From: an uncultured Pseudomonadales bacterium
GTDB taxonomy: Bacteria > Patescibacteriota > Microgenomatia > UBA1400 > PJMF01
DNA length: 64,000 nucleotides
Direction of reading: 5' to 3'
NCBI GenBank assembly: GCA_964406075.1
Contig: CAYOQI010000004.1
Span: forward strand, 57,718 to 121,717
A model generated the notes under the pieces. The model had not been told where the DNA came from. It saw nothing but the letters and a program-made list of their open reading frames with translations, and did not search any database. The position numbers and the translations under genes were made by a program. Numbering within the stretch: the first letter of the stretch is position 1; the number at the start of each line of letters is the position of its first letter. Of this stretch, positions 1 through 64,000 are shown one piece after another.

Positions 1-281
1 CAAAGGAATGAAAAGAAGCATACGACAGCAGAAACTACGGAATTCGATTATTAAAACGAAGAGATTTAACTCTCTGAAACTTTAATAAAAGAATGCTCGT
101 TAACAAGGTAGTTACAGAAAATTTTAGTCAAAGTTTTTGGCTAAGGATATTGTCATGTCAGCCAAAGAGGGTTCGTTCTCTAATCAACGTTCCTTCCTTG
201 GCTGGCATTACACCCGCGCAAGCGGTGCCTGGCCGAAAACCTAATCTAATCAATCGTTCACTTAAGGAGTTTGTAGAAACA

Positions 282-1352
282 ATGAAGCGTAATTTTGTCA
301 TTCTGTCTGTTATCGTCCTGGCCCTCGTGGCCAGCTTGTCGCCAGTTATGGCACAAGAAGCAACCGAGGAACCCGTTTTTACATGCATCATTTCGGTTAT
401 CGACAACGTTGTTACGCGTGGAGCATGTCCCGAAGCCGCTCTGGCCGCTACTGGTCAAGGTGGTGGATTGACACCTCTCGCAGTTCCGTTCGATTTCATG
501 TCGGAAGCCTACGCCGCCGAAGCATTTGATTTTGGTAACGGTTTCCATCGCGTGAACGCCGCCTTCAATGGCGAATACACCTCATGGTGGCATCAAGAAA
601 GCCTTACGACTAACCGAGCTGTGAAGCCCGGCGAAATCGTCGCAGAAGATGCATTACTTTGGGTGTTTGAACCTGACGACGACGATCTGACCGTTCAATT
701 TACCGTTCAACTGAGTGTCGAGGATATTTTGGATTGGCAGTCGAAAGACTTCCCCTTCCAGCCCTACGACGCGCAGCGTGGTATGTGGATTGATCGCCCG
801 GCTGATGGCGAAAATGTGGCGCTTTTCCTGCTCGGTGATGCCACTTCCTTGAGCATCAATGGATCAATTCCATTTGATGTCTCAATCGATGGTTGCACAG
901 ACTGCGACAAGCCAACATTTGTGGTTAATCCTAGCACGGTAAATATCCCGGCTGAGTGGTTCGCCACTGAAAGTACACGCAAGGTCGATCATGACGCTGC
1001 CATCACTATCCCGATGGTGAATAATGCTGCCGCAGTTCGCGCCGGTACAGAACAACTCGTTCCAGTGACGATCCAGTTTACTGTCTTGAAGGACACGCGC
1101 TTTACCGTACACGCTGGTGCATGGACAGAAGTCGAAAACGCCGAGGCACTGATCGTTGGTGACTGCACGCTGACAGCAGTACAAAACGTGAACGTGCGCA
1201 CCGAAGCGAATTTGACCGCTGCAATTGAAACCGTGCTGGTCGCCGGCGCGAGTTTGCCCGTTGAAAGCCAAGAGAACGACTTTTATGTTGTTCCCGGTGG
1301 CTACGTTTCGAAAAATGCCAACGTCACTCTCTCTGAGGGTTGCGCTGGCTGA
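282..1352 (+). CDS. Secreted protein of unknown function with an N-terminal signal peptide. The start was chosen at MKRNFVILSV, inside the longer ORF 93..1352.
   Basis: Long ORF with an AGGAG-like RBS (cttaaggag) about 10 nt upstream of the ATG at 282. The N-terminus MKRNFVILSVIVLALVASLSPVMAQEA is a classic signal peptide. GC is about 50%, against about 37% for the rest of the window. Confidence 0.5.
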   Translation: MKRNFVILSVIVLALVASLSPVMAQEATEEPVFTCIISVIDNVVTRGACPEAALAATGQGGGLTPLAVPFDFMSEAYAAEAFDFGNGFHRVNAAFNGEYTSWWHQESLTTNRAVKPGEIVAEDALLWVFEPDDDDLTVQFTVQLSVEDILDWQSKDFPFQPYDAQRGMWIDRPADGENVALFLLGDATSLSINGSIPFDVSIDGCTDCDKPTFVVNPSTVNIPAEWFATESTRKVDHDAAITIPMVNNAAAVRAGTEQLVPVTIQFTVLKDTRFTVHAGAWTEVENAEALIVGDCTLTAVQNVNVRTEANLTAAIETVLVAGASLPVESQENDFYVVPGGYVSKNANVTLSEGCAG

Positions 1353-1466
1353 ATCAATTTTCCTGTAACACCTTGGAATCCCCCGGTCACAAAACTGGGG
1401 GGCTTCACAAAGTTTATGACCTTGAGTCGTGAATTTTGAAAAGCTAAAAAATTATTAAGGAACTCT

Positions 1467-1697
1467 ATGCAAAACACATTGTCTGCTATTGCACAAATGC
1501 TTATCGCCCTGGCTATCATTGCCGTGGCTGTGGTCATGTATTTATACATGCCAAAAGTCTCACAATACCTCGAGCAGACTGCTCGACATGATTGTGCGCA
1601 AGACTACCGTCTTGCCTTCACTGACAACAACACCACAGTTTCTCGACCTGTCGATGAACTGTACGCCAAGTGTTTAAGTGAAAAAGGTATTAAATAA
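1467..1697 (+). CDS. Small membrane protein (76 aa, one TM helix), hypothetical.
   Basis: ORF with a hydrophobic N-terminal helix (IAQMLIALAIIAVAVVMYLYM). It is immediately followed by a rho-independent terminator. Confidence 0.35.
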   Translation: MQNTLSAIAQMLIALAIIAVAVVMYLYMPKVSQYLEQTARHDCAQDYRLAFTDNNTTVSRPVDELYAKCLSEKGIK

Positions 1698-1725
1698 TCA
1701 ATACTCTTCAAAAATTATTAAAACA

Positions 1726-1752
1726 GGTGAGCCACAAACTCACCTGTTTTTT
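1726..1752 (+). terminator. Rho-independent terminator (hairpin caggtgag/ctcacctg followed by a T7 tract).
   Basis: aaaacaggtgagccacaaactcacctgttttttta, read directly in the sequence. Confidence 0.6.
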
Positions 1753-1811
1753 TATGCTCCTGATGGATTTGTTCATACCACTCTTCCCTCAAGTTCGATA
1801 TAGTAGAAGTA

Positions 1812-2657
1812 ATGGGGAAAATTCTTCTCTTTGGAGCTAAAGATCTCATCATTTTGGCCGTCTTTTCAGTCGCCTGTCTTGCTGTATTTGCAGGGGTAGT
1901 TCTCCCTTTTCAGTTCCCTATTATTCCCTTCGGCCAGTATCAAGTCGGTATTTTCCCAATGGGGTTTGCTTTATACCAACACAATACCAATGGTCCGTAT
2001 TATGGCGTTTCTCCATTTAATGACTTTTATGTCACTTCTTCTGGTTTTCGAGCACCTTTACTCGAGTCGAAAGAATACCAAGACAATAGTTTTAAAACGA
2101 ATATAAATCAGCCTGCCTGGAGACAGATCGGGTTAGTCTGGTCCAATATCTTTCTGAACGCTCAACCGAGTTACATGATTGAAAATGCACGCCACAAGAC
2201 ACTCTATACTGCCAAAATCGCTGAAAATAACCTGCTCTTGCAGAGAAGTACCCAACTCAAAGATAATCAAGTTATTACAGCAGGCGGCATAACCCTTCAG
2301 TATTTTGAAAATGATCTGGTATTAGAACCTCAATCTCGTTATTACTACAATCAAATCTCACCAAAAGATCTTGAGGTGGTCGAAAAAGAAATGTATTTCA
2401 CTCCTCAATACAGAGAAATCCCTGAAGAACTTCCTGATCAGGATAACTTCTCGTGGATTGTGGAGTCGGGAAAGATCGTAGTCGTGAATCCTAATAAACC
2501 AGGAGGATTTATGATTGAAAGCCTTCCAGGTCAAAGTATCTTAGTGCATCCTGTGGCACGCCTTATTGAAGTCGTAGAACAGAACCCTGAGAAATCCTCA
2601 ACTCAGTCTATAGAAATCCGAGTAAAAAACTTTACTGATTTAGGAGATAGTATCTGA
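1812..2657 (+). CDS. Membrane-anchored hypothetical protein (281 aa). It is translationally coupled (TGATG overlap) to the downstream GT-C-like gene.
   Basis: ORF with an N-terminal TM helix (LIILAVFSVACLAVFAGVVL). Its stop overlaps the start of the 2657 ORF. Confidence 0.5.
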   Translation: MGKILLFGAKDLIILAVFSVACLAVFAGVVLPFQFPIIPFGQYQVGIFPMGFALYQHNTNGPYYGVSPFNDFYVTSSGFRAPLLESKEYQDNSFKTNINQPAWRQIGLVWSNIFLNAQPSYMIENARHKTLYTAKIAENNLLLQRSTQLKDNQVITAGGITLQYFENDLVLEPQSRYYYNQISPKDLEVVEKEMYFTPQYREIPEELPDQDNFSWIVESGKIVVVNPNKPGGFMIESLPGQSILVHPVARLIEVVEQNPEKSSTQSIEIRVKNFTDLGDSI

Positions 2658-4615
2658 TGATTCAAGCTTTATTTTCTAGCCTTTTTTTCTATCTCCTACC
2701 ACTAGGAACAGGGTTATTTTGTTTTTCGCTGGTTCAGCTCATTCGAGAAACTCGGAATAAAAACCAGCCACTGTATGCCAGATTTGAACATGTTGTGGAA
2801 GAGAAAATTGATCTAGTACTCCACCCACATACTTTTTCCCTAGCCTCACTGTTTTTTTACATAACTTCAGCCTTCACAACTGGAATTGTTGTACTATTTC
2901 TTCTTGCTGTCGGACTCCAATATGGAGTTGTTCAACTGTTGTCATTGCCAACATTTAGCTTTCCTCAACTCTTTTTCCCTCTAGTGTACCTATTAGCACT
3001 TAGTGGTGTTGTTCTTTCTCTGATTACTCAGAAACACTATTTTAAAAAGCTATCTAAAGCTCGATTAACGCAATTCTTACCTGTATTTCTCATCATTTTC
3101 TTGGCTATAGTCACATCTCTTCTCTGGAATTACCGCAGTCCATACTCTCTGAATTGGGATCTGTATCAACATCAATTGATGTCGAGAGTAATTATCGAGA
3201 AGCAATTTAGCCTGACTACCTCGAGCTTATCTGATACGTTTGGGTTTGATAGCTATCCTCCGACTTTCCATCTCCTGATGGCGAGTGCTCAGTGGCCTTT
3301 TGAACTGGCTCCTACTTTCATTACCAGTTTTTGGCAAATCACGGCCTTTTTTCATCTGGCATTAATAGGAATTGCATCGTATCTCCTTGCTCGATCCTTA
3401 TATCCCAATCGCTGGGTCGGGATACTTTCCATCCTGACCGGAATGTTGATATTCGATTCAGTCGTTTCTTTTACTAATATCTTTCTTCTTCCTCAAACCT
3501 TAGCTGCCTTAATTTTTACTCTAGCATTTGCCCACATCATTGCTTTTAAACCTCATTGGCTTCAGATTGCAATATATTTGGTAGCTATTTTCATGTTGCA
3601 CTATGTGGTGGGAACTCTGGCTGTCACCATCTTATTAGCCACTGCCGTAGCCTTTCGAGTAGATAGCTTTTGGTCACCGGTTACTTCTCACTTCCCTTTG
3701 CTTCCAGTTTTTTTCTTTCTTTGTCTGGTTGCCTTGATCGGAGCGCCACAATTGAATTTAAGCGGTCTTAATCAGGGTGAAGCGGCTTTATATACTTATT
3801 CCTTATCTCAAAAGTGGGAATTTGCTCTCAGAGTTTACGGCTGGTTACTGATCATTTTTCTGCCGTTATCAGCTGTCACTATCTATGAAGCCAAAAGCAA
3901 GAAATTAGCCTGGAGTTCACTTATTTTCCTCGGCTTATTAACGATAATCTCAACCCAACTTCCATACATGTTGAAGTTTTATGTTATTACCCGATTTTTC
4001 CTTCATTTCTTTTTAGCCTTGGGTATTTGGAGTATTGTGAAAACGCTTGATTTAAGAATTTCTAAAGCTATTGCCATTATTTTAGTGATTCTGACCTGTG
4101 TGGGATTGTTTGGATACAATATTTCCTTCTGGAAACATGGATTAAATTACCAGGATCAACTTACTCATCTGGATCAATCTGATCTGGATACCGCAGAATT
4201 TTTACAAAAAGTCTATGCTGATCAGGAAATACTTATGATTTCTGATCCGGCTACTCAATTTATTTTGGAAGGCTTTAGTGGGGTGAATTCGCCTGGAGGT
4301 TCATTTATGACTCCTGTAAATCGCAATCTGTTATTTCAAGCTTTATCTCAAGAAGACTCAACTCAAATAAAAAGTCGTCTCGACCAAATGACTGATAAAT
4401 TAAGTACTCAATATGACAAAAAACTCTTTGTGGTTAGCGGACGGACCTTCCTCTGGAAAACAAGTGACGAAAAGTTCAGAAACTCTTTTGATTACAACAT
4501 CTGGTCTCCTCGAGACTTATCATGGCGTGATAAAGAATTTATTGAAAAATTAGACCAGTCAGCTGACTTTTCCATTGTTTTCTCTTCTCCTGTTTATACA
4601 GTCCTAGAGTTTTAA
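2657..4615 (+). CDS. Polytopic membrane protein (652 aa, about 12 or more TM helices plus a C-terminal soluble domain of about 170 aa). The architecture resembles GT-C fold polyprenyl-phosphate-sugar dependent glycosyltransferases (ArnT/PMT/YfhO-like), but the family is not resolved.
   Basis: Hydrophobicity pattern of the translation. Genomic context: a GT2 DPM1-like gene, a GT4 gene and a flippase are adjacent. No WWDYG (STT3) motif was found. Confidence 0.4.
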   Translation: MIQALFSSLFFYLLPLGTGLFCFSLVQLIRETRNKNQPLYARFEHVVEEKIDLVLHPHTFSLASLFFYITSAFTTGIVVLFLLAVGLQYGVVQLLSLPTFSFPQLFFPLVYLLALSGVVLSLITQKHYFKKLSKARLTQFLPVFLIIFLAIVTSLLWNYRSPYSLNWDLYQHQLMSRVIIEKQFSLTTSSLSDTFGFDSYPPTFHLLMASAQWPFELAPTFITSFWQITAFFHLALIGIASYLLARSLYPNRWVGILSILTGMLIFDSVVSFTNIFLLPQTLAALIFTLAFAHIIAFKPHWLQIAIYLVAIFMLHYVVGTLAVTILLATAVAFRVDSFWSPVTSHFPLLPVFFFLCLVALIGAPQLNLSGLNQGEAALYTYSLSQKWEFALRVYGWLLIIFLPLSAVTIYEAKSKKLAWSSLIFLGLLTIISTQLPYMLKFYVITRFFLHFFLALGIWSIVKTLDLRISKAIAIILVILTCVGLFGYNISFWKHGLNYQDQLTHLDQSDLDTAEFLQKVYADQEILMISDPATQFILEGFSGVNSPGGSFMTPVNRNLLFQALSQEDSTQIKSRLDQMTDKLSTQYDKKLFVVSGRTFLWKTSDEKFRNSFDYNIWSPRDLSWRDKEFIEKLDQSADFSIVFSSPVYTVLEF

Positions 4616-4771
4616 GACTCATCCGTTTAATTATTTCCATTGAACTAGCCCAGTTAACTCATTGCCAAAATCAGTTTTATTGGTTATATTCTCACCCTTG
4701 TCCTTACAATCTTTCTCTGGATCTCTTGCACTATAATTGACATTTTCATTATTATAGGATATAATCTCCGC

Positions 4772-5560
4772 ATGATTTTAAACAAATCTATTACACTCAT
4801 CATTCCCTGTAAGAACGAGCAAGGCTCGATCCCTAAGCTTTTGCGACGTGTTCCTACATACGTTGACGAAGTGATCGTCGTCGATAACAACTCTTCAGAT
4901 AATACTTCTGAGGTTGCTCGAAAACTTGGTGCTATCGTCGTTTCTGAAAAAAGAAAAGATAAATTTGGCATTGGGTATGGATATGCTCACCAAAAAGGTA
5001 TGCGATTTGCTACCAGTGACTATATCGTTACGATGGATGGTGACCGCACTTACCCTCTCAATGAGATCAAGAACTTGGTGAAACACATGGAGAAAAACCA
5101 ACTCGACTTTGTGTCATGTACTCGATTTCCTTTAATGCGATCTCAAGCTATTACTAAAATGAGACAATTTGGTGTTTGGATTTTGAACACTGAAGTAAAA
5201 ATGTTGTATCAATATCCTATGCAAGACATATTGAGTGGTATGTGGGCTATGAATAGAAAAACCGCACGCAAACTCAAACTTATTGAAGGTGGATGGGACT
5301 TATCTCCAGAGATTAAGCTTGAAGCTTTACAAACGAAAGATTTGAAGTTTGCTGAGTATCATATTGACCATGCTCACCGAGATAATGGTGCCAGTAAGCA
5401 ACAACTCTGGACTACGGGTTTTAATCATTTAAAGTATATTGCTGTTCGTAGATTTACTCGAGATAATCCAGCTTTCCATTTTTATAAAAAGCAAGTCAAA
5501 AGCTTTCGAAAAGGCTGGGAAATGGTTCTCGAAACCTTTGCACCAAACTTAGCTGAGTAA
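4772..5560 (+). CDS. GT2 family glycosyltransferase, dolichyl/polyprenyl-phosphate sugar synthase (DPM1/GtrB/ArnC-like).
   Basis: N-terminal LIIPCKNEQGSI, then VIVVDNNSSDNT, then a DxD-like TMDGDRTYP motif, all typical of GT2 DPM1-like enzymes. About 260 aa and soluble. Confidence 0.8.
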   Translation: MILNKSITLIIPCKNEQGSIPKLLRRVPTYVDEVIVVDNNSSDNTSEVARKLGAIVVSEKRKDKFGIGYGYAHQKGMRFATSDYIVTMDGDRTYPLNEIKNLVKHMEKNQLDFVSCTRFPLMRSQAITKMRQFGVWILNTEVKMLYQYPMQDILSGMWAMNRKTARKLKLIEGGWDLSPEIKLEALQTKDLKFAEYHIDHAHRDNGASKQQLWTTGFNHLKYIAVRRFTRDNPAFHFYKKQVKSFRKGWEMVLETFAPNLAE

Positions 5561-5587
5561 TTGAGATAAACACGCTAGAATAAACTC

Positions 5588-6715
5588 ATGCGTATTCTTG
5601 TCACAACTCCCTATTTTCACCCTCATCCTGGCGGAAGCCAACGATATATTGAGGAACTGTATCAGGAGTTGCTCAAAATTTCCCCTGAATCATCAGTCGA
5701 TGTGCTTACTTACAATACAGAACATGTCAAATTTCATGAAAGTTATCATGGAATTGATGTGTATCGTGTTCCCTGCTGGGAAGTTCTTCGAGGTCAATTT
5801 ACCATTCCTCATCCTCTCGCCTTGATTAAAACGCTTCGTTTCTTGAAAAAGAAACGTAATGGGTATGATGTTCTCAACGCCCATACTCGTTTTTTTGATA
5901 CGGCCTGGTGGGGTCCTTTAGCTTCTAAATATCTGAGTGCAAAATCAGTTTTAACTGATCATTGCGCTGCTCATCCAGTTCATCCTTCTTTTATCGTTTC
6001 TTCATTGACTGCTTTACTGGATAAAATTGTTATTCCAGTATTAACTCGAACCTTTGATGCCGTCACTGTCGTAAGTGATGCCACTGGAAAATTTCTCGAG
6101 TCTCAAGGTGGGAAATCGAATTACACGGTCATTTATGGTGGTATTTGGTTAAGAGATAAAAAGCTGACAAAAAAGACTAATAACCAGCTTGTGATTGGTT
6201 TTTTAGGTCGAATGATACCAAGCAAAGGCGCTCAAAGATTACTTACCCTTGCTCAAAAAATGAATACTCAGGAGAAAGATATAATTTTCAAATTTGCGGG
6301 TGATGGACCAATCTTGGAGGAATTAAAACACTCACAATCAAAGAATACACAATTTTTAGGTAAACTCAATCGGCCTCAAGTAAATGACTTTCTCGATCAA
6401 GTAGATATTCTTGTTCACCCATCCACTCATCATGAAGGTTTCCCAAGCGTCTTACTCGAAGCAGGAGCTCATGGTTGTGCTGTCGTAGCTACCCCACAAG
6501 GTGGTACGACTGAGTTGATTATCGATCACGAGACAGGGTTGATTTGTTCTGCAGACGAAAATGACATTCAATCTAAAGTCATTGAATTAATTGAGAACAA
6601 AGGATTAAGAGAAACACTCGGTAAAAAACTCCAACAAAAAGTAGATAAAGAATTTCAATGGCAGGATATTGCCAAAAAGTACAAAAACTTCCTTGAACTA
6701 GTCATTAATTCTTAA
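5588..6715 (+). CDS. GT4 (GT-B fold) glycosyltransferase.
   Basis: C-terminal EGFPSVLLEAGAHGCAVVATPQGGTTELI matches the E-x7-E Glycos_transf_1 signature. The N-terminal RILVTTPYFHPHPGGSQRY matches the GT4 N-domain. Confidence 0.8.
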   Translation: MRILVTTPYFHPHPGGSQRYIEELYQELLKISPESSVDVLTYNTEHVKFHESYHGIDVYRVPCWEVLRGQFTIPHPLALIKTLRFLKKKRNGYDVLNAHTRFFDTAWWGPLASKYLSAKSVLTDHCAAHPVHPSFIVSSLTALLDKIVIPVLTRTFDAVTVVSDATGKFLESQGGKSNYTVIYGGIWLRDKKLTKKTNNQLVIGFLGRMIPSKGAQRLLTLAQKMNTQEKDIIFKFAGDGPILEELKHSQSKNTQFLGKLNRPQVNDFLDQVDILVHPSTHHEGFPSVLLEAGAHGCAVVATPQGGTTELIIDHETGLICSADENDIQSKVIELIENKGLRETLGKKLQQKVDKEFQWQDIAKKYKNFLELVINS

Positions 6716-7961
6716 CTACCAACCTTTTCCACTCTTTCCAAGTCAAAATCATCACCACCACTCGACTGATAATTCGAGCTACAGCGGCTCCCATCAGGCC
6801 AAAAACGGGTATTAGAAGCAAATCAAATAAGATCAGCGTACCACTGAGCAACCACCCAACTCTTGAGAAATACTGCGGATACTCAATGCTGTAAAACAGT
6901 GACGAAAATGGAACAGTCATGAAGAGTAAAAATGAAGAGATGGTTAAAATACGAAACTCAGTCAATGCCATCAAATACTCTGATCCAATTGTGTATTGAA
7001 GCAACCAGGGTGCAGTGATAATGACCGCTAAACAACTTCCCACACTTAACGCTACAATTCCCCAGCTTTTCTTCATAAACGCTTGTCGGTCAGCTTTTAA
7101 TATATATCGACTAGCTCGAATATTGAGCACATTCCCCAAACTAATTGCCAGCACACTAAATAAAAATGCTACTCGAGAAATTCCACCATAAATACCCGTC
7201 AAGTACACACCGAGGAACAGCTGAACAATGAGGACGTCAAGATTATCTGCAATCGCAATCGCAATGACTTGGACGCTATTATGTCGAAGAAACTGAGTCA
7301 AACGACCAGTCAATTCTTTCTCAAAGGTAAAGGTTGGACGTAAATATTTTTTTAACAAAAATAAAAATGGAAGTAATACTAACAACGGTAAAAGGTAGTA
7401 AATGACCGTAATACTAACGGCTGATTTCACTCCGAGAAAGATCAATCCTCCGACGATAAGTAACTTCAAAGCAGATTGCGAAATAAACATCACCATGGCT
7501 GGAATAAACCGATGAAGTGATTGATACAGACTCATACAATGTTCAAACCAGATCCCAATCAAGGCAAAAATCAACGCCGCGGGATAAATCCACCAGGCCG
7601 GAAGTTGGAATGCCCAAGTCACCACCGGAGAAAGCAATAATGCTGGAATCCACAGTAAGAGTAATTTCCACCGAAGACCAGTGATATGTTGCAAAACTTG
7701 TTGCACTTCGTGCTCTGATTTTTCTCTGGCTGTCGGCACAAATTTCTGCATGGCATACAGAAAGCCAGCATCACCAAACTTGATAAATAGCGAAAAAATA
7801 GCAAACACCAGAGAAAAGATTCCGAACTCGACCGGACCTAACATTCGAGAAATCAGGATAATTGTTAAAGCAGAAATACCTGTAGCCACCAGCGTTCCAC
7901 CAAATGTGATTACGCTCTGCTGAAAACCTTGAGAAGAAATGATTTTTTTGAAATCAACCAT
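6705..7961 (-). CDS. MOP-superfamily polysaccharide/oligosaccharide flippase (Wzx-like).
   Basis: 418 aa with about 12 predicted TM helices throughout. It is convergent with the GT4 gene. The topology is typical of a Polysacc_synt flippase. Confidence 0.55.
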   Translation of the reverse strand: MVDFKKIISSQGFQQSVITFGGTLVATGISALTIILISRMLGPVEFGIFSLVFAIFSLFIKFGDAGFLYAMQKFVPTAREKSEHEVQQVLQHITGLRWKLLLLWIPALLLSPVVTWAFQLPAWWIYPAALIFALIGIWFEHCMSLYQSLHRFIPAMVMFISQSALKLLIVGGLIFLGVKSAVSITVIYYLLPLLVLLPFLFLLKKYLRPTFTFEKELTGRLTQFLRHNSVQVIAIAIADNLDVLIVQLFLGVYLTGIYGGISRVAFLFSVLAISLGNVLNIRASRYILKADRQAFMKKSWGIVALSVGSCLAVIITAPWLLQYTIGSEYLMALTEFRILTISSFLLFMTVPFSSLFYSIEYPQYFSRVGWLLSGTLILFDLLLIPVFGLMGAAVARIISRVVVMILTWKEWKRLVVKN

Positions 7962-8040
7962 GACTGGAAGTATAAGAGGTACAAGGCACCAGATTCAAGC
8001 AGTAAGGAAAATATGATCATCATCTGGACCTATCTGCACG

Positions 8041-8817
8041 TTAATACTCAACCCGTCGAGCATACCGGAAGTAACGAACCGGAGAGTTCAAGAATTTACA
8101 GGTGTACAAAATAATATCGGCATCATAATCAGTGATTTCTTCACCTTCTTCACCAGCATAAATCTCATACTCATATCGACGTTTATCCCAGATCACTTCA
8201 AACGTATCCCCAACTTCTAATTTATTGAGGTTAAAAAAGGAATTTTGTCGACGATAGGCGTCTGTCCACTTGAGATATCCAAAGCGGTGAGCCAATAAAA
8301 TCATCGGACCAAGACTCTCTGGAGTAGCAAACTCTGTTTCTCGCCATACACCATGGCGCAAAGAATCTTCTGGCTCCACCGATTCTCCAATTTCAGTACG
8401 AACTCCAATCTTAGGAATGACTAACCAATTTCCATCTGGCAAATTTTCATCTCGAGGAGGGAGAACGATTTCAGAGTACAAAGTTCCCTCAGAATACAGT
8501 CCTCCCAGAGGTGATTCAGGTGTCTTGGCTTCAATTTGGACTCGTTCAACGGGTACAAATTTATAAAATGTATCTGGAAATAAGAATGCTGAAGCTACAA
8601 CGATTGACCCAAACAGTCCAATGGAAGAAATCAAGGAAATCAGATGTTTCCCAATTTTTCTTGGCTGTTTCTTAGGAAGAATAGTAGTTTGCACAGCAGA
8701 CCACATGAGCCACTCTTGGACTCTCTGTTCGCGTTGTCTGGCAAAATTGATCGTTGTATATAGCATATTAACTTGATTATTATAGGATACTTTTCCCGTT
8801 TTGTCCAGATACAACAC
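8041..8817 (-). CDS. Sortase-family transpeptidase with an N-terminal membrane anchor.
   Basis: ILLAHRFGY (LAGHR-like His), then EVGDTFEV, then IILYTCKF (TLxTC catalytic Cys), then a C-terminal conserved Arg (RYARRVEY). A TM helix (ISLISSIGLFGSIVVASAFLF) precedes the catalytic domain. The true start may be an internal Met. Confidence 0.6.
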   Translation of the reverse strand: MLYLDKTGKVSYNNQVNMLYTTINFARQREQRVQEWLMWSAVQTTILPKKQPRKIGKHLISLISSIGLFGSIVVASAFLFPDTFYKFVPVERVQIEAKTPESPLGGLYSEGTLYSEIVLPPRDENLPDGNWLVIPKIGVRTEIGESVEPEDSLRHGVWRETEFATPESLGPMILLAHRFGYLKWTDAYRRQNSFFNLNKLEVGDTFEVIWDKRRYEYEIYAGEEGEEITDYDADIILYTCKFLNSPVRYFRYARRVEY

Positions 8818-8867
8818 ATATAAATAGCCTTGACTTTTTTATAAAGAGCAATGAGAATGATGTCTAT

Positions 8868-9197
8868 ATGACGGAAAAACACCAGCGCTCTGCAGCAACT
8901 ATTGCAATTGAAATAGGTTCAGGCCATCCTGTAACAGAACAAGTAACAAATATTAAGGTTACTTCTGATGACATAACCAGACTTCTGTTGAGAACCTCAT
9001 CAGAAGCAGAACTGCCAAATTTTGACCTTGAAAAAACTGTAACTCAACTTACGGAACTTCAAACTGCACTTCAGCAAGAACAATTCCCAAATGGTCCAGG
9101 AGAAATTGACCCTGAACTCAATACAGCATTGCGTGAACTTTCTTCGTTTTTAAACGGCATCAAACTGATGCAAAAGTTAGCTTCTCGACCAGAATAA
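8868..9197 (+). CDS. Hypothetical protein (109 aa).
   Basis: ORF in an intergenic position, divergent from the sortase gene. No motif recognised. Confidence 0.35.
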   Translation: MTEKHQRSAATIAIEIGSGHPVTEQVTNIKVTSDDITRLLLRTSSEAELPNFDLEKTVTQLTELQTALQQEQFPNGPGEIDPELNTALRELSSFLNGIKLMQKLASRPE

Positions 9198-9303
9198 AAT
9201 TCTCTACTTCATTGATCATTTTTAAAAAAAACATAGATCTTTAGAATTTTTTTAGTTATTACCCACTAGTTTCGTACACGCTTTCCGCTGTTATACTACA
9301 AGT

Positions 9304-11454
9304 ATGCCCAATACCACTCTGGTCACTCTCGAGCTTCGAACAGCGCGCGATGCCACCCATACGCCAGAGGCTGCTGCGCAACTTTTTGCTTCACTTCCCA
9401 ATCCACCTCATGGTTTTTTCAATCAATTCAAATCAGCCCCCTTATGTACATTTGAAATTTTGAATCAAGGTCAGGTGACGTACTTTTTTCTAACAGTTCC
9501 CGAAGATCTGGTGACATACTTTAAAAGCCAGCTTACTTCTAATTACCCTGAAATTTTAATCAAAAACCTCGAGCATAACCCGTTTGAAGAATTATATTCA
9601 GAACTCCCCAAAGCTTTAGGTGAGCTTCGATTAAGTGCGACAAACTACTTCTCGTTAAAAACGTATCAAGAATTCAAAGATATTGATCCTTTGTCTTCGA
9701 TCCTTTCTACCTTAACCCGAGCCATGGAAGGTGATACAGCATTGATTCAATTTCAACTCCGCAAAGATCGAGAAAGATGGAAAAATCATCCTTGGTCGCT
9801 AGTGCACGATGGTATTAAAAAAGCTGATGGTACTTTCTCACCCCACCCCCAAAAATCAGAAATTGAGGCCAAGATTACTCAAACCACGCTACAAACTGGA
9901 ATTCGTATTTTGATTCAAAGTCAAAATCAAACTCAGGCTGATCAGCTCATGATGAGTCTCACTCAGTCATTCCAAAGTGTTGATTCCCAACACAATCGAC
10001 TAACATTGAAGAAACCCGCTTTTTTTAATCGAAAAAAGTTTATAAAACAAACATTAGAGAGAACTTGGGAGCCTCCCAAACAATTTTTATCGCTGTCTGA
10101 ACTGGCAACGCTATACCATCTCCCCAACGTTCAACTCTCAACTGTCAAAAATATTGCCTGGGGAAAAACATTACTCGGTGAACCGCCTGAAAATTTACCA
10201 TTTTTTGAAGTGATACCAGAAGAACAACGGACCGAAGTCAATCTTTTTGGAACTACAGAATTTAAAAATCAAAAACGTATCTTCGGTATTCGTGAACCTG
10301 ATCTACGTCGTCACATGTATGTGATTGGGAAAAGTGGAACTGGAAAATCAACGTTGCTTGCCAACATGATCATCAATGATTTAAAACATGATAAAGGTGT
10401 TGCAGTCGTCGACCCTCATGGAGATTTGATTGAGACCGTCTTGAATTACATCCCTAAGCGACGTATGAACGATGTCATCTTAATCGATCCCACTGACCCA
10501 CATGCCGTAGTGAAGTTAAATCTGTTTGAAGGTGGAACGATGATTCACCGAGAACTCATTGCTTCAGGTATCGTAGCTATTTTTCAAAAACTCTATGCAA
10601 ATTCTTGGGGACCGAGACTCGAGTATATTTTACGAAATACCCTTTTAACTCTGCTGTCTCAAAATGCCAAATTGGAAGACATCCTGAGGATGCTGACTGA
10701 CAAGCGGTATCGTCAAAGAGTGATTGAAAACATGGATGATATGGTTTTGAAAAATTTCTGGGTGGAAGAATTTGAAAAACTACAGGATAAACAACGCACC
10801 GAAGCCATCTCTCCTATTTTGAATAAAGTTGGCCAGTTTGTGACATCTCCTTTGATTCGAAATGTGGTCAATACTAATCAAAGTTCATTTAGTATCGAAG
10901 ATGCCATGAACAACGGTCAGATCATGTTGATCAACCTATCCCAAGGAAAGTTAGGTGAAGATAATACTGCCTTGCTTGGAGCGATGTTGATTACCAAAAT
11001 TCAATTGGCTGCCATGAATCGTGTCTATATTCCTGAAGAAGAGCGTCGAGATTTTCACCTCTATATCGATGAGTTCCAAAACTTTGCTACCTCTAGTTTT
11101 ATCAAAATTTTATCTGAAGCCCGCAAGTATCGATTGAGTTTAATTTTAGCCAACCAATACATCGATCAAATTCCGGATGAAATTAAGGCTGCTATTTTTG
11201 GAAACGTCGGAAGTATGGCCAGTTTCATTCTAGGAGCTCAAGATGCGGAGTGGATGATGAAAGAATTTGGGAATAAATACACCCAAGAAGATTTGGTTTC
11301 TCTTGGACGTTATCAGATCATCGTCAAGCTCATGATTGATAATCACATGAGCCACCCATTTCCAGCAGAAACACTCGGCCTGGCATCATCATTTAATCAG
11401 AACAAGGAAAAGGTTATTCGTGTATCACGAGAACGCTACGCAAGAAAACGGTAG
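9304..11454 (+). CDS. P-loop NTPase of the FtsK/HerA/VirD4-TraG (type IV coupling protein-like) superfamily, predicted soluble.
   Basis: Walker A GKSGTGKSTLLANM followed by VAVVDPHGDL. Walker B HLYIDEFQNFATS. The C-terminal LILANQYIDQIPDEIKAAIFGNVGSMASFILGAQDAEWM resembles the TraG/TraD C-terminal region. No N-terminal TM helices. Confidence 0.6.
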   Translation: MPNTTLVTLELRTARDATHTPEAAAQLFASLPNPPHGFFNQFKSAPLCTFEILNQGQVTYFFLTVPEDLVTYFKSQLTSNYPEILIKNLEHNPFEELYSELPKALGELRLSATNYFSLKTYQEFKDIDPLSSILSTLTRAMEGDTALIQFQLRKDRERWKNHPWSLVHDGIKKADGTFSPHPQKSEIEAKITQTTLQTGIRILIQSQNQTQADQLMMSLTQSFQSVDSQHNRLTLKKPAFFNRKKFIKQTLERTWEPPKQFLSLSELATLYHLPNVQLSTVKNIAWGKTLLGEPPENLPFFEVIPEEQRTEVNLFGTTEFKNQKRIFGIREPDLRRHMYVIGKSGTGKSTLLANMIINDLKHDKGVAVVDPHGDLIETVLNYIPKRRMNDVILIDPTDPHAVVKLNLFEGGTMIHRELIASGIVAIFQKLYANSWGPRLEYILRNTLLTLLSQNAKLEDILRMLTDKRYRQRVIENMDDMVLKNFWVEEFEKLQDKQRTEAISPILNKVGQFVTSPLIRNVVNTNQSSFSIEDAMNNGQIMLINLSQGKLGEDNTALLGAMLITKIQLAAMNRVYIPEEERRDFHLYIDEFQNFATSSFIKILSEARKYRLSLILANQYIDQIPDEIKAAIFGNVGSMASFILGAQDAEWMMKEFGNKYTQEDLVSLGRYQIIVKLMIDNHMSHPFPAETLGLASSFNQNKEKVIRVSRERYARKR

Positions 11455-12564
11455 TTAATTCGGTAGGGGTTCAACTTCTTGGAAACGATATGATTCTCGC
11501 TTGAGTGTATTTACTTGCTGACCAATACCTTCAAAAATCTCCTGCAGATCATTGGCATTCGTGGTTTCATACACTTTTGCAGGATCCGCAATCATTTCTC
11601 CCAATATTTTACTTCCCAACTCAAGCTGGGCTGAATTTAAAAATGATGTATTTCTATAAAATACTCCGAATAATTCATATCCGGCTTCACGCTGGTTTGT
11701 AGCAATCGTAATCGCATTATCTGAACACTCAGTGCCTGCACCCTCAGGGGCATAATTATCTAGTGACGCATAATCAAGTACTTCTCTGCTACACCCAAAA
11801 ATTGTTCCATTCGAACGAACTCCTCGATTCGCGACACCATCTGTAAAAAAGACAATGATATTTTTACGTGGAATAGGTGGTGGATCAGCTTTATCTAATT
11901 CTTCTGATGCTGATAGCATCCCAGCTCCAATATTGGTCAACTGTGTACCTCGTAAAATCTCAACTTCACCCACCCTATTAATAATCGATATTTTATCTGT
12001 ACTTAATTCATGATCAATTCTACCCTCGTTGGCATAACTAATGATGCTGATTCGATCATCTGGACCAAGTTCAATCTCATTTACCATATTTTGAATTGCA
12101 GTTTTTAAGGTATCAATGGTTGAATGCATACTACCTGAACGGTCAATCACAATTGCAATATCTAAAGGTAAATCTGCTGTGGAAGTTTCTTCGGTCACTT
12201 GGTACTGAGCTGTAAAACGCCGCTTGGCATCCCGAAAATTTGATCCGATATCAATATCGTATGTTTCAGATCCAGCATCATAGGTTAAATTTCTGGTAAC
12301 TCTAGTGTCACCAATCATGATTTCATCGGAATATGGATTTTCAGCCGGCCAACCAGGATACGTTCGTAATATTTGAAATGTGTCATACAAACCACCCTCA
12401 ACAGCATAGTACGCTTTTCTGGAATACTGCCCACTCAACGATCGTTCCGATCCAACTCTTGCTAGAAGCAACATACTAAAAAAAGCCAGTTCTAATAACA
12501 ACGCAATCACTAAAACGAGTAGTAGTGTTGACAAGCCTGATTGGTGTGAGAGTTTTTTTTTCAT
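11455..12564 (-). CDS. von Willebrand factor A (VWA/MIDAS) domain protein with an N-terminal hydrophobic anchor. Putative pilus-associated adhesin (TadG/PilY1-like role).
   Basis: MIDAS motif DRSGSM (DxSxS) in IAIVIDRSGSMHSTIDTLK, followed by FFTDGVANRG. N-terminal LSTLLLVLVIALLLELAFF. Adjacent to three prepilin genes. Confidence 0.7.
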   Translation of the reverse strand: MKKKLSHQSGLSTLLLVLVIALLLELAFFSMLLLARVGSERSLSGQYSRKAYYAVEGGLYDTFQILRTYPGWPAENPYSDEIMIGDTRVTRNLTYDAGSETYDIDIGSNFRDAKRRFTAQYQVTEETSTADLPLDIAIVIDRSGSMHSTIDTLKTAIQNMVNEIELGPDDRISIISYANEGRIDHELSTDKISIINRVGEVEILRGTQLTNIGAGMLSASEELDKADPPPIPRKNIIVFFTDGVANRGVRSNGTIFGCSREVLDYASLDNYAPEGAGTECSDNAITIATNQREAGYELFGVFYRNTSFLNSAQLELGSKILGEMIADPAKVYETTNANDLQEIFEGIGQQVNTLKRESYRFQEVEPLPN

Positions 12565-12576
12565 TTGATTTTAAAT

Positions 12577-13104
12577 CTATAAAACGATCTGGTTCCTCAT
12601 CGAGACCACGATCACTTTTTCAATTCTTTCCGGATTTCCTATCGCCATTTCCAATCCAATCCGAATTCTTAAGAGCGACAAAGTTCCTTCATCTTGAAGA
12701 TTCTCAATATCAAAATCTGTCACTCGAATGTTCGATGACAGTAATGTCTTCTCATTTTTCAAAAGTACTCCGTCTTCTACTCTATAGATCGTCGTAATGA
12801 GGACACCTGGTGTCTCTTCTTTTACTACTTCTAAGCTGTCTTCAACTCCCATGTCTGTCACAATTGCCGACTCCCCCCATTGAATTTCTTGGGTTAAATC
12901 ATTGGCTAAAGAAATCATCGAGCTTTGAATAACTTCTTGCCGATCTCCGGTTCTCTGAGAACGAAAGATGTCTGTCACAATCGCTAAAATGGAAGTTATC
13001 AGCACCACAATAATTAGGAGGAAAATAATCAACTCAAACAAGGTAAACCCCGCCTCAAGATCATGGTTCTTTTTATTGTTAACTGTTAACTGGTCGACTG
13101 ACAT
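12577..13104 (-). CDS. Prepilin-type N-terminal cleavage/methylation domain protein (type IV pilin/pseudopilin).
   Basis: Class III signal KKNHDLEAG|FTLFELIIFLLIIVV, with Glu at +5 after the cleavage Gly. Confidence 0.7.
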   Translation of the reverse strand: MSVDQLTVNNKKNHDLEAGFTLFELIIFLLIIVVLITSILAIVTDIFRSQRTGDRQEVIQSSMISLANDLTQEIQWGESAIVTDMGVEDSLEVVKEETPGVLITTIYRVEDGVLLKNEKTLLSSNIRVTDFDIENLQDEGTLSLLRIRIGLEMAIGNPERIEKVIVVSMRNQIVL

Positions 13105-13634
13105 TATTCTTCCCCTTTCTTAATCACATACATTTCATACTCAACCTCTTGGGGAATACCATTAATATTCCAGCTCACTCGTGTAATAAGTCTTAAAGTA
13201 TCGGGATCATCGATAGCATCACTGACACTTTCATCCACAACTTGAAACGTAACCGGATCTCGAACAATGTTTTGAACAAATATTTCGCGAGTGAATTTAT
13301 CTTCCAACACCTCTGTTCCATTCAGTAACTGTAAAAATGGTGAATACTCAGGGTGATATGGCTCATCAGCATCAAAACTGGTACTAAACAACTCCCAATC
13401 GGTGGTAGAACTTGCCAAGTTGTACGCAATTTCCATCCCCTCTTGAGCATGTAAACCTGCTTCTACTCTTTCCCAAGAAGTACGTTGGGAAGAAAATACA
13501 TGTTGAAAAGAGATTATGAAAAAAACAATTAAAGAGATAAAAATCCCCATAGAAATGACAGCTTCCAGCAAGAGATATCCTTGCTCAGAGTGACGCTTAG
13601 AGTGGTTGTGGTACGGTTGTGTCAAGAACGCCAT
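13104..13634 (-). CDS. Prepilin-type pseudopilin.
   Basis: SEQG|YLLLEAVISMGIFISLIVFF prepilin motif with E at +5. Overlaps the upstream pilin ORF by 38 nt, so the start codon is uncertain. Confidence 0.6.
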   Translation of the reverse strand: MAFLTQPYHNHSKRHSEQGYLLLEAVISMGIFISLIVFFIISFQHVFSSQRTSWERVEAGLHAQEGMEIAYNLASSTTDWELFSTSFDADEPYHPEYSPFLQLLNGTEVLEDKFTREIFVQNIVRDPVTFQVVDESVSDAIDDPDTLRLITRVSWNINGIPQEVEYEMYVIKKGEE

Positions 13635-14076
13635 AAGAATTTATACGAATCTGAGTGGTAAAACGGTTTGATTGTAGTTCAAGAGTTAAATCACTTCCCG
13701 GTGGATTTGTTTCTTGCGGGGACAATTCTAGTTGCCCCGTCAATTTCCGAAAAAAAACAAGGTCTGCGGTTGAATTTAATTGAATACCATATTGATAAGA
13801 AATTTGTTTATTTTCAGGCAAAAGCAAGTAGAATCCTGGAGAAACGAATGAGATACCATAACTCTCCCCGTTTTGAGCCACACGTGATTTTTGTTGTGCT
13901 TGCTTGAGCTCAGCCACGATTTTGTCGCGTTCCTTGGTCAATCGTTGGCGCTCTAAAGTTCCAAGTAAATATGGGGTGCTCGCACCAACCACCAACGCAA
14001 TAATTGTCATCACCACAATCAACTCCACTAAAGTGAAACCAGATGAATTCTGATGTTGGGCAGAACGAAAAAACAT
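13597..14076 (-). CDS. Prepilin-type pseudopilin (GspH/FimT-like).
   Basis: NSSG|FTLVELIVVMTIIALVVG is a canonical type IV pilin N-terminus. Confidence 0.7.
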   Translation of the reverse strand: MFFRSAQHQNSSGFTLVELIVVMTIIALVVGASTPYLLGTLERQRLTKERDKIVAELKQAQQKSRVAQNGESYGISFVSPGFYLLLPENKQISYQYGIQLNSTADLVFFRKLTGQLELSPQETNPPGSDLTLELQSNRFTTQIRINSYGVLDTTVPQPL

Positions 14077-14133
14077 GTACGTATTTAGTGTACATGAGGA
14101 CTGTGAGGAAGAAAAGAAAGTGTGCCCCCACCG

Positions 14134-14162
14134 GGAACCTGCCTGCCGGCAGGCAGGTCGAA
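14134..14162. repeat. GC-rich perfect palindrome (ggaaCCTGCCTGCCGGCAGGCAGGtcgaa) immediately 3' of tRNA-Arg. A second copy lies at 62365-62397.
   Basis: The 20-nt core CCTGCCTGCCGGCAGGCAGG is self-complementary. It appears twice in the window, both times just downstream of a minus-strand tRNA gene. Confidence 0.6.
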
Positions 14163-14189
14163 ATTTGGATTTAGGGTTTAGGAAATTAG

Positions 14190-14261
14190 TGCCGATACCG
14201 GGAGTCGAACCTGGATTTAAGGTTTAGGAAACCTCCGTTCTATCCATTGAACTATATCGGC
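14190..14261 (-). tRNA. tRNA-Arg (anticodon CCT).
   Basis: Manual fold: acceptor GCCGATA/TATCGGC, D-arm GTTC-AATGGATA-GAAC, anticodon arm GAGGT-TTCCTAA-ACCTT, T-arm CCAGG-TTCGACT-CCCGG (one A-C mismatch). 72 nt, CCA not encoded. Confidence 0.7.
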
Positions 14262-14343
14262 TATGAGTATAAAAAATTGTCATCCATAGGCTGCCTGCCC
14301 GCCTTTGGAGGGATCGCCTTTGGCGGAAACTATGGGAGCAGTG

Positions 14344-14415
14344 TCGGGGTGGAGGGAATTGAACCCTCTGCCTCTCGGTCCCGAACCGAGCGCTCTACCG
14401 ATGAGCCACACCCCG
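14344..14415 (-). tRNA. tRNA-Pro (anticodon CGG).
   Basis: Manual fold: acceptor CGGGGTG/CACCCCG, D-arm GCTC-ATCGGTA-GAGC, anticodon arm CTCGG-TTCGGGA-CCGAG (G37), T-arm GAGGG-TTCAATT-CCCTC. 72 nt. Confidence 0.8.
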
Positions 14416-14483
14416 TATAAAAACTCTTACCAATTTCTCCACACAGGTGAAGATAATCCTTAGAATTTTACCACCCTGATCCA

Positions 14484-14518
14484 AAAACGGACGGATGAGT
14501 TCCGCCCGTTTCTTTTTT
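14484..14518 (-). terminator. Rho-independent terminator downstream of ndk. The hairpin has poly-T on both strands.
   Basis: aaacggacggatgagttccgcccgtttctttttt: stem acggacgg/ccgcccgt flanked by A and T runs. Confidence 0.55.
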
Positions 14519-14531
14519 ATTTAAAAAAAAG

Positions 14532-14999
14532 TTACTTCTTCATTTCGTAATCAGCGTAAATAACGCACTCCATAGCAGATGAGTAATCAAATAATTCATC
14601 TTTTCCGAAAACGATTTTAATTTCTCGCTCTGCATCTTCAGCAATGGCTGAAGCATGAATAAGATTGAATTGTTGACTCATTCCAAAATCACCTCGAATA
14701 GAACCAGCCTCTGCTTCACGTCCTAACGTCGTTCCAACCAATTTGCGAACAACTGGAACCGCATCAATACCTTGCCATGCCATTGCGACAATTGGCATCT
14801 GCCCCATGAATGATTTTAAATCGCCAAAGAAACTCTTATCTTTGTGCTCGGCATACCAATCAGACAACATCTCATCAGTCATGAGCACCATCTTAATTCC
14901 GACTAACTTGAGGCCTTTTCGTTCAAATCGAGAAATGATCTCTCCGATCAAACCTCGTTGCAAACCATCTGGTTTGACTAATACTGCTGTGCGTTGCAT
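14532..14999 (-). CDS. ndk: Nucleoside diphosphate kinase.
   Basis: RTAVLVKPDGLQRGLIGEIISRFERKGLKLVG and NLIHASA (active-site His), 155 aa. Standard NDK signature. Confidence 0.9.
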   Translation of the reverse strand: MQRTAVLVKPDGLQRGLIGEIISRFERKGLKLVGIKMVLMTDEMLSDWYAEHKDKSFFGDLKSFMGQMPIVAMAWQGIDAVPVVRKLVGTTLGREAEAGSIRGDFGMSQQFNLIHASAIAEDAEREIKIVFGKDELFDYSSAMECVIYADYEMKK

Positions 15000-15197
15000 A
15001 AAATATCCCTTTCTTTAAAACTTTGTAGATCTGGAAGAATTGTATGATAAAAAGAAAAAAATGCTAGCTTAAAGTCGAATGCTCATTTTTGAGCTCTTAT
15101 AAAATCCTTACTATTAGTATAGTATCCAAAAAAAATCATCTGTACTCATTTGGCTATTACACTAAAACAAATCGTGTTCAACTTATCATAAATTAGT

Positions 15198-15824
15198 ATG
15201 CTGAAAAAAACTCAGATAATTAATCATTTTAAAACTTCTGATCCGATCATTTTCCAGTATTTGAGCACCTTTAATTTTGAAGAAAAAATAAATTCTAGAC
15301 CCGAAGAAACATACTACACTCATCTAGTGGAAAATATCATCGGCCAGCAACTTTCAACCAAAGTGGCTGATATCATCATTAAACGCTTTCAAAACTTGTT
15401 TGAACATGGATCTTTTACCCCACAACAAATAATTACCATAGAAACTGAGACTTTACGAGGCATTGGTATGTCCTACGCCAAGATAAAATATGTCAAAGAC
15501 TTATCCGAGCGTACCAAAGATAATTTGATTCAGTACTCAGATTTTAAAAATATGGTGGATGAAGACGTCATTCTTCAGCTTACCCAAGTCAAAGGAATCG
15601 GTCGGTGGACAGCAGAAATGTTTCTGATGTTTTCGTTGGGACGAGAAAATGTCTTTTCTTACGGCGATGGTGGACTTCGAAGAGCCATGACCAATTTGTA
15701 CGGTTTGGAAAAAAAAGCCGATTTTGAAGAAATTGGTGCTATCGTTGAAACTTGGAGCCCCTACAAAAGTTATGCGTCATTAGCGTTGTGGCATAGTTTA
15801 GATAATGTCTCACGACTAGATTAA
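15198..15824 (+). CDS. HhH-GPD family DNA glycosylase (AlkA-like DNA-3-methyladenine glycosylase II).
   Basis: LTQVKGIGRWTAEMFLMFSLGRENVFSYGDGGLRRA carries the HhH-GPD motif with a Gly/Pro-rich loop and catalytic Asp. Confidence 0.75.
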   Translation: MLKKTQIINHFKTSDPIIFQYLSTFNFEEKINSRPEETYYTHLVENIIGQQLSTKVADIIIKRFQNLFEHGSFTPQQIITIETETLRGIGMSYAKIKYVKDLSERTKDNLIQYSDFKNMVDEDVILQLTQVKGIGRWTAEMFLMFSLGRENVFSYGDGGLRRAMTNLYGLEKKADFEEIGAIVETWSPYKSYASLALWHSLDNVSRLD

Positions 15825-15834
15825 AATCAACTCA

Positions 15835-17127
15835 TTACTTTAATAACTTTTTAAATCTCTCTTCATCTTCAAATGGGCCGATCATGGCAAACCGGACTTC
15901 TCCAGGCTGAACCAGACGTGAGACTATTCTCTCAATATCTTCTGCATTCACTGCTTGTATCTTTGCAATGATCTCATCAAGAGTTCGGATTTTCCCTTCA
16001 AGAAGTAATTTAATCCCGTACGATAAAGCCACATTTTGACTATCTTCCATTCCAAGGATTAAATTCCCCACTGTAAAGTCCTTAGCCCGCTGAATTTCAG
16101 CTTCTTTAATTCGATTTGAACTCTCTAGCAGTTGAGTAAATTGGGATAGTGTTACTTGCACAGCTTCATCTATTCGCTTGGGATCCACGCCTGCAGCAGC
16201 CCCAAAGAAACCTGCTTCAGCATATGAATCAGCTTCACTATGAACGTAGTAACACAGTCCTCGTTTTTCTCGAACTTCCGTAAAGAGACGAGAGCTCATG
16301 TTTCCGCCAAGTGCAGTACTCAAGACTGACAAAGCGTATCTGTCTGGATCCATACGTTTTATGCCTGGAAATCCAATCACAAAATGAGCTTGTTCCGTTT
16401 TCTTATACTCCACCTTTACTCGAGATTCTTGACCAATTGGATTCTTAGTCACATCGAGAGATGCCGGCTTACTTCTTTTCAGTACTTCACCTTTACTAAA
16501 CATCTGGCTCACTTGATCAAGTAAGTCTGCTTTTTCAACTACTTCAGCATCCCCTACCACCATGACTACGATATTGTGCAGACCGTACCATTTATGTAAG
16601 TGATCTTGGAAATTTTGAATGGTCATGGATTTAACAGTTTCTCGAGTTCCAATCACCTCTCTACCAAGTGGAGATCCCGCATAAAACATTTGCTCAAACA
16701 CATCCCCAATATGTCTCATCGGTGTGTCTTCATACATGCTGATTTCTTCCAGAATAACTCCCTTTTCTCTCTCAAGATCATCTACTCGAAGCTTTGGCGT
16801 CAGCAACATATCAGAAACCACATCGAGTGCGACTGAGATATCTTTGCTTGCGGATTTGACGTAGTAGCCGGTATATTCCTTACTGGTAAAAGCGTTGTAC
16901 TCAGCTCCAATCGCATCAACTGTCATCGAGACATCTTGAGCTGTTGGATACTTCTCTGTTCCTTTAAATACCATGTGCTCAAGAAAGTGCGAGATCCCAC
17001 CGAGTTCAGCAGATTCATATCGAGATCCAACTTTGACTAAAGCCAAGACTGTCACACTCTTCACACTCTGGATCGGCACTCGCACGACTTGTAAACCAGA
17101 ATCCAAAACTGTTTTGTTGTATTGCAT
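15835..17127 (-). CDS. M16 family zinc peptidase (pitrilysin/insulinase-like).
   Basis: Inverted zinc motif HFLEHMVFKGT (HxxEH) with a downstream Glu-containing region. 430 aa. Confidence 0.85.
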   Translation of the reverse strand: MQYNKTVLDSGLQVVRVPIQSVKSVTVLALVKVGSRYESAELGGISHFLEHMVFKGTEKYPTAQDVSMTVDAIGAEYNAFTSKEYTGYYVKSASKDISVALDVVSDMLLTPKLRVDDLEREKGVILEEISMYEDTPMRHIGDVFEQMFYAGSPLGREVIGTRETVKSMTIQNFQDHLHKWYGLHNIVVMVVGDAEVVEKADLLDQVSQMFSKGEVLKRSKPASLDVTKNPIGQESRVKVEYKKTEQAHFVIGFPGIKRMDPDRYALSVLSTALGGNMSSRLFTEVREKRGLCYYVHSEADSYAEAGFFGAAAGVDPKRIDEAVQVTLSQFTQLLESSNRIKEAEIQRAKDFTVGNLILGMEDSQNVALSYGIKLLLEGKIRTLDEIIAKIQAVNAEDIERIVSRLVQPGEVRFAMIGPFEDEERFKKLLK

Positions 17128-17334
17128 ACTGTTCCTCTTTGTCTCACTCGAAGTGAGACAACCTAGTTAGGTAAAAACGGTTATTTATAACTTCACTCTC
17201 CACTTGTTCGCTGAGAAGCGTTTACATCCTAATTCGAATGCATCTCCTAAACAAGCTGGAAACCAATAACACCACCTACTAGCTGTATTAGTCTTATAAC
17301 TTAATTCGAAATACTATATCAAAACATATCATAA

Positions 17335-17414
17335 TACATCTTAATATAAAGAATGTGATCAAACTACCTGTTTATATATCAAAAGATATCTTAATATAAA
17401 GAATGTGATCAAAC
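17335..17414. repeat. Two copies of a 29-bp direct repeat (tatcttaatataaagaatgtgatcaaac) spaced 50 bp apart, about 25-100 bp upstream of the Wzy_C gene. Candidate regulatory site.
   Basis: Copies at about 17336-17364 and 17386-17414, read directly from the sequence. Confidence 0.5.
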
Positions 17415-17435
17415 CGCATCAGCTACAATAGCTGG

Positions 17436-18788
17436 GTGCTAAAGTACCAAAATCTTGCTTTTTTTTCTTACATTGGAAAATATTCTAAAAAATGGGACTA
17501 TGTCTCATTCATTCTGCTTGCAACTTGCCTGTTTCTAGCTCCTAGTAACCTTTTTCTCAAGTTGCTTCCAAACACCGGCTACGTAAACAATCTGCAAATC
17601 GATTATTTGATCCCAAAACTGCATCTCTCTTTCCTTTTCCTCTTACTTTTTGTAATCACAAGACTACCAGTTATACTATTTAAATTTAACAAATCTTCTC
17701 AAGTATTTAAAAAAAATAAGTATTGGCTATTAGGACTGACGACACTTTTCATTCACCAATGCTTTGCCGTCTTCCCTATGGTTGCATTGTGGACCTTTAT
17801 TAGCCTGGTCATTTTTCTGTTATTTTATCGAACTGCTACTCTTTTTTTGGATACACTTTCTGACGCAAAAAAACAGCTCTTTATCTGGGTGCTGTACATT
17901 ACTCTGTTCTTTCAAGCAGGACTCGGAACATTTCAGTTTGTAACCCAACGATCACTTGGAGGATTTTTATTCTTAGGAGAAACAACATTACGCAACCAAC
18001 CGTATTTAGCCCGAGGAGATTTTTACTTCATTGATTCAATTGTAGGAACTAGTTTTGGGCAACGAGTACTCCCTTACGGCACATTACCTCATCCCAATGT
18101 CTTGGCAGGATTTTTGGCTGTAGGAATGGTTGTGCTTTTTTATCGATTAACAATAAATAACTGGCTCAAAAGTTTGTTGATGCTCCCACTACTGGTGACG
18201 TTATTCTTAACACTCTCTATCTCAGCTTGGATGACACTCTTACTCGGTTTGCTATCTCTATATTTCAAAAAAACGGCTCTTTTTCAGAGCAAATCTATCT
18301 GGTTCGCTATTTTAGGAGTCTTTTTTCTGATTCCAGTACTTCTTGGAATTTCTCAGCCAAAGGCTGATCAGCCTTTGGCTGAGAATTTATTTCTGAGGTC
18401 TTGGTCATCTAATACTTCAATCACTCGTCGAGTTATTTTAAATGAAGTTGCTCTTAAAGAACTCGCTTTCCAACCAGTATTTGGAGTGGGATTTAATCAC
18501 TTCACAGTCTTTGTAGAAAGATTCCAACCATCTTCAGAAGTCGTCGCTTTTGTCCAACCAGCGCATCACGTGGGACTCTTGATGTTGGCAGAACTTGGAA
18601 TTCTTGGTACAGGATTAATCTTGAGGTTAATGAAAAAGATAATGAAGCTGGATCGCCAATCAGTCTTGTTTCTGGCTATTTTGTTCTTACCCATTGCTTC
18701 GCTTGATCACTATCTCTTCACCTTAATTCAAGGGTGGTGGCTGGTAGTAATTGCTTGTTTATTTCTCAGTTCTGAGAAGAAAACTTAA
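17436..18788 (+). CDS. Wzy_C family membrane protein (O-antigen ligase/O-oligosaccharyltransferase-like).
   Basis: About 10-12 TM helices with a large external loop containing FGVGFNHFTVFVE and PAHHVGLLMLAELGILGTG. This fits the WaaL/PglL signature G-x-G-x-N-x-F followed by H-N/H-x-x-L-x-x-x-x-E-x-G. Confidence 0.55.
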   Translation: MLKYQNLAFFSYIGKYSKKWDYVSFILLATCLFLAPSNLFLKLLPNTGYVNNLQIDYLIPKLHLSFLFLLLFVITRLPVILFKFNKSSQVFKKNKYWLLGLTTLFIHQCFAVFPMVALWTFISLVIFLLFYRTATLFLDTLSDAKKQLFIWVLYITLFFQAGLGTFQFVTQRSLGGFLFLGETTLRNQPYLARGDFYFIDSIVGTSFGQRVLPYGTLPHPNVLAGFLAVGMVVLFYRLTINNWLKSLLMLPLLVTLFLTLSISAWMTLLLGLLSLYFKKTALFQSKSIWFAILGVFFLIPVLLGISQPKADQPLAENLFLRSWSSNTSITRRVILNEVALKELAFQPVFGVGFNHFTVFVERFQPSSEVVAFVQPAHHVGLLMLAELGILGTGLILRLMKKIMKLDRQSVLFLAILFLPIASLDHYLFTLIQGWWLVVIACLFLSSEKKT

Positions 18789-18791
18789 ACT

Positions 18792-20627
18792 CTACATCTC
18801 CTCAACAGTTTGAATTCCGAGTAAGCGTAACCCTTCACCAATCACTTCTTTCGTGGCTCGAACGATATTTAGACGCAACCAGGTTTGAGGAGTGAGTTCT
18901 TTTTTATCTAACGCTTCTCCCAAAATCGTGTGCTTGTTGTAGAAGGTATTGAAAAGCTGAGCTGTTTGATAAAGATACGTGCAGAGATGATGTGGTTCGT
19001 ACAGATCAGCTGATTGTTCGACTACCTCTCCAAACTGACTTAGTTTTTGAAGTAACTCGATTTCTTCCGGTTGAAGTAACTTTGCTACTTCACGCTCACT
19101 AGAAAAATCATTCAAATCATCAAACCAAGCTTGATTAAGAGATTTTTCTAACTCGATGAATTTCTTGAGCACGCTAATCGTTCGGACATAGACATACTGC
19201 AGATATGGACCGGAGTTGCCTTCCATACTTAAGATTTCATCCCAATCAAATACCACATCGAGATGTGAAGCTCGCTTCAAGTCATTCCATTTTAATGCTC
19301 CAATTGCCACTGCCTGGACTGAGGCATGATTAACTTTTGAACTCTTCTCACTTGAACCTTGAACCTTAAACCTTTCCCCTGCCCTCTTCTTCGCTTCTTC
19401 AATCACATCATTTAGCCAAATTACATTGCCTTTTCGAGTCGACATCTTTACATCTTTAAAACGAAACATGCCATGTTTGACGTGCACTCTCTGCCCTGGC
19501 TTATACCAACCGAGCAACTCTTCAATTTTATACAGTTGTCGAAAATAAAACTCTTGCTCAGCTCCTACTTCATTGATGACCAATACATCCTCACCATACT
19601 GTTTCAATCGGAACTTATCAGTCGCCAAATCACGAGTGGCATAGAGGGTTGAGCCATCTTTTTTGAGAATCATGAGCGGAGCCAACTCTTCGTTAGGGAA
19701 AAAGAATAATTGAGCACCTTCTTTTCCATCCTTGAGGAATTTTGAAGATTTTAACTCAGATACTACCTCTGACATTTTGTCCTCAAAGTATGATTCACCG
19801 TACCCTTTTCCATTATTCTCGGTAAAATGTACATTCAATTGGGCATAGATCCGATCGAACTCTTTCCAAGACCAATCGATGCATTTTTGCCACAATTCTC
19901 GTGCTTCTATATCACCATCTTCCAGCTTTTTAAACCATGCTCGCCCTTCGTCTTCGAATTCAGGATTTTTTTCAGCTTCATCATGAAATTTGATATATAA
20001 ATCAACCAAGTCTTTGACCGGGTTTTCTGATTTTTCTATGGCCTCTAAGTCTCCCCATTTTTTGATTGCCACGATTAACTTCCCAAACTGTGTTCCCCAG
20101 TCACCCAGATGATTGTCTCGAAACACTTGATAACCTGTAGCATCTAATACATTTGCAACCGCATCACCGATGATAGTTGAACGTAGGTGACCAATAGTAA
20201 ATGGCTTAGCAATGTTGGGTGAGGAAAACTCTACGATGACTTTTTTGCCAGCATTTTTCTTTCTCGTCACCTTTCCTTCTTTTTGAATCAACTCGCCCAT
20301 TTCTGCCACATAAAAATCTTTAGACACAAAAAAATTAATGAACCCGGGTCCGGCTACTTGAATATCTGAGATTAGTGATTGGAGGTGGGAACTTTGAATC
20401 TCTTTTTTTAGTTCAACAACTAAAGCTTCAGCAAGTTGTCGTGGATTTTGAAACCTGTTCTCTGATCTCTGATCTTTGATTCCTTGTAGTGCTAAATTTG
20501 TGGTCCAATCTCCAAACCCACTTCGAGTAGGTCGATCAAGTTGAATTTCTAGTTTTTCTGAAAAGCCGAGCGCCGACAAACTGTTTTTAAGTGAGTGAAT
20601 GATGTGGTCTTGAGTTGCAGTAGACAT
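18792..20627 (-). CDS. argS: Arginine--tRNA ligase.
   Basis: N-terminal Arg_tRNA_synt_N-like region (GDWTTNLALQ, AGPGFINFF). Class I HIGH-type motif FTIGHLRSTIIGD, a KMSTRKG (KMSK-like) motif, and a C-terminal DALR-type region. 611 aa. Confidence 0.9.
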   Translation of the reverse strand: MSTATQDHIIHSLKNSLSALGFSEKLEIQLDRPTRSGFGDWTTNLALQGIKDQRSENRFQNPRQLAEALVVELKKEIQSSHLQSLISDIQVAGPGFINFFVSKDFYVAEMGELIQKEGKVTRKKNAGKKVIVEFSSPNIAKPFTIGHLRSTIIGDAVANVLDATGYQVFRDNHLGDWGTQFGKLIVAIKKWGDLEAIEKSENPVKDLVDLYIKFHDEAEKNPEFEDEGRAWFKKLEDGDIEARELWQKCIDWSWKEFDRIYAQLNVHFTENNGKGYGESYFEDKMSEVVSELKSSKFLKDGKEGAQLFFFPNEELAPLMILKKDGSTLYATRDLATDKFRLKQYGEDVLVINEVGAEQEFYFRQLYKIEELLGWYKPGQRVHVKHGMFRFKDVKMSTRKGNVIWLNDVIEEAKKRAGERFKVQGSSEKSSKVNHASVQAVAIGALKWNDLKRASHLDVVFDWDEILSMEGNSGPYLQYVYVRTISVLKKFIELEKSLNQAWFDDLNDFSSEREVAKLLQPEEIELLQKLSQFGEVVEQSADLYEPHHLCTYLYQTAQLFNTFYNKHTILGEALDKKELTPQTWLRLNIVRATKEVIGEGLRLLGIQTVEEM

Positions 20628-21834
20628 ATGCTTGAGTAAATTAAATTAGTTGTATTGTATACCACCATAGGTTTCTCTTCATCTCAGTAACTTTCTATAT
20701 AAAAACTTGGAAGTTATCACTACTGTAGTTTGTTAACAAATGAGATGAACAAACACTGTTCGCTTTTTATTCGTTCTTTTCACTTATTTACTCTACCCCT
20801 ACTTTTTACTTGAACAGAGCGATTTCTTTTTGTTTCCATTTGATTTTTAATTTCTTTTTAACTAATTATTATTTTAATTAAATAGTAATTTTAAATTGAT
20901 ATTTCCACTCTTTTTAATACAATAAAATGTATTCAATAATTTAAATTAGAAAATATATTCGTGTTTAGTTTGGAGAATGAAAAAAATGACAATTTTGGAG
21001 TTTTTTTTATTATTGAATCTTCACGAAAGTATTTCTCACCGAAAAAACTTCGATGTCCGATTATTTTCAACAAACACAACCAGTGTTTTCTTCACTCGCC
21101 AGGCAATTATCATTTCTCATTGAATATTCTCTCCAGGCGTAAAGTTCTCCACGAGCTACACGCTGAATTCGTTTTAGATTGATTGATCAATGCAATATTG
21201 TTTCTGTATTCTTCGGTTTATTTAACCATCAATTTACAGCAACTTGATCAAGAGAGGACTGATCCAGCAATCTTTTTTACCACACATTTAGTTAGCACTC
21301 GGTAAGAATACTGCTAGTTTTAGCCATTGTGATTTCTCCTCAAGAGGATTGATGTCTACACGTTTCAATATCTTTAAATATTTCAGTGTTTATCATCATA
21401 GAACTCGAGATAATTAGAACTCGAACGATATAACCTTCAAAAATATTCTGAATTAGATGTACATAGTGACATGATCTGTTTATTCAGAGACAAAATCAGG
21501 AAATTAATCTCACAATACTCTCCTGTTTACTCAAGTTCACCTATGTTTGATGTGATCTCTGTTTTCACTACAGATTTCTTAAGTTGTAACTACCATTGCA
21601 GTTGAGAATAAGCTTCATGTTTCCCTCAAGAAAAACCTCTAAGTTCCATTTCATATTACGTCTACTCGAGGGGAAATCTAAAATGAGGAGTGCTACATGT
21701 GCTGACCAACTCATAAAGATGCCGAAATTGGGCAAATGACAGGGTTGGTATCTCTGCACATTTCATAAAAAATTATTGAGGAAGAATGCATTCCAGTGAG
21801 GATTTAAAATCAGTGATGAATGATCTACTTTTTC

Positions 21835-22746
21835 TTACTTTTCTCGAGAAGGTTTGACTTCATACCCTCTTCCATCACTGATAATTTCAATGTGTCCATG
21901 TTGGCTTGTTGTGTATATTTTGATATTTCTATATCGAAGTATATCAATTACTCGAGTGTGAGGATGCCCAAAACTATTGTTTTTGCCCACTCCCATCAAT
22001 GCAGTTTCGGGTCTGGATGCCATGATGAATTCCTCATGTGTTGAGTTTTTAGAGCCGTGGTGGGATACTTTTATTACATCGATGTCCTTTATCACATGCT
22101 CTCTTGTTAGTGATAACTCAATCTCACTACTGATGTCACCAGCAGACAGCATCCTGAACTCCCCATATCCCACATAGCCAGATACAGAAAGGTCATTATC
22201 ATTTTTTTTACCTTTGTTTTTTACCATTCGATTTGGGTCTTGTTCTTGTTCGGTCTTTTTAAAAACAGAAATATCTTCTACCTCTGGCCAGATACTTAGA
22301 AAAGTCACGTCCGTTTCTCCATTTTCAATGGTTATTTTCTTTCCTTGAGTAAGTGTATGAGTCTCTATCTGGTATTTTTTTATTATTTCTTCAATTGCTT
22401 TACTGAGTTCTGTGGGCTCCCATGGTGGATTGCGAAAAATAACACCAACTTTATATGAAGTAACTATCGATTTAATCCCCGCAGCATGATCTGCATCATC
22501 ATGCGTTAATACTATTACTTCAATATTCCTGTCCCAAAATGGCATGAATTCCCCAAGACAGTCCAATACAGCGTCACTTGGTCCGGTATCAATCAATAGT
22601 TGATGAAAATGCAGATTGATAAGTATCGCATCTCCTTGGCCGACATCACACATGACCACATGAAGTTTATCATCAGGCCACTTCCACCAAATTAAAAAAA
22701 ACAGAAGTATTAATCCAATCAATAGTACATACAGAGCCTTTTTCAT
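21835..22746 (-). CDS. Membrane-anchored MBL-fold metallo-hydrolase. Corresponds to the C-terminal beta-lactamase domain of ComEC, here encoded as a separate ORF.
   Basis: VMCDVGQGDAILI and VIVLTHDDADHAAG (HxHxDH zinc motif). N-terminal TM helix. Its start overlaps the comEC stop by 4 nt. Confidence 0.75.
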   Translation of the reverse strand: MKKALYVLLIGLILLFFLIWWKWPDDKLHVVMCDVGQGDAILINLHFHQLLIDTGPSDAVLDCLGEFMPFWDRNIEVIVLTHDDADHAAGIKSIVTSYKVGVIFRNPPWEPTELSKAIEEIIKKYQIETHTLTQGKKITIENGETDVTFLSIWPEVEDISVFKKTEQEQDPNRMVKNKGKKNDNDLSVSGYVGYGEFRMLSAGDISSEIELSLTREHVIKDIDVIKVSHHGSKNSTHEEFIMASRPETALMGVGKNNSFGHPHTRVIDILRYRNIKIYTTSQHGHIEIISDGRGYEVKPSREK

Positions 22747-24254
22747 TTTGGTCTTTTATTAAATTGACGATGAAAGTAGAAAATTGAGAAAATTATTAAT
22801 CCATACACAATCACCATTTGCCTCCCAGTTACTGTAAACACCACACTTGCCCATTTTGGACTGCTAAAAATTTCCACCAACTCAAAAAATACAAATAATA
22901 TTGAATCACAGACCAAACCTAGTGCTTTAGCTAAAAAAGGATGGATAAGCCAAGATCCAACGATGATCACGCCAAAAGCCATCAAAATCGGTATAAATAG
23001 TAGTAAGACTGAGTTAGCTACAACTGAAATGAGGCTTAACCGCTCAAAGTGATACACAATTAAAGGAGTGGTGAGTAGTAATGCTGAAATGGTTGCAAAA
23101 AGATTTTCTTTGATGGAGTCAAAAAGGAACTTGCCATTCAATGACGTTGTTTTAAAGTTGAACTTCGCAAAAAATGTTTCAATGAGTGGTGAGATCCAAA
23201 TTAAACCGGCTGTTGCTAAAACTGAAAGTTGAAACGAGATTTCAAAAAGGAACCATGGATTCCATAATAAGAGTATCAAAATGGTTAACCAGAATGCCCA
23301 ACTCGTTTTTTGTTGACGTCCATATAGTTGTGATATGAGAACCACACTAATCATTAATGTCGCTCTGACAATCGGAGCTGTGAGTCCTCCAATAAATGCA
23401 TAGATCCAAATGAAAATGAGTGCAACAATTCTCCGCATTCTAAAACTGAGAAATAACTGAGTAAGCGAAAGAAGACTTGTGCTTACCACCATGACGTTGT
23501 ATCCTGATGCAACCAAAATATGAGTCATACCTACTATTTGGAATTGATCAGCACGATTTTGAGGCAAATTATCGTCGCCTCCAAAAACGACACCATAAAT
23601 AAAAGCTGCATGGGTCGGTAAAAGACTTTCGTTAAAAATTTTTCGTAACCACGTCTTGTTTTTCTCTCTCCAGGCTAAAAAGTGCCCTTCAACATATAAA
23701 CCCGAATCAGCGGAGTGATTTTTAACTTCAATTTCCTTTGAAATCAATCTAATTTGACACACAAATTTTTCTATCATTTGAGGACTATTACTGCCATCCT
23801 CCAACTCAGTATTTGTACTATTCTTACTACCCATTTTTAGCCTGGTACTATCACTACTGGTTGACGTTATTTCACTTGAGCTAATTGAGTGAAATACATT
23901 CTTTTTTTCTTCTACTTGAACTGTAATCAAGAGATCACTCAAAACTGTTGGATTTTCTAAGTCTTCAGAACTTTGTATCTGATACTGAGGAATTGTAAGG
24001 AACATCGCTCCTTTTCTTACGTAATACCCACCATGCTTACTCTGTTTTAGTTCCGAAGTATTTGCAGTAATCACAAAAGTGCTTCCGATTTCCTTTTCAC
24101 GACAGTATTCAGTTAACTGAATTAGGTGCAATAATATAAAAGATGTAATAAGCATCAATATGGATCTAAATGCATACTTTCGTAACGTGCTTCGTCGTCG
24201 TAATTCGTCCGTGAAATGAGTAACTTCTGGAGTTAATTGCCTTGAATGGCTCAT
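22743..24254 (-). CDS. comEC: ComEC/Rec2-family DNA internalisation channel protein (DUF4131 plus Competence domain; no MBL domain in this ORF).
   Basis: N-terminal TM helix, an OB-like soluble region, then about 8 or more TM helices. It lies between comEA and the MBL hydrolase in the same orientation. Confidence 0.6.
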   Translation of the reverse strand: MSHSRQLTPEVTHFTDELRRRSTLRKYAFRSILMLITSFILLHLIQLTEYCREKEIGSTFVITANTSELKQSKHGGYYVRKGAMFLTIPQYQIQSSEDLENPTVLSDLLITVQVEEKKNVFHSISSSEITSTSSDSTRLKMGSKNSTNTELEDGSNSPQMIEKFVCQIRLISKEIEVKNHSADSGLYVEGHFLAWREKNKTWLRKIFNESLLPTHAAFIYGVVFGGDDNLPQNRADQFQIVGMTHILVASGYNVMVVSTSLLSLTQLFLSFRMRRIVALIFIWIYAFIGGLTAPIVRATLMISVVLISQLYGRQQKTSWAFWLTILILLLWNPWFLFEISFQLSVLATAGLIWISPLIETFFAKFNFKTTSLNGKFLFDSIKENLFATISALLLTTPLIVYHFERLSLISVVANSVLLLFIPILMAFGVIIVGSWLIHPFLAKALGLVCDSILFVFFELVEIFSSPKWASVVFTVTGRQMVIVYGLIIFSIFYFHRQFNKRPK

Positions 24255-24865
24255 AAAGAAATCTGGTCTTTAATTTTTTGAAAAATACTTTCAGACAGAA
24301 CTTTCTTAGAAACTAACTCTTCAATCGAAGAATATGGGCGGTTTTCGATAATATTATTCGCTCTCGACTCACCAACACCTTCCAATGTATCAAGTTCCCC
24401 TAGTGTTGCAGAGTTAATACTAATTTTGGAAGAGTTTTTTTGAATAGAGCTCTGACGAGCTGACTCGGAGGAAGATGGAATATAAATTTTCTGTTGATCT
24501 TGAATGACTTCAGCCAAATTGATTTGCTGGGCAATATAAACAGCATCTGCATGAGAATTCCACCCACCAGCAAGTGCAATTGCATCTTTTACTCGACTAC
24601 CTTCAGACAAAGTATATACTCCTGGTTTTTGGACTGCGCCACTTATATCCACTGTTATTTTACTTGTGACTTGAGTGCTTATTTCCTCTTTCACATCTGT
24701 ATCAGTAACAGTAATACTGTCATTCGTTGATCCAACAGCCCTGAGTTGTACAAAACCGAATCCAAATCCGCCTAAGCCAAGCAGGATGAGCAAAAGAGAC
24801 CAGATCGGAGGGAGGGTTGAAAAGAATGAAGAGGACGGATGAACAGAATCACCAGAATCTTCCAT
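24251..24865 (-). CDS. comEA: ComEA DNA receptor (TM anchor, SLBB domain and tandem helix-hairpin-helix).
   Basis: C-terminal SINSATLGELDTLEGVGESRANNIIENRPYSSIEEL is an HhH motif. The SLBB-like VDISGAVQKPGVYTLSEGSRVKDAIALAGG precedes it. N-terminal TM helix. Confidence 0.8.
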   Translation of the reverse strand: MEDSGDSVHPSSSFFSTLPPIWSLLLILLGLGGFGFGFVQLRAVGSTNDSITVTDTDVKEEISTQVTSKITVDISGAVQKPGVYTLSEGSRVKDAIALAGGWNSHADAVYIAQQINLAEVIQDQQKIYIPSSSESARQSSIQKNSSKISINSATLGELDTLEGVGESRANNIIENRPYSSIEELVSKKVLSESIFQKIKDQISL

Positions 24866-24903
24866 TCATTCATGAAACAGAATTTACTTACAAAAGTCAA
24901 ACA

Positions 24904-27366
24904 TTAATTCACAACAATGCTTAAGATCTTATTGGGAATATAGATAATTTTTTGAATATCACCTTCCAGCCACTTTACTAACTTGTCATCACCTTTTGCT
25001 TTCTCCAAGATCAATTCTTGAGTCAAAGACTCACTGGTATTGATCTCTAAAGCGCCACGAATTTTCCCGTTTATTTGAACTGCTACTCTAGCCGTATCTA
25101 ATGAAAGTAAACCCTGGTCAGCTTGTGGCCAAACACCTAAGTGAATTGAGCTCGATGCTGGATTGACAGTACGCCAAAGTTCTTCAGCCATAAATGGCGC
25201 GAAGGGTGCCAGCAGTTTTAAAAACATGTTTATCTCGTTTTTAGAGAGTGAGTTTGGGGCTTTTTCCCACTCATTGACGCACTCCATCATCATCGCAATT
25301 GCAGTATTAAATTTGAGCTCTGTAATGTCTTTGGAGACTTTTGCCACTGTTTGATGAAGCTTCCGTACAACCAATTTCTCAGAAGTTTTATCGCTATCTT
25401 CTTGAGAAAGTGTCCAATTTTTAACCAATGAATAGATACGATGGAGAAAACGATATATACCAACCACTGAGCTCGTACTCCATGGTTTATCGGCCTCGAT
25501 TGGCCCCATAAACATCTCATACACCCGTAAAGTATCTGCTCCATACTTCTCGATAATCTCGTCTGGATTGATAACATTTCCTTTACTCTTACTCATCTTC
25601 TTTCCATCTGGACCTAAGATCATTCCTTGATGTCGCATCTTCATAAATGGTTCATCAAACTCTAGGTATCCTTCATCTCTGAGGAACTTGGTAAAAAATC
25701 TCGAGTAGAGTAAGTGAAGCACGATATGCTCTGGGCCAATCATGTAGAGATCAACTGGCAACCACTTTTTAATTTGATCAGAAGAAGAAAATTCTTGAGT
25801 ATTTCGTGAATCGACATACCTCAAGAAGTACCAAGATGAATCCACAAAAGTGTCCATCGTGTCGTACTCTGGTCTCCACCCTTTTCCATAGAGTTTTTCA
25901 GTTCTTTCAATAAATTCCTTCGAGTACGTTAATGGCGACTCCCCGGTTGGTTTAAACTCAACATCTGTGGGTAATAACCACGGTAAATGTTCTTCTTTGA
26001 CTGGATGTGGATTCCCCTCAGGGTCATAAACGACTGGGATTGGAGCACCCCAGTATCGCTGTCGAGAGATCAGCCAATCACGAAGTTTGTAAGTTGTTTG
26101 CCAAGAAGCATAACCGCTTGAAATCATCCACTCGGCCATTTCCTGCTTCCCTTCTTTCCATGCACTCTTCCCATCAAATTGAGCTGAGTTGATTAGTGTT
26201 CCTTCTCCCTCTGCAGACTTCTCTCCACTCGAGATCGCCTGATTGAGTTCTTTATCGTCATATGCAACAACTTGGAGAATATCGAGTTCATATTTTTTTG
26301 CAAATTCAAAATCTCGGCCATCATGGGCAGGTACACCCATAACGATAGCTGTTCCAACTCCCATTAAGACATAATCCGCAATAAACAAAGGGACGACTTT
26401 CCCATTCACTGGATTCACGACAGTTAAGCCAGTATCTACTCCAGATTTATCTTTATTTATTTTTCGTTCTTCCTCAGTTTTTTTCTTACTTTGACTTAAA
26501 TACTTCAGCACTGATGCTTTCCGTTGAGGCTTAACTTGATCCAACAGGCTCATCTGCTCAAACTGCTCTGGAGCAATAACAAGAAAGGTCACACCAAATA
26601 TAGTTTCCCAAAATTTAGTCCAAACCGTTAACTTCTCTTTTTCAGGCGTGTTTAATTGAAAATCGATGGCTAACCCCTTTGATTTACCAATCCAATTTAA
26701 TTGTTGCATTTTTGTTGCATTCGGCCAATCTACTTGATCAAGTCCGGAAATCAATTCATCTTGATACTTAGTAATCTTAAAAAACCATTGCTTCATGTCC
26801 TTCTGAATCACTTGACTTCCACATCGCTCACAATTGCCATTGACTACCTGCTCATTAGCCAAGACGGTTTGGCAAGAGGGACACCAATTTACCATCCCAG
26901 TTCCTTGATAGGCTAAGTCTTTTTTATACATTTGTAAAAATAACCATTGAGTCCACTTATAATACTCGGGGTGATTCGTGGCGAGTTCATTCGCCCAGTC
27001 GTAAGAAATTCCAATTCTTTTAATCTGTCGACGAAAAGTATTTATCGCATCCTTTGTGGTTTTTACCGGAGGGATTCCAGTTTTTATCGCATAGTTTTCC
27101 GCTGGCAAACCAAAGGCATCCCAGCCCACAGGGAAAAATACATCCTTCCCATTCATCCGATAATACCTCGCAAGAATGTCTAAAGCTGTTTTTGACTCAA
27201 CGTGACCGACATGTAAACCGGCTCCTGATGGATACGCAAATGCAAAAAGCAAATAGATCTTGTCTTTTATGGATGGCTTGGCTGAGTCTTGAAAGAAACC
27301 TTCTTTTTCCCAAGATTTCTGCCATTTTTCTTCTATCCTGATGTGATCATACATTGGTCGTGTCAT
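24904..27366 (-). CDS. leuS: Leucine--tRNA ligase.
   Basis: HIGH motif (GLHVGHVESKT), KMSKS motif (KMSKSKGN), and a CP1 editing insertion. 820 aa is typical of bacterial LeuRS. Confidence 0.92.
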   Translation of the reverse strand: MTRPMYDHIRIEEKWQKSWEKEGFFQDSAKPSIKDKIYLLFAFAYPSGAGLHVGHVESKTALDILARYYRMNGKDVFFPVGWDAFGLPAENYAIKTGIPPVKTTKDAINTFRRQIKRIGISYDWANELATNHPEYYKWTQWLFLQMYKKDLAYQGTGMVNWCPSCQTVLANEQVVNGNCERCGSQVIQKDMKQWFFKITKYQDELISGLDQVDWPNATKMQQLNWIGKSKGLAIDFQLNTPEKEKLTVWTKFWETIFGVTFLVIAPEQFEQMSLLDQVKPQRKASVLKYLSQSKKKTEEERKINKDKSGVDTGLTVVNPVNGKVVPLFIADYVLMGVGTAIVMGVPAHDGRDFEFAKKYELDILQVVAYDDKELNQAISSGEKSAEGEGTLINSAQFDGKSAWKEGKQEMAEWMISSGYASWQTTYKLRDWLISRQRYWGAPIPVVYDPEGNPHPVKEEHLPWLLPTDVEFKPTGESPLTYSKEFIERTEKLYGKGWRPEYDTMDTFVDSSWYFLRYVDSRNTQEFSSSDQIKKWLPVDLYMIGPEHIVLHLLYSRFFTKFLRDEGYLEFDEPFMKMRHQGMILGPDGKKMSKSKGNVINPDEIIEKYGADTLRVYEMFMGPIEADKPWSTSSVVGIYRFLHRIYSLVKNWTLSQEDSDKTSEKLVVRKLHQTVAKVSKDITELKFNTAIAMMMECVNEWEKAPNSLSKNEINMFLKLLAPFAPFMAEELWRTVNPASSSIHLGVWPQADQGLLSLDTARVAVQINGKIRGALEINTSESLTQELILEKAKGDDKLVKWLEGDIQKIIYIPNKILSIVVN

Positions 27367-28080
27367 ATGTTGCCTTTATAAACAAAAAATCCCTCTAAGG
27401 GGATCTTTAAACATCTACTTATCCCCTGTTCTTAATTGTTAGGAAGAAGAAGCTGTTGATAAGAATGAATCATATTCATAACTTTGAGAAGTATATCACA
27501 TGCACAATAGGACATAGTAACCTTAATCTGAGATAAAAACCTTTTCACCAGAGTATTTTCCGAACCATATATAAATTACAGAGATATTAACTCACATTCA
27601 CCGCATAATTACCTCATAGCCTGTATAACTATCAACGCAGTACTCTTATTTTTACTATAAAGATCTCTTAGTACTACTATATATAGCTATATGCTCGTGT
27701 TCACATACTTTCACCAAGTGCCTGAGAAGATTCTTGCTAATTTTTTCACGAATAGATCGCGTCAATCGAAAATGATGCTGTTTTATACATATTGATATAC
27801 TTAGATGCATTTAGTTTTGATACGAAAATGACGCGACATTATCGCTCTGCAGTCAAGTTACCAGACAAGAAATTGTTTTCACTTCGAGATCGAAGTCATT
27901 GAATACCGCAAAATACAAAAGAATGTTAGGCAATTGAGGAGGATTTGGAAAAAATAAAGGTTTTATAAAAACCCGTAACTGTAGAAGCCTAAATAGTTAA
28001 AAAGGATTGATCAATAAATATAATTTTGATATGTAAAAAATATAGCAGAACGAGTAAAGTACCGATCGAACTTGAGGGAA

Positions 28081-29789
<1,709 letters not shown>

Positions 29790-30668
29790 TTATCCGACAT
29801 TCATTAAGATACCAGATAATGAGTCTAACTGTTTGCGGTCCGACTGACGATGAGATGCCGCATGACGAGCTAAAATATAGCCAGTCCGTTGGTCTTTGAT
29901 CCGATCCATGGCTTGATCCATTGCCAGGATACGCGAGGCAAATTTTGCCAACTGTGACTCACGAACACTTTGCTCAAAAAGAGACGCAAATATTTCTTTT
30001 TCAAAGAATTGTAAAATTTTCTCTAAATTCGGTTCAAACAGGTACTGTCGTTTTGATTTAATTTCTTGAGGTTTTGAAAAGTCTAACTCAGCAGCTAAGG
30101 TAAAGACCACCGGCTTTTGCACTAAGACATTTTCAAACTGGCCAAAGAAAAGTTGGATCTGACTATATTGGACGATATGTTGCATGATCTTGAGAATAGC
30201 GTCTTGATTCAAACCATAGTCCGGCAATTCAAAAAAAGTGTATGGCTGATCAGGAGCATAAAATTCAAATAAAGCGGTTCCCTGTCTGCCAATAATTGTA
30301 ATCTCACTGTTTTTCTTTTTTGCTTCTTCTAGAAATACACGGAAGGTACGATGTACAATATCTCCATACAATCCTGAATTCGATGACAGTAAAACTGCAA
30401 CTGACTTTCCATTATGTGAAAGCAAGGTCAGCCCTTTATTGGTTCGCCGAGAACTCTGTTTCAGCAACTTGGTTATTTCTTTGGCATAGTTGGCTCGGAC
30501 CTCTTCAAAAACGTCTTGAATTGCACTTAAAAATTCTCGAGCTGATAAGACTGACGTGCGAGTCGACTTCATTCGAATCGATGCAATTTCTCCATAGGTC
30601 TGAACAACGCTCTGAAGCACATCTAGCTCGGTTAAAATTCCAGTAATTTTTTTCTTGTCCATTATCAT
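29790..30668 (-). CDS. atpG: F1 ATP synthase gamma subunit.
   Basis: 292 aa between the alpha and beta genes. Coiled-coil N- and C-termini (ITGILTELDVLQ at the N-terminus, DQAMDRIKDQ at the C-terminus). Confidence 0.75.
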   Translation of the reverse strand: MIMDKKKITGILTELDVLQSVVQTYGEIASIRMKSTRTSVLSAREFLSAIQDVFEEVRANYAKEITKLLKQSSRRTNKGLTLLSHNGKSVAVLLSSNSGLYGDIVHRTFRVFLEEAKKKNSEITIIGRQGTALFEFYAPDQPYTFFELPDYGLNQDAILKIMQHIVQYSQIQLFFGQFENVLVQKPVVFTLAAELDFSKPQEIKSKRQYLFEPNLEKILQFFEKEIFASLFEQSVRESQLAKFASRILAMDQAMDRIKDQRTGYILARHAASHRQSDRKQLDSLSGILMNVG

Positions 30669-32113
30669 GCTTGTACGGAGCCTTTCATTTTTTCAACTAG
30701 CTCAGCAAAACTCTGAGCTGTACTCAAGAGTTGATCAACTTGGGATCGGAAATTGGCATCCTGATCATATTGTTTTCGATAGTTCATGATCTCACTCTTC
30801 ACAGTTTGTGGATCTTGATCTTTCCATTGCCCATTCCAGAGTAAGCCTAATACATACACACTAATCGAGACAGATACGATTTCGTCAGGGCTTTGATCGA
30901 GTAAAACAAAAATTCTTTCTCCTAGGTTCAATTGATCTCGAACACTTTGGCTGACTTCAGAACCAAAGTGACTGTACTGCTTAATTTTTTCATAATTCAC
31001 CAGATAACTCGTGAGTTGCCTGGAGACATCTTTAATCAAAGGAAGCTGCACTCCTCTTCCCACACGAGTAACTGATAAAAAGGGATTCACCGCAGGGCGT
31101 CGCCCTTGATCAAAAAGTTCTGTGTCAAAAAATATATGCCCGTCAGTCATCGACATGATATTGGTCGTAATATACGCCGAGAGGTCACCGAGGATGGACT
31201 GAACCACCGGAAAACAAGTGATCGGGACATTTCCTTTCTTTGTGACAAAATTACCGCCGCGTTCCATCAAGCGTGAATGCGTATAAAAAATATCACTTGG
31301 ATACGCGCTTCTTCCTGGGAAACGTCGAGCCAACAAAGTAATTTGTCGATAAAACTGCGCATGAGTTGTCAGATCATCAAAAACAACAATCGTTTCTTTT
31401 CCTTGATCTCGAAAGTACTCAGCAATGGTCATGGCAACATATGGATTGAGAAAGATAAGTCCAGCAGGATCTGATGCTCCAGTAGCGACAATCACCGTAT
31501 TCTGAGTCACACCTTGTTTCTCAAAAAATTCTTGAAGCTGCTGAATTTCTAACTGTTTCTTTCCGATCAGTGCGAAGATACAGATGACTCCTTGACGGGC
31601 TTGACGCAGTACAGTCTGGAGAAGAAAAAGGGTTTTCCCTGTTTTACGATCACCAATAATGAGCTGACGTTGGCCTTTTGCCAGAGGAACAATCAAGTCC
31701 ACTGAAGTCACACCACTCTCGAGTGGGTCTACTATGGGAGCTCGAGCAAAAATACCTGGAGGTTTCGTATCAATCTGTCTGTATTCAACCTCCCCTAAAA
31801 TGGGTTCTGACAATGGATGTCTTCCTAATGGATCGATTCTTTTTCCTAAGATCCCAGGTCCAACTCCAATCGTGAGTCGCTCTCCGGTTCGGGCTACTCG
31901 AGTACCAATTTCCAAAACGTTTCTATCAAACAGAAGAATTTCTACACCAGATTCAAGTAAACCGATGACTTGACCTTTTTCGCCAGATTCAAAAAATACT
32001 AATTCGAACAAACGTACACCTGGAAGTCCGTTCACAACAACGAGACTCTGTTTGAGCTCTTGAACAGTTCCGACTTCTTGAGTGGAGGTAAGGTATTCTT
32101 GAAAAGATTTCAT
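30665..32113 (-). CDS. atpA: F1 ATP synthase alpha subunit.
   Basis: IIGDRKTGKTLFLLQTVL (P-loop), VFDDLTTHAQFYRQITLLARRFPGRSAYPSDIFYTHSRLMERGG. 482 aa. Confidence 0.92.
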   Translation of the reverse strand: MKSFQEYLTSTQEVGTVQELKQSLVVVNGLPGVRLFELVFFESGEKGQVIGLLESGVEILLFDRNVLEIGTRVARTGERLTIGVGPGILGKRIDPLGRHPLSEPILGEVEYRQIDTKPPGIFARAPIVDPLESGVTSVDLIVPLAKGQRQLIIGDRKTGKTLFLLQTVLRQARQGVICIFALIGKKQLEIQQLQEFFEKQGVTQNTVIVATGASDPAGLIFLNPYVAMTIAEYFRDQGKETIVVFDDLTTHAQFYRQITLLARRFPGRSAYPSDIFYTHSRLMERGGNFVTKKGNVPITCFPVVQSILGDLSAYITTNIMSMTDGHIFFDTELFDQGRRPAVNPFLSVTRVGRGVQLPLIKDVSRQLTSYLVNYEKIKQYSHFGSEVSQSVRDQLNLGERIFVLLDQSPDEIVSVSISVYVLGLLWNGQWKDQDPQTVKSEIMNYRKQYDQDANFRSQVDQLLSTAQSFAELVEKMKGSVQA

Positions 32114-32128
32114 GGGCAGTCTGTTTTC

Positions 32129-32605
32129 CTATGGTGCAAATAACACTTGACGAATTTTGTCTGAATTATGTAAAAAATACTCTTGGACTTTTCGATGTAA
32201 TGAGTAATCAAAAAACTTTCCGTTGAGAGTAAAGTGAACTCCTCCCATGAGCTGAGGCACCGATTTCAAACTCAGTATCGCATTACCGGACTCGGGGCTT
32301 TGTCTGATAAGCCGAATGATCTCCGCAATAAAATTCGGCTTTACTGGGAACGCCAGTGAGAGTTCTATGACTGGTAAGTTCTGAACTTCTTTTTTCCAGA
32401 CCTGCCAGTCCTGAGGTGTCAGAGTATTTTTTTCTAAAAATTCAGTCCAAATCTGTAGACTCTGTGGACGAACCGTATTATTCAAAGTTTCTTTTTTCTT
32501 GTCAGGATCAGTAAAAAAAGCAATCTGGGATAATAACGACATCTCTTCCAACAAAGCGTTTCTATCTTCAAGGGTGAGTAGTATTGGTTGAAACTCAGAG
32601 TACAT
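32129..32605 (-). CDS. atpH: F-type ATP synthase delta (OSCP) subunit.
   Basis: 158 aa, positioned between atpF and atpA. All-helical N-terminus typical of OSCP. Weak sequence evidence on its own. Confidence 0.55.
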   Translation of the reverse strand: MYSEFQPILLTLEDRNALLEEMSLLSQIAFFTDPDKKKETLNNTVRPQSLQIWTEFLEKNTLTPQDWQVWKKEVQNLPVIELSLAFPVKPNFIAEIIRLIRQSPESGNAILSLKSVPQLMGGVHFTLNGKFFDYSLHRKVQEYFLHNSDKIRQVLFAP

Positions 32606-33203
32606 GATCTTGTTTGGCTTTTTGTAATGCTTCTAAAATAAGTTGCTCGTGTTGTTCTTGACTAAGTAATTTTCCGGAAACGTCTTCAAGCACTGATTGG
32701 ACTATTTTGAAAATATGTTCTTCTAGTTTGGAATTTAACTCAGTTTTTCTCTCCTGAATATATTTTTCCAACTCGGCCTGCACTGATTCAGTTTTCTTCT
32801 CTAAAACTTGTTCATTCTTTTTTGTTTCTTCAAGCAGCTTCGTACTAAAACTATGTAATTGCTTGACGGATTCGGACGTAATCTTTTTTTGAATCTGATC
32901 CATGGTTTTTTGATACTCTTCAGCTTCTTTTTGTTCTGCTTCTACTAATGCTTCTCGAACATGTTGCTTCATATCAGAAGAAATGAATTCGGAATCTTCA
33001 ATGATCTTTAACGCATGACGATGCGCTTTCTTGATCATGGCTTCTGAATGAAGAAGCACTCTCTCCCACAGCTTGTCATACTCAGTTTCTAACTCAGTGA
33101 AAGATCGCCGTTGGCGAAGATACACCATGATCATTGCGACAGTGGTGACAATGCCAATGCTGGCACTTGAGGCTAGTAGGAAGAAAAGAAAAAAGTCATT
33201 CAT
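32595..33203 (-). CDS. atpF: F-type ATP synthase b subunit.
   Basis: A single N-terminal TM helix (FFLFFLLASSASIGIVTTVAMIMVY) followed by a long charged coiled-coil (EAEQKEAEEYQKT and similar). First gene of the operon. Confidence 0.6.
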   Translation of the reverse strand: MNDFFLFFLLASSASIGIVTTVAMIMVYLRQRRSFTELETEYDKLWERVLLHSEAMIKKAHRHALKIIEDSEFISSDMKQHVREALVEAEQKEAEEYQKTMDQIQKKITSESVKQLHSFSTKLLEETKKNEQVLEKKTESVQAELEKYIQERKTELNSKLEEHIFKIVQSVLEDVSGKLLSQEQHEQLILEALQKAKQDHVL

Positions 33204-33204
33204 A

Positions 33205-34890
33205 TTATTTTTGTTCCAATAAATTATTTCCGGTCATCTCTTTGGGTACAGGTAAATTCATCATGCCTAACATCGTTGGAGCGACATCACTTAATGCCCC
33301 TGGTCGTAGCTGAATTGCTGGATTATTTTTAAATGCTGGATTCATGATAACAAATGGAACGGGGTTATTTGAATGCTCTGTATTTACCGTCCCTGGACTA
33401 CTGGTAAAAAAGAAGCTCGATTGATCATAAGTCAGCAATTCTTCTACATTTCCATGATCTGCTGTGATACACAAAGTACCTTGTCTTTCGATTAATACAT
33501 CGACAATTTCTCCCACCGCTCGATCTACAATTTCACACGCTTTGATCGAGGCTGATAAATTTCCACTGTGCGCAACCATGTCCGGATTCGCAAAATTCAT
33601 GACGATAAAATGATACACATCTTTCTCTAAAGCCAGATGAAATTCTCGCATGATCTCAGACAGAGACATTTCAGGTTTACGATCATATGTCCCTACTTTG
33701 GAAGAAGGCACAATCATAATGTCTTCACCTGAAAATGGCTCAAGTCGCATGCCATCAAAATAATACGTCACCATTTTCTCCTTCTCACTTTCCGCTAGGT
33801 GAAATTGACGAAGGTTTTGTTGAGCCAATACCTCTGAAAGTGTATGCTCAACATCAATTTTGGGATATGCGACTGCGGACACAGGTAAATTATGCTGATA
33901 CTCAGTCATGGTCACAAAACATAAGTTTTTTAAAATAACTGGTCTCTCAAAGGTGCTCACTCTTTTTTGTTCTGTTGAATTCTTAGAGCTCTCGACCAAG
34001 ATTCCCTGTTCAAAATCTGGAAGCACAAATACTTGACTCAACTGCCTGGCACGATCTACACGAAAGTTAAAATAAATCATCGCATCGCCATCTTTGATAA
34101 AGACTGGAGGTTTTCCTGGTTGATTGATAAGAGTTGGGATGACAAATTCATCAGTTAAATTTTGCTCATATGAACTTTTTATAGCCTCAGAAGCACTCGT
34201 TGCCGTTGCTCCTTCTCCAAGCGTCATGACTCGATATACTTTTTCAGTCCTTTCCCATCTGGCATCTCTGTCCATAGCGTAGTAACGACCAGCTACTGAA
34301 ACAATTTGACCAAGTTGAAGCTCAACGAGTCGTTTCTCAATGGTTTCCATCACCCCTGCCCCATCCTGAGGAGGAGCATCTCTTCCATCGGTGAATAAGT
34401 GTAAATACACTCGAGTGAAGGATTGGCGTTTACACAATTCCAACAACGCAAATAAATGTTCGGTCGAAGAATGAACATTCCCTGAGCCAATTAATCCACA
34501 CACATGCAGATTGGTATTATTCTCTCTAGCATAACTAATTGCTTTGAGTAGTGCTCGGTTTGAATAAAAATCTCCAGTTTCAATTGCTTTATTTATTCGT
34601 GGCAAACTTTCCAACACAGTCCTTCCAACCCCCATCGTGAGGTGACCTACCTCAGAATTCCCTACTTCATTGGCTGGCAAACCGACAGATTCACCGGAAG
34701 CAATCAGCTTGGTATTTGGATACTCTGAAATGAGCTGATCCCATCTTGGTAACCGAGCCTGAGACATTGCATTTCCCGCTGAAGGCGGAGCGATTCCCCA
34801 CCCATCCAGCACCAATAAAACCATTGGCCGTATGTTGTACGTCTTGGGAGTAGAAGAAGCGTTGAATAAAGTATCAAGCCAGGAAGACAT
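33205..34890 (-). CDS. gpmI: 2,3-bisphosphoglycerate-independent phosphoglycerate mutase.
   Basis: VLLVLDGWGIAPPSAGNA and SGESVGLPANEVGNSEVGHLTMGVGR are iPGM metal-binding signatures. 561 aa. Confidence 0.85.
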   Translation of the reverse strand: MSSWLDTLFNASSTPKTYNIRPMVLLVLDGWGIAPPSAGNAMSQARLPRWDQLISEYPNTKLIASGESVGLPANEVGNSEVGHLTMGVGRTVLESLPRINKAIETGDFYSNRALLKAISYARENNTNLHVCGLIGSGNVHSSTEHLFALLELCKRQSFTRVYLHLFTDGRDAPPQDGAGVMETIEKRLVELQLGQIVSVAGRYYAMDRDARWERTEKVYRVMTLGEGATATSASEAIKSSYEQNLTDEFVIPTLINQPGKPPVFIKDGDAMIYFNFRVDRARQLSQVFVLPDFEQGILVESSKNSTEQKRVSTFERPVILKNLCFVTMTEYQHNLPVSAVAYPKIDVEHTLSEVLAQQNLRQFHLAESEKEKMVTYYFDGMRLEPFSGEDIMIVPSSKVGTYDRKPEMSLSEIMREFHLALEKDVYHFIVMNFANPDMVAHSGNLSASIKACEIVDRAVGEIVDVLIERQGTLCITADHGNVEELLTYDQSSFFFTSSPGTVNTEHSNNPVPFVIMNPAFKNNPAIQLRPGALSDVAPTMLGMMNLPVPKEMTGNNLLEQK

Positions 34891-34902
34891 AGAAATAAAA
34901 AT

Positions 34903-35838
<936 letters not shown>

Positions 35839-36771
35839 TTATTAAGAATTTTCTCAATAAATGTCCAACCTTTGAACGATGTGTCTAAGTTTAAAATTTA
35901 AGAAATCATTAATTATTTCATTCACATTTTAAACTTTCTCAATGCAAATATTTTTAATATCACAAGGATTTTAAAATCAGCCTTTCTGTTATCATCCGTC
36001 ATTTTTTTGAATCACTTTTACGATGATCCTATATCATTCAGTGCTCAATGAGACGATAACAATTCTTATTGATTCCAATTTAGGCTTCAAATAACTACGA
36101 CTGAGTCCAACACTCTTCTTTTTTAATTTTCTCAAACAGAAAAGGAAATGAGTTTAAAATTACTTCATTTATATTTTTATATAAAAACAAAATTCTTTTT
36201 GAAAACAAGTTGATTGATTTTCATATATTCAAAAAATAATGATTGAGTTTGGTTTAGCAACTTCATCATTTGCTTCCACTCTTAGGTGATTTCTTTATCA
36301 CATAACACAAACGCATGCGTTAATAAACTATATTTGCATTGATAAATATTTTTTCTATCTTAGATTATATTTTTAACGATTACTGTTCTTGCGATATTAA
36401 TTGTTGCGTCTTCGGCTGAAATAATCTTGTGCTATTTTCAAAGAGTCTTCATTCCGCATTCATCACATAAACACCCACTGAAAGATTTTAACGATTTTAA
36501 AAAGACTTTGTATCAATTGATCAAGCAACTTGAGCGAAAATAATTTACAGAATCAAATGAGAGAAAATATTACCAGCAGGCTAAATATGTGAATAAAAAT
36601 GTGTTCGTTGTGAACTTTTATTTGTATTTTATTCGGTAATAATTAAACATGATTATTACGAAACACAGTACACCTCTTGACACCATCAGGTAAAAAATGC
36701 CTTAATGAAGTTGGACAAAAAATGTGACAATTGCTCTTAAAATGTCCCACATTTCGTAAGAACGTAAAAAA

Positions 36772-39700
36772 ATGATTCCCAGTGATCTGCCCCCACTAGT
36801 CTCCATTCATGAAGCTGCAAAGTTTCTTAAAGTTTCGACAAAAACTTTACGTCGTTGGGAAGATCGACACATTTTGTTACCAGCTCGAACTTCTGGCGGA
36901 CACCGAAGATATGATCTCAACGAGATCAAGGCCTTCAAAAAACAAAAGTATTCCAGTGGCTCAGTCGTTCATCAAACAGTACTCCCACTTGCAACAGTTA
37001 AACCACTTGAATCAAAAGTGGTTGACCAAACAGATATTCTTCAAGTTTCCAAACCACTCATCATCAAACCCATTGATCATTTTCCGTTAAAAACACCGAA
37101 AGTAACTGCATACAAGCCATTCCCAGAGACAATTACGAAAGTAAAAAAAACATTTGAGTTTCCTTCATTCCAAGTTAGAAACAACATTCCTCCTCAGGTC
37201 GAAATTCCCACAGAGAAAATAACGGATTTCCCTATTCCAACCACTCCACCTTCTTGGGTGTCTGTCTCAATCGTGTTGGCTTTTTTCTTTATTTCAGCTG
37301 CAGCATTCAGTATTCAAGGTTTCTTCAAGCCTCTAGTTGCAAAACATCCAGTCCTAAGTGAAATTGCGTATTCCCTCGAAAAGAGATTGGCAATAAATGT
37401 TTTTCCTAAAAAAGAAGTGATGATTGTTCAGGCTAACGATAGCAAAGTCTTGGGAGAACACTCCAGCTTAGATTTTTTAAAATTTAATATTAATGTCGAG
37501 TCTTCTTTTCGCGAGTTTGCGAACTTCCTCTCAGATGTCAATGTCGAAGGAAATGCCACGGTCAGTGGAATTTTAAGTGTGAACTCCGGCTCACTTCAAA
37601 CAACTTCTGAAACAGCTCAAGTTTTTGAAAACGCTTCTACTCTCTCAATTGCTGCGAACACTGGCACCACAACAGTGAACAACTCACTAAACGTGGGTGG
37701 AAATTTAACAGTAATTGGTTTGATAAATGATATTGCCGGTACTCTCAATCTTTCCGGTAATACTTTGACTTCAACTGGTGATCTAGTTATTGATCCTGGC
37801 GGAGGTGGTGTTTCGATTGGAGATGCCACTCCAGGAATTATAGATATGACAGATGGAGATTTTTTTGTTTCAGGCGATGTAGAAATTGACGGCATTTTAT
37901 ACGCACCAACTGCAAATATATCAGGCACTGCGAGTATCGGCACTGTCTTGGTGAATTCCGACAGTATCAATGACTTTACTGGAACAGGCTTGACTGTCTC
38001 TGATGGAGCTCTTCAAACCACAATTGGCACATCGGTTTCTTCCTCTGAAATTGAGAATGACACAATTTTGGAAGAAGATCTTAAAGTCTCAAATGATGCG
38101 GTAAATGGTTATGCTCTTACCTATGATAATTCGACCGGCGGATTCACTTGGACAGATATTGCATCCAGTCAAGTTTGGATCGATGGTGGCTCAGTCTACT
38201 ATCAAGCCACGACCACCGATGATGTGGTGATTGGAGGTACTTCCAGCTTGGGTAAACTCTCGGTCGATGGGGATAGTGATGAAATCCAACTCGTAGTTCA
38301 AGGCAATGGGACGCAAACATCAAACATCTTCGTAGTTGAAGACTCCAGTGGGACAGATCTTTTTGTGGTGAACAATACTGGAAGCATCACCATTGCGTCT
38401 GGCCAAGATCTCACCATTGGGTCGATTGGATTGAATGATGTCGGAACAGATAATGTCACTTCTGGAGCATCACTTATCGGAGTGTTTGATGAATTCACTA
38501 ACTCCTCAGCTACGACACTACAAGATGTCCTCGATGATTTTGACGCTGCTATTGGTGGTGGAGCTTCAAAGTGGGCTCAAGATACTGGCTTTGTTTACCT
38601 AGCAAGTACGACTGACGACATCGTTGTCGGTGGTGACACAATAGCTAATGGTTCTTTGTATTTTGATGAATCTGCGGGAAGTCTGTATCTCGGAACTAAT
38701 GAGGCTTTGAACGGCTCACTTACTCTCTACTCTTCAGGAGCAGGGATAACTGACCCTACGATTACCGCAGATGCTACAGGAAATGCGAATATCACTACCT
38801 CTGCCACAGCCTTAGTAAATATATTAGCGGGTAATTTGAAAGTGGGTAATGGCGCGCCCACTCAGACCTTAAATGGTGAAGATGCCTATGTCGAAGGCAC
38901 GCTTGAAGTTGATGGGATACTCTACGCTGGTTCTGCCACTACAGCCTTAACCGTAGCAAGCGGACTGATCGATGCTGATGCAATTGCTTTAACTCCAACC
39001 ACTGAGGGATTAAGTGGTATCTCATCAGGCTCAGGTTTAGCGGTATACAGCGACACACTTTCTCTTCTCCAAGGTTGTGGTGATGGTCAAGTTTTGAAGT
39101 GGAACGAAACAAATGATTCATGGGAATGTGCAAATGATACCGGCGCTTCTTTTGCCGTGGTAAACATTGAGAACAATGATGTTGCAGTCGGGAGCAATGT
39201 CGATTCCATTGATTTCTCTACTGATTTCTTAGTCACTGCTTCCCCATCAAACGAAGCCAATGTTGCAATCGCCGATGACATTTTAAACTTCACAGAATTC
39301 TCTGATGCCCTTACCTTAGATGCCGCTACCACCATCACCAATTCTTTAGCCGGCAACTTGACAATCGACCTCACTTCAACCGGTGATTTCGTCATTGCAG
39401 ATGGTGGAGTTGCCTTCTTTACCTTTACTGATGGTGGTGCTTTAACTCAGGCTGGAAGCGGTCAAATAACCTTGACTGGAAACGTTGATGCTACAAATGG
39501 TCTTGATATAACAGGCGCTTCCCTAACGGTTGGTGGTGCAAATGCCACGATCACCACAGGTGGAGCGTTAACATTGGCATCAACAATTACAGCAGCGACC
39601 GACGAGACCATTAACGGCGTTGATATCAATGCCGGTACCGTTTCAGATGTTGTGAATTTAACTATTAATTCAGGTGGTGACTTAACCATTGGTTCAATCG

Positions 39701-42700
39701 GTTTGAATGATGTGGGTTCAGACAACATCACTTCCGGTGCTTCCTTAGTGGGAGTGTTTGATGAATTCACCAATTCAAGTGCAACAACTGTTCAAGACGT
39801 CTTAGATGATCTCGATGCAGCAATTGGTGCTGGTGCAAGTAAATGGACTGACTCTGGTACTGTTACCTACCTTACTGACACGACTGACAGTATTACGATT
39901 GGGAGTTCAACCGAACTTGGTAAACTTGCAGTCGATGGAGATGCTGATGAAGTTCAGTTATTAGTTCAAGGTAATGGAACCCAGACCAATGCCCTTGCAA
40001 TTTTTGAAGATTCAACAGGTGCTGACCAATTTAGCATTAGTAATACTGGAAACGTGACGTTAGCTGGAGATTTAACAATCAGTGGTGGAAATATTACCTC
40101 TGCAACTACCTTTGATTCCACCGCAACCGTAACAGGAACATTAACAGCAAATGGCACTTTAGATGCCAATGGGATCTTCACACTTGGTGACAATGGCGAA
40201 ACCGGTGCAATTGATACTTCTGATTGGGATATTTCTGCCACCGGTGTACTCACTGGAGTGAGTGGTATTACCACTGATGGTGGATACACTCAATCAGGCG
40301 CGACCGGAAATACATTTTCAGGCAATGTCGATGCAACTTCTGGCCTTGATGTCACAGGTGCTTCTCTGACTGTCGGTGGTGCAAATGCCACGATCACTAC
40401 AGGTGGAGCGTTAACTTTAGCCTCCACAATTACAGCCAACACAGATGAAACAGTGAACGGAGTTGATATTAATGCAGGGACTGTTTCTGATGTGGTGAAT
40501 TTAACAATCAATTCTGGTGGTGACTTAACTATCGGGTCAATCGGACTCAACGATATTGGTTCAGACAACATCACTTCCGGTGCTTCTTTAGTTGGAGTCT
40601 TCGATGAGTTTACTAATTCAGATGGTCTTAATGTACAAGATGTCCTTGATGACTTTGATGCTGCTATTGGTGCAGGTTCTAGTAAATGGACAGACTCTGG
40701 TACTGTTACCTACTTAACTTCTACTACTGATGACTTAGCCGTGGGAGGATCCACTGTCCTGGCTTCCATGTTTGGCATTGATGAATCGGCAGGAAATTTC
40801 TACTTTGGCTATGACAACTCAGTTTCCCCTACCTTCAACTTTGAAGCCTCTGATGGTGATGCTGGTGAATTTGGATTTAATACCAATGACACATTCTTCT
40901 TCTCCAATGCACGAGTGGGTGTCGGAACGACCAATCCTTCAAGGTTATTACATGTAAGTGATTCTTCAGGGTCGCCCGCCATTAGAGTTACTGGTTCAGC
41001 CAGTGGTTCACCGTTTATTGAGTTCGAACAGTCAGGAAATGTTAGAGGTGTTTTTGGTTATGATAATACAACTTCGACCTTGCAACTTGCATATGGAGCG
41101 AATTTTAGTACTACCTTCCTATCACTAAATAGTTCTGGTTCTATGGGTCTTGGAACCTCTGCACCTGACGCCGCATTAGAAATCAATCATGCTACGGGTG
41201 ATAGTTTACGACTTACATACAATGACTCAAATGGTTCCGCTACCAGCTACACAGACTTCTCTCTCGCCTCTGATGGAGATTTAACAATTGATAGTGCTGG
41301 TGGTGCCATAAACCTTGGTGCAAATGATGACCTCAATATCACTGCTTCTACTGACTTAATCTTTGGAGGATCAACCTCTCTTGGTGAATCTACAGGAGCG
41401 GCTGATTCAGGAGCTTTCTTAACTGGTATTTTTGATGAATTTGATAACTCTGCTTCCTCTACAGTACAAGATGTGATTGATGATATTGATGCAGCTATTG
41501 GAAATAGAACATACACTGCTGATAACTACGTGACTGATGGTCAAACTCTGACAGCTTCCATCAATGCCCTTGATATTGCACTTGCCTCTGTTTCAGGCGG
41601 TGCGTACACAGGATGGAGTATTGACGTGGATGATGACGGAGCTGATCCAATTGCAAGTGGAGCTACGCTGAATGTTGATGCTGGAAGTAATGTGTCATTG
41701 ACCTACACAGCTGGTACCAATACGCTTTTAATTGCTGCTACTGATACAAATACTACCTACACAGCTGGGAATGATCTTGATCTTACCGGAACGGTCTTCA
41801 GCCTAGAAACCACCCTCGATTTTGTCGACACAATTAATTTAGCTGGGACAGGAACTCTCAACGGTCTTGATGCCGTTGATGCTACTGGAGAAAATACTAT
41901 TGAGGCCCTGATCTTTGATACAGATGCTGAAAGTATTACCGGAGTCTGGACGGTAGCTGACTCGACCAACTTCAGAATTGGTACCGGTGGTGACTTAACC
42001 TTCGCTCATGATGGTTCAAACTCTACTATTACTAGTACGACGGGTGACTTACTTATCGACAATACAAATGCCACCGGTTCAACCATTTTTGACCTGGGCA
42101 CAGATACTTCAGCCACTGATTTCCTTATTAGGAATGATTCTGGCACTCAACTCTTAAGCTTGAACGGTGCCGGGGCACTTCAGCTTGGAAGCAATGGTCA
42201 AGATGGTCAGTTCATCCTCTACAACGAACTAGGTGTAACAGATTACACAAACACAATTAACCCAAGTGGTTCTCAGTCCCAAAACATCACCTATACCCTA
42301 CCTCCTGATGATGGTGGCGCTGATAATTACGTTCTCACCACGGATGGAAATGGCGTATTGCAATGGGAATCCGTCACTGGTGCCGGTGGAGGAAGTGGAG
42401 ATCTGACAGATATCATTGCTGGGAACTACATTGATGTTCAAAACGCTGGTGGTCCGAGTCCTACTGTAGACTTTGATCCAACCGAACTTGAAGGAGTGAC
42501 TTGGGGTGCCTCATCTGGCGCCAGTGAACCTTTTACCTGGACGTATGATGTGACGAACTCCGGAACTGATCCTTCCATCACTTTCGCGGACAATGCCATC
42601 ACTCTCACAGCAGCAACTCTTACAGCTAGTGGTGATTTAACAATTCAAGGTGGAGACGCAACGCTTGGAATGGCTGGAACCGATGGTTCGCTCACTTTTT

Positions 42701-45700
42701 ACAATGAACTCGGAGCCACAGATAGAAGTGTTATCTTTAACGTCTCGGGATCGCAGTCAGAAGATATTGTCTACACTCTTCCTCCTGATAATGGAGCTGC
42801 TGACAACTATGTTCTTACCACTGATGGGTCAGGTGTGTTGCAGTGGGAATCAGTTTCCGGAGCTGGTGGCGGAACAGGTGATGTTACCGATATCGTTGCT
42901 GGCAACTACATTGATGTTCAAAATGCTGGTGGCCCAAGCCCAACCGTGGACTTTGATCCAACTGAACTTGAAAGTGTGACCTGGGGAGCACAAACTGGTG
43001 CTTCATTTACCTGGACGTTTAATGCTTCATCTGGCACTGATACCAGTATCGCCTTTGCGGATGGCAGTATCTCCCCCACACTCGCTGCAACTGGACTATT
43101 CAATGTCTTAACTGGAAATTTGAAGGTCGGAAATGGAACACCTGGACTTTCGCTCGATGGTGAAGATGCATATATTGAAGGCACTTTTGAAGTGGACGGC
43201 GCATCTCAATTTGATGGTGCTTTGACAACTAATGGAACGTTAACCGCAAACGGCCAGTTCACACTCGGAGATAATGGTGATACTGGGGCTATTAATACCT
43301 CAGATTGGGATATTTCTACTACTGGTAGTCTCACAGGAATTTCTGGAATTGCGAATGACGGAAGCTATACCCAAACCGGATCAAGTGCAAATGCATTTAC
43401 AGGTGTAACAACATTTAACACTGATGTTGATTTCACCTTCGCTGATACTGAAAATATTGCCATTACTAATACCGTAACAGGCACAAACGGTCTCGATCTT
43501 ATTTCTGCTATTATCACAAATCAAACTTCCTCTGGAACTCAAAGAGGTATTGTTATTTCTAATGCGAACGATGCTGCCAACGCCTCAACTGAGTCATTAA
43601 TCTTCTTAGACAATGCCGAAACTACCGCTTCTACCCTTACAGACGCAATACTCATTACTTCATCTGGTGCTGATGGTGGCATTGTCGATGCCATTGATGT
43701 TTCAGCTGGCAACATCACCAATGCGCTCAATGTCGGTGGGAATAATATCATCGGAACAACAGCAGTCATAAACTTTGATAACTTTGACATTGATGGTTCA
43801 GGAAACCTCGTAACTGCTGGAACATTAACAGCTGCCACGAATGAAACAATTAATGGGGTTGATATCAATGCTGGAACTGTTTCAGATGTGGTGAATTTAA
43901 CAATCAATTCTGGTGGTGACTTAACTATTGGTTCAATCGGTCTCAATGATGTCGGATCAGACAACATCACCTCTGGGGCTTCCCTAGTTGGCATGTTTGA
44001 TGAGTTTGATAACTCTGCGTCCACCACAGTTCAAGATGTTATTGATGACATTGATGCAGCTATCGGGAATCGAACCTACACTGCTGATAACTATGTGACT
44101 GACGGTCAGAGTTTAACCGCTTCGATTGATGCCCTTGATGTTGCTCTTGCTGCTGTCTCCGGTGGTGCGTACACGGGCTGGGATTTAGATGGTGATTCCG
44201 GAACCGCCGAAACCATTGCTAATGGCAATACGGTCAATATCCTCGGTGGCACCAATGGAATTGATACCGTCGTAAGTGCGACTGATACTTTAACTATTAA
44301 TTTAGATACTACGGAAATTGGTACAAGCACTTTTGGATCTGGATCAGGTTTTACTTGGACTTTTGACGCCGGTGCTACTGATCCCACACTTGCCTTTGCA
44401 AGTAACGCCATTACTATCGGGGGTGCTGCTACACTCAACTTTGGCGGTACTCTTGACCTCGGAACAAACACTCTCAGTGATGGCAACTTTAATGGTAACT
44501 GGGCATTTAATAGTGGAAATCTCTCCGGGATTGGAACCATCGGTGCTTCTGGTGCGATTACTGCTGCAACCGATGAGACCATTAACGGCGTTGATATTAA
44601 TGCAGGGACTGTTTCTGATGTGGTGAATTTAACAATCAATTCTGGTGGTGACTTAACTATCGGGTCAATCGGACTCAACGATATTGGTTCAGACAACATC
44701 ACTTCCGGTGCTTCTTTAGTTGGAGTCTTCGATGAGTTTACTAATTCAGATGGTCTTAATGTACAAGATGTCCTTGATGACTTTGATGCTGCTATTGGTG
44801 CAGGTTCTAGTAAATGGACAGACTCTGGTACTGTTACCTACTTAACTTCTACTACTGATGACTTAGCCGTGGGAGGATCCACTGTCCTGGCTTCCATGTT
44901 TGGCATTGATGAATCGGCAGGAAATTTCTACTTTGGCTATGACAACTCAGTTTCCCCTACCTTCAACTTTGAAGCCTCTGATGGTGATGCCGGAGAGTTT
45001 GGTTTTAATACCAGTGATTCCTTCTTCTTTAGTAACGCCTTAGTTGGTATTGGAACTGCAAGTCCAAGCGAACAGCTAGAAGTTGGAGGAAATATCGAGC
45101 TAACTGCTGCAGTTCCTCGTCTTGCGTTTGACAATACGAACGGTGATAACGATTGGTATATACAAGCTTCAGCCACTGGCTTTCAGTTTAGAAACTCATC
45201 TGATAACGTCAACTACCTTTTGATCAATCAAACAGGTCTTGTAAGCATTGGTGGAGATGATTCCCCTGATTATCTGCTAGAACTTTATGATGCCACAGCC
45301 ACTCCTACATTTGCCTTATCTGATGATGATGTTACACACGGACTCACAACACTTGCTCAGACAGATGTGTTTTCTCATCTAACATCACTCTCAACCACAG
45401 CCGGAGGTGCAGAACTTACCACAATCAGTGACACAGATGCTCAAGCACTATCGATCCGAGGCGTGATTGGTTCTACTGACCCGACCGATACGACTCCAGC
45501 AGTTAAGCTTGTAGGTGCAAAGAGTAATGGAACAACCGGTATGGCAGATCTTGGTGCAGCAGAAACAGTATTCCAAGTTGCAAACAATGATGACGCTTCA
45601 GCATTAACAATACTTGGGAATGGAAATGTTGGGATCGGTGATACAACGCCAGCTGCACTTCTGACCGTTGGAACATCAGATGCATTACAAATTGATGCTT

Positions 45701-48700
45701 CTGGAAATGTTGTGACGACTGGAACAGTAACTGCAGCTACGAATGAAACAATTAATGGAGTTGATATTTCAGCAGGAACGGTTTCCGATGTGGTGAATTT
45801 AACAATTAACTCAGGTGGTGACTTAACTATTGGTTCAATTGGTTTGAATGATGTTGGAAGTGACAACATCACTTCTGGAGCATCGCTCGTTGGTGTGTTT
45901 GATGAGTTCACCAACTCAAGCGCAACAACAGTTCAAGATGTCTTAGATGATCTCGATGCAGCAATTGGTGCTGGGGCAAGTAAATGGACTGATGGTGGAG
46001 CTATTACCTACTTAACAGCAACAACAGATGACCTCGCTGTCGGTGCTTCCAACACTCTCACTGCTCCTTTCTCTGTCGATGTCTCTGCCAACTTAGTCAG
46101 AATCGGTACTGGTTCAACAGCCAATGCTCAACTTGACATGTATGCTTCAGATGGCGACACAGGAAGTCTTATTTACAATACTTCAGATCAATTTAACTTC
46201 ACCGGTGGTGATGTCTTGATTGGTCAGGCATTAACAGTAACTGGAACAACTACCGCCAATGGTGCCTTTGATGCCAATGGTCAGTTCGATCTTGGAGATG
46301 GTGGCGATGCTGGAACAATTTCTGCAACTACGCTAGACATTGATGCCACAGGTGCTCTTCAAATTAACTCCTCAGGTGGAGCTATTGGGATTGGTAATGA
46401 TGCTGTTGCTCAAGCAATTAACATTGGCACTGGTGCTGCAGCTCGAACCATCACTATGGGAAACAATACCGGTGCTTCAGCGCTCCAACTTACCTCAGGA
46501 ACTGGCGACATTACTTTGACATCAACTGACGATATCTTATTCACTCCTACTGACGATATGCTCGCAACCTTTGCCGCAGGCTCAGCATTTACTATAGATG
46601 CTGCAACCACTGATACGACAGTAACCGGCGGAGTTCTTGCCCTTGATGTCGATGCTGGAAATGCGGCTGTGATTGGAATTGATTTAGATTTTTCTCAATC
46701 AAGTGGAGCAACGACAGGGACAGATGCTATTGGTCAAAACATCGCTGTTTCAGCCAATGATGCAGATGGTGATGTATTTGGACTTTCAATCCGATCAAAT
46801 GCCACAGCCAATGCTGGAGTGGGTTCTTATGAGGCATTAATTCGACTAATTAATGCTGAAGATACCGCCTCGGCTGTAACAGACGCTATTTTAATTGACT
46901 CAACTTCAGGCGTAGACGGTGACATCATTGATGCGATCGATGTTTCTGATGCAAATATCACCAACGCTTTGAATGTTGGCGCCAACAATATTATTGGTAC
47001 TTCAGCTGTTATCAATTTCTCAAGCTTTGATGTAGATGCTTCAGGAAATACGATAATTGGTGGAACACTCGACGTCACTGGAATTTCAACTCTAGTTGGC
47101 AACTTGAACGCAAACGGTGGTCTTGATGTCGATAACGCATTCGTTGTAGCGGATGGTGGAGTGTTAACCACCTCTCAAACTGCTAACTTTGATGGCACAG
47201 CTGACTTTGATGGTGCTGCCGACTTCTCCGCTGGAGTTACAAACTCTGCAGGTGAATTCTTAGTTTCAGGTGGAAACCTCCAGCTCAATGACAATATTAA
47301 TTTGACGGTTGGAACTGGTGATGACTTAACTATCGTTCACAATGGAACCAACACACTTCTCACTTCCGTAACGGGTGACTTAATCTTTGATAATACTTTA
47401 GTAACTGGTTCTACTATCTTTGATCTTGGAACCGATACCTCTGCAACTGACTTCTTAATTCGAAACAATTCTGGAACTCAACTTCTCAGCATGAACGGTG
47501 CTGGTGCATTCCAACTTGGATCAAATGGTCAAGATGGCCAGTTCATTCTCTATAACGAACTGGGTGGAACTGACTACACAAATACAATTAACCCAAGTGG
47601 TTCTCAATCTCAAAATATTACCTATACCCTCCCTCCAGACGACGGCGGACTAAACTACGTTCTTACCTCAGATGGTAGTGGTGTACTCACCTGGCAGTCT
47701 GTCGGTGGAATCGGAGCTGGTGGAGATTTAACTGACATTGTTGCCGGAAACTACATTGATGTCCAAAATGCTACCGGGCCAAGTCCTACAATAGATTTCG
47801 ATCCAACCGAACTCGAAACCGTGACCTGGGGTGCCCAAGCTGGATCTTCCTTTGCTTGGACATTTAACGCGTCAAGTGGCACTGATCCTGTCATGACATT
47901 TGCCGATAATGCCATCACTCTTACAGCTGCTACCACTACTCTCTCTGGAGATCTTGCGATCAATGGTGGAAATGTCACAACCGCGACCACCTTTGACTCA
48001 ACACTGACAGCAACAGGGACACTTACAGCAAATGGAGCCCTTGATGCTAATGGTCAGTTCGATCTTGGAGATGGTGGCGATGCTGGAACAATTTCTGCAA
48101 CTACGCTAGACATTGATGCCACAGGTGCTCTTCAAATTAACTCCTCAGGTGGAGCTATTGGGATTGGTAATGATGCTGTTGCTCAAGCAATTAACATTGG
48201 CACTGGTGCTGCAGCCAGAACAATCACAGTGGGAAACAATACCGGTGCCTCCGCACTCCAACTCACCTCAGGAACCGGAGACATCAACTTGAATTCTGCC
48301 GATGATATTTTCCTGAGTCCAAGTGATGACCTTACGGCCTTCATCACCGCCGTTGGTCAATTTACTATTGATGCGGCAACAATTGATAGTCAGAATACCC
48401 TCGGCGCATTTAGACTTGATATTGATAGCTCTACATCAGGGACTATTGGATTCTTGACCAACTTTAGAGCTATTGATGATGACGCAGCCGACATTCTCTA
48501 CGCCAATCGTACTGATGTCACAATTCAAGATGATACCACTGCTTCTGACACCGTCTATGGAAATTATATTAGTCTCATTCAGAATGACACCACACCAGCA
48601 ACAACATATGGCTTAGCGGTAGTAGCAGAAGATGCTGGTACTTCCCCTGTCTCTACTGGAATCTTAATTGAAAACTTACAAGCAACTGATATTGATCTCA

Positions 48701-51700
48701 CCGATGGTCTGTTGATCAGAGCAACAACAGATGGTTCATTAGTAGATGCTATTGATGCGTCAGATGCAGAAATTACCAATGCCTTAAATATTGGGGCAAA
48801 CACAATCTTAGGAACAACTGGGGTTATCGATTTCACTAACTTTGATGTTGCAGCTACAGGTGCGCTCTCACTCTCTACCGCCGGAAATACCTCAGCCTCC
48901 TTCACCAGAACATCTGCTGGTCAATGGATGGCATTCAACGATGGCACCGATACTTGGGGTATTTACAACACCGCTGGTAGTCCTGAAGCATCGTTGACCG
49001 CAAATACTGGAGCCCTCGCAATGGATACAACCAATGGAACTCTCTATGTCAAAACTGATGATGGCGATAACACAGGGTGGGTAAACCTCGCTTCCGGTGC
49101 TTCTTCACCTTGGACTGATTCAGGGACGACTTCCTACTTAACCGATACTACAGATGAAGTAGTGATTGGTGGAGCTTCCCCACTTTCCAGTGCCAAATTT
49201 TCAATCGATGGAGATGCGGATCAAACTCAACTACTTGTCCAAGGCAATGCAACTCAAACCACAGACCTCGCAATCTTTGAGAACTCAGCGGGAGCAGATC
49301 AATTCAACTTCAGTAATACTGGAAACTTGATTGCAGCTGGAGACATTACTGCCACTGGTGGAACATTCAACGGTGCATCTGGAGAAAGTATTGACCTCGG
49401 AGTCGCAAGCTCAGATGTCCTCACCTTCACGACTGGAGCCTCAACTGAACTACTCCTTTCCACAACTAACTTAACAGCTGGAACAGCTGAAGGAAACTCA
49501 CTTGGATCTGCAACAGTAGAATGGGAACAACTCTTCCTTGGTGATAACAATGGAATTTCCTTTGGTCTCGATCAAGATTGGTCATTTGGTTATGATGAAG
49601 CTACAGATGATCGACTTGAATTAATCACAGCAGGAACGTCTGGAATGTTAATCCAATCCGCAACGGCTACTGGCAACGGATTAGCACTTACTTTTGATTC
49701 ACTCTCAACCGGTGAAGGACTCTACTTGTCTTCTACTTCAACAGCATTAACATCAGGTGGACATCTTGGTCTCTTCGAGTGGAATCCTGGAAGTGCCAGT
49801 TCGACCACCGCAGATCTGTTTAGTATCAATATTGGAAGTAACGCCACTGTGCTGGGAGATATCTTTAATGTTCAAGATAACGGCTCTGATCTTTTCTCCG
49901 TTGGAGAAGCTCAAATTACCTCTGCTCTTCCCCACTCATTTACCGCAGCCGGCGATGTATCAGTGGCCTACGATCTCCAATTTACCAATCAAACTGCTAG
50001 TTATTTGAAAACATACGGCCCACTTCAGATCGAAGCTGGTGAATCGTTTGAATCAAATAACTTAACGATAAAAACATATAACTCAGGTGACGTCGTCATT
50101 GATCTACCAGCCACCGGCCAAATGATCGTACAAGGTGCGTTCTCAATTGGAGATCAGCAAACACTTCCTGCCGGAACCACACCTTCCGTAGCCGGTGGTT
50201 CACACTACATTGGAAACGCGAATGGATTGATCACCAACTTCACCAGTGGAACTGCAGGTCAGATCCTAGTACTTGAGTTCGATGGAACTTCGACTGACCT
50301 CGACTGTAGCACTGCCGGACCGATTCGTTGTGGAAGTACAGATATCACTACCCAACAAGCAGCCGGTGACATCATTACCTTCATTTATGACGGAACAAAC
50401 TGGAACATGATCGAGTATGTAGCACTGGACGCAGACTCTACAGCTGGAGCTGACCTTGCCGAGTACTACCCCGCTTCTGAACACTTAGAGCCAGGTGACA
50501 TCGTCAGTATTGATTCAACTCAGCCAGTGATGGTGGAAAAATCTCACGAGTCTCATCGTCAACGAATAATGGGTATCGTATCAAGTGATCCAGGATTATT
50601 ACTTGGTGAAGAAGCGGATAATTCTTACCCCATCGCCTTGGCAGGGCGTGTGCATGTAAAAATGTCAGAATCATCTGAAGCTATTCAACCCGGCGACTTA
50701 GTTGGAGTTTCTCAGGAAACCGGAAAAGCCAAAAAAGTAAACTCTGGATATACAGTTGGCCGTGCTCTTGAATCATGGGATCCAAACTCTGGCGATCGAG
50801 ATGTGGTGGTATTTGTGAACTTATCATATATTCCCGTAGATTTAGCTTTAAATAATGATGGTCAAGTCAGCTCAAGCTACTCACTTATTACGACGGATTC
50901 TCTTGAGTACGCGATTCGCGATCTGAACAATGGACAGGATATTCAACAAACCTTAGTCTTGGCCGAATCATTGATTGGACGACTGGAAACCGGAAGTATA
51001 GTTACTCGAGAATTACAAGCTCAAAGTATCGAAACTGAAGACTTCCTCACGAATAACGCCACAGTATCTGGACAACTCAATGCCAACTCTGCAGAAATTA
51101 ACTCATTGAGATTTGAAACCGCCACAGTGGCGGGTCAACTTTTCTTATCAGATGGACGAAGTGTCGGCTCATTACTGGATGAAAATGATGCCTACTTAGC
51201 TTCCCTCTCAGCTCAGACCCAACAACTCGCACAATCATTTAGTGAGCAAACTGTCCCAGGCACATCCACAGCCTTTGATGAATTCCTCGCTCAACTGACA
51301 GGTACAGAAGACGCTTCTCTCTCAGCTGCCTTAGCAGCAATTCAGAATCAAGAAGATATTGAACTCGATGCAGAAAGCATGGTCCTGGCACCAGACGCAG
51401 TCTTTGTCAAAGAATACTTGAATGTCACCGGCTTCACTCAATTAACTACGGCCAGCATTTCTCAATCACTTACTGTGGGAGATGGTTTACTCTTAACTCA
51501 AGATACGATCGCCACAGCAGAGGAAACACTCTATATCCAACCAACTGCCGGATCACTGAACTTACTCGCCGGTTTGATGACACTCACTCCAGATGGAAAC
51601 GTCACGATTAACGGTGATCTGACTGTTACTGGAATCGCTTCCATTACTGATGGAGTGAAAACTAGTCAGCTCTCTCCAAATGACTTTACGCAAGATTTGA

Positions 51701-52173
51701 CAGTCAAACTTGCATCAGAATCAGCCTCAGTCTTGGGCACAACTGATAGCTCAGAGTTCCAGATTTTGAACGCCAGTAACTCAGCAGTGGCCAGTATCGA
51801 TGCATCTGGATCCGCCAAGTTCTCTAGCATTTCAACTGAAGGCTTAGTCTTGAAACAACCTCAGTCAGAGGCATCATCCTCTGCTCAACGACAAGCTGAA
51901 ATTGCTCGCAAACAAACAGCGGGACAATTAACTCTTGAGGCTGGTGAAGTCACAATGGAAATTGAGAATGATAATGTTGAAGACGACAGCTTGATTTATC
52001 TCACTGCAACTTCAGATACTCAAAACCAAGTCATGTATGTTGGAGAGAAAGAAACCTGTGCATTTGCTGGCCCAACCTGTCAAACCAGCTTCACCGTAAA
52101 AATTAATCAACCGATTGCTACAGACATTAAGTTCAACTTCTGGATTGTAAATGTCTCAAAACAACAGCCGTAA
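36772..52173 (+). CDS. Giant (5133 aa) membrane-anchored repetitive surface fibre protein. N-terminal MerR/excisionase-type HTH, then a TM helix, then about 4900 aa of Thr/Gly/Ser/Asp/Asn-rich repeats, then a distinct C-terminal domain.
   Basis: Uninterrupted 15.4-kb ORF. Residues 10-55 (VSIHEAAKFLKVSTKTLRRWEDRHILLPARTSGGHRRYDL) match the HTH_17/MerR-like motif. TM helix WVSVSIVLAFFFISAAAFSIQGFF at about aa 165-188. Repeated modules such as TINSGGDLTIGSIGLNDVGSDNITSGASLVGVFDEFTNS..VQDVLDDLDAAIGAGASKW occur at least 7 times. Confidence 0.85.
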   Translation: MIPSDLPPLVSIHEAAKFLKVSTKTLRRWEDRHILLPARTSGGHRRYDLNEIKAFKKQKYSSGSVVHQTVLPLATVKPLESKVVDQTDILQVSKPLIIKPIDHFPLKTPKVTAYKPFPETITKVKKTFEFPSFQVRNNIPPQVEIPTEKITDFPIPTTPPSWVSVSIVLAFFFISAAAFSIQGFFKPLVAKHPVLSEIAYSLEKRLAINVFPKKEVMIVQANDSKVLGEHSSLDFLKFNINVESSFREFANFLSDVNVEGNATVSGILSVNSGSLQTTSETAQVFENASTLSIAANTGTTTVNNSLNVGGNLTVIGLINDIAGTLNLSGNTLTSTGDLVIDPGGGGVSIGDATPGIIDMTDGDFFVSGDVEIDGILYAPTANISGTASIGTVLVNSDSINDFTGTGLTVSDGALQTTIGTSVSSSEIENDTILEEDLKVSNDAVNGYALTYDNSTGGFTWTDIASSQVWIDGGSVYYQATTTDDVVIGGTSSLGKLSVDGDSDEIQLVVQGNGTQTSNIFVVEDSSGTDLFVVNNTGSITIASGQDLTIGSIGLNDVGTDNVTSGASLIGVFDEFTNSSATTLQDVLDDFDAAIGGGASKWAQDTGFVYLASTTDDIVVGGDTIANGSLYFDESAGSLYLGTNEALNGSLTLYSSGAGITDPTITADATGNANITTSATALVNILAGNLKVGNGAPTQTLNGEDAYVEGTLEVDGILYAGSATTALTVASGLIDADAIALTPTTEGLSGISSGSGLAVYSDTLSLLQGCGDGQVLKWNETNDSWECANDTGASFAVVNIENNDVAVGSNVDSIDFSTDFLVTASPSNEANVAIADDILNFTEFSDALTLDAATTITNSLAGNLTIDLTSTGDFVIADGGVAFFTFTDGGALTQAGSGQITLTGNVDATNGLDITGASLTVGGANATITTGGALTLASTITAATDETINGVDINAGTVSDVVNLTINSGGDLTIGSIGLNDVGSDNITSGASLVGVFDEFTNSSATTVQDVLDDLDAAIGAGASKWTDSGTVTYLTDTTDSITIGSSTELGKLAVDGDADEVQLLVQGNGTQTNALAIFEDSTGADQFSISNTGNVTLAGDLTISGGNITSATTFDSTATVTGTLTANGTLDANGIFTLGDNGETGAIDTSDWDISATGVLTGVSGITTDGGYTQSGATGNTFSGNVDATSGLDVTGASLTVGGANATITTGGALTLASTITANTDETVNGVDINAGTVSDVVNLTINSGGDLTIGSIGLNDIGSDNITSGASLVGVFDEFTNSDGLNVQDVLDDFDAAIGAGSSKWTDSGTVTYLTSTTDDLAVGGSTVLASMFGIDESAGNFYFGYDNSVSPTFNFEASDGDAGEFGFNTNDTFFFSNARVGVGTTNPSRLLHVSDSSGSPAIRVTGSASGSPFIEFEQSGNVRGVFGYDNTTSTLQLAYGANFSTTFLSLNSSGSMGLGTSAPDAALEINHATGDSLRLTYNDSNGSATSYTDFSLASDGDLTIDSAGGAINLGANDDLNITASTDLIFGGSTSLGESTGAADSGAFLTGIFDEFDNSASSTVQDVIDDIDAAIGNRTYTADNYVTDGQTLTASINALDIALASVSGGAYTGWSIDVDDDGADPIASGATLNVDAGSNVSLTYTAGTNTLLIAATDTNTTYTAGNDLDLTGTVFSLETTLDFVDTINLAGTGTLNGLDAVDATGENTIEALIFDTDAESITGVWTVADSTNFRIGTGGDLTFAHDGSNSTITSTTGDLLIDNTNATGSTIFDLGTDTSATDFLIRNDSGTQLLSLNGAGALQLGSNGQDGQFILYNELGVTDYTNTINPSGSQSQNITYTLPPDDGGADNYVLTTDGNGVLQWESVTGAGGGSGDLTDIIAGNYIDVQNAGGPSPTVDFDPTELEGVTWGASSGASEPFTWTYDVTNSGTDPSITFADNAITLTAATLTASGDLTIQGGDATLGMAGTDGSLTFYNELGATDRSVIFNVSGSQSEDIVYTLPPDNGAADNYVLTTDGSGVLQWESVSGAGGGTGDVTDIVAGNYIDVQNAGGPSPTVDFDPTELESVTWGAQTGASFTWTFNASSGTDTSIAFADGSISPTLAATGLFNVLTGNLKVGNGTPGLSLDGEDAYIEGTFEVDGASQFDGALTTNGTLTANGQFTLGDNGDTGAINTSDWDISTTGSLTGISGIANDGSYTQTGSSANAFTGVTTFNTDVDFTFADTENIAITNTVTGTNGLDLISAIITNQTSSGTQRGIVISNANDAANASTESLIFLDNAETTASTLTDAILITSSGADGGIVDAIDVSAGNITNALNVGGNNIIGTTAVINFDNFDIDGSGNLVTAGTLTAATNETINGVDINAGTVSDVVNLTINSGGDLTIGSIGLNDVGSDNITSGASLVGMFDEFDNSASTTVQDVIDDIDAAIGNRTYTADNYVTDGQSLTASIDALDVALAAVSGGAYTGWDLDGDSGTAETIANGNTVNILGGTNGIDTVVSATDTLTINLDTTEIGTSTFGSGSGFTWTFDAGATDPTLAFASNAITIGGAATLNFGGTLDLGTNTLSDGNFNGNWAFNSGNLSGIGTIGASGAITAATDETINGVDINAGTVSDVVNLTINSGGDLTIGSIGLNDIGSDNITSGASLVGVFDEFTNSDGLNVQDVLDDFDAAIGAGSSKWTDSGTVTYLTSTTDDLAVGGSTVLASMFGIDESAGNFYFGYDNSVSPTFNFEASDGDAGEFGFNTSDSFFFSNALVGIGTASPSEQLEVGGNIELTAAVPRLAFDNTNGDNDWYIQASATGFQFRNSSDNVNYLLINQTGLVSIGGDDSPDYLLELYDATATPTFALSDDDVTHGLTTLAQTDVFSHLTSLSTTAGGAELTTISDTDAQALSIRGVIGSTDPTDTTPAVKLVGAKSNGTTGMADLGAAETVFQVANNDDASALTILGNGNVGIGDTTPAALLTVGTSDALQIDASGNVVTTGTVTAATNETINGVDISAGTVSDVVNLTINSGGDLTIGSIGLNDVGSDNITSGASLVGVFDEFTNSSATTVQDVLDDLDAAIGAGASKWTDGGAITYLTATTDDLAVGASNTLTAPFSVDVSANLVRIGTGSTANAQLDMYASDGDTGSLIYNTSDQFNFTGGDVLIGQALTVTGTTTANGAFDANGQFDLGDGGDAGTISATTLDIDATGALQINSSGGAIGIGNDAVAQAINIGTGAAARTITMGNNTGASALQLTSGTGDITLTSTDDILFTPTDDMLATFAAGSAFTIDAATTDTTVTGGVLALDVDAGNAAVIGIDLDFSQSSGATTGTDAIGQNIAVSANDADGDVFGLSIRSNATANAGVGSYEALIRLINAEDTASAVTDAILIDSTSGVDGDIIDAIDVSDANITNALNVGANNIIGTSAVINFSSFDVDASGNTIIGGTLDVTGISTLVGNLNANGGLDVDNAFVVADGGVLTTSQTANFDGTADFDGAADFSAGVTNSAGEFLVSGGNLQLNDNINLTVGTGDDLTIVHNGTNTLLTSVTGDLIFDNTLVTGSTIFDLGTDTSATDFLIRNNSGTQLLSMNGAGAFQLGSNGQDGQFILYNELGGTDYTNTINPSGSQSQNITYTLPPDDGGLNYVLTSDGSGVLTWQSVGGIGAGGDLTDIVAGNYIDVQNATGPSPTIDFDPTELETVTWGAQAGSSFAWTFNASSGTDPVMTFADNAITLTAATTTLSGDLAINGGNVTTATTFDSTLTATGTLTANGALDANGQFDLGDGGDAGTISATTLDIDATGALQINSSGGAIGIGNDAVAQAINIGTGAAARTITVGNNTGASALQLTSGTGDINLNSADDIFLSPSDDLTAFITAVGQFTIDAATIDSQNTLGAFRLDIDSSTSGTIGFLTNFRAIDDDAADILYANRTDVTIQDDTTASDTVYGNYISLIQNDTTPATTYGLAVVAEDAGTSPVSTGILIENLQATDIDLTDGLLIRATTDGSLVDAIDASDAEITNALNIGANTILGTTGVIDFTNFDVAATGALSLSTAGNTSASFTRTSAGQWMAFNDGTDTWGIYNTAGSPEASLTANTGALAMDTTNGTLYVKTDDGDNTGWVNLASGASSPWTDSGTTSYLTDTTDEVVIGGASPLSSAKFSIDGDADQTQLLVQGNATQTTDLAIFENSAGADQFNFSNTGNLIAAGDITATGGTFNGASGESIDLGVASSDVLTFTTGASTELLLSTTNLTAGTAEGNSLGSATVEWEQLFLGDNNGISFGLDQDWSFGYDEATDDRLELITAGTSGMLIQSATATGNGLALTFDSLSTGEGLYLSSTSTALTSGGHLGLFEWNPGSASSTTADLFSINIGSNATVLGDIFNVQDNGSDLFSVGEAQITSALPHSFTAAGDVSVAYDLQFTNQTASYLKTYGPLQIEAGESFESNNLTIKTYNSGDVVIDLPATGQMIVQGAFSIGDQQTLPAGTTPSVAGGSHYIGNANGLITNFTSGTAGQILVLEFDGTSTDLDCSTAGPIRCGSTDITTQQAAGDIITFIYDGTNWNMIEYVALDADSTAGADLAEYYPASEHLEPGDIVSIDSTQPVMVEKSHESHRQRIMGIVSSDPGLLLGEEADNSYPIALAGRVHVKMSESSEAIQPGDLVGVSQETGKAKKVNSGYTVGRALESWDPNSGDRDVVVFVNLSYIPVDLALNNDGQVSSSYSLITTDSLEYAIRDLNNGQDIQQTLVLAESLIGRLETGSIVTRELQAQSIETEDFLTNNATVSGQLNANSAEINSLRFETATVAGQLFLSDGRSVGSLLDENDAYLASLSAQTQQLAQSFSEQTVPGTSTAFDEFLAQLTGTEDASLSAALAAIQNQEDIELDAESMVLAPDAVFVKEYLNVTGFTQLTTASISQSLTVGDGLLLTQDTIATAEETLYIQPTAGSLNLLAGLMTLTPDGNVTINGDLTVTGIASITDGVKTSQLSPNDFTQDLTVKLASESASVLGTTDSSEFQILNASNSAVASIDASGSAKFSSISTEGLVLKQPQSEASSSAQRQAEIARKQTAGQLTLEAGEVTMEIENDNVEDDSLIYLTATSDTQNQVMYVGEKETCAFAGPTCQTSFTVKINQPIATDIKFNFWIVNVSKQQP
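40462..40862 (+). repeat. 401-bp perfect intragenic direct repeat, copy 1. Copy 2 is at 44590-44990. Similarity continues at about 85% for about 100 bp beyond.
   Basis: Base-for-base comparison of the two stretches, from gttgatattaatgcagggactg through tctgatggtgatgc. Confidence 0.85.
44590..44990 (+). repeat. 401-bp perfect intragenic direct repeat, copy 2.
   Basis: Identical to 40462-40862. Confidence 0.85.
46276..46442 (+). repeat. 167-bp perfect intragenic direct repeat. Copy 2 is at 48067-48233.
   Basis: aatggtcagttcgatcttggagatggtggcgatgctggaacaatttctgcaactacg through ggcactggtgctgcagc is identical in both copies. Confidence 0.85.
48067..48233 (+). repeat. 167-bp perfect intragenic direct repeat, copy 2.
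   Basis: Identical to 46276-46442. Confidence 0.85.
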
Positions 52174-52447
52174 AACACTTGCCGAACTGAATTCATTTTT
52201 GCAATTTCTTCATGAATACTCTTACTTTTCAGATTGAATTGGTATTTTTTGAACTCTGAGATCGAATATGAATATTTTTTATACTCAAAAAAGGGTTGAT
52301 CAATAAACATTTACTACTTTTTAGAAAAATAAGAATACAAACTCTCTTCAGTTTTTTCTCCACAAATTTCTTAATTCTCCTCTGGTATTTCTCAATAATA
52401 AAAGCAGATTAAGTCGGAGATTTTTGGTATTATGTAGATAGAAATTC

Positions 52448-55400
52448 ATGTTCTCATTTCGTCGTCGCCCACTATCTTCCGTATCTAGAAAACGCTCACC
52501 GAAGGTAGTTGTTCTCTTATTGTTGTTAACACTGCTTTTACTCCCAATCGTCTACAGCCTCATTACACGTCCCAATCAAGGAACAGCTGCACCACTCAAC
52601 GCGACTGAAGATTCTACTTCCATCACAATTACATCCCCAGGAAAATATCGAGCAGTGATCCAAAAAGGCGATACCACAGATTACATTCTTTTTTATGATC
52701 TAGCTGAAGATGCCGGTAACCCTGATCCGACACATGAGTTTAAGGGCCCGTGTGTTTTGGAAACAAACACGTATTGCCTGCGAGATGATAGTAACCGAAT
52801 GACAACACTGATTGAGGTGACAGACACCGTTGTGAAAGTTCGGGTCATGGGCAGATTCAATAACGAAGCCAGTACTGATTATCTTGATGATGATACGCCA
52901 CTCTATTTCCCTGAAGTGATCGAAAACTATGCGTTCACTCGTGATGGAGTAAGTGTCATGAACCGTACGGACTTCGCTACGGGAACTGGTGTCACTTTTG
53001 ATGCAGATTCTGGGCACAACGGATATGACTGGCTCGGTGTGTACTCAGATGTCACCGATGGTGCATACGATGACACCGCCAATAATAACTATGGTGATGG
53101 TGCGACTGAGGCTCAAATATCCGCCGATGGAGAGTTTTCTAATACCAATAGTTACTTTCACATGCCTGGAACTGGGAGCTCTACCTACCAAGACGCCTTT
53201 GTCGGTATACATCGAGATGGTTGGTATAGCGATTTAAACTCCAGTGGTGTCCATGAGTGGAATTGGGATGAGGCTGAATCAGGTACGCAGGATTTAATCA
53301 CAGCACAAGAGCAAAACTACAACTCCAGCAGACGTCATGAGGCCAAATGGTATTTCCTCCTGAAAAGTGAATCAGATCTTGATACTGAAGCCGAACGAGA
53401 AGCTTTGAACAATGAAATGATCAATGCCGATATACTCTCCTACACCGTAGGTGAAACGTCCTACGAGATGCCGGTGACTGCAACTGCAATCAATTTTGAT
53501 GCGGATACTGATTACGTCAACGTGCCTGACAACTCAGCCTATGATTTTGGTGATACAGCAGACTACTCTGTTGAAGCGTGGATGATGAGAAATGGAAACC
53601 CTATTTCAGGTGATAACCCCATTGTCTCAAAACGGCTCTGTTGTGGTGCTTCCGGCTGGGAATTCCAGATTCGACTTTCAAGCGCACGAATGCGTTTGCA
53701 AATGACTGATGGAACAGATACGTATGATCTTGAAGGCAGTACGGTTCTTAGTGACCAAACTTGGTACCACGTTGCAGCCGTGTTTGATCAAGACAACGCC
53801 AGCAATAGCATTATCTATATAAACGGTGTTGCAGAAACGATGACTCGGACAGGGACTATTGGAAATTTGGGCAGTATGGCAAGTACCGCTGGACTCGGTT
53901 TTGGTGTTGGTGAGCCTGGTATTGGGAACTATAACAGTTTTTCCGGCCGAATAGCTGAAGTACGAATCTGGGATGATGTGCGAACAGCAGCTGAAATTCG
54001 CGAAAACATGTTTCGACAAATTGACCCCGCATCAGCAAACCTAGTGGGATACTGGAAACTGGATGAAGGGACCGGAACTGCAGTACATGATTCCAGTGCA
54101 ACCGGTGCGAATGGAACAATTGTTGGAGGTGCCACTTGGGACTCAGTCAATGAACGTAAGGCCGATCACTTCAATGAATTTGAATTTGCCCACACACTTC
54201 AGTCAACAGCCCAAAATGCGCAGTACGATATTGATGCTGGAGCATCAAATGTCTCAACAACAGCCAATGGTGCTATTTCCGATAACGCGACCACAGTCAC
54301 AGTTACCTCCACGACAGGCTTTGCCTCTTCGGGAATTGCCTACATTGATGGAGATAAGTTTAGCTACACTGGAACCACTGCCACGACATTTACCGGTGTT
54401 CCCTCTTCTGGTGAACACAGCGTAATTGCTCATGTCACAGGAAGTGTGGTCGCTCAGTTCACGCGAAGTAACACCAACTTTAAGGTTGGTGGCTACCAAT
54501 CCACTGAGAAACCTGCGCAAATTACCAAAGAAGGTATCTCGCAAAAAGAAGGGGTCGATTTCTCAGCTTCTGTAAAGCCAGTAACGGATGGCTACTTTGC
54601 CCAAGACTTAAGTTTTTATGCAGACTTTGCAAGTACGACAGTTGACGTTGGTTCAAACTTGACCAATAGCGGATGTACCCTGACACAAGGTGGCAATGAC
54701 TACACTTTAGGATTTATCACCGTATGTGATGGTGGCTCCGATGACATGACATTTACCTCAACAGGCAATATCGACTATGCCAAAGGAGCCCTTGAGTTTT
54801 CGATCGCGGCATTCAGTACCAGTGCTGACAGTACCGAACGTACATACTTTCGCATAACCGATGGCACCGATGAGTTTCGATTTCGCAAAACATCAGGCAA
54901 TACTTTAGAGTTTTTAATTGATGAAGGCGCTTCCACCTATACAGAATCTATCTCAAGTGCAAACTACAGTTGGGGGTTTTTGGACACTGTTCACATTCGA
55001 CTGGAATGGGATGACAGTGCCTCTACCACAGAAGATGAAATGAAAATTTACATCAATGGAAGATTACCGACCTCCACAGATGCGAGTGGTTTTACCGGTG
55101 CAAATGTGTCTCCTGGTACCACCTTCCGTTTAGGAAATAGTGCAGACTCTGGAGGTACGCACTGTAACTGCTTGATCGATGAATTCAAAATCTATGACTT
55201 CAACGGCAGTGGTGATCAAGTTGGACTGGCCAAGGTTGGAGCCGGTGGTGGAGGTGGTGATTATTTCTATAACCCAAATAATAATCTGACGCTTTCTTTT
55301 GCTCCGGTGGACGCTGGTAATCGAGGTGAGTATCTCTACTTAGGCGCTGATGCCAAAGTCAATGGATATAACTTTGATCTTGCTACCAATGGTGTTGGAA

Positions 55401-58400
55401 GTTCCTTAAATCTTGATTGGGAATACTGGAATGGTGTCGCTTGGACAAGCTTAGAATCCATTGTTGGCTTTACAGATACGACAAGTAACTTAACCCAAAG
55501 TGGCACCGTGTATTGGACTGCTCCACCGACCAACTGGAGACCATATGCGATGAACAGCAAAAATGAGTTCTACTATATTCGAGCTTCCTTAAATGCAGCA
55601 TCTGGTACGTACACCACAAGTCCTGTCGAAAATAGAATCACCACAACAACTCTCTACATTCGAAGCGACACGACACTTAATCTTGAAGATCAAACGTTTG
55701 TCATTCCCACCCAATTCCAACCATCTGTTTTCTGGAAAATGGATGAAGGTCAAGGAACAGCAATCAATGATAGTACTGGGAATAAAAACGACGGAACACG
55801 CCTCAATGCGGTGTGGCAAACGGAAGATATGTGTGTTTCAGGAAAGTGTCTCTATTTTGATGGGAGTGGCAGTCCAAGAGACTATCTGTATAGATTAAAT
55901 GATGACAGTTTCAACTTTACAGCCAGCGAAAGTTTCTCAATAAGTATTTGGATAAAACGTGAACCAATATCTACAGACCCGAATGTGATTCTTGCAAAAC
56001 ATAACTCAAGCGGTGGTGGATATAAAATTCGAATGGAAAATGATGGTGATATCAGTTGTGGAATTGATGATGACAGTACGTACACCCCTGATGCTGAGGC
56101 AATTAGTACGCTCGCCACCTATGATGATAATCAATGGCACCACATCGAGTGTGTCAAAGATGGTACTTCAAGTTTGTCGCTCTATATCGATGGAATACTT
56201 ATTAATACCAACTCCTCTATCTCTGGAGTAGGAAGTCTTGTAAACACGCAACCGTTTTACCTTGGAAATGGCGGTGACGGTTTATCAGATGCATTTAAAG
56301 GCTTCATGGATGAATTCAAAATGTATCCCTATGCTCGAACTGCAGATGAAGTAAAAGCCGACGCTATTGCAGGCGCTGGAAATCGTGGCTCCTCCGCTGT
56401 ACTCGGAGCACAGGACACCGCATTTCTAAATGACGGCTTAGCCGGTTATTGGTCACTCGATGAAGGAACCGCTAACTCTTGTAGTGGAGGAACAAACGAT
56501 AGCTGTGATAAATCTGGCAACAATAATGATGGTGCTTGGCAGGATAATGCCACAAGTACGCGTGGTAAGTTTAGTCGTGGCACAATTTATGATGGAACCA
56601 ATGACAATGTCACCATAACTGATCCAACGTCTGGGACATTAGATTTTGGGACAGGTGATTTTACCGTGTCAACCTGGGTGAACTTCAGTGCTATCGCGAA
56701 TGGAAGTACCCTGCTTGGGAAAAACTTCACTGGTTCGGGAGCCGGGTATGGTATGCGTATACAAACCACTTCCCCGACGATATGGGTGGGAGATGGTGCT
56801 ACTACGGCTGAGCTTGCCCACACGGCAGTACTTTCAAACTCTGCCTGGTATCATGTTGTTGGTGTCAGGAAAAACGGCACATTATATATATACGTGAATG
56901 GTGTACAAGGCTCATCCACTGCATCTTTTACTGGGAATGTGAGTACCACAGGAAATCTGTATTTGGGGGCCAGAGGAACGGGAGCAACAGCAAATATGGC
57001 TGGAAGTTTAGATGAGGTGAGAATATATAATCGGGCCCTTGCTCCTGCAGAAATAACTACTTTATATAACTGGGCACCCGGACCGGTAGGATATTGGAAG
57101 CTGGATGAAAATACGGGTATCAGTGCATATGATTCATCAGGTAATGCTAGCACTGGCACTCTCACAAATAGTCCAACCTGGACACCAGGAAAATTTGGTT
57201 CTGGAGTCAATTTAGGAGGAAATAGTTCCAATCATTATGTGAGCATTGCCGATAATGATCTCTACTCTCCTTCACTCTTTGCAGGAGCTACTATCCAGGC
57301 CTGGTTCAATCAAGACACCGCAACTGCAGCCCGAGACTGGATTGTGGCGAAGGGAAACACAAGTAACTTCGAGTGGGGTCTCGCCGTAAGCAATGGTGTT
57401 CTCTATTGTGAGATCTGGGATTCATCTGGTAGTAGTCAAGCCCAAGTCGTTGCAGGCGTGGTATCCACTGGAGCATGGCACTTCGCCTCTTGCACCATGG
57501 ATAATACCAATGGTGTTTATCTCTATCTTGATGGAGTGTTGCAGGGATCTTCCCCAGGACTTACTGGTGGAATGAGTAATACTACCTCTGCTGTACAAAT
57601 TGGTAATCGTGCCGATGGTGGAGACAATAATTTTGACGGAACTATCGATGAAGTAAAAATCTACAACTATGTTCGTACTCCCGGCCAGATGCTTGAAGAC
57701 ATGAATGGTACTCACCCGGTTGGAGGCTCCCCGGTGGGTTCTCAAATACTTAATTGGAAATTTGATGAGGGCAATGGAACCACAGCAAATAACGAAATAA
57801 CTGGTGGAACAAACGGCACCCTTACCAGTATGGCCACTGCCCCATCGACTTCTTCTTCAGGGTGGACTGCCTCAGGAAAATTTAATAAAGCCTTAGTTTT
57901 TGATGGGACAGACGACAAAGTCGTCATTGACACTGCAAGCGACGCAAATGTGGACTTCAATGCAAGTGAACAGTTTTCTTTGTCGGCCTGGGTGTACTCC
58001 ACCACTGTTCCCACTACTGCAACCGACGAGGATTTAATTATAGGAAAATGGGACGAAACAAGTTCTCAACGTGCATACAGAGTGTTCCTCGAAAATGATG
58101 ATACTGATTCAACAGGTCACATCCGAGTTGAAGTCATGGATGAATCCACCGGAGGAAATGAAATTCTCTCAGCAGTTACGAGTAATGACACTATCTCACA
58201 AAACACTTGGTATCACGTCACCATGACATTTAATGGAACGATCACTGGAGCTGCAAATAGTCTGAAGGTATATCTAGATGGCAAGCAACTTGGTACCAAC
58301 GCAGCGAATGCAAGTTTCGTAGGTATTGATGACGTCACCTCTGATTTCACGGTAGGTGATTATGATGCCACAGACAGTGACGGAGATCTTGATGGCTTTA

Positions 58401-59968
58401 CTGGTCGAATAGATACTGTGCAAGTGTATGGTGCAGAGCTTACAGCAGATCAAGTAAAAATTGTCATGAATGCGAACTCCGGTGTCAACTTCTCTACGGG
58501 TAGAGTTGAAACTGATCAGTCTATTGATGGAACACCATCAAACATAGCTGGATATTGGAATCTGAACGAGAACACAGGGACAACAGTGAATGATACATCT
58601 GGTAATGCAAACGCATTAACGATGAGTGGTGTGTCTGCTAGCTCTTGGGTACCTGCCAAATACGGATCAGGCTTGTACTTCGATGGAGCTGATGATTATC
58701 TCTCTATTGCTGATGATGCTGATTTTGATTTTGCTGCAGTTGATAGTTTTACTATTTCTGCCTGGGCAAAAAACTCTGGCTCACTTGCTTCAAGTCAACA
58801 TATTTTCGTCAAAGGTGACACCACTGATGGGGGCTGGAAACTCTACTTAAATACTGCCGGAAATTACTGTGTCCATTTTGCAGACAACATTAATAATGCC
58901 CCGACTGACTCAGCGTGTTCTTCATCAGGAGGATATGACTACAATGACAATCAATGGCATCACATTACTGCAGTGAAAGTAGCTAACTCTGAACTGCATC
59001 TCTATATTGATGGTGTGCTGGTAGCCTCTGATACAGCATTTTCATACTCCGGAACACTTGCAAACACTGGATCCTTATTGGTGGGCATAGGACAAAGTAC
59101 TACTACAGAAGAATTCACAGGTATCTTGGATGAATTAAAAATTTCGAGAACACCACTTACTGCCTCCCAAGTAGCTTTTGAATACAATCGTGGCCGTTCA
59201 CTAGCCTGGTGGAAATTTGATGACTGTACTGGAACTACTGCATACAATGCTGCCCAAAACGGTAACGGCGATGCGATTGGAAGTAATGGCACCATTACCA
59301 TAGGTGCAACCGGTTCCAACACATCCGCAGGTTCTTGTAATGTCGTGAACACCGCCACAGCTTGGTACAACGGGTTGGTCGGTAAATTTAATAACTCCAT
59401 TGATTTCGATGGCACTGATGATTATGTTTCTGTCGCAGATACAGAGATACTTCGACCAGAGGCAGGTAGCTGGTCCGTATCCTTGTGGGCAAACCCTGCA
59501 AATATCAATCAAAATTCTCCACTTATTACCAAGCGCCTAAACAGTGGGAATTTTGAACAATGGTCACTCTATATCTGTGGAAACATTGGATGTAGTACCG
59601 ATGGACAGCAAGTGCGCTTTGCTTTTGTTGAGGCCGATGGAACTACTGATCGCAAAGCACTCAGCACTCTAGACGTTGTTGATGGCAACTGGCATCATTA
59701 CGTGGGCATAGCCAGTAAAGACGATGACTCCATTATTTTATACAGGGACACAATAGAGCTAACTTCAACTTCTACAACAAATGGTTCCTGGCCTACTGTC
59801 AATAATACTGATCCTGTCCGCATCGCAAACGACAATGGAAGTGTTTACTATAATGGTCAAATTGATGATGTGCAGGTTTTTAACTATACTTTGTCTCAGG
59901 AACAAGTTAAAAAATTGTATAATGAAGGCTCTAGTGCTCGGTTTGGACCAGAAAGTGGAACTCCTTAA
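52448..59968 (+). CDS. Giant (2506 aa) secreted multi-LamG (concanavalin A-like lectin/glucanase, Laminin_G_3-type) domain protein with an N-terminal signal anchor.
   Basis: N-terminal RKRSPKVVVLLLLLTLLLLPIVYSL. At least 8 repeats of the LamG_3 signature: [LV]xGYWKLDEGTGTxxxDSSGNxNxGT, then FDGxDDYVxI, then F[ST][IV]SAW, then W[HY]H[VI], then LY[IL]DGxL, then (E/D)[VE][KR]IYxxxLTxxQV. They start at about aa 370, 520, 1090, 1300, 1500, 1720, 1960 and 2230. Confidence 0.85.
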   Translation: MFSFRRRPLSSVSRKRSPKVVVLLLLLTLLLLPIVYSLITRPNQGTAAPLNATEDSTSITITSPGKYRAVIQKGDTTDYILFYDLAEDAGNPDPTHEFKGPCVLETNTYCLRDDSNRMTTLIEVTDTVVKVRVMGRFNNEASTDYLDDDTPLYFPEVIENYAFTRDGVSVMNRTDFATGTGVTFDADSGHNGYDWLGVYSDVTDGAYDDTANNNYGDGATEAQISADGEFSNTNSYFHMPGTGSSTYQDAFVGIHRDGWYSDLNSSGVHEWNWDEAESGTQDLITAQEQNYNSSRRHEAKWYFLLKSESDLDTEAEREALNNEMINADILSYTVGETSYEMPVTATAINFDADTDYVNVPDNSAYDFGDTADYSVEAWMMRNGNPISGDNPIVSKRLCCGASGWEFQIRLSSARMRLQMTDGTDTYDLEGSTVLSDQTWYHVAAVFDQDNASNSIIYINGVAETMTRTGTIGNLGSMASTAGLGFGVGEPGIGNYNSFSGRIAEVRIWDDVRTAAEIRENMFRQIDPASANLVGYWKLDEGTGTAVHDSSATGANGTIVGGATWDSVNERKADHFNEFEFAHTLQSTAQNAQYDIDAGASNVSTTANGAISDNATTVTVTSTTGFASSGIAYIDGDKFSYTGTTATTFTGVPSSGEHSVIAHVTGSVVAQFTRSNTNFKVGGYQSTEKPAQITKEGISQKEGVDFSASVKPVTDGYFAQDLSFYADFASTTVDVGSNLTNSGCTLTQGGNDYTLGFITVCDGGSDDMTFTSTGNIDYAKGALEFSIAAFSTSADSTERTYFRITDGTDEFRFRKTSGNTLEFLIDEGASTYTESISSANYSWGFLDTVHIRLEWDDSASTTEDEMKIYINGRLPTSTDASGFTGANVSPGTTFRLGNSADSGGTHCNCLIDEFKIYDFNGSGDQVGLAKVGAGGGGGDYFYNPNNNLTLSFAPVDAGNRGEYLYLGADAKVNGYNFDLATNGVGSSLNLDWEYWNGVAWTSLESIVGFTDTTSNLTQSGTVYWTAPPTNWRPYAMNSKNEFYYIRASLNAASGTYTTSPVENRITTTTLYIRSDTTLNLEDQTFVIPTQFQPSVFWKMDEGQGTAINDSTGNKNDGTRLNAVWQTEDMCVSGKCLYFDGSGSPRDYLYRLNDDSFNFTASESFSISIWIKREPISTDPNVILAKHNSSGGGYKIRMENDGDISCGIDDDSTYTPDAEAISTLATYDDNQWHHIECVKDGTSSLSLYIDGILINTNSSISGVGSLVNTQPFYLGNGGDGLSDAFKGFMDEFKMYPYARTADEVKADAIAGAGNRGSSAVLGAQDTAFLNDGLAGYWSLDEGTANSCSGGTNDSCDKSGNNNDGAWQDNATSTRGKFSRGTIYDGTNDNVTITDPTSGTLDFGTGDFTVSTWVNFSAIANGSTLLGKNFTGSGAGYGMRIQTTSPTIWVGDGATTAELAHTAVLSNSAWYHVVGVRKNGTLYIYVNGVQGSSTASFTGNVSTTGNLYLGARGTGATANMAGSLDEVRIYNRALAPAEITTLYNWAPGPVGYWKLDENTGISAYDSSGNASTGTLTNSPTWTPGKFGSGVNLGGNSSNHYVSIADNDLYSPSLFAGATIQAWFNQDTATAARDWIVAKGNTSNFEWGLAVSNGVLYCEIWDSSGSSQAQVVAGVVSTGAWHFASCTMDNTNGVYLYLDGVLQGSSPGLTGGMSNTTSAVQIGNRADGGDNNFDGTIDEVKIYNYVRTPGQMLEDMNGTHPVGGSPVGSQILNWKFDEGNGTTANNEITGGTNGTLTSMATAPSTSSSGWTASGKFNKALVFDGTDDKVVIDTASDANVDFNASEQFSLSAWVYSTTVPTTATDEDLIIGKWDETSSQRAYRVFLENDDTDSTGHIRVEVMDESTGGNEILSAVTSNDTISQNTWYHVTMTFNGTITGAANSLKVYLDGKQLGTNAANASFVGIDDVTSDFTVGDYDATDSDGDLDGFTGRIDTVQVYGAELTADQVKIVMNANSGVNFSTGRVETDQSIDGTPSNIAGYWNLNENTGTTVNDTSGNANALTMSGVSASSWVPAKYGSGLYFDGADDYLSIADDADFDFAAVDSFTISAWAKNSGSLASSQHIFVKGDTTDGGWKLYLNTAGNYCVHFADNINNAPTDSACSSSGGYDYNDNQWHHITAVKVANSELHLYIDGVLVASDTAFSYSGTLANTGSLLVGIGQSTTTEEFTGILDELKISRTPLTASQVAFEYNRGRSLAWWKFDDCTGTTAYNAAQNGNGDAIGSNGTITIGATGSNTSAGSCNVVNTATAWYNGLVGKFNNSIDFDGTDDYVSVADTEILRPEAGSWSVSLWANPANINQNSPLITKRLNSGNFEQWSLYICGNIGCSTDGQQVRFAFVEADGTTDRKALSTLDVVDGNWHHYVGIASKDDDSIILYRDTIELTSTSTTNGSWPTVNNTDPVRIANDNGSVYYNGQIDDVQVFNYTLSQEQVKKLYNEGSSARFGPESGTP

Positions 59969-60142
59969 GCTTCTCTTCTTACGATCATTCAAGAAAGAAA
60001 CTCATTCAGTAAAACTTCAGTTTCCCTCTTACATTTTTCTCTCTATAAACAAGCTTTTTTTTATGAATTTTCTACTTGTATCTCATTGCAAAATACCGGT
60101 ACAATGACTACTTAATATAGTGAAGGTAACTTAATACGCACC

Positions 60143-62296
60143 ATGGCACAACCGTCCACTCGCCCACAATCACTTGATCTCATCATTCCCAAGCTCGTTG
60201 AATATATGCTGTATGGAGCAGTGATTTTAACTCCATTATTCTTTTTACCGTTTCTGCAAAATATTTTTGATACATCAAAGTATGCCCTGCTCTTGATAGT
60301 CACATTGATTTCACTTGGACTTTGGACGGTAAATACGTTGAGACATAAAGTATTACGATTTACTTTTCATCCTTTTACCTTTCCATTAATTCTTTTATCG
60401 TTCAGTATTTTAGTTTCTTCAGTATTGTCACCGGTGTATTTTCTTGAAGATTTTGCGGGAATTTTTGGACTCATCTTTTTCTTAAACTTACTTATTCTGT
60501 TTGGTTCAAGTTTAGTAAAAGTCAAACAAAGTAAAACATTTATTGATATGGCAAGTATTGGGGCCATTTTATTGAGCATCGTTTCTCTTCTCCAGCTCGC
60601 TGGAGTTGGACCAACAGTTGCATTAAATTCTTTACTGACCTTACAGTTTCCAAATACTTTTGCATTCTCTCCCGCTGGATCTCCATTGATTGGTTTATCT
60701 GCATTAGTAACCATCTTGGTACCAATGGTTGTGATGTTGGTTACTAATAAAGCATGGAAAGAAAAAATTCCGACAATGGTAGCTACTGCTATCGTCGCGA
60801 TCGGAGTACTTCTTCATGTCGGAGTAATGGTTGCAAAGCCTGAATTTCGACCTAACCTGCTTCCTTTATCAGCAAACTGGTTAATCTCCGTAGAAATTTT
60901 GAAGAACCTCCCCAGAGCCCTTTTTGGAGTTGGTCCTCAAAATTTTATGGATGCGTATGCTCAATTTCGACCAGTGAGCTTAAACAGTAATGACACATGG
61001 CAACTACTCTATCAATCAGGATCAAACACTCCATTCTTTATTTGGGTCAGTGTCGGGACTGTGGGATTGATTGCTTGGATCTTACTTTTTATTCAAAGTT
61101 TACTATTGCTCAAATCATCTCCAATATCCGCTCGCCCAGTTGGAATCATGGTCGTCACTGCTTTTATTATCGAGTTATTTATTCCGTTTAATATTGTCCT
61201 TGTCGCTCTACAAGCACTGGGTATGTTGTTCTGGATCGCGACACTCAGAGCTGAGCATCATCCCAAAAGTTCAGATATTGTCGTTAGCTTAAATGCCTTA
61301 AAAGTTACTCGCCCTGAAGACTACCCAACAGAAAAGAGAATGGGATCTTTGACATACATCACCACATTTTTTGTTCTGGTTGTAATCGCAGTCAGTACGT
61401 ACGGTCTCTTTAGAGTTATGGCCGGAGAGTTTTTCTTCTTCCAATCACTCCAAGCTGCTCAAGCTAGCGATGTCAAAAAACTGTATGAGATTCAACAAAA
61501 AGCCATTCAATACAATCCATATCGAGATATTTATCGCAGAACCTATGCCCAAACCAACTTTGCAGTGGCATTAAATTTGGCTCAAAAAGAAGGTATTACC
61601 GAAGAAGAAAAAGCCACACTTTCTAAATTACTTCAGCAAGCAATTCGAGAGGCTCGTATTGCCGCAAGTTTGAACCCTGCTCGCTCAGTCAATTGGAGAG
61701 TTTTAGGTGATATTTATCGAGGATTAATTGGTTCAACCAAGAATGCCGAACAGTGGTCAGTCGCATCATATGTCCAAGCCGTTCAAACTCATCCCAATGA
61801 CCCAACGTTGCGTGTTGATCTAGGTGGAATTTTCTTGAGAACCAAAAACCCTGATCAAGCAGCTCAATTGTTCCAACAAGCAGCACAGCTCAAACCAGAT
61901 TACGCCAATGCCTACTACAACTGGGCCCAAGCATTAATTTTACTCAATCGACCAGATACAGCTGTCTTAGCGTATGAGAAAGTTCTCACCTTACTTAAAC
62001 CTGATTCAGCCGATTACGTCAAAACTCAAAAGGAGTTAGTGGATTTGAGAGAAAAAGCCAAGGCCGCTGCAGCTGCTCAACCAAAACCACCTGCTACTCA
62101 AACCGCAACTGGATCAGCTACGACACCCACACCTCAACCAACACCAAGTAATACTCAACCTGAGGAAGCTGCCTTACCTGAGTCAGTCAAGCCATCACCA
62201 GGTTTGTTAGATCAAGAACCTGAAAATGTCCAGCTCGATCCTAATCAAGCCAGTCAATCAGCCACTCCCCAACCCAATCCAACTGCTGCTCCGTAA
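60143..62296 (+). CDS. Wzy_C-family polytopic membrane protein with a C-terminal TPR repeat domain and a Pro/Thr/Gln-rich tail. Candidate O-antigen ligase or protein O-oligosaccharyltransferase.
   Basis: About 11 TM helices. External loop LFGVGPQNFMDAYAQF matches the Wzy_C GxGxxNF motif. C-terminal TPR-like helices (AAQLFQQAAQLKPDYANAYYNWAQALILLNRPDTAVLAYEKVL) are followed by low complexity (PKPPATQTATGSATTPTPQPTPSNTQPEE). Confidence 0.6.
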   Translation: MAQPSTRPQSLDLIIPKLVEYMLYGAVILTPLFFLPFLQNIFDTSKYALLLIVTLISLGLWTVNTLRHKVLRFTFHPFTFPLILLSFSILVSSVLSPVYFLEDFAGIFGLIFFLNLLILFGSSLVKVKQSKTFIDMASIGAILLSIVSLLQLAGVGPTVALNSLLTLQFPNTFAFSPAGSPLIGLSALVTILVPMVVMLVTNKAWKEKIPTMVATAIVAIGVLLHVGVMVAKPEFRPNLLPLSANWLISVEILKNLPRALFGVGPQNFMDAYAQFRPVSLNSNDTWQLLYQSGSNTPFFIWVSVGTVGLIAWILLFIQSLLLLKSSPISARPVGIMVVTAFIIELFIPFNIVLVALQALGMLFWIATLRAEHHPKSSDIVVSLNALKVTRPEDYPTEKRMGSLTYITTFFVLVVIAVSTYGLFRVMAGEFFFFQSLQAAQASDVKKLYEIQQKAIQYNPYRDIYRRTYAQTNFAVALNLAQKEGITEEEKATLSKLLQQAIREARIAASLNPARSVNWRVLGDIYRGLIGSTKNAEQWSVASYVQAVQTHPNDPTLRVDLGGIFLRTKNPDQAAQLFQQAAQLKPDYANAYYNWAQALILLNRPDTAVLAYEKVLTLLKPDSADYVKTQKELVDLREKAKAAAAAQPKPPATQTATGSATTPTPQPTPSNTQPEEAALPESVKPSPGLLDQEPENVQLDPNQASQSATPQPNPTAAP

Positions 62297-62321
62297 AGAA
62301 AGAATAAATTAAAAATTGAAA

Positions 62322-62352
62322 CAAAAAAGCTGACTAAAAGTCAGCTTTTTTT
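62322..62352 (+). terminator. Rho-independent terminator of the Wzy_C-TPR gene.
   Basis: aaaaaagctgactaaaagtcagcttttttta: stem agctgact/agtcagct followed by a T7 tract. Confidence 0.65.
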
Positions 62353-62364
62353 ATGGTGGACCGT

Positions 62365-62397
62365 GGGGGAACCTGCCTGCCGTCAGGCAGGTCGAAC
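62365..62397. repeat. Second copy of the GC-rich palindromic element (gggggaaCCTGCCTGCCGTCAGGCAGGtcgaac), immediately 3' of tRNA-Ala(CGC).
   Basis: Same core as 14134-14162 with one substitution in the loop. Same position and orientation relative to a minus-strand tRNA. Confidence 0.6.
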
Positions 62398-62405
62398 TCT
62401 CACTG

Positions 62406-62476
62406 TGGACTCACGGGGAATTGAACCCCGAACTATGCAATGCGAATGCATCGGTATACCGTTTACCTATGAGCCC
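62406..62476 (-). tRNA. tRNA-Ala (anticodon CGC) with a G3:U70 pair.
   Basis: Manual fold: acceptor GGGCTCA/TGAGTCC (G3:U70), D-arm GGTA-AACGGTA-TACC, anticodon arm ATGCA-TTCGCAT-TGCAT, T-arm CGGGG-TTCAATT-CCCCG. 71 nt. Confidence 0.8.
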
Positions 62477-62518
62477 GAATGCTATGTACTACCACTATAC
62501 GAACGGCCCTCATTTCAA

Positions 62519-62755
62519 TTAAATCAGTCGCTTATTTCTAAAAGCAAATCCTGCTCCCGTTTTTAAATACTTTTCAAATTCTATTGCGAGTTTTTCTGAA
62601 GCAAAAGCGGAGTAGAAAATTAGTTTACATGGGAGAAAGTTTTTTGTTGCCTTAACTCTTCCCGAGCTATGCTCTTTCAAACGAGTTTTCAAATCAGAAG
62701 AATAACCAGTATATATTGTGTTATTTATTAGCTGAAGAAGATATGTGTAATACAC
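62519..62755 (-). CDS. Small GIY-YIG nuclease superfamily protein (UPF0213/YhbQ-like, 78 aa).
   Basis: MYYTYLLQLINNTIYTGYSSDLKTRLKEHSSGR..ATKNFLPCKLIFYSAFASEKLAIEFEKYLK has the GIY..YIG spacing with conserved Arg and Glu, as in YhbQ-type proteins. Confidence 0.6.
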   Translation of the reverse strand: MYYTYLLQLINNTIYTGYSSDLKTRLKEHSSGRVKATKNFLPCKLIFYSAFASEKLAIEFEKYLKTGAGFAFRNKRLI

Positions 62756-62878
62756 TTGAACCTTAAAGTCCTACTTCGCTAAAGCTACGCGGGACACACT
62801 TCGCATGACTTAAAATATCTCTTACTATAAAAAGTGGCCTGCCACACGAAGCTCTGAGTGATAACGAAGAGCGAAGTG

Positions 62879-62949
62879 TGGACCCGAGGGGAATCGAACC
62901 CCTTTCTATTCCATGCCATGGAAGTATACTACCGGTGTACTACGGGCCC
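62879..62949 (-). tRNA. tRNA-Ala (probable anticodon GGC) with a G3:U70 pair.
   Basis: Manual fold: acceptor GGGCCCG/CGGGTCC (G3:U70), D-arm GTAC-ACCGGTA-GTAT, anticodon arm CTTCC-ATGGCAT-GGAAT (one mismatch, A at position 32), T-arm AGGGG-TTCGATT-CCCCT. 71 nt. Confidence 0.6.
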
Positions 62950-63070
62950 CTAAAATAACTTTTCAACTTCTCCTCCCTGATGTATCGGGGAGAAAGCTGA
63001 GTTCTGTCATAACAGAACCAGCAGGTGGGGGTTTCAATTAAATCAATCTCAGAATTTTAACATACGCTTC

Positions 63071-64000
63071 TCAAGTTGAAAGGATTTGTTCCAAGCCTTG
63101 TTTGACTTGTTCAATTCCCTGTTGAGTGGCACCACTCCAAAATACAAGATTTTTCTTTTCTTTTTTAAATTTTGCCTCGACTTTTTTCTGAAGATCAGGT
63201 GAGTACAAATCAATTTTATTGATACTGATCAAAGACGGTAGGTTAACTAGATCTGGATTGTAATTCTTCAGTTCATCGAGCAACTTGTGATAATCATCAA
63301 AAATCTGTTGAGCCTGATCAGCTACTGATGCATCGAGATCTTGAACGAACAGGACATATAACAACACTCTACAACGCTCAACGTGACGAAGGAATTGAAT
63401 TCCTAATCCCTTGCCTTCACTTGCTCCTTCAATCAAGCCTGGAATATCTGCGATCACTACTTCTTTCCCATATAAAGAAAGCACACCTAAATTAGGAGAT
63501 AGGGTTGTAAAAGGATAATTCGCTATTTTTGGATTAGCTCGAGTGACAAGAGAAAGAAAAGTTGATTTCCCGGCATTGGGAAATCCAACTAAACCAACAT
63601 CAGCTAGAAGTTTTAACTCGAAATATACTTCGAGACTTTTACCTGGAGTACCTTTTTGAGCATACATTGGTGTAGTGTTGGTAGAGCTTTTGAAACGATC
63701 ATTCCCTTTTCCGCCATGCCCACCTTTAGCAACTAACTCTTCTTGACCATCAGCTAAAATTTCGACCACTTTTGTCTTTTGAATATCTTTGAGTCGAATA
63801 TCTTTCAGTTCTTTCTGGCGGGAAATAAACACTTCTTCAATATCATCCACTTCATCCTGCTTTAAATTTGCTTGAACTTTCTTTTTTGAATCCGAAACTT
63901 CGGATTGCATCTCCCAGACTACAGTACCAATTGGTACATCAATATACAGATCTTCACCTTTTTTTCCAAAGCTTTTATCTTTCCCACCCACTTGGCCATT
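63071..64000 (-). CDS. obg: GTPase Obg. The N-terminus is truncated by the window edge, so only the C-terminal ~310 aa are present.
   Basis: Gly-rich Obg fold (GGHGGKGNDRF), G1 motif VGLVGFPNAGKSTFLS, and a G3 DIPGLIEGASEGKGLG motif. The ORF runs to the window end. Confidence 0.85.
   Translation of the reverse strand, partial: NGQVGGKDKSFGKKGEDLYIDVPIGTVVWEMQSEVSDSKKKVQANLKQDEVDDIEEVFISRQKELKDIRLKDIQKTKVVEILADGQEELVAKGGHGGKGNDRFKSSTNTTPMYAQKGTPGKSLEVYFELKLLADVGLVGFPNAGKSTFLSLVTRANPKIANYPFTTLSPNLGVLSLYGKEVVIADIPGLIEGASEGKGLGIQFLRHVERCRVLLYVLFVQDLDASVADQAQQIFDDYHKLLDELKNYNPDLVNLPSLISINKIDLYSPDLQKKVEAKFKKEKKNLVFWSGATQQGIEQVKQGLEQILST

What the first reader, a model, noticed from the sequence alone, without database searches (positions are those of the whole stretch)
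8041..14076. Surface-appendage cluster: three pseudopilins, a VWA/MIDAS adhesin-like protein, a VirD4/TraG-like soluble ATPase and a sortase
- Three consecutive minus-strand ORFs carry canonical class III (prepilin) signal motifs: G|FTLVE, G|YLLLE and G|FTLFE.
- They are followed by a VWA-domain protein with an intact MIDAS (DRSGSM). This is the typical arrangement of minor pilins plus a tip adhesin.
- Divergently upstream lies a 716-aa P-loop ATPase. It has VirD4/TraG-like Walker A/B motifs and C-terminal motifs, but no membrane anchor.
- Next to it sits a membrane-anchored sortase (LAHR, TC, R).

No PilB/PilC/PilD genes are in the window. A coupling-protein-like ATPase next to pseudopilins hints at a DNA-translocation or uptake role. 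This fits the comEA/comEC operon at 21835-24865, and fits nucleotide scavenging in a reduced genome. None of the surface proteins in the window carries an obvious LPXTG motif.
Basis: partly seen in the sequence, partly recalled or inferred. Interest (0 to 1): 0.6.

Follow-up and report, generated by a model that had tools for sequence, protein, structure and literature searches.

The report
Pilus tip-adhesin operon beside unrelated genes
In this ultra-small (Patescibacteria) bacterium, four genes encode the tip and adhesin parts of a type IV pilus, while the neighbouring VirD4-like ATPase and sortase are widespread, separately inherited genes, so this is an ordinary neighbourhood and not a new surface or DNA-uptake machine.

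Summary
All the listed genes are real, but they do not form one system.

**Pilus operon (14076 to 11455, minus strand).** Four tightly packed genes encode three prepilin-type minor pilins, the first GspH/FimU-like. The fourth is a PilX-like, membrane-anchored protein carrying a VWA domain with a complete MIDAS site. This looks like the priming and tip-adhesin module of a type IV pilus. It evolves fast: 31-62% identity between relatives whose ATPase is 74-86% identical.

**Sortase.** It has an intact His/Cys/Arg triad and belongs to a Patescibacteria-type family. Its divergent pairing with the ATPase holds only in one clade; a sister clade has UvrD in that position.

No sorting-signal substrate and no PilB/C/D lie in the window. 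This is a new member of known kinds, of low to moderate interest.

The parts
13597..14076 (-). First gene of the pilin operon: a 159-aa prepilin-type minor pilin, GspH/FimU-like (leader MFFRSAQHQNSSG|FTLVE)
   Evidence: N_methyl 1.9e-8 (33.9 bits against 21.2). TIGR02532 passes its cut-off, and TIGR01708 gspH gives 1.7e-11 but stays below its cut-off. Hydrophobic helix confirmed. Orthologues occur in L084 and L092.
13104..13634 (-). Second gene: a 176-aa prepilin-like protein (G|YLLLE). It overlaps the first gene by 38 nt.
   Evidence: Motif and hydrophobic helix. Only a weak ComGE hit (2.1e-4, below cut-off) and no Pfam hit. Orthologue in L092 at 1.6e-32.
12577..13104 (-). Third gene: a 175-aa prepilin-like protein (G|FTLFE). 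It overlaps the second gene by 1 nt.
   Evidence: Motif and helix. Weak HpsC and ComGF hits. N_methyl 12.2 bits, below cut-off. Orthologues in L084 and L092.
11455..12564 (-). Fourth gene: a 369-aa PilX-like protein. It has an N-terminal anchor (QSG|LSTLLLVL, no Glu5), a small beta module, and a VWA domain with a full MIDAS site. It is the putative tip adhesin and starts 12 nt after the third gene.
   Evidence: VWA 1.5e-14. MIDAS residues invariant. The AF2 model shows helix 2-38 and a confident VWA at 134-356. Foldseek top matches are SpaC, S. sanguinis PilB, Mfa5 and PitA. Six of 28 full-length family members hit PF14341 PilX_N, best 7.9e-8.
9304..11454 (+). Neighbour, not part of the pilus module: a 716-aa soluble ATPase made of a DUF8128 domain (about residues 1-300) and a TrwB/VirD4-fold P-loop domain with an all-alpha insert. 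It is convergent with the VWA gene.
8868..9197 (+). 109-aa ORF between sortase and ATPase. It is not conserved and is probably not a functional partner.
   Evidence: No family hit. The same position holds a 320-aa membrane protein in L084, a toxin-antitoxin pair in L085, and only about 290 bp in L092.
8041..8766 (-). Membrane-anchored Patescibacteria-type sortase, 241 aa from the ATG at 8766 (the longest ORF starts at GTG 8817). It is divergent from the ATPase.
   Evidence: PF04203 35.6 bits against 26.6. The AHR[FY]G, LYTCK and FRYAR motifs are conserved in 18 homologues. TM at about residues 45-63. 477 homologues. Class A-F models fall far below their cut-offs.
8779..8807 (-). Promoter-like site (TGGACA-17-TATAAT, 11 of 12) in front of the 8766 start of the sortase
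   Evidence: This is a consensus match only.

Best explanation
The interval holds three independent units that sit side by side in the chromosome of a Patescibacteria (Microgenomates-type) bacterium.

**(A) Pilus operon.** A translationally packed four-gene operon (14076 to 11455, minus strand) encodes the minor-pilin set of a type IV pilus.
- The first gene is a GspH/FimU-like prepilin and the next two are further prepilins.
- The fourth is a PilX/GspK-like protein that lacks Glu5 and carries a VWA/MIDAS domain.
- Inferred mechanism: a prepilin peptidase encoded elsewhere cleaves after the Gly. The four proteins assemble in the membrane into the complex that primes pilus polymerisation and end up at the pilus tip. 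There the MIDAS metal site of the VWA domain binds a ligand on a host cell or surface.
- The fast divergence and patchy presence of the operon fit a host-contact surface under diversifying pressure.

**(B) ATPase.** The 716-aa protein is a member of a family of orphan coupling-protein-like (TrwB/VirD4-fold) P-loop ATPases found across Patescibacteria classes, with an N-terminal DUF8128 domain.
- It is probably a ring translocase acting on nucleic acid or another polymer.
- In other classes it is membrane-anchored, or split into a membrane DUF8128 protein plus an ATPase. In this clade it is soluble.
- It is not a pilus component. Type IV pili use PilB/PilT-type ATPases (established knowledge).

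**(C) Sortase.** It is the Patescibacteria-type housekeeping transpeptidase. Its substrates (LPQ[ST]G-type signals are seen in other Patescibacteria loci) lie outside this window.

The adjacency of A, B and C is inherited gene order within one clade, not a functional cluster.
For: **Shown for the pilus operon.**
- Pilin motifs are unique to this operon in the window and absent from shuffles.
- HMM support for the first pilin is above cut-off.
- Operon packing follows from the ORF coordinates.
- The MIDAS site is complete and invariant.
- The VWA model matches pilus tip adhesins, including the bimodular type IV pilin PilB of S. sanguinis.
- PilX_N is detected in 6 of 28 full-length family members.
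- The same four-gene order occurs in L084 and L092.
- Window against L084: pilins and VWA are 45-62% identical, neighbours 74-86%. In L092 the VWA protein is 31% identical against 74% for the ATPase.

**Shown for the ATPase.**
- Walker motifs are invariant.
- At least 6,403 homologues, with 55-86% identity among the best 120.
- The loci come from many Patescibacteria classes.
- Within 10 kb in 80 loci there is no pilin, VWA, ComEC or ComEA, and only one weak sortase-profile hit, in L029.
- L085 lacks the pilin operon but keeps the surrounding synteny.
- UvrD replaces the sortase in L001, L090, L091 and L025.
- Membrane-anchored and split forms exist elsewhere.
- PMC12102498 reports 5,713 VirD4-like homologues in 2,918 Patescibacteria genomes, only 148 near virB4.

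**Context.** Patescibacteria type IV pili with minor pilins bearing C-terminal adhesin domains and a non-canonical signal peptide are described in PMC11623550.

**Inferred, not shown.** Cleavage by PilD, tip location, the ligand, and the ring-translocase activity.
Against: - No PilB/C/D/M/T and no major pilin are in the window, so pilus assembly cannot be verified here.
- The second and third pilins, and the N-terminus of the window's own VWA protein, do not reach any curated HMM cut-off.
- The pilin-like module of the VWA model has low confidence, with pLDDT below 50 for residues 35-129.
- The block pilins | ATPase | sortase is retained in three genomes down to 74% ATPase identity. The sortase-ATPase pair is retained down to 56%. 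A functional link within this clade is therefore not excluded.
- The function of the ATPase is unknown. DNA-metabolism genes recur near it in other lineages: TopA in 14 and DprA in 11 of the 80 representative loci; UvrD at five distinct places (L025, L047 and L061 among the 80, plus L090, L091 and the three copies of one place L001-L003); RadA in the two extra loci L088 and L089. This keeps a nucleic-acid role open.
Confidence: 0.7

Rival explanations
1. One reading: pseudopilins, the VWA adhesin, the coupling-protein-like ATPase and the sortase form one surface appendage. The ATPase drives DNA translocation or uptake together with ComEA/ComEC.
For: - The block is retained in the window, L084 and L092.
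- The ATPase has the fold of DNA-coupling proteins.
- comEA and comEC lie about 10 kb away.
- DprA, TopA, UvrD or RadA neighbour the ATPase in some other lineages.
Against: - The orientation is convergent, with abutting stop codons.
- None of 80 other loci has a pilin, VWA protein, ComEC or ComEA within 10 kb, and only one (L029) has a weak sortase-profile hit.
- L085 keeps the ATPase and the ComEC synteny without the pilins.
- Type IV filaments are powered by PilB/GspE-type ATPases, not the FtsK-HerA-T4CP type (established knowledge).
- In S. epibionticum, loss of ComEC abolishes competence without affecting viability. A survey reports that its t4cp homologue is not essential; whether that homologue belongs to this DUF8128 family was not checked.
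Confidence: 0.07
2. The four-gene operon encodes the minor pilins of a competence (Com-type) pseudopilus used for DNA uptake, not an adhesive type IV pilus.
For: - Weak NCBIfam hits to ComGD, ComGE and ComGF.
- The comEA-comEC operon lies in the same window.
- Patescibacteria are naturally competent and depend on scavenged nucleotides.
Against: - All Com hits are far below their cut-offs: 22.8 against 70, 21.3 against 49, 19.6 against 80.
- No ComGA or ComGB lies nearby.
- A VWA/MIDAS module is typical of adhesins and, to my knowledge, is not known in Com pseudopili.
- In N. lyticus TM7x, mutants of the T4P-2 pilins transformed normally.
Confidence: 0.13
3. The sortase and the DUF8128 ATPase are a functional pair sharing a divergent promoter region, for instance in the export and anchoring of surface proteins.
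For: - The divergent pair is kept while both outer flanks change. It is seen in the window, L084, L085, L088, L089 and L092, at ATPase identities of 56-86%.
- About 15 contigs, some only 2.9-3.8 kb long, appear to carry both genes, judged from matching contig lengths.
Against: - No convincing sortase lies near the ATPase in 80 representative genomes; the single hit, in L029, is weak at E 4.5e-5.
- UvrD takes the divergent position in a sister clade with 63-66% ATPase identity.
- Sortases act outside the membrane on Sec-exported proteins and need no cytoplasmic ATPase (established knowledge).
Confidence: 0.07
4. The ATPase is a HerA/DndH/MADS-type defence ATPase, and the neighbourhood is a defence or mobile island.
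Against: - No methylase, nuclease or other mad, dnd or dpt genes lie nearby.
- The family is found across Patescibacteria classes and its best 120 members are 55-86% identical to the window protein. Its neighbours are housekeeping genes.
- Composition is flat across the region, at GC 0.395-0.397.
Confidence: 0.03

Closest known systems
Core minor pilins of type IVa pili and type II secretion pseudopili (FimU/GspH, PilV/GspI, PilW/GspJ, PilX/GspK, with PilY1 as tip adhesin)
   Same: - Four consecutive genes.
- The first is GspH-like.
- Three have a Gly|F/Y-x-L-x-Glu5 signal.
- The last is PilX_N-type without Glu5, as in GspK and PilX.
- An adhesin module is associated with the set.
   Different: - The adhesin (VWA) is fused to the PilX-like protein and is not a separate PilY1.
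- The second and third genes cannot be assigned to PilV or PilW by any curated model.
- No machinery genes or major pilin are adjacent.
- The host is a monoderm, so there is no secretin.
PilB of Streptococcus sanguinis (PDB 7B7P, 7BA2), a bimodular type IV minor pilin with a vWA module
   Same: - A pilin-type N-terminus followed by a VWA domain with MIDAS.
- Foldseek E 7e-12 over 378-399 alignment columns.
- Monoderm host.
   Different: - Only 12-14% identity.
- The window protein has a PilX_N-type, Glu5-less N-terminus.
- Its pilin-like module is modelled with low confidence.
PilX1 and PilX2 of Nanosynbacter lyticus TM7x (Saccharibacteria type IV pili; PMC11623550)
   Same: - Patescibacterial minor pilins, the largest in their loci.
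- A non-canonical signal peptide.
- An extra C-terminal binding domain proposed to be the tip adhesin.
   Different: Their extra domains are a beta-jelly-roll and a beta-propeller, not VWA. No sequence relationship was tested here.
Type IV coupling proteins TrwB, VirD4 and DotL, and the orphan VirD4-like homologues of Patescibacteria (PMC12102498)
   Same: - A nucleotide-binding domain plus an all-alpha insert.
- Pfam TrwB_AAD_bind is above its cut-off.
- It is encoded away from any virB4, like most of the 5,713 reported homologues.
   Different: - No N-terminal transmembrane domain in this clade.
- A 300-aa DUF8128 domain takes its place.
- No relaxase or T4SS genes lie nearby.
- All curated coupling-protein equivalog models are far below cut-off (34.8 against 250).
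- It behaves as a conserved core gene, not a mobile-element gene.
Sortases of Gram-positive bacteria (classes A-F)
   Same: - The PF04203 domain covers the whole model.
- N-terminal membrane anchor.
- Conserved His, Cys (TLxTC-like YTCK) and Arg.
   Different: - Class D and E models score 13-26 bits against cut-offs of 140-165, so it fits none of the class models that gave any hit (D and E).
- It forms a Patescibacteria family of its own, with 477 hits.
- No substrate is encoded in the window.

Membership tests
Type IV pilin / pseudopilin (class III signal peptide) | Short polar leader ending in Gly, then a hydrophobic residue, with Glu at position +5 | tested here: met
   G|FTLVE, G|YLLLE and G|FTLFE in the three ORFs. 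Three motif-plus-helix sites observed, none in 100 shuffles.
Type IV pilin / pseudopilin (class III signal peptide) | About 20 hydrophobic residues (alpha1-N) directly after the cleavage site | tested here: met
   Kyte-Doolittle 19-residue maxima of 2.6-3.5 at residues 14-25 of each protein.
Type IV pilin / pseudopilin (class III signal peptide) | N_methyl (PF07963) or TIGR02532 above the curated cut-off | tested here: inconclusive
   Met for the 159-aa protein (33.9 against 21.2; 25.3 against 16.3). The 175-aa protein scores 12.2 bits, below cut-off. The 176-aa protein gives no hit.
Type IV pilin / pseudopilin (class III signal peptide) | Prepilin peptidase (PilD) and assembly ATPase and platform (PilB, PilC) in the same genome | not testable with these tools
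   None in the 64-kb window. The rest of the genome could not be fetched. Literature says the machinery is widespread in Patescibacteria.
PilX-like minor pilin (PF14341 PilX_N) | PilX_N N-terminal domain | tested here: inconclusive
   The window protein itself gives no hit. Six of 28 full-length family members hit PilX_N, best 7.9e-8. The Q-x-G-x-S-T-L-L and AAEG motifs are shared across the family.
VWA domain with MIDAS | VWA HMM above cut-off, and the DxSxS...T...D metal site | tested here: met
   PF00092 scores 55.1 bits against 23.8. D141, S143, S145 and D242 are invariant in both alignments; T210 is invariant among the 13 sequences and at least 90% conserved among the 28. The domain is modelled confidently.
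Sortase-assembled pilus tip adhesin (SpaC, RrgA, PitA type) | C-terminal LPXTG-like sorting signal with a hydrophobic stretch and a basic tail | tested here: not met
   The VWA protein ends ...FQEVEPLPN with no hydrophobic tail. Only the VWA fold is shared.
Type IV coupling protein (VirD4, TrwB, TraD, TraG) | P-loop nucleotide-binding domain with Walker A and B, plus the all-alpha domain | tested here: met
Type IV coupling protein (VirD4, TrwB, TraD, TraG) | N-terminal transmembrane domain | tested here: not met
   No segment exceeds Kyte-Doolittle 1.4. None of the 120 closest homologues has one. Other Patescibacteria classes do have one.
Type IV coupling protein (VirD4, TrwB, TraD, TraG) | Encoded with a relaxase or a VirB4-type T4SS | tested here: not met
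   No such gene among the window ORFs that were scanned. Neighbours of homologues are housekeeping genes. Literature: only 148 of 5,713 lie near virB4.
Type IV coupling protein (VirD4, TrwB, TraD, TraG) | Curated equivalog models (NCBIfam conju_CD1115, TraD) | tested here: not met
   34.8 bits against 250, and 30.6 against 366.
FtsK/SpoIIIE and HerA | Family HMMs above cut-off | tested here: not met
Sortase (PF04203) | Sortase domain above cut-off, catalytic His, Cys and Arg, and a membrane anchor | tested here: met
   35.6 bits against 26.6, covering positions 1-124 of 125 in the model. AHR, YTCK and RYAR are conserved in 18 homologues. TM at residues 45-63.
Sortase classes A-F | Class-specific NCBIfam model above cut-off | tested here: not met
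   Class D scores 25.8 against 165, SrtD 22.3 against 140, class E 12.9 against 160.
Competence pseudopilus (ComGC-ComGG) | ComG equivalog models above cut-off, and adjacent ComGA and ComGB | tested here: not met
   All ComG hits are below their cut-offs. No GspE-type ATPase or platform gene lies in the window.

The most novel reading that the evidence does not exclude
The DUF8128 coupling-protein-like ATPase is present across Patescibacteria classes and is repeatedly found next to dprA-topA, uvrD or radA. It could be the cytoplasmic motor that pulls in or processes host-derived nucleic acid (DNA through ComEC, or RNA). In this clade it would have lost its membrane anchor and would work with a so far unknown membrane partner. 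The retained block with the sortase and the pilus-tip operon would then reflect a host-contact and uptake neighbourhood.
Probability: 0.08. Interest if true: 0.8.

Novelty: new member of a known kind. Interest (0 to 1): 0.3.

Why it matters
The operon adds a VWA/MIDAS-bearing, PilX-type tip pilin to the known repertoire of Patescibacteria type IV pili. These pili mediate attachment to host bacteria. The operon's rapid divergence marks it as a candidate host-specificity determinant.

The main value of the re-examination is negative. The apparent "pilus + coupling ATPase + sortase" machine is a juxtaposition, so it should not be annotated as a DNA-uptake or secretion system.

The DUF8128 coupling-protein-like ATPase remains an uncharacterised gene found across the phylum's classes. 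Its alternative forms (membrane-anchored, split, soluble) and its recurrent DNA-metabolism neighbours give concrete starting points for experiments in the culturable Saccharibacteria.

Tried and rejected
- **Exact look-up of the window's ATPase** to fetch more of the source contig: not on record. The cluster look-up gave no accession or organism name. The rest of the genome could therefore not be searched for PilB/C/D or for sortase substrates.
- **Single-sequence searches of pilins, VWA, sortase and orf109** against ORFs of 83 loci (the 80 representative ATPase loci plus L001-L003) found nothing. A sortase profile found only a weak hit in L029. This was used as evidence of no linkage.
- **Word-index search with the VWA protein** found one full-length homologue only. 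The exhaustive search was needed to reveal the family.
- **Metagenome scan with the broad alignment** failed for lack of conserved stretches. The narrower alignment gave one true full-length locus, L092. The three other long alignments (L129, L131, L141, 22-24% identity) fall inside a 2,017-aa ORF, and the remaining hits share only the VWA domain.
- **Defence-system reading** (PADLOC mad8, DndH-like fold): considered and rejected on distribution and context.
- **Sortase-dependent pilus reading:** rejected because no sorting signal is present.
- **The 1,358-aa gene next to the sortase in L085** is a polytopic membrane protein, not a substrate.

Full report
**What is in the interval.** The window is a low-GC (about 0.39) chromosome segment. 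It carries aminoacyl-tRNA synthetases, an F-type ATP synthase, comEA/comEC, glycosyltransferases and two giant surface proteins. Homologues of its genes come almost only from Patescibacteria (CPR) assemblies. Between 8041 and 14076 the ORF map reads as follows:
- sortase, 8041-8817 on the minus strand, with a likely start at 8766;
- a 109-aa ORF, 8868-9197 (+);
- a 716-aa ATPase, 9304-11454 (+);
- a 369-aa VWA protein, 11455-12564 (-);
- three ORFs of 175, 176 and 159 aa, at 12577-13104, 13104-13634 and 13597-14076 (all -).

The four minus-strand genes overlap by 38 and 1 nt or are 12 nt apart, so they form one operon read from 14076 down to 11455. The ATPase is therefore downstream of that operon and convergent with it, with abutting stop codons. 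It is divergent only from the sortase.

**Check of the observation.**
- The motifs G|FTLVE, G|YLLLE and G|FTLFE are present. Each is followed by a strongly hydrophobic helix.
- A six-frame scan of the whole window finds three motif-plus-helix sites, all in this operon. None appeared in 100 shuffles.
- The 159-aa protein passes N_methyl (33.9 bits against 21.2) and TIGR02532. It resembles GspH at 1.7e-11, below that model's cut-off. The other two give only weak ComGE, ComGF and HpsC hits.
- The VWA domain scores 1.5e-14. The MIDAS residues D141, S143, S145 and D242 are invariant in homologues and T210 is invariant or nearly so.
- The ATPase hits TrwB_AAD_bind (1.1e-12) and DUF87. FtsK is below its cut-off. 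Walker A and B are invariant in 25 homologues. No hydrophobic segment exists.
- The sortase passes PF04203. It has a TM anchor and conserved AHR, YTCK and RYAR motifs.
- None of the Pfam-scanned ORFs in the window is a PilB, PilC or PilD. No C-terminal sorting signal occurs in the window.

**The pilin operon.** The exhaustive search with the VWA protein shows a family of 360-460-aa proteins that align from residue 1 to the end.
- They share an N-terminal Q-x-G-x-S-T-L-L-hydrophobic helix without Glu5, an AAEG motif, a small beta module and the VWA domain.
- Six of 28 members hit Pfam PilX_N, best 7.9e-8.
- The AF2 model of the window protein has a long N-terminal helix (2-38), a poorly predicted beta region, and a confident VWA domain.
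- Its best PDB matches are pilus tip adhesins: SpaC, S. sanguinis PilB (a type IV pilin with a vWA module), Mfa5 and PitA.
- The order is a GspH-like pilin, two prepilins, then a Glu5-less PilX-type protein. This resembles the core minor-pilin sets that prime type IV pili and end up at the tip (established knowledge).
- In Saccharibacteria, PilX-type pilins with extra C-terminal binding domains and non-canonical signal peptides are the proposed adhesins (PMC11623550).

The operon evolves quickly. Against the closest relative (L084), the pilins and VWA are 45-62% identical, while the ATPase, flippase and sortase are 74-86%. In L092 the VWA protein is 31% identical where the ATPase is 74%. I infer a host- or surface-binding tip complex. 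Cleavage by PilD, tip location and the ligand are not shown.

**The ATPase.**
- Homologues carry PF26449 (DUF8128) in front of the ATPase domain.
- The family is very large and conserved: at least 6,403 hits in a capped search, with 55-86% identity among the best 120. The 80 loci fetched from species-representative genomes span Microgenomates, Saccharibacteria, Dojkabacteria, Peregrinibacteria, Gracilibacteria and Parcubacteria groups.
- In those 80 loci, within up to 10 kb on each side, there is no prepilin motif, VWA homologue, ComEC or ComEA, and only one weak sortase-profile hit, in L029.
- Recurrent neighbours are a sigma/HARE-HTH-like protein (31 loci), SecDF, TopA (14) and DprA (11). 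UvrD recurs at five distinct places: three of the 80 loci plus L090, L091 and the L001-L003 copies of one place. RadA lies next to the ATPase in the two extra loci L088 and L089.
- In Saccharibacteria, Dojkabacteria and Peregrinibacteria, one or two TM helices precede the DUF8128 domain.
- In 23 Parcubacteria-type loci, a TM-DUF8128 protein and the ATPase are separate adjacent genes.
- In the window's clade the protein is soluble.
- A published survey counted 5,713 VirD4-like homologues in 2,918 Patescibacteria genomes, only 148 near virB4. It notes that the S. epibionticum homologue was not essential and may have been exapted (PMC12102498). Whether that homologue belongs to the DUF8128 family was not checked here.
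- The protein is thus a known kind of orphan coupling-protein-like ATPase with unknown function.

**Is the cluster a unit?** Three genomes keep the block pilins-VWA | ATPase | sortase: the window, L084 and L092. L085 (ATPase 71% identical) keeps the sortase, the ATPase and the downstream NDK-M16-Wzy-ComEC-ComEA-LeuRS synteny. It has no pilin operon. L088 and L089 (56%) keep the divergent sortase-ATPase pair, with RadA where the pilins would be. A sister clade (63-66%) has UvrD divergent from the ATPase.

The picture is nested synteny by descent. The pilus operon is an insertion or loss at one side of a conserved ATPase. The VWA protein has no sorting signal, so the sortase does not act on it. 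LPQ[ST]G-type signals do exist in other Patescibacteria loci.

**Rivals.**
- A single appendage or DNA-uptake machine is unlikely for the reasons above.
- A Com-type pseudopilus is possible but not favoured. All ComG hits are below cut-off, no ComGA or ComGB is present, and the VWA module points to adhesion.
- A functional sortase-ATPase pair cannot be excluded within the clade, but it lacks support outside it.
- A defence role is contradicted by the distribution and the context, despite PADLOC mad8 at 1.3e-18 and the DndH-like fold.

**Verdict.** The interval contains a type IV pilus minor-pilin and tip-adhesin operon with a PilX-VWA fusion, which is a new member of a known kind. Beside it lie an orphan coupling-protein-like ATPase of a family found across Patescibacteria classes and a Patescibacteria-type sortase. 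Interest is low to moderate. The residual open question is what the DUF8128 ATPase does.

Noticed in passing
window 36772-52173 (+) and 52448-59968 (+): Two giant ORFs. The 5,133-aa protein has only one Pfam hit, an N-terminal MerR/HTH_17 DNA-binding domain, which is odd for a protein of that size. The 2,506-aa protein has a signal anchor and eight Laminin_G_3/ConA-like lectin stretches. GC rises to 0.43-0.46 across them, against 0.39 elsewhere.
   Followed up: partly
window 21835-22746 (-) and 22743-24254 (-): ComEC appears split into two overlapping ORFs. One holds the Competence (channel) domain and the other the metallo-beta-lactamase domain. They lie downstream of comEA at 24251-24865.
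   Followed up: no
L026-L049 (N-termini), and L039-L083 such as L083:5664-6977 and L059:9833-11221: The DUF8128 coupling-protein-like ATPase exists in three architectures: TM-anchored and fused (Saccharibacteria, Dojkabacteria, Peregrinibacteria), split into a TM-DUF8128 gene plus an ATPase gene (23 Parcubacteria-type loci), and soluble and fused (the window's clade).
   Followed up: partly
31 of the 80 loci fetched, for example L040:8626-9717 and L035:516-1547: A protein of about 363 aa lies upstream of the ATPase on the same strand in many lineages. It has a sigma-70 region-4-like HTH and HARE-HTH-like repeats, as judged from reading the sequence. TopA (14 of the 80 loci) and DprA (11) also recur nearby, as does UvrD at five distinct places.
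   Followed up: partly
L084:12172-12555: In the closest relative, a 23S rRNA intervening-sequence protein gene (PF05635) is inserted between the ATPase and the VWA gene. In the window those two genes abut.
   Followed up: no
L014:13464-14225, L022:414-1097, L050:2570-4765: Secreted proteins of other Patescibacteria carry LPQSG, LPQTG or PPKTG followed by a hydrophobic stretch and a basic tail. These are likely substrates of the Patescibacteria sortase family. None is present in the window.
   Followed up: partly
window 9304-11454: The ATPase scores higher against the PADLOC model mad8 of the MADS defence system (65.6 bits, 1.3e-18) than against any Pfam coupling-protein model. No partner defence genes are nearby.
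   Followed up: partly
record titles of L005, L006, L008, L013, L014, L016, L053, L069 and others: Several contigs that carry this Patescibacteria-type ATPase are labelled in their records as Gammaproteobacteria, Pseudomonadales, Nevskiaceae, Bdellovibrionales or Planctomycetota MAGs. This is probably mislabelling or mis-binning.
   Followed up: no
window 14189-14261 and 14343-14415 (-): tRNA-Arg(CCT) and tRNA-Pro(CGG) lie directly upstream of the pilin operon, between it and ndk. The operon is missing at the corresponding place in L085. tRNA genes are common insertion points, so this may be relevant to the operon's gain or loss.
   Followed up: no

What the first reader, a model, noticed from the sequence alone, without database searches (positions are those of the whole stretch)
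14134..14162. Recurrent GC-rich perfect palindrome placed immediately 3' of tRNA genes (copies at 14134-14162 and 62365-62397)
In a genome of about 37% GC, the 20-nt self-complementary core CCTGCCTGCCGGCAGGCAGG appears twice. Each copy has the same flanks (ggaacc...tcgaa) and lies 25-30 nt downstream of a minus-strand tRNA gene: tRNA-Arg and tRNA-Ala(CGC).
- Each copy is embedded in flanks of similar conserved length.
- The outer flanks, cccccaccgg and ccgtggggg, are reverse complements of each other.
- The element has no T-tract, so it is not a canonical intrinsic terminator.

It could be a tRNA 3'-processing or termination signal, a small repeated (REP/MITE-like) element, or a recombination/att site. 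The CCTGCC/GGCAGG motif also recurs between tRNA-Pro and tRNA-Arg (about 14290-14300).
Basis: seen in the sequence. Interest (0 to 1): 0.5.

Follow-up and report, generated by a model that had tools for sequence, protein, structure and literature searches.

The report
Cross-phylum 20-bp palindrome in tRNA remnants
The two GC-rich hairpins are copies of a 20-base palindromic insertion found with the same sequence in many bacterial phyla; here each sits in the T-loop of a dead, partial copy of the neighbouring tRNA gene, so it is not a tRNA processing or termination signal.

Summary
CCTGCCTGCCGGCAGGCAGG is exact at 14138-14157. At 62372-62391 it has one loop mismatch. Zero copies are expected by chance.

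The shared flanks (GGAA...TCGAA) are not part of the element. They are the two halves of a tRNA T-loop. Each palindrome lies between nucleotides 58 and 59 of a decayed 3' fragment of tRNA-Arg(CCT) or tRNA-Ala, directly behind the intact gene.

The same 20-mer occurs in at least 120 genome loci from Bacteroidota, Patescibacteria, Planctomycetota and other phyla, and in 35 viral contigs, with unrelated flanks. Comparison with uninterrupted copies shows precise 20-bp insertions without target duplication. Orthologous sites are filled in some Flavobacteriaceae and empty in others. Some copies lie in frame inside genes such as aroC, gatB, polA and rmlD.

Copies are enriched in partial tRNA duplicates and next to small stand-alone GIY-YIG nuclease genes. 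One such gene is at 62519-62755.

Best reading: a tiny selfish or templated palindromic insertion that survives in redundant tRNA-gene copies. The insertion enzyme is unknown. I found no description of it in the searchable literature.

The parts
14138..14157 (.). Palindrome copy 1: CCTGCCTGCCGGCAGGCAGG, a perfect 20-bp palindrome.
   Evidence: Exact match with 0 expected by chance. As RNA it folds into an 8-bp stem with a CCGG loop, -13.9 kcal/mol.
14122..14185 (-). Decayed 3' part of a tRNA-Arg(CCT) gene, from the anticodon loop to the discriminator base. The palindrome is inserted between T-loop nucleotides A58 and U59 (TTCGA|TTCC).
   Evidence: With the palindrome removed, 44 nt align to positions 30-73 of the adjacent tRNA-Arg. 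None of 2000 shuffles scores as well.
14189..14261 (-). Intact tRNA-Arg(CCT); CCA is not encoded.
   Evidence: ARAGORN; Rfam tRNA model, 66 bits.
14289..14327 (-). A second, different GC-rich insert of 39 nt: TCCGCCAAAGGCGA followed by TCCCTCCAAAGGCGGGCAGGCAGCC. It lies in the tRNA-Pro/tRNA-Arg spacer. It may sit in the D-loop of a 5' remnant (GCTCCCATAGTT...TATGGATGAC, 14279-14339) whose acceptor strand pairs with TGGGGGC of the 3' remnant.
   Evidence: Sequence reading. The CCTGCCCGCC.TTGGAGG motif recurs in L041 beside a palindrome. The 5'-remnant reading is tentative: the alignment as it stands is not significant.
14343..14415 (-). Intact tRNA-Pro(CGG). The order tRNA-Pro(CGG), tRNA-Arg(CCT), T-loop palindrome recurs in L168 and L174.
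62372..62391 (.). Palindrome copy 2: CCTGCCTGCCGTCAGGCAGG, with one substitution in the loop.
62354..62404 (-). Decayed 3' part of an older tRNA-Ala gene: CAGTGAGAGTTCGA[palindrome]TTCCCCCACGGTCCACCA. It has a G3:U70-type acceptor strand and an encoded CCA. The palindrome is again at A58|U59.
   Evidence: 19 of 22 nt match tRNA-Ala(GGC), with 0 of 2000 shuffles scoring as well. It matches the 3' end of the orthologous intact tRNA-Ala(CGC) in L187.
62405..62476 (-). Intact tRNA-Ala(CGC), nested between the two halves of the older tRNA-Ala copy.
62477..62509 (-). 5' part of the older tRNA-Ala copy: GGGCCGTTCGTATAGTGGTAGTACATAGCATTC. It ends in the anticodon loop. Its acceptor strand GGGCCGT pairs with ACGGTCC of the 3' remnant.
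   Evidence: Alignment to tRNA-Ala(GGC), 11 of 2000 shuffles scoring as well. Near-identical to the 5' half of the tRNA-Ala(CGC) in L187.
62519..62755 (-). Stand-alone minimal GIY-YIG nuclease gene, 78 aa.
   Evidence: Pfam PF01541, E = 2.5e-14. Homologues at 54-68% identity are named Levybacteria, Roizmanbacteria or Patescibacteria group where a source names them. In three of four sampled loci the homologue lies just downstream of a detected tRNA gene.
62756..62877 (-). Conserved, structured spacer between tRNA-Ala(GGC) and the GIY-YIG gene. It is part of the cassette, not of the palindrome.
   Evidence: Five-sequence alignment A1: 25 predicted pairs, 7 with a compensatory change.
62878..62949 (-). 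Intact tRNA-Ala(GGC), upstream of the GIY-YIG gene.
62323..62351 (.). Canonical bidirectional intrinsic terminator (AAAAAAGCTGAC TTT TAGTCAGCTTTTTT). It serves the + strand TPR gene and the minus-strand tRNA unit.

Best explanation
Both sites are copies of a 20-bp GC-rich palindromic insertion element, (CCTG)2CC|GG(CAGG)2. It occurs with the same sequence in many bacterial phyla and in phage contigs.

**In this window.** Each copy is inserted between nucleotides 58 and 59 of the T-loop of a redundant, decaying 3' fragment of a tRNA gene (tRNA-Arg(CCT), tRNA-Ala). Each fragment lies directly behind the functional gene.

**Shown:**
- The element inserts as a precise 20-bp unit without target-site duplication.
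- It prefers a purine before and a pyrimidine after the insertion point, often GA|T.
- It recurs at the same positions of tRNA genes: T-loop TTCGA|TTCC, D-loop GGAA|TTGG, the variable loop, and the junction after the acceptor stem.
- It is filled or empty at orthologous sites in related genomes.
- Copies inside protein-coding genes read in frame, as about 7 codons.

**Inferred:**
- It is a selfish or templated insertion acting in trans.
- Hits in functional tRNA genes are purged, so copies accumulate in redundant partial tRNA copies.
- Those partial copies arise by local partial duplication and by small GIY-YIG nuclease cassettes that settle beside tRNA genes. One such cassette is still present at 62519-62755.
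- By breaking the homology between the duplicate and the live gene, an insertion may stabilise the duplication.
- The inserting enzyme is unknown. The minimal Slx1-like GIY-YIG nuclease is the leading candidate because of its tight physical association. An IS200/RAYT-type single-strand transposase is a second candidate.

It is not a tRNA 3'-processing or termination signal.
For: **Distribution.**
I tallied them from the record titles as about 60 Bacteroidota, 26 Patescibacteria, 11 Planctomycetota and others. The flanks are unrelated and the loop is nearly always CCGG.
- The exact 20-mer is in 35 viral contig stretches.

**Precise insertion against an uninterrupted copy in the same locus.**
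- L044: GGGTTCGA|TTCCCTC, with 23 of 23 flanking nt identical to the live tRNA-Leu.
- L076: GGTGGAA|TTGGTAGAC.
- L067: GCCCGGA|TAGCTC (all three).
- L021: ACGGA|TTGGAC.
- L052: a 98%-identical paralogue of an IS200/RAYT-like gene, where the 20 nt cause a frameshift.

**Polymorphism at an orthologous site.** In the syntenic Flavobacteriaceae locus prs / pseudo-tRNA-Leu / GIY-YIG / tRNA-Leu(CAA), the site GTG|GCGG is filled in L188 and L190 and empty in L189 and L191.

**In-frame copies in genes.** AroC, GatB, the PolA 5'-exonuclease region, RmlD and others. In RmlD the palindrome-coded residues coincide with a 6-residue gap in PDB chain 3sc6.

**The window's fragments are tRNA-derived**.

**Recurrence of the T-loop site.** The pattern TTCGA[palindrome]TTCC was found in 25 metagenome stretches, beside Leu(CAA), Arg(CCT, TCG, GCG) and Glu tRNA genes. 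L168 and L174 have the same tRNA-Pro, tRNA-Arg(CCT), palindrome order as the window.

**GIY-YIG link.**
- 15 of those 25 stretches carry 18 GIY-YIG genes, all within 53 nt of a palindrome.
- In the loci chosen only by the palindrome, 3 of 4 GIY-YIG genes lie within 300 nt of one.
- 4 of 4 Flavobacteriaceae loci chosen only by GIY-YIG homology carry the palindrome or decayed variants in the displaced tRNA-Leu fragment.

**Local duplicates.** 46 of 178 copies have a second copy of a flank within 2 kb, against 19 of 301 random positions.
Against: - No insertion event has been seen directly and no enzyme has been identified.
- Most copies (116 of 120 genome loci) have no GIY-YIG gene within the 8 kb fetched.
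- Four loci holding the closest homologues of the window's own GIY-YIG have no palindrome within 2 kb.
- A pure 20-bp insertion cannot be in frame. The genic copies need 21 bp, so the inserted length is not strictly constant, or second-site changes occurred.
- The tRNA-Pro, tRNA-Arg(CCT), palindrome arrangement is shared by deeply diverged genomes (the M16 peptidase is only 36% identical). Variants with shared mutations persist in Flavobacteriaceae. Both could mean the hairpin is retained for a function rather than being neutral.
- Why the sequence stays identical across phyla is unexplained.
Confidence: 0.6

Rival explanations
1. Functional RNA hairpin. The palindrome is kept because, once transcribed, it forms a very stable stem-loop. 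That stem-loop would protect or delimit the co-transcribed tRNA or GIY-YIG RNA, acting as a barrier to 3' exonucleases, a 5'-UTR stabiliser or a weak terminator. Alternatively it would stop the truncated tRNA piece from misfolding with the live tRNA.
For: - The hairpin is stable: -13.9 kcal/mol for the core, and 10 pairs once the A and U flanks are included.
- It always lies in the same transcription unit as a tRNA, and often a GIY-YIG ORF.
- The arrangement after tRNA-Arg(CCT) recurs in diverged genomes.
- Decayed variants in Flavobacteriaceae keep most of the stem.
Against: - The same 20-mer lies in frame inside essential genes and in unrelated intergenic DNA.
- No U-tract follows it.
- Copy 2 has its own canonical terminator 20 nt further on.
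- The only terminator-like hit at copy 1 does not involve the palindrome, and the number of such hits in the region equals that in shuffles.
- Any GC-rich hairpin would do this job, so identical sequence across phyla is not expected.
Confidence: 0.15
2. Repair scar. The palindrome is not itself mobile. It is filler DNA joined into double-strand breaks made by a nuclease, for example the GIY-YIG enzyme cutting tRNA-gene DNA. A self-complementary 20-mer can anneal with itself into a blunt duplex and be ligated into a break.
For: - The insertions are precise and lack target duplication.
- Flanking direct repeats vary from 0 to 14 nt, as expected from filled-in staggered ends.
- Palindromes cluster very tightly next to GIY-YIG genes, and up to three occur in one pseudo-tRNA (L160, L180).
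- Palindrome sites are enriched for local duplications.
Against: - No source for the 20-mer is known.
- Most copies are far from any GIY-YIG gene.
- Many carrier lineages, notably Patescibacteria, probably lack end-joining. This rests on general knowledge and was not tested here.
- The same codon of an IS200/RAYT-like gene is hit in two unrelated genomes. That points to target choice rather than random breaks.
Confidence: 0.15
3. Attachment-site remnant. The displaced tRNA 3' ends are the attL and attR repeats of an integrase-driven element that has since been lost, and the palindrome was part of its attachment site.
For: Duplicated tRNA 3' ends that start in the T-loop are the classical footprint of integration into tRNA genes (L044 and L166 have 23-25 nt exact repeats).
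Against: - Only 9-27 nt lie between the repeats in the window, and 5-43 nt elsewhere.
- No integrase appeared among protein clusters shared by three or more loci.
- 5' fragments upstream of tRNA genes carry the palindrome just as often (L040, L067, L076, L152, L188-L191).
- The palindrome also occurs far from any tRNA.
Confidence: 0.05
4. Chance match or an assembly or adapter artefact.
For: Most carriers are metagenome-assembled genomes.
Against: - Zero copies are expected by chance in the window.
- The element is present in cultured isolates and complete genomes.
- Mutated and decayed variants exist at orthologous sites.
Confidence: 0.01

Closest known systems
REP / REPIN elements mobilised by RAYT (IS200-like Y1) transposases
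   Same: Short GC-rich palindromes of 20-40 bp, dispersed in many copies. They form hairpins and are thought to be moved in trans by a single-strand DNA transposase, without target duplication.
   Different: - REPs are specific to a species or genus, carry a GTAG or CGTC head, are extragenic and flank their RAYT gene.
- This 20-mer is the same across phyla, has no head motif, occurs inside genes and has no RAYT neighbour in the window.
- In L052 and L018 it interrupts an IS200/RAYT-like gene rather than flanking one.
Rickettsia palindromic elements (RPE)
   Same: [quoted passage not shown]
   Different: RPEs are about 100-150 bp and confined to Rickettsia (own knowledge). This element is 20 bp, adds about 7 codons and spans several phyla.
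Mitochondrial GC clusters, hairpin elements and Neurospora PstI palindromes
   Same: - GC-rich mobile palindromes in AT-rich genomes.
- Some flank tRNA genes and were once read as processing signals (Neurospora, own knowledge).
- Some sit inside coding regions (the yeast mobile GC-cluster family is the subject of PMC4478555, known to me from its listed title and abstract start only; translational bypass of such inserts is own knowledge).
   Different: Those are organellar, lineage-specific and longer (30-55 bp). The element here is bacterial or phage-borne and is tied to tRNA-gene remnants and GIY-YIG genes.
Free-standing GIY-YIG homing endonucleases in tRNA gene clusters (phage T4 SegB)
   Same: A GIY-YIG gene lodged among tRNA genes that promotes inheritance of its own region (PMC2330249, abstract).
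   Different: - The proteins here are 78-90 aa: a bare catalytic domain of the prokaryotic Slx1-like type, with no DNA-binding domain (PMC1564403).
- Their cleavage activity is untested.
- As far as I know, SegB loci are not reported to carry palindrome-marked tRNA remnants.
tRNA 3'-end duplications at integrase attachment sites
   Same: An intact tRNA gene followed by a displaced copy of its 3' end that starts in the T-loop.
   Different: No island or integrase lies between the repeats. 5' remnants occur as well. The displaced copy is interrupted by the palindrome.

Membership tests
REP/REPIN-RAYT | Conserved GTAG or CGTC tetranucleotide at one end of the palindrome | tested here: not met
   The core starts with CCTG and the flanks vary. 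The only bias is a purine at -1 and a pyrimidine at +1.
REP/REPIN-RAYT | Extragenic location | tested here: not met
   In-frame copies lie inside AroC, GatB, PolA, RmlD and other genes.
REP/REPIN-RAYT | Cognate RAYT gene in the genome, flanked by the repeats | tested here: inconclusive
   There is no RAYT homologue in the 64-kb window, but the rest of the genome is unseen. In L052 and L018 the palindrome interrupts an IS200/RAYT-like gene instead of flanking it.
MITE | Terminal inverted repeats around an internal sequence, plus a target-site duplication of fixed length | tested here: not met
   The element is only the 20-bp palindrome. The empty/filled pairs L044, L076, L067, L021 and L052 show no duplication.
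Intrinsic (rho-independent) terminator | GC-rich hairpin directly followed by a T-tract | tested here: not met
   Neither copy has a T-tract. The scan reports only a weak site outside the palindrome at copy 1, and the separate terminator at 62323-62351.
Known structured RNA family (Rfam) | Match to a curated covariance model | tested here: not met
   Only the four tRNA genes reach gathering score. Nothing covers the palindrome even at E <= 10.
Integrase att site in a tRNA gene | Direct repeats of the tRNA 3' end bracketing an island that encodes an integrase | tested here: not met
   The repeats are present, but only 9-27 nt separate them in the window.
tRNA intron (group I or archaeal bulge-helix-bulge type) | Insert within an otherwise functional tRNA gene, removable by a ribozyme fold or a bulge-helix-bulge motif | tested here: not met
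   The host sequences in the window are truncated, diverged fragments. No intron model matches. The one full-length case is a phage tRNA-Met with the palindrome in its variable loop (L145).
Free-standing GIY-YIG homing endonuclease cassette (for the neighbouring ORF) | GIY-YIG catalytic domain | tested here: met
   PF01541, E = 2.5e-14, for the window ORF and for three others.
Free-standing GIY-YIG homing endonuclease cassette (for the neighbouring ORF) | Site-specific cleavage of the allele that lacks the gene, followed by co-conversion | not testable with these tools
   This needs biochemistry or genetic crosses. The proteins have no recognisable DNA-binding domain (78-90 aa).
Rickettsia palindromic element-like selfish DNA | Palindromic insert tolerated in frame within conserved proteins | tested here: met
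   Size and taxonomic range differ greatly from RPEs, so this is a resemblance, not membership.

The most novel reading that the evidence does not exclude
The 20-mer marks a DNA-insertion system that has not been recognised before: a hairpin 'nano-transposon' with no coding capacity. It would be placed precisely and without target duplication at tRNA-gene loops and a few other hot spots, by a trans-acting minimal nuclease (the Slx1-like stand-alone GIY-YIG, or an IS200/RAYT-type enzyme). It would operate in the same form in Bacteroidota, Patescibacteria, Planctomycetota and their phages, and would shape the turnover of tRNA genes.
Probability: 0.3. Interest if true: 0.85.

Novelty: new variant of a known kind. 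Interest (0 to 1): 0.72.

Why it matters
**If the reading holds**
- A 20-bp sequence with no coding capacity has spread with the same sequence through several bacterial phyla and their phages.
- It inserts with base-pair precision and lands at the same positions of tRNA genes.
- That implies a conserved, unidentified insertion activity of unusual simplicity.
- It would also explain a class of small insertions in conserved proteins, read as PACRQAG or LPAGRQV.

**Practical consequences now**
- The palindrome flags dead tRNA-gene pieces that annotation tools do not report.
- It warns against reading such hairpins as tRNA processing or termination signals.
- It ties the abundant, uncharacterised 80-aa GIY-YIG proteins of Bacteroidota and Patescibacteria to tRNA-gene turnover, which gives a testable lead to their function.

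Tried and rejected
**Searches that found nothing**
- Rfam, at gathering threshold and at E <= 10: nothing but tRNAs.
- Literature searches for the exact sequence, its half-sites and the encoded peptides: no relevant hits.
- Literature searches combining palindromes, tRNA genes, GIY-YIG, Patescibacteria and Bacteroidetes: no description of this element. The paper on group I introns in Patescibacteria tRNA genes (PMC13011429) mentions neither palindromes nor GIY-YIG.
- Plasmid and cultured-phage collections: no full-length exact copy among the hits listed.

**Ideas tested and dropped**
- A cis-encoded enzyme. All-against-all clustering of ORFs from 156 loci gave no family shared widely among them. 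The small GIY-YIG genes stood out for their position next to the palindrome (4 loci including the window); the clusters shared by more loci were mostly phage and housekeeping proteins.
- A RAYT partner. There is none in the window. Elsewhere the palindrome interrupts such genes.
- A fixed target-site duplication. The flanking direct repeats seen by eye vary from 0 to 14 nt, and the empty/filled pairs show none.
- A simple tandem duplication with the palindrome at the junction. The palindrome lies inside the second copy, not at its edge (L044).
- Other 14-mers shared across loci. None were found beyond the palindrome and its loop variants.

**Look-ups that failed**
- The window's own nucleoside diphosphate kinase is not on record (one search was a server error), so no close relative of this locus could be compared.
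- Two GIY-YIG proteins were not on record.
Full report
**1. The observation**

The 20-mer CCTGCCTGCCGGCAGGCAGG is at 14138-14157 as an exact match. A second copy at 62372-62391 differs by one base, in the loop (CCGT). A search allowing three mismatches finds only these two in the 64-kb window, and no shuffle gives any.

Both copies share the longer unit GGAACCTGCCTGCCG[G/T]CAGGCAGGTCGAA. Both lie downstream of minus-strand tRNA genes: tRNA-Arg(CCT) 14189-14261 and tRNA-Ala(CGC) 62405-62476.

The spacing is not constant. The shared unit ends 26 nt from tRNA-Arg and 8 nt from tRNA-Ala. Rfam recognises nothing here except the tRNAs. As RNA the core folds into an 8-bp stem with a 4-nt loop at -13.9 kcal/mol.

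**2. What the flanks are**

Read on the minus strand, the sequence after tRNA-Arg is:

CTAA TTTCCTAAACCCTAAATCCAAAT TTCGA [palindrome] TTCCCGGTGGGGGCA

With the palindrome removed, 44 nt align to positions 30-73 of the adjacent tRNA-Arg, from the anticodon loop to the discriminator base. None of 2000 shuffles scores as well.

After tRNA-Ala(CGC) the sequence is:

CAGTGAGAG TTCGA [palindrome] TTCCCCCACGGTCCACCA

This matches the 3' end of tRNA-Ala(GGC) at 19 of 22 positions (0 of 2000 shuffles) and carries a G3:U70-type acceptor strand.

So the 'conserved flanks' are the two halves of a T-loop. Each palindrome sits between A58 and U59 of a dead partial tRNA copy.

At the second site, a matching 5' half (GGGCCGTTCGTATAGTGGTAGTACATAGCATTC, 62477-62509) lies directly upstream of the intact tRNA-Ala(CGC). 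Its acceptor strand pairs with that of the 3' remnant. Both halves match the intact tRNA-Ala(CGC) of locus L187, which shares with the window a tRNA-Ala(CGC), a GIY-YIG gene and a convergent TPR-protein gene (27% identical). The live gene is therefore nested between the halves of an older copy.

A comparable 5' remnant may exist upstream of tRNA-Arg. It would be interrupted by a different 39-nt GC-rich insert at 14289-14327. That reading is tentative.

**3. The palindrome elsewhere**

A scan of one genome per species for ACCTGCCTG-N4-CAGGCAGGT hit its 120-locus limit. I tallied the hits from the record titles as about 60 Bacteroidota, 26 Patescibacteria, 11 Planctomycetota, 7 labelled Gammaproteobacteria, 4 Ignavibacteria and a dozen others. 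They include cultured isolates and complete genomes.

The flanks are unrelated. The loop is CCGG in most copies, and the variants mostly differ from it by a single base. The exact 20-mer is also present in 35 viral contig stretches, up to six times in one 29-kb contig.

No full-length exact copy appeared among the hits listed from the plasmid and cultured-phage collections.

**4. Evidence that it is an insertion**

Several loci hold the same sequence with and without the palindrome:

| Locus | Site | Comparison |
|---|---|---|
| L044 | GGGTTCGA\|TTCCCTC | 23 nt identical to the live tRNA-Leu |
| L076 | GGTGGAA\|TTGGTAGAC | two tandem 5' fragments against the live gene |
| L067 | GCCCGGA\|TAGCTC | 5' fragment against live tRNA-Thr |
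| L021 | ACGGA\|TTGGAC | intergenic duplicate |
| L052 | CTGGA\|TGTG | second copy of an IS200/RAYT-like gene, 98% identical to the intact copy; frameshifted by the 20 nt |

In every case the difference is exactly the 20-mer, with no target duplication.

In four syntenic Flavobacteriaceae loci (prs, pseudo-tRNA-Leu, GIY-YIG, tRNA-Leu(CAA)), the site GTG|GCGG is filled in two genera and empty in two. A second site carries decayed variants that share mutations, so that insertion is old.

In the viral set, where my query did not fix the flanks, the base before the insert is a purine in 36 of 44 copies and the base after is a pyrimidine in 33 of 44.

**5. Copies inside genes**

The palindrome has no stop codon in any frame. 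In at least eight long ORFs it is read as PACRQAG or LPAGRQ(V), with conserved protein sequence on both sides. These include chorismate synthase, GatB, the PolA 5'-exonuclease region and RmlD.

In RmlD these residues coincide with a 6-residue gap in PDB chain 3sc6. In AroC the query's loop is 3 residues longer than in the best PDB match.

Staying in frame needs 21 nt rather than 20, so the genic survivors are a selected subset or carry a one-base adjustment.

**6. The link to tRNA remnants**

About 6% of copies in the genome set (8 of 132) and 7% in the viral set (3 of 44) lie in tRNA-like sequence. These counts exclude matches that are merely palindrome to palindrome. Nearly all are in partial copies beside an intact gene.

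The exception is a phage tRNA-Met that carries the palindrome in its variable loop and is still predicted as a 92-nt tRNA (L145).

A metagenome scan for the T-loop form TTCGA[palindrome]TTCC gave 25 stretches. They lie next to Leu(CAA), Arg(CCT), Arg(TCG), Arg(GCG) and Glu tRNA genes. Notable cases:
- L168 and L174 repeat the window's order tRNA-Pro(CGG), tRNA-Arg(CCT), palindrome. L174 is only distantly related (M16 peptidase 36% identical).
- L171 and L172 hold five tandem 3' fragments, each with palindrome and terminator, then a GIY-YIG gene followed by a sixth fragment.
- L160 and L180 hold a pseudo-tRNA-Leu with three palindromes, in the D-loop, the T-loop and the acceptor strand.
- L044 shows the same nested layout as the window's second site.

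Palindrome flanks have a second local copy within 2 kb in 46 of 178 cases, against 19 of 301 random positions.

**7. The link to GIY-YIG genes**

The ORF at 62519-62755 is a 78-aa GIY-YIG domain.

- In the T-loop set, 15 of 25 stretches carry 18 such genes, all within 53 nt of a palindrome. The usual order is intact tRNA, ORF, short tRNA piece ending in TTCGA, palindrome, TTCC plus the tRNA 3' end, then a terminator.
- In the loci chosen only by the palindrome, three of four GIY-YIG genes are within 300 nt of one.
- Flavobacteriaceae loci chosen only by GIY-YIG homology all carry the palindrome or its remnants in the displaced tRNA-Leu 5' fragment.
- In contrast, four loci holding the closest homologues of the window's own protein place it beside a tRNA gene (in three of the four) but hold no palindrome within 2 kb.

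So the association is strong but not obligatory.

Prokaryotic Slx1-like GIY-YIG proteins are described as minimal stand-alone domains, sometimes fused to the tRNA methyltransferase TrmH (PMC1564403). T4 SegB is a precedent for a GIY-YIG homing nuclease inside a tRNA gene cluster (PMC2330249, abstract listed).

**8. Interpretation**

The data fit a very small selfish or templated insertion. It lands at preferred sites, notably the single-stranded loops of tRNA genes, and is seen where it does no harm. Those places are redundant tRNA pieces left by partial duplication or by GIY-YIG cassettes, dead transposase genes, intergenic DNA and tolerant protein loops.

The insertion chemistry, the enzyme and any benefit are inferred, not shown. 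One possible benefit is breaking the homology that would otherwise delete a duplication.

The rivals, in order of weight:
- **Functional RNA hairpin.** Weakened by genic copies, by the lack of a U-tract, and by the separate terminator after copy 2.
- **Repair scar at nuclease cuts.** Not excluded.
- **att remnant.** Poorly supported.
- **Artefact.** Poorly supported.

**9. Comparison with known elements, and novelty**

It behaves like REP elements, Rickettsia palindromic elements and mitochondrial GC clusters. It fails the defining tests of REP (head motif, extragenic location, RAYT pairing), MITE (terminal repeats, target duplication) and intrinsic terminators.

No paper in the searchable library mentions the sequence, its peptides or the association with GIY-YIG and tRNA genes. 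I rate it a new variant of a known kind, with a realistic chance that the mechanism is new.

**10. Limits**

- The organism of the window is inferred only from protein relatives (Microgenomates-like Patescibacteria).
- No close relative of the window could be fetched.
- No expression or biochemical data exist.

Noticed in passing
window 62756-62877 (minus strand); L181 1813-1945, L185 1724-1990, L186 1855-1995: A conserved, apparently structured spacer lies between the tRNA 3' end and the start of the GIY-YIG ORF (CACACTTCGCTC...GAGCTTCGCGTGGCAAGCCAC...GCGAAGTGTGTG...). It includes a long-range helix. The alignment gives 25 predicted pairs, 7 with compensatory changes. No Rfam family matches. 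It could be an RNA processing or regulatory element of the cassette.
   Followed up: partly
window 14289-14327: A second kind of GC-rich insert lies in the tRNA-Pro/tRNA-Arg spacer: a TCCGCC-AAA-GGCGA hairpin followed by TCCCTCCAAAGGCGGGCAGGCAGCC. The latter motif recurs beside a palindrome in a Liptonbacteria contig (L041:772).
   Followed up: partly
L008, L010, L014, L019, L023, L030, L041, L044, L109, L116, L119; also L016, L018, L027, L045, L100: Other short perfect or near-perfect GC palindromes recur across unrelated genomes. TCCGCC-N3-4-GGCGGA occurs 16 times in 12 loci (12 of them with a 4-nt loop; TCCGCCAGCTGGCGGA itself occurs three times). CCCGATAGCTATCGGG occurs 6 times in 5 loci. 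The 20-mer may be one member of a wider class.
   Followed up: partly
L052 3474-4057 and L018 3340-3583: The palindrome interrupts an IS200/RAYT-like (HUH Y1) transposase gene at the same codon (W[L/I]D|VF, DNA ...GA|TGT...) in a Flavobacteriaceae and a Chitinophagales genome. L052 also holds an intact paralogue that is 98% identical in the flanks of the insertion.
   Followed up: partly
L145 2239-2330 (viral contig); related L122 8616: A phage-borne tRNA-Met(CAT) carries the palindrome in its variable loop and is still predicted as an intact 92-nt tRNA. The hairpin may be tolerated as a long variable arm.
   Followed up: no
window 14189-14261, 14343-14415, 62405-62476, 62878-62949 versus 62354-62356: None of the four intact tRNA genes encodes CCA, whereas the dead tRNA-Ala 3' remnant ends in CCA. 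The orthologous live gene in L187 also ends in CCA. This suggests the present tRNA-Ala(CGC) has a different origin from the one it replaced.
   Followed up: partly
window 38000-60000: G+C rises from about 0.39 to about 0.45. The stretch is full of diverged internal repeats (families D1-D20). The reading frames here were not examined.
   Followed up: no
L171 1665-2612 and L172 (same array): An intact tRNA-Leu(CAA) is followed by five tandem units of about 108 nt. Each unit is a tRNA 3' fragment with palindrome and terminator. Then comes a GIY-YIG gene and a sixth fragment. This looks like a record of repeated events at one tRNA gene.
   Followed up: partly

Follow-up and report, generated by a model that had tools for sequence, protein, structure and literature searches.

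We analyzed a 64,000-nucleotide stretch of DNA (the window), and we tentatively interpret positions 34903-62351 as a cell-surface attachment module of a Microgenomates-type member of the Patescibacteria. In this interpretation, which we consider possible but somewhat short of probable, the last gene of the module (gene3) is a candidate transferase that would move lipid-linked glycans onto giant surface proteins or pilins. The giants are encoded by g1 and g2. All three open reading frames are on the + strand, with intergenic gaps of 275 bp and 175 bp. A terminator scan found a terminator-like palindromic hairpin just 3' of gene3 (62323-62351) and none between g1, g2, and gene3. Gene3, which is co-directional with the giants and immediately 3' of them, would be part of the attachment module along with g1 and g2; judging from the sequence, the three genes are a plausible candidate for a surface-glycosylation module. 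The same gene order is found in many related bacteria and, like the genes, domains, fold, and family signature described below, it is established; this makes sugar decoration of the surface proteins plausible, but unproven.

As the first-pass annotation proposed, g1 (36772-52173, + strand) encodes a giant fiber protein (5,133 amino acids) that is rich in serine and threonine (23.0% of residues). Its composition is acidic, with abundant Thr, Gly, Ala, Ser, and Asp, and dispersed repeats make it a mosaic (for example, QDVxDDxDAAIG occurs seven times). At the N-terminus is a helix-turn-helix of the MerR/HTH_17 type (BldC/excisionase-like; amino acids 10-59, 36799-36948), which matches MerR (E = 2.2e-9) and HTH_17 (E = 3.2e-7) from Pfam and BldC from NCBIfam (E = 1.2e-7). 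The sole transmembrane segment is a signal-anchor at amino acids 163-181 (37258-37314; hydropathy peak of 2.37), as in a type-II membrane protein. The preceding 162 amino acids include 25 K or R and 15 D or E, so they are predicted to be cytoplasmic. Past the N-terminus, g1 has no matches to Pfam. Its C-terminal region (amino acids ~4547-5133, 50410-52170) is common to g1-like giants elsewhere: tblastn found it, at 25-37% identity, in L003-5, L008, L013-15, L019, L025, and L027, and also in L030, L031, L034, and other loci. Peptidase_S74 or other tail-fiber-type domains are detectable in some of the g1-like giants (L034, with E = 5e-14, and L008). Overall, g1 would be a membrane-anchored giant fiber, with a small cytoplasmic domain of DNA-binding type, one transmembrane helix, and an ectodomain of ~4,950 amino acids of acidic repeats with a tail-fiber-like end. 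The arrangement of helix-turn-helix, transmembrane segment, and fiber is also seen at the start of proteins from six other Patescibacteria fragments. More broadly, g1 and its relatives have at their start a membrane anchor together with a cytoplasmic domain, either helix-turn-helix or integrase SAM-like, and we know of no description of giant fibers that start this way.

Divergent from g1 is a gene for a 308-amino-acid membrane protein (34903-35829, - strand) with an N-terminal signal-like segment. It shares a domain of ~65-125 amino acids with the C-terminal region of g1 (BLASTP to g1 amino acids 4625-4688, E = 7e-5) and ends as a hairpin of two helices, with a weak resemblance to subunit c of ATP synthase (Pfam ATP-synt_C, E = 3.1 only). 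In L009/L010 and L028, its homologs diverge from g1-like giants; in L065/L082, they are directly upstream of gene3.

The other giant, g2 (52448-59968, + strand, 2,506 amino acids), is the lectin that had been proposed. It is signal-anchored (transmembrane segment at amino acids 21-39) and has at least 8 LamG/concanavalin-A-like lectin domains, with matches to Laminin_G_3 from Pfam in 8 stretches (E = 6e-159) and to Toxin_R_bind_N (E = 2.6e-42).

Gene3 (60143-62296, + strand) encodes a polytopic membrane protein of 717 amino acids. It consists of a domain with the WaaL fold, an additional transmembrane helix, TPR repeats, and a low-complexity tail rich in Pro, Thr, and Gln (amino acids 646-717). 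Pfam's TPR families match at about amino acids 514-623, and in the predicted model the TPR domain spans amino acids 444-645 (61472-62077). Counting the model's helices, with the N-terminus inside, the TPR domain is predicted to be outside the membrane. The annotation had described gene3 as a fusion of Wzy_C to TPR repeats. The TPR repeats are clear, but the Wzy_C part is recognizable only indirectly, as gene3 has no match to Wzy_C or PglL_A from Pfam, even at E ≤ 10. Among 30 homologs of gene3, 8 match Wzy_C (best E = 2.8e-15), and hhalign aligns gene3 with a canonical Wzy_C protein across the region of the GxGxxxF...AH motif. Membership of gene3 in the WaaL/Wzy_C fold superfamily is thus supported. 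The family is large (2,098 clusters at E ≤ 1e-30). Its TPR domain and tail are of conserved length, with every one of the top 150 relatives at ~640-740 amino acids.

The canonical protein is a paralog of 450 amino acids (17436-18788, + strand; Pfam Wzy_C, E = 2.5e-9), and it is the single other Wzy_C-like open reading frame in the window, not one of two as had been claimed. It does keep the conserved histidine (AHH, within QPAHHVGLLMLAELG), as well as the glutamate (AELG). In L003-5, this paralog is missing from between M16 and ArgRS. As had been suspected, gene3 lacks the histidine: hhalign places its QSGSN opposite the paralog's QPAHH, and the aligned column has no histidine in either of two sets of homologs (92 and 145 sequences). 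In every homolog examined, the residue is Ser, Ala, Arg, Phe, or Thr, and just 2 of 145 homologs have a histidine within 3 columns on either side of the catalytic position of WaaL and PglL. The Wzy_C glutamate is Thr in most members of the family. In E. coli WaaL, this histidine (H338) is essential, and PglL conserves it as H349 (PMC3643930). Since it is replaced in gene3, the chemistry must differ from that of WaaL or PglL. Nevertheless, column counts in both sets of homologs show that the outward loop is under strong constraint. The family's signature (amino acids 246-308, 60878-61066) comprises W246, G262-x-G264-P, [RK]276-P, N281, W286, S294 (which replaces the histidine of Wzy_C), and G305. 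Nearly invariant are K46 (142/145), N281 (143/145), W286 (144/145), and G305 (145/145). We could not assign equivalents of R215 and R288 of WaaL in gene3.

From these features we infer a topology, a lipid-linked donor, a protein acceptor, and catalysis itself. With the extra helix, both the TPR domain and the Pro/Thr-rich tail would be extracellular. At the membrane's outer face, the conserved K46, K/R254, and K/R276 of gene3 would most likely serve to bind a glycan linked to polyprenyl phosphate. The glycan might then be passed to a protein acceptor that is held by the TPR domain, such as the neighboring giants or pilins. If so, gene3 would act like WsfB, PglL, and PilO, which are O-oligosaccharyltransferases for S-layer proteins or pilins.

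We surveyed the neighborhood of gene3 in 61 lineages, counting giants that were within 3 kb and on the same strand. Giants similar to g1 or g2 were upstream of gene3 in 14 of 37 lineages and downstream in 1 of 38. (Homologs of g2 are upstream in L001, L011, L013, L017, L018, L028, L032, L052, and L063.) Pilin-like genes were upstream in 13 of 44 lineages and downstream in 2 of 42; in the window, a motif scan found one pilin-like open reading frame (13597-14076, - strand; class III signal SGFTLVELIVV; Pfam N_methyl, E = 1.9e-8). Distant members of the gene3 family are in operon-like runs with fiber genes, PMT-type GT-C genes, GT2s, and methyltransferases (L014, L015, L011), and the gaps to the fiber genes are tight (18 bp in L015; also L011 and L014). 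The association of gene3 with giants is directional, with a strong upstream bias, but Obg (14/38), the LysM-M23 peptidoglycan hydrolase (19/38, within 3 kb), and Rho (12/38) are kept beside gene3 as often. Because these housekeeping neighbors are equally retained, synteny alone proves no enzyme-substrate link and may be inherited gene order. Adjacency to giants is independent of the housekeeping neighbors (7 with, 4 without).

These data bear on an alternative: gene3 might be a core envelope enzyme, either a polymerase like Wzy or one that ligates wall or membrane glycopolymers. It would have no particular tie to the giants, and its place next to them would merely reflect surface genes and an ancestral gene order being kept together. 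A very large family with uniform architecture is expected of a core gene. Also, LysM-M23 is the commonest neighbor (15/22 within 10 kb), a LytR_C protein adjoins gene3 in L008, and where the flanks cover a full 10 kb, about half of the lineages have no giant within that distance. The missing histidine would also suit a Wzy-type polymerase, as these enzymes depend on Arg or Lys in outer loops, and TuaE-type Wzy_C proteins of Gram-positives are wall or membrane glycopolymer enzymes. We still consider a core enzyme rather unlikely, given the upstream bias of giants and pilin-like genes, the tight gaps to fiber genes, and the TPR domain, which is typical of protein-recognizing transferases; and in the window, no polysaccharide export or chain-length genes adjoin gene3. 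As for a dedicated protein-glycosylation route, which the first-pass annotation had suggested, the superfamily of gene3, its predicted outward TPR domain, and its directional neighborhood agree with the proposal, while the family-wide lack of the histidine and the equal synteny of housekeeping genes do not.

Gene3 could also be an inactive scaffold, whose WaaL-fold domain serves as an anchor and whose outward TPR platform, with a wall-spanning Pro/Thr tail beyond it, docks, chaperones, or positions giant fibers or pili. The family-wide loss of the histidine, the usual replacement of the glutamate, the conserved lengths of the TPR domain and tail, and the adjacent fiber and pilin genes would all fit. 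However, no other part of the protein is as conserved as the outward loop, and K46, N281, W286, and [KR]276 look like a ligand or active site, not decay. Together with the distant members inside glycan-synthesis clusters, this makes a scaffold quite unlikely.

The donor for a gene3 transferase would have to come from outside the module, which counts against that reading. A glycan locus 32 kb from the giants had been called a complete assembly set. It does contain a GT-C-fold membrane protein, as claimed (652 amino acids, 2657-4615, + strand, no Pfam family), a GT2 related to polyprenyl-phosphate sugar synthases (4772-5560, + strand; in the PDB, it matches ArnC and the Pyrococcus DPM synthase 5mlz), a GT4 (5588-6715, + strand), and a Polysacc_synt/Wzx-type flippase (6705-7961, - strand), but the window's open reading frames that we scanned included no priming phosphoglycosyltransferase. 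The GT-C protein most resembles STT3/AglB/PglB, including in its C-terminal globular domain, with ALG12, ArnT, and PMT scoring nearly as high. Its WWDYG motif is absent (by eye, the aligned position is SDPATQ), and it has no sequence-level match to any OST. The claimed richness of g1 in N-x-S/T is modest (103 versus 80 ± 7.5 in shuffles, z = 3.1) and is inflated by repeats, with about ten triplets in repeated modules; for g2, z = 1.4. N-x-T triplets in g1 number 67, versus 46 ± 6 expected, and D/E-x-N-x-S/T is not enriched. (Such sequons concern N-linking STT3-type enzymes and are irrelevant to O-linking Wzy_C enzymes.) That the GT-C protein, fed by the adjacent GT2, glycosylates the giants, if anything does, with gene3 uninvolved, is very unlikely: the ArnC- and DPM-related GT2, the N-x-T count, and the PMT-type GT-C genes beside fiber genes in L014 and L015 favor it, but the missing motif, the repeat-inflated sequons, the distance from the giants, and the fact that, of the loci fetched, just two (L092 and L015) have the glycan locus along with gene3 argue against it.

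Among known systems, the GT-C gene recalls archaeal Agl loci in being next to a flippase of Wzx type and a DPM1/ArnC-like GT2, but unlike STT3/AglB/PglB, its protein lacks WWDYG and sequence-level similarity and has about four extra N-terminal helices. Homologs of g1 have Peptidase_S74, Peptidase_G2, or Collar domains, which are typical of trimeric fibers such as phage tail-fiber and endosialidase proteins with the Peptidase_S74 chaperone, although g1 itself has no S74 match. The WaaL O-antigen ligase (Wzy_C, PF04932; Cupriavidus metallidurans, PDB 7TPJ) has a large outward loop, GxGxxxF, and then a helix ending in GxxG, as gene3 does. The Pfam model for WaaL matches some members of the gene3 family but not gene3, which is 11% identical, has Ser instead of the catalytic His, and adds a transmembrane helix, the TPR domain, and the Pro/Thr tail. 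To our knowledge, Patescibacteria-type organisms lack LPS, so unlike WaaL, gene3 would have no lipid A-core acceptor. Wzy polymerases (for O-antigen or capsule) and TuaE-type proteins share this broad superfamily; their outward loop is rich in basic residues, and they do not depend on a conserved histidine, but they lack a TPR domain. Also, their genes are normally in polysaccharide clusters with Wzx, Wzz, and a priming transferase, and in the window gene3 is flanked by none of these.

For g2, the closest parallel is the multi-LamG or concanavalin-A-like giants of Patescibacteria, which were proposed to mediate attachment (PMC12911398). For gene3, PglL (Neisseria), PilO/TfpO (Pseudomonas), and WsfB/WsaB (S-layer glycosylation in Paenibacillus/Geobacillus) are from the same superfamily, and a C-terminal TPR motif following Wzy_C, as in gene3, is reported for WsfB and PglL (PMC2943079). 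Genes for PglL adjoin their pilin targets in 21 of 31 genomes (PMC3643930), much as gene3 is downstream of pilin-like genes (13/44 lineages) or giants (14/37). Gene3 differs in lacking a PglL_A (PF15864) match and the equivalent of H349, and its candidate acceptors are giant fiber and lectin proteins. Finally, the fold of TfpW, the arabinosyltransferase for group IV pilins of Pseudomonas aeruginosa, is GT-C, with a DDx motif, and not WaaL, but like gene3, TfpW is a polytopic transferase, in its case of lipid-linked sugars, with a periplasmic C-terminal TPR domain, and its gene is directly downstream of that of its substrate, pilA (bioRxiv 10.1101/2020.04.19.049825).

We propose that three adjacent genes form a conserved surface-attachment module: the giant fibre gene g1 (36772-52173, encoding 5,133 amino acids), the giant LamG gene g2 (52448-59968; 2,506 amino acids), and gene3 (60143-62296; 717 amino acids), which encodes a membrane protein with TPR repeats. 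In this module, gene3 would act like a protein-directed transferase of lipid-linked glycans. All three open reading frames are on the + strand, exactly as given by the first-pass annotation. They are separated by 275 bp (g1 to g2) and 175 bp (g2 to gene3). A terminator scan found no terminator-like site between them, and a palindromic terminator-like site lies 3' of gene3 (62323-62351).

The window looks like part of a small-genome chromosome of the Patescibacteria (CPR) type, judging from its GC content (0.35-0.47), its scattered housekeeping genes, and the named homologs of its proteins. Genes for ArgRS, LeuRS, ComEC/ComEA, ATP synthase, iPGM, and Obg are interspersed with surface genes, and the few named homologs are from Blackburnbacteria, the Microgenomates group, or "Patescibacteria group." A GC content of 0.44-0.46 in the giants, versus 0.39 in the flanks, led us to consider whether they are a horizontally acquired island; over 38001-60000, which covers both giant genes, the range is 0.43-0.46 versus 0.36-0.41. 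We do not favor this idea: Gly/Ala/Thr/Asp-rich coding is a simpler cause, and the module is kept across lineages. The raised GC content is probably an effect of this coding rather than of foreign origin.

The g1 protein is rich in Ser and Thr (together 23%), with abundant Gly, Ala, and Asp, and the ectodomain is strongly acidic (12.6% D+E versus 1.6% K+R). When we compared the protein to itself in chunks with BLAST, its repeat modules formed a mosaic and were dispersed rather than tandem; Tandem Repeats Finder identified no tandem DNA repeats in either giant gene. There is a single hydrophobic helix (amino acids 163-181), and the preceding residues (1-162) are net basic, so we predict that g1 is a surface protein with a type-II anchor. 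The C-terminal ~590 amino acids are conserved among g1-like giants. Pfam's Peptidase_S74 (PF13884) does not match g1, and it is present in the homologs at loci L034 (E = 5e-14) and L008, whose proteins contain a region that is homologous to the C terminus of g1. As for g2, it has a signal anchor (amino acids 21-39) and eight Laminin_G_3 stretches (Pfam E = 6.4e-159). We considered sortase anchoring of the giants and rejected it. The sole LPxTG-like motif in g1 (LPATG, at amino acid 4445) is 688 amino acids before the C terminus and has no anchor after it, g2 has no such motif, and no sortase signal is present at the C terminus of either giant.

Unexpectedly, g1 begins with a MerR/HTH_17 helix-turn-helix (amino acids 10-59, encoded by 36799-36948; Pfam E = 2e-9, and E = 1e-7 for NCBIfam's BldC). 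Searching for homologs of the N-terminal 260 amino acids returned only short HTH proteins, which are truncated starts of HTH-membrane helix-fibre proteins. Six other protein fragments from Patescibacteria share this order (HTH, membrane helix, fibre-like start), so the HTH start of g1 is not an artefact. One of the six has two tandem HTHs. In two other lineages, complete g1-like giants at L034 (572-9568; 2,999 amino acids) and L030 (4611-9368; 1,586 amino acids) open with a phage-integrase SAM-like domain instead of an HTH, again followed by a membrane helix. Two unrelated folds thus occupy the same place before the membrane anchor of the fibre. We know of no description of a cytoplasmic DNA-binding-type domain in this position in a giant fibre.

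Divergent from g1 is a gene for a 308-amino-acid membrane protein (34903-35829, - strand). This protein has a signal-like N terminus, a domain that is also found in the C-terminal region of g1, and a C-terminal hairpin of two helices with a weak resemblance to ATP synthase subunit c, whose carboxylate it lacks. In the window, the gene comes after iPGM, and the ATP synthase gene block ends 1.7 kb away. Similar genes recur as the divergent partner of g1-like genes (L009/10 and L028) or of gene3 (L065/82).

The first-pass annotation assigned a Wzy_C domain to gene3, which holds at the level of the superfamily. When compared to Pfam, gene3 itself matches only TPR repeats: the full protein has no match to Wzy_C (PF04932), and amino acids 1-466 have none even at E ≤ 10. 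PF04932 does match 8 of 30 full-length homologs of gene3 (best E = 2.8e-15). A profile comparison (hhalign) of the gene3 family with the window's canonical Wzy_C protein, which we call the paralog (17436-18788), brings the core motif regions into register (E = 1.5e-4). The AlphaFold model of gene3 is confident (pLDDT = 84.7, pTM = 0.81) and shows a polytopic fold of the WaaL type, in which a large loop faces outward. A direct BLASTP comparison of gene3 with the paralog gave nothing significant; searching PDB sequences with a profile of the full family found only TPR proteins, and a profile of the membrane domain found none; and Foldseek hits for the model against PDB were swamped by TPR matches and so were uninformative for the membrane domain. 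PglL_A (PF15864) and PglL_B had no Pfam match in gene3 or in any of the 30 homologs listed. From the helix count, with the N terminus inside, the large Wzy_C-type loop (amino acids 232-295) is predicted to be outside, and the eleventh helix (402-430) would bring the TPR domain (444-645) and a tail rich in Pro, Thr, and Gln out of the cell as well. The TPR domain comprises tandem 34-residue helical hairpins.

E. coli WaaL has a histidine (H338) that, with R215 and R288, is reported to be functionally important, and it is conserved in PglL as H349 (PMC3643930). The paralog retains this histidine in an "AHH" motif; in the hhalign alignment, the facing residue of gene3 is S294. Across 92 homologs from the fetched loci, this position is most often Ser (48), Arg (12), Phe (11), or Ala (7), and it is never His. 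Nor is it His in any of 145 independent representatives of 50% clusters (89 Ser, 17 Ala, 11 Arg, and 11 Thr). The first-pass annotation's impression that gene3 lacks the histidine was correct and extends to its family. Other positions are near-invariant (K46, W246, G262-x-G264, [KR]276-P, N281, W286, and G305), which implies that the gene3 family is a distinct and strongly constrained subfamily and not a decaying copy. According to the column counts, basic residues are kept at K46, K/R254, and K/R276, which may or may not correspond to R215 and R288 of WaaL.

We then looked at which genes are near gene3 in other genomes, a check that the first-pass annotation had suggested. We collected 15 loci via exact-protein matches and 80 via a metagenome scan, grouped them at 60% identity into 61 lineages, and used g1 and g2 as queries against them. 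Within 3 kb of gene3, a gene similar to g1 or g2 was found upstream in 14 of 37 lineages, always on the same strand, versus downstream in 1 of 38; within 10 kb, the counts were 10/20 and 2/22. Within the same 3 kb, pilin-like open reading frames (with a GF[TS]L[IV]E signal) also tended to be upstream (13/44 versus 2/42 downstream), often between the giant and gene3. In the window itself, Pfam identified no pilin gene adjoining gene3. In a part of the lineages, then, gene3 lies near candidate acceptor genes (pilin-like or giant), with a strong directional bias; for PglL-type genes, adjacency to the acceptor gene is common and not obligatory. L028, on a 1.4-Mb contig, repeats the full order of the window (the divergent membrane protein, g1-like, g2-like, gene3). 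More distant members of the family sit in tight same-strand runs. One run (L014) includes, besides a g1-like gene, genes for a TPR protein, a PMT-type GT-C, and a 930-amino-acid collar-domain protein; another (L015) has a g1-like gene just 18 bp upstream, followed by genes for methyltransferases, GT2s, and a protein similar to PMT_2; and a third (L011) includes a g2-like gene and a pilin-like open reading frame. Some loci that we scored as having no giant nevertheless have a fibre-like gene directly upstream of gene3, for example the collar-domain protein (L014:5488-8277), with its weak match to phage tail collars, and a 544-amino-acid protein with a Peptidase_G2 autoproteolytic domain (L009:8294-9925). 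Our homology-based count of fibre genes next to gene3 is therefore probably an underestimate.

As a control, we considered the genes downstream of gene3. Obg (14/38), a LysM-M23 peptidase (19/38), and Rho (12/38) are kept at least as often as the giants. Gene order is conservative in this clade, so nearness by itself is no proof of an enzyme-substrate relationship. Adjacency to a giant is statistically independent of adjacency to housekeeping genes (7/19 with them versus 4/10 without), which mildly favors a specific link between gene3 and the giants.

The main alternative is that gene3 is a polymerase or ligase for a core envelope glycopolymer. The size of the family (2,098 clusters at E ≤ 1e-30, with the best 150 all at ~640-740 amino acids) and its commonest neighbor, the M23 peptidoglycan hydrolase, are in favor of such a core role, and the upstream, same-strand bias of the giants points away from it; we consider it possible but unlikely. 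That gene3, with its missing histidine and its constrained motifs, is a non-catalytic scaffold seems improbable. A surface-attachment module, with gene3 as the putative protein-directed glycan transferase, is the best-supported reading. Our support for it is tentative because the canonical catalytic residue is absent, because the synteny is no stronger than that of housekeeping neighbors, and because we infer the function.

The first-pass annotation listed two Wzy_C paralogs besides gene3. The window has just one, the paralog at 17436-18788, which is a genuine Wzy_C protein, as annotated, with both His and Glu intact and a match to Pfam's Wzy_C. Its gene lies between those for an M16 peptidase and ArgRS. 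In L003-5 (L003:1-2235), only 72 bp separate these two genes, and the gap holds no Wzy_C gene, so the paralog is a lineage-specific insertion or loss. Separately, a second surface or secretion cluster lies at 8041-14076. It includes a sortase (8041-8817, - strand), a VirD4/TrwB-like coupling ATPase (9304-11454, + strand), a VWA-domain protein (11455-12564, - strand), a type IV pilin-like gene (13597-14076, - strand), and two unannotated open reading frames of ~175 amino acids. Sortase homologs are found 4-8 kb downstream of gene3 in five other loci (L017, L018, L055, L079, and L081).

A glycan locus 32 kb from g1, which co-occurs with gene3 in only two other loci, had been described as a complete assembly set. 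This was an overstatement: it contains a GT-C-like gene (2657-4615) and, at 4772-7961, a GT2 (related to ArnC and DPM synthase), a GT4, and a Wzx-type flippase, and no priming phosphoglycosyltransferase was found among the window's open reading frames that we scanned. The GT-C-like protein (652 amino acids) does not belong to any family in Pfam or NCBIfam, and a search of PDB sequences with its family profile gave no match. It has a GT-C transmembrane fold and a C-terminal globular domain, and its model is closest, including the globular domain, to the N-oligosaccharyltransferases (OSTs) STT3B, AglB, and PglB. By its model, the protein is OST-like in architecture, without similarity at the sequence level. 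The family, which was confined to Microgenomates-type sequences in our homolog search, has invariant motifs in loop regions of the model (NWDxYxHQ at 166-173, S192-D193, and N372-x-G374-E375), which may or may not correspond to the acidic DxD/ExD residues in external loop 1 and the TIxE/SVSE motif in EL5 of OSTs. WWDYG is missing from the family consensus. The motif SDPATQ, which is also invariant, follows the first strand of the C-terminal domain; from a comparison by eye to PglB's sequence, this would be the WWDYG position. The neighboring GT2 suggests that the donor is a single sugar on a polyprenyl monophosphate.

The fibre's richness in N-x-S/T had been linked to Wzy_C enzymes. There is an excess in g1 (103 versus 80 ± 7.5 expected), which is small, driven by N-x-T, and inflated by repeats; for g2, z = 1.4; and the extended bacterial sequon D/E-x-N-x-S/T is not enriched. 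We rejected these sequons as evidence for a Wzy_C enzyme, as they pertain to N-linking (OST-like) enzymes and the excess is small. Glycosylation by the OST-like protein alone seems quite improbable.

A more ambitious reading joins the two unusual features of the module. Perhaps gene3 represents a new class of His-independent WaaL-fold transferases, with thousands of members in the Patescibacteria, whose role would be to glycosylate giant fibre adhesins and pilins, or to anchor them covalently, via an outward TPR domain that binds acceptors. The giant fibres would also be bifunctional: their cytoplasmic DNA-binding-type heads (MerR/BldC-like HTH or integrase SAM-like) might link contact at the surface to the chromosome, by acting as membrane-tethered regulators like ToxR or by anchoring the chromosome at the site of attachment like RacA. 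We consider this reading quite improbable.

Patescibacteria are believed to live on other cells, attached to them, and accounts of how they assemble their surface structures are few. A conserved module that combines a WaaL-fold/TPR protein with a giant fibre and a giant lectin protein, and often with pilins, is a concrete and testable lead on how these episymbionts build and decorate their attachment apparatus. It could be studied in those few relatives that can be cultivated, or in a heterologous host. If gene3 is active, then the WaaL/PglL fold works without a histidine that is held to be essential, and the set of enzymes for bioconjugate engineering would be wider. Two separate leads in these organisms are the OST-like GT-C protein, for protein glycosylation, and the DNA-binding-type heads of the fibres, for outside-in signalling.

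Our literature search found no description of the module, of a His-less WaaL-fold/TPR family, or of DNA-binding heads on giant fibres. The module is not categorically new, as there are precedents for its fold, architecture, and genomic logic; what is new is the remodelled active site and the unusual partners. In WsfB and PglL, Wzy_C is combined with a C-terminal TPR motif (PMC2943079), and pglL genes adjoin their pilin targets (PMC3643930). TfpW has an architecture analogous to that of gene3, on a GT-C fold (bioRxiv 10.1101/2020.04.19.049825). Unlike PglL, gene3 lacks the catalytic histidine; like WsfB and PglL, it joins a WaaL/Wzy_C fold to TPRs, and in some lineages it lies near candidate acceptor genes.

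Follow-up and report, generated by a model that had tools for sequence, protein, structure and literature searches.

A giant LamG-module protein with a conserved N-terminal cassette and exchanged outer modules, encoded beside a giant fibre gene in Patescibacteria

What might a giant protein rich in lectin-like modules, encoded directly after an even larger fibre gene, do for the cell that makes it? The question arises from a locus in a 64,000-nucleotide stretch of DNA (the window) whose source, judged by its LeuRS and by the taxonomy of LamG matches, belongs to the Patescibacteria (CPR). These bacteria account for much of bacterial diversity, and a life spent attached to other cells is assumed for most of them. 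To our knowledge, the molecules with which they choose and hold their partners are essentially unknown, except for the type IV pili of Saccharibacteria.

The gene (52448..59968, + strand, ATG start) encodes 2,506 amino acids, and a record identical to its product exists (P0001). Its position directly 3' of the 5,133-aa fibre ORF (36772..52173, +), as originally predicted, is confirmed by the ORF list, the translation and the gap of 274 nt that follows the fibre stop codon. The sole hydrophobic segment detected on the Kyte-Doolittle scale spans residues ~16-42, after an Arg/Lys-rich N-terminal region. The export segment (aa 1-44, 52448..52579, +) thus consists of an Arg/Lys-rich n-region and a 20-residue hydrophobic core, followed by GTAA; orthologues carry a like segment ending in xAA (TQAA, VMAA, TLAA, SKAA, AKAA). 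The protein is acidic, Thr, Gly, Ser, Asp and Asn are abundant, and its cysteines stand in close pairs, a composition as expected of an extracellular protein. Given the lone N-terminal hydrophobic segment, export is plausible. The signal anchor first proposed stands as a single export-type segment, which may be an uncleaved anchor or, indistinguishably, a cleaved signal peptide.

A Pfam scan found Laminin_G_3 (PF13385) in eight separate stretches (score 523.5 bits, cut-off 27.6; E=6.4e-159), overlapped by matches to other members of the clan (Toxin_R_bind_N, Laminin_G_1/2, Pentaxin and the Sialidase N-terminal domain). By HMM mapping, the modules, all on the + strand, are L1 (aa 334-535, 53447..54052), the divergent L2 (aa 731-940, 54638..55267), L3 and L4 (aa 1093-1330 and 1331-1547, together 55724..57088), L5 (aa 1548-1766, 57089..57745), L6 (aa 1767-2033, 57746..58546), and L7 and L8 (aa 2034-2256 and 2257-2506, together 58547..59965). 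When searched against solved structures, a profile of seven modules matched ConA-like jelly rolls, with 4qvs at E=2.7e-20, as well as clostridial neurotoxin Hc-N domains (tetanus and botulinum Hc), neurexin, pappalysin and pentraxins; a single-sequence phmmer search of the whole protein against the PDB gave no match at 1e-5. Eight modules with a beta-jelly-roll (LamG/LNS/pentraxin-like) fold are supported by both sequence and structure, and the LamG/ConA-like assignment of the original prediction is borne out. The motifs it had ascribed to every module do occur, but none is present in all eight: WKLDEGTG-like, FDGxxD, W[HY]H and LYxDG-like motifs were each found six times, the DE[VF]KIY-like motif five times and the FS/TxSAW-like motif four times. 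Mutual identity of modules inside a single protein is only 22-34%. Carbohydrate binding would be in keeping with their fold.

Two more specific identities suggested by profile matches were rejected. Pfam Toxin_R_bind_N matched five stretches (145 bits), overlapping Laminin_G_3; the Hc-N domain of clostridial neurotoxins belongs to the same ConA-like jelly-roll clan as sialidase and pentraxin lectin-like domains, and the shared clan is all that the match reflects. The window protein differs from the neurotoxins in lacking protease, translocation and beta-trefoil Hc-C domains. The only strong NCBIfam match was to the TafC model NF052521, at 254 bits summed over six repeated stretches against a cut-off of 410. 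TafC, a fimbrial subunit with a LamG domain, has been placed by modelling at the tip of Tat-fimbriae in haloarchaea, where an adhesive role is proposed for it; it has 373 aa, with a TafA-like part at residues 1-146 and a single LamG domain at 203-360 (PMC11821415). The likeness lies in the LamG domain that TafC displays at the distal end of its filament. Membership in the TafC family fails on the score below cut-off, on a match confined to profile positions 149-362 and on the absence of the N-terminal TafA-like donor-strand domain.

The LamG array as first described proved correct in its eight modules but missed ~610 residues of non-LamG sequence, which form three domains and are the best-conserved parts of the protein. 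Together with L1 and L2 they constitute an N-terminal cassette of ~1,050 aa in the order A-L1-B-L2-C. Domain A (aa 45-333, 52580..53446, +), which defines the family, has a galactose-mutarotase-like beta-supersandwich fold. Domain B (aa 560-730, 54125..54637, +) is a conserved all-beta domain with the motif AYIxGDKFSYTG, 41-48% identical among orthologues, and domain C (aa 941-1092, 55268..55723, +) is a conserved beta domain with the motifs NRGEYLFLGSD and LxWEYWNG, 41-57% identical among orthologues. None of the three has a Pfam match, and domain A has no sequence-family match; used alone as a query in a word-indexed protein search, it found nothing, although the family exists. Domain B gave a marginal PHROG match to a virion structural protein (E=3.5e-4). 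The structural model of B-L2-C (mean pLDDT 58.5) is usable only for L2 and part of B, confidence in domain C being low.

The cassette family is rare, with 59 clusters among 1.84 billion representatives; a single-sequence genome scan returned one locus. The architecture is collinear across six full-length orthologues, in which domains A, B and C are 41-59% and LamG modules 28-46% identical. Selection and module exchange were assessed from the genes of this locus, by comparing the window with the one reasonably close syntenic relative, locus L008. In this comparison the cassette is 88-94% identical (L1 94%, domain B 91%), with dN/dS of 0.04-0.11 and dS of 0.5-1.6. Such values show that the likeness is due to selection and not to recent transfer, and on this pairwise evidence the cassette is under strong purifying selection.

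Further along the protein, L3 and L4 are 79-80% identical to their counterparts in L008 (dN/dS 0.08-0.11) and L6 is 69-70% identical, while L5, L7 and L8 reach only 43%, 37% and 40%, with both dS and dN saturated. At the L5 position, the L008 module shares 71% identity with one from another protein, P0029, and those at the L7 and L8 positions also have their best matches elsewhere (P0015 at 35% and P0004 at 54%). The best match of the L008 L6, which lies between swapped modules, is the window's L6. Low identity of L5, L7 and L8, combined with best matches of their counterparts in other proteins, indicates module swapping; as far as this pair of loci shows, the outer modules have been exchanged by recombination with modules of other LamG proteins. 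Rates across the locus are very uneven, as the TPR protein encoded downstream is only 32% identical between the two loci.

The L008 gene appears split into three ORFs. Its reading as a pseudogene was rejected because the breaks coincide exactly with N runs (10380-10389 and 12151-12168) and are thus artefacts of the record, not frameshifts. Variation driven by a diversity-generating retroelement (DGR) was also discarded for the window locus: only short motif-level DNA repeats, and no template/variable repeats, were found in 52174-62400, and Pfam scans of the window's ORFs detected neither RT nor Avd. Avd-like genes occur in loci L003 and L009.

The fibre protein has an N-terminal MerR/HTH_17 domain, a hydrophobic stretch at about residues 165-185 and a repeat-rich ectodomain. 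A homologue lies directly upstream of the LamG orthologue in seven of the nine loci examined, although the LamG orthologues there are only 33-37% identical; homologous C-terminal parts of the fibre occupy this position in L002, L003, L007, L008, L009 and L010, and the conserved C-terminal region corresponds to fibre residues ~4,150-4,700. Gaps between the two genes in other loci range from overlap to 139 nt. The functional pairing that the original prediction had proposed gains comparative support from this but is not obligatory: two orthologues, P0009 and P0008, have no fibre gene and directly follow SSB in mobile-element-like blocks with AEP primase or SNF2 helicase and RadC, one of them with pAgo and a methylase downstream.

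On the other side of the LamG gene lies a gene for a polytopic membrane protein of 717 aa (60143..62296, +), whose C-terminal part contains TPR repeats and whose tail is rich in Pro, Thr and Gln. Its homologues in L007 (26% identical) and L008 (32%) are encoded at the corresponding place. A GVGPQNF motif would fit an O-antigen ligase, but the protein gave no Pfam Wzy_C match, and no similarity to the Wzy_C protein of the window was detected.

Fibre, LamG and membrane-TPR genes are probably transcribed together, as their arrangement suggests. No terminator-like site separates them; beyond the three genes, all on the + strand, the first one is a palindromic hairpin with A and T runs at its flanks (62323..62351). 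The hairpin was reported on the - strand; being a near-perfect palindrome, it should be readable as hairpin plus T run on the + strand as well. Independent regulation through a promoter/terminator pair in the AT-rich 274-nt spacer (52174..52447), named beforehand as an argument against the pairing, is not indicated on the terminator side, since the spacer contains neither a terminator-like site nor a stable hairpin (RNA fold z=+1.04). Promoter-like matches in it are at chance level, and a promoter may lie there.

A conserved base, swapped lectin-like outer units and an adjoining gene for a giant fibre make a device for attachment to partner cells the most likely role. We therefore propose, with moderate confidence, that the gene encodes an exported, multivalent, lectin-like adhesin whose base is conserved and whose tip varies. 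The protein would be held at the membrane by its N-terminal segment, or released after cleavage of the signal peptide. The membrane-proximal cassette, which opens with a domain of a carbohydrate-handling fold, would serve an invariant function, e.g. as a dock for the fibre or for the envelope of the cell itself, while the six further modules would form a string whose outer members are exchanged. Binding would be to glycans or proteins on the surface of a partner or host cell, with ligand specificity or antigenicity determined by the tip and altered when tip modules are swapped. The protein would form a functional unit with the HTH-anchored fibre, joined in some members of the lineage by the membrane-TPR protein. 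The locus offers a concrete candidate for the choice and holding of partner cells, a conserved two-gene, sometimes three-gene, surface module, and its constrained base and recombining lectin-like tip follow the pattern expected of a determinant of host range or immune evasion. A counter-consideration is that neither the LamG fold nor the supersandwich is confined to binding proteins: both are known from enzymes and from proteins with a purely structural task.

A rival role, in handling envelope glycans, is suggested by domain A, whose top structural matches are polysaccharide lyases, glycoside hydrolases and mutarotases, and include the glucan-biosynthesis proteins OpgG and OpgD. In addition, the cassette is fused behind an HTH domain and a GT2 domain (Glyco_trans_2_3, processive-synthase-like) in P0011, P0020 and P0023, a hint that it handles polysaccharide of the producing cell. 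Together with the membrane-TPR protein, the cassette might accordingly attach to, steer or alter a surface layer of polysaccharide or glycoprotein that belongs to the cell itself and not to a host, and LamG modules might be the carbohydrate-binding modules through which this polymer is bound. Glycosyltransferase, flippase and Wzy_C genes in the window, and rhamnose-pathway, GT2 and methyltransferase genes that follow the L007 locus, fit such a role. We nevertheless regard it as unlikely. No catalytic motif was recognised in the LamG protein, and a regular-expression search found no GH16 catalytic E-x-D-x(x)-E (ExDxxE). Identity of domain A to the supersandwich domains of PL26 (5xq3), GH38 (2wyh) and GH174 (8jd7) is only 7-12%, within a range of 5-12% over its structural matches, and the window protein differs from these enzymes in having no accompanying catalytic domain. 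Supersandwich domains are, moreover, mostly accessory and non-catalytic in such enzymes. The rapid swapping of distal modules is hard to square with binding to an invariant self polymer, and for the membrane-TPR protein, expected to take part, no similarity to the window's Wzy_C protein was detected, as mentioned above.

Somewhat more doubtful is a structural, S-layer-like coat, in which the protein and the fibre would form a fibrous outer layer and LamG modules would be building blocks, not ligand binders. The best solved match of the module profile, 4qvs, is indeed annotated as an S-layer domain-containing protein, and a very acidic, large protein whose gene adjoins that of another giant surface protein would suit a coat; giant proteins are thought to give CPR cells a fibrous surface (PMC8080830). 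The Pfam scan of the LamG protein, however, found no SLH or other wall-binding domain. The last 80 residues contain no LPXTG-like sorting signal, and there is no C-terminal hydrophobic segment, despite a sortase gene in the window (8041-8817). The rarity of the family and its hypervariable distal part suit recognition or immune evasion better than a lattice.

A more speculative proposal, to which we assign a very low probability, combines the fibre and the LamG protein into a contact-sensing device. The fibre, with its MerR-type HTH, transmembrane segment and 4,900-aa ectodomain, would be a ToxR-like membrane-tethered transcription factor whose giant ectodomain reports binding of a partner cell, and the LamG protein would dock on it by way of the cassette and contribute exchangeable modules of ligand specificity at its outer end. 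Recognition of a host would in that case feed straight into gene regulation, in an organism with very few conventional signalling systems.

The adhesin that we favour has parallels among known surface proteins. ConA-like and other large surface proteins of CPR bacteria are treated as attachment factors (PMC12911398, PMC8080830, PMC11809585), as are LamG-bearing giant SPEARE proteins in DPANN episymbionts (PMC6642349). With CPR giant surface proteins of the ConA-like/LamG and DUF2341 type, an uncharacterised class recorded in genome surveys, the window protein shares the phylum, Laminin_G_3, giant size, predicted surface location and presumed attachment function. Domain reshuffling has been suggested for giant proteins of P. 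danicum (PMC11809585), and the LamG protein resembles them in this respect at the level of modules. It differs in lacking DUF2341 and FhaB-type domains and in possessing the rare A-L1-B-L2-C cassette and a conserved fibre partner. DUF2341 (PF10102, MJ1470-type) gave no match in the window protein; many more distant relatives carry it.

SPEARE proteins of Nanohaloarchaeota (PMC6642349), a second parallel, are giant, membrane-anchored surface proteins of ultra-small episymbionts. They carry one or more laminin-G domains, and their extracytoplasmic part varies; the fibre resembles them in that a domain in the cytoplasm is combined with a transmembrane segment and an ectodomain of huge size. The window protein is bacterial, not archaeal, lacks serine protease, toxin and restriction-endonuclease domains, and has itself no cytoplasmic domain. 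As LamG-type domains are the only ones recognised in it, SPEARE is an analogy and not its family.

The view of the locus as an uncharacterised system needs qualification accordingly. A publication on the fibre-LamG gene pair was not found in the literature, but large lectin-like surface proteins are already recognised in CPR (PMC12911398, PMC11809585, PMC8080830), so the general kind is not new. Lectin-rich giant surface proteins being already expected in the phylum, current views are not overturned; the locus does define the three unannotated domains A, B and C and the rare cassette family.

The chromosomal setting was also inspected. In the window, L008 and L009 the surroundings of the locus are housekeeping genes, and LeuRS, ComEA, ComEC and tRNA-Ala are examples of neighbours that are conserved. 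Pfam scans of flanking ORFs revealed no integrase, transposase or phage gene. G+C content is raised, to 0.43-0.46, only across the two giant genes; Gly, Thr, Ala and Asp are abundant in the LamG protein, and the rise is likely caused by amino-acid composition. Because of this restricted rise and of the chromosomal neighbours conserved in relatives, a horizontally acquired island was rejected. That the protein originated as a recognition protein of a conjugative or phage element, used in mating-pair or host-cell contact and since fixed in the window's chromosome, would suit the blocks around P0009 and P0008, the relative of domain C in a phage protein encoded just 3' of a tape-measure gene (33% over 115 aa, pairwise E=8e-9) and the ConA-like lectin genes reported in Patescibacteria phages (PMC12911398), but is highly improbable in view of the setting and composition just described and of a single weak, one-domain match among viral contigs. 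An Rfam scan of the window returned four tRNAs only.

The ORF list and its translation place the LamG gene at 52448..59968 (+), encoding 2,506 aa and starting 274 nt after the stop of the ORF for the 5,133-aa fibre (36772..52173), as in the original prediction of a gene with at least eight LamG domains just after the fibre gene. Pfam Laminin_G_3 (PF13385) was recovered in eight stretches (523.5 bits, E=6.4e-159), overlapped by matches of the same clan (Toxin_R_bind_N, Laminin_G_1/2, Pentaxin, and Sialidase N-terminal domain). Module borders were mapped by searching an HMM seeded with one module against the protein itself, which gave L1 (aa 334-535), L2 (731-940), L3 (1093-1330), L4 (1331-1547), L5 (1548-1766), L6 (1767-2033), L7 (2034-2256), and L8 (2257-2506). 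The proposed LamG/ConA-like fold is borne out by a seven-module profile, which matches solved ConA-like jelly rolls, among them 4qvs (E=2.7e-20), clostridial neurotoxin Hc-N domains, arabinanase domain 4, neurexin, pappalysin, and pentraxins. The motifs formerly ascribed to every module are present, although each occurs in only four to six of the eight.

The description as a LamG array holds for these modules but missed that the architecture is fixed and includes three domains lacking annotation. These non-LamG domains, about 610 residues in total, are A (aa 45-333), B (560-730), and C (941-1092), and none of them has a Pfam match. The only hydrophobic segment lies at aa ~16-42, preceded by an Arg/Lys-rich N-region, and the protein would be exported. 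Neither a C-terminal sorting signal nor a GH16 catalytic motif was found in it. It is strongly acidic (D+E 306, K+R 137), and its cysteines are arranged in close pairs.

Six full-length homologues (P0002, P0003, P0005, P0006, P0008, and P0009) are collinear with it domain by domain, with overall identity of 33-37%. Between orthologues, domains A, B, and C share 41-59% identity, and LamG modules 28-46%. Modules compared within the protein share 22-34%, and only motif-sized DNA repeats are left in the gene, indicating that the array is old and that each position keeps its own identity. Fifteen of 109 matches contain the N-terminal A-L1-B-L2-C block as a cassette, with two copies each in P0007 and P0010. 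In three others (P0011, P0020, and P0023) it is fused at the C-terminus, behind transposase-like HTH and GT2 (Glyco_trans_2_3) glycosyltransferase domains, a fusion which hints at a tie between the cassette and polysaccharide synthesis. The domain A family is rare: an exhaustive profile search of 1.84 billion representatives disclosed only 59 clusters (43 at E<=1e-30), with proteins almost all 1,300-3,600 aa long. A word-indexed protein search with domain A alone returned zero matches, source protein included; negatives of the indexed search thus need caution for short, low-complexity-poor queries.

Conservation along the protein was assessed against the syntenic locus L008 (CAZBKJ010000007.1), a MAG record under the doubtful label 'Pseudomonadales'. 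Breaks in its LamG gene are runs of N, and frameshifts were ruled out. Amino acid identity is 88% in A, 94% in L1, 91% in B, 88% in L2, and 90% in C, with dN of 0.03-0.07, dS of 0.5-1.6, and dN/dS of 0.04-0.11. Because dS is substantial, the high identity of the cassette reflects purifying selection and not recent transfer. Identity is 79% in L3, 80% in L4, and 69% in L6 (dN/dS 0.08, 0.11, and 0.11), and 43% in L5, 37% in L7, and 40% in L8 (dN 0.53, 0.62, and 0.47, dS saturated). The C-terminal part of the fibre shares 56%, and the flanking TPR protein 32%. At position L5, the L008 module shares 71% identity with one from protein P0029 and only 44% with the best one in the window protein; those at L7 and L8 are closest to modules of P0015 (35%) and P0004 (54%). 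L6, lying between divergent positions, still has window L6 as its best match (70%). This is direct evidence that the distal array exchanges whole modules. The variable ones would lie furthest from the cell, provided that the N-terminus is the membrane end.

In its model (pLDDT 86, pTM 0.87), domain A is a galactose-mutarotase-like beta-supersandwich. It matches PL26 rhamnogalacturonan lyase 5xq3 (score 19.7), GH38 mannosidase 2wyh (19.1), GH174 fucanase 8jd7 (18.3), and, at about 14-16, mutarotases, beta-galactosidase domain 5, OpgG/OpgD, and hyaluronate, chondroitin, and alginate lyases, all at sequence identity of just 5-12%. The supersandwich fold is associated with carbohydrate binding and processing. 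The window protein carries no catalytic partner domain beside it. The B-L2-C model is poor overall (pLDDT 58.5) and confident only for L2 and part of B; domains B and C are classed as beta-rich. As weak leads, the PHROG match of domain B with a giant virion structural protein is marginal (E=3.5e-4), and domain C shares 33% identity across 115 aa (pairwise E=8e-9) with a 671-aa phage protein (L011 9275-11290, IMGVR_UViG_3300009509_000020), whose gene comes right behind the tape-measure gene of a viral contig. Domain C may belong to a module family that also occurs in phage tail or host-recognition proteins.

The LamG orthologue is directly preceded by a homologue of the C-terminal part of the fibre in L002, L003, L007, L008, L009, and L010, which together with the window makes seven of the nine loci with DNA. 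In five of these six relatives the gap ranges from overlap to 139 nt; in L003, three small genes part the two. A 717-aa polytopic membrane and TPR protein (60143..62296, +) keeps its downstream position in L007 (26% identity) and L008 (32%). No terminator-like site was found in either spacer between the three window genes; in the 274-nt one, folding gives no stable structure (z=+1.04) and promoter-like matches are at chance level. A hairpin followed by a T run first occurs at 62323-62351, just 3' of the third gene. Co-transcription of the three genes is plausible. Wider synteny includes tRNA-Ala(cgc) downstream in L008, and ComEC, ComEA, and LeuRS nearby in L009. A type IV pilin-like gene with a GFTIIELLIVIAIIGIL prepilin motif lies between the membrane-TPR gene and this tRNA in L008 (19489-20025, -) and is absent in the window.

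The exceptions are L001 (1-27818) and L005 (1-25962), which contain no fibre gene. Here the orthologue directly follows SSB in a block with RadC and an AEP primase or SNF2-type helicase, and in L001 it is followed by genes for an M23/PPC protein, pAgo (Piwi), a methylase, and a helicase. These blocks look like an integrated mobile element bearing the adhesin.

On balance, the evidence best fits a surface adhesin composed of an invariant base, a multivalent lectin-like shaft, and an exchangeable tip. The base would handle a conserved partner, for instance the fibre or an envelope glycan of the cell itself, and the tip would set or change ligand specificity or antigenicity, the whole working as a module with the fibre. 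The analysis establishes the folds, architecture, pattern of selection, module exchange, and synteny; export topology, ligand binding, an adhesive role, and co-expression are inferred. Handling of the cell's own polysaccharide seems unlikely, and a structural coat protein slightly less likely still. A mobile-element recognition protein is very improbable.

That CPR genomes encode many pili, glycosyltransferases, and concanavalin-like lectins is already known, and the giant surface proteins of this phylum have been proposed as attachment factors, with domain reshuffling suspected (PMC12911398, PMC8080830, PMC11809585). The SPEARE proteins of Nanohaloarchaeota, which carry laminin-G domains, are an archaeal analogue (PMC6642349). 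In the literature searched, we found no description of either the cassette or the fibre-LamG pair; giant lectin-like surface proteins as such are not new in CPR. Among named families, TafC alone reaches a sizeable NCBIfam score; membership was rejected, since the score is under the cut-off and only the LamG domain is common. The locus is unsurprising in principle, yet it offers a well-defined and testable candidate for how CPR bacteria recognize partners.

At the N-terminus of the fibre (aa 1-190, window 36772-37350), a DNA-binding domain of MerR/HTH_17 type (aa 10-59) and a hydrophobic stretch near aa 165-185 precede the giant ectodomain, which is the layout of ToxR-type membrane-tethered regulators. 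An HTH start is also present in other giant proteins of the clade (P0011, P0020, and P0023). Upstream, a 940-bp AT-rich stretch (35830-36771) has no ORF >38 aa, no Rfam match, and promoter-like hexamers at chance frequency; presumably it holds divergent promoters. The divergent 308-aa gene (34903-35829, -) shares a ~100-aa block with the fibre C-terminal region (50272-51171, +; 26% identity, pairwise E=2e-7), also kept in the L007 fibre homologue and without a Pfam match in either sequence. Small 23S_rRNA_IVP/bAvd-like four-helix-bundle genes lie between LamG giant genes in L003 (3769-4155, 11819-12550, and 20671-21456) and L009 (8983-9372), and none in the window. Avd serves diversity-generating retroelements as their accessory protein; the stretches retrieved for L003 and L009 showed no reverse transcriptase.

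The window is chromosomal, with housekeeping genes (ATP synthase subunits, iPGM, LeuRS, ArgRS, NDK, Obg, tRNAs), competence genes (ComEA, ComEC), and surface or envelope genes (pseudopilin, VWA protein, TrwB-like ATPase, sortase, glycosyltransferases, flippase, Wzy_C ligase). No other record exceeds 74% identity to its LeuRS, whose named relatives, bar a few evidently mislabelled MAGs, belong to Patescibacteria, Pacebacteria, and Paceibacterota; named LamG matches are likewise Patescibacteria, Roizmanbacteria, and CPR3. L008 and the LeuRS matches P0115 and P0190 carry clearly CPR-type genes under the labels 'uncultured Pseudomonadales', 'Pseudomonadales bacterium', and 'Vitreimonas sp.', and are probably mislabelled MAGs. 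At 8041-14076, on both strands, a sortase, a TrwB/VirD4-like ATPase (716 aa), a VWA-domain protein, two unannotated small proteins, and a pseudopilin with an N-methylation motif may constitute a second surface or pilus-related system.
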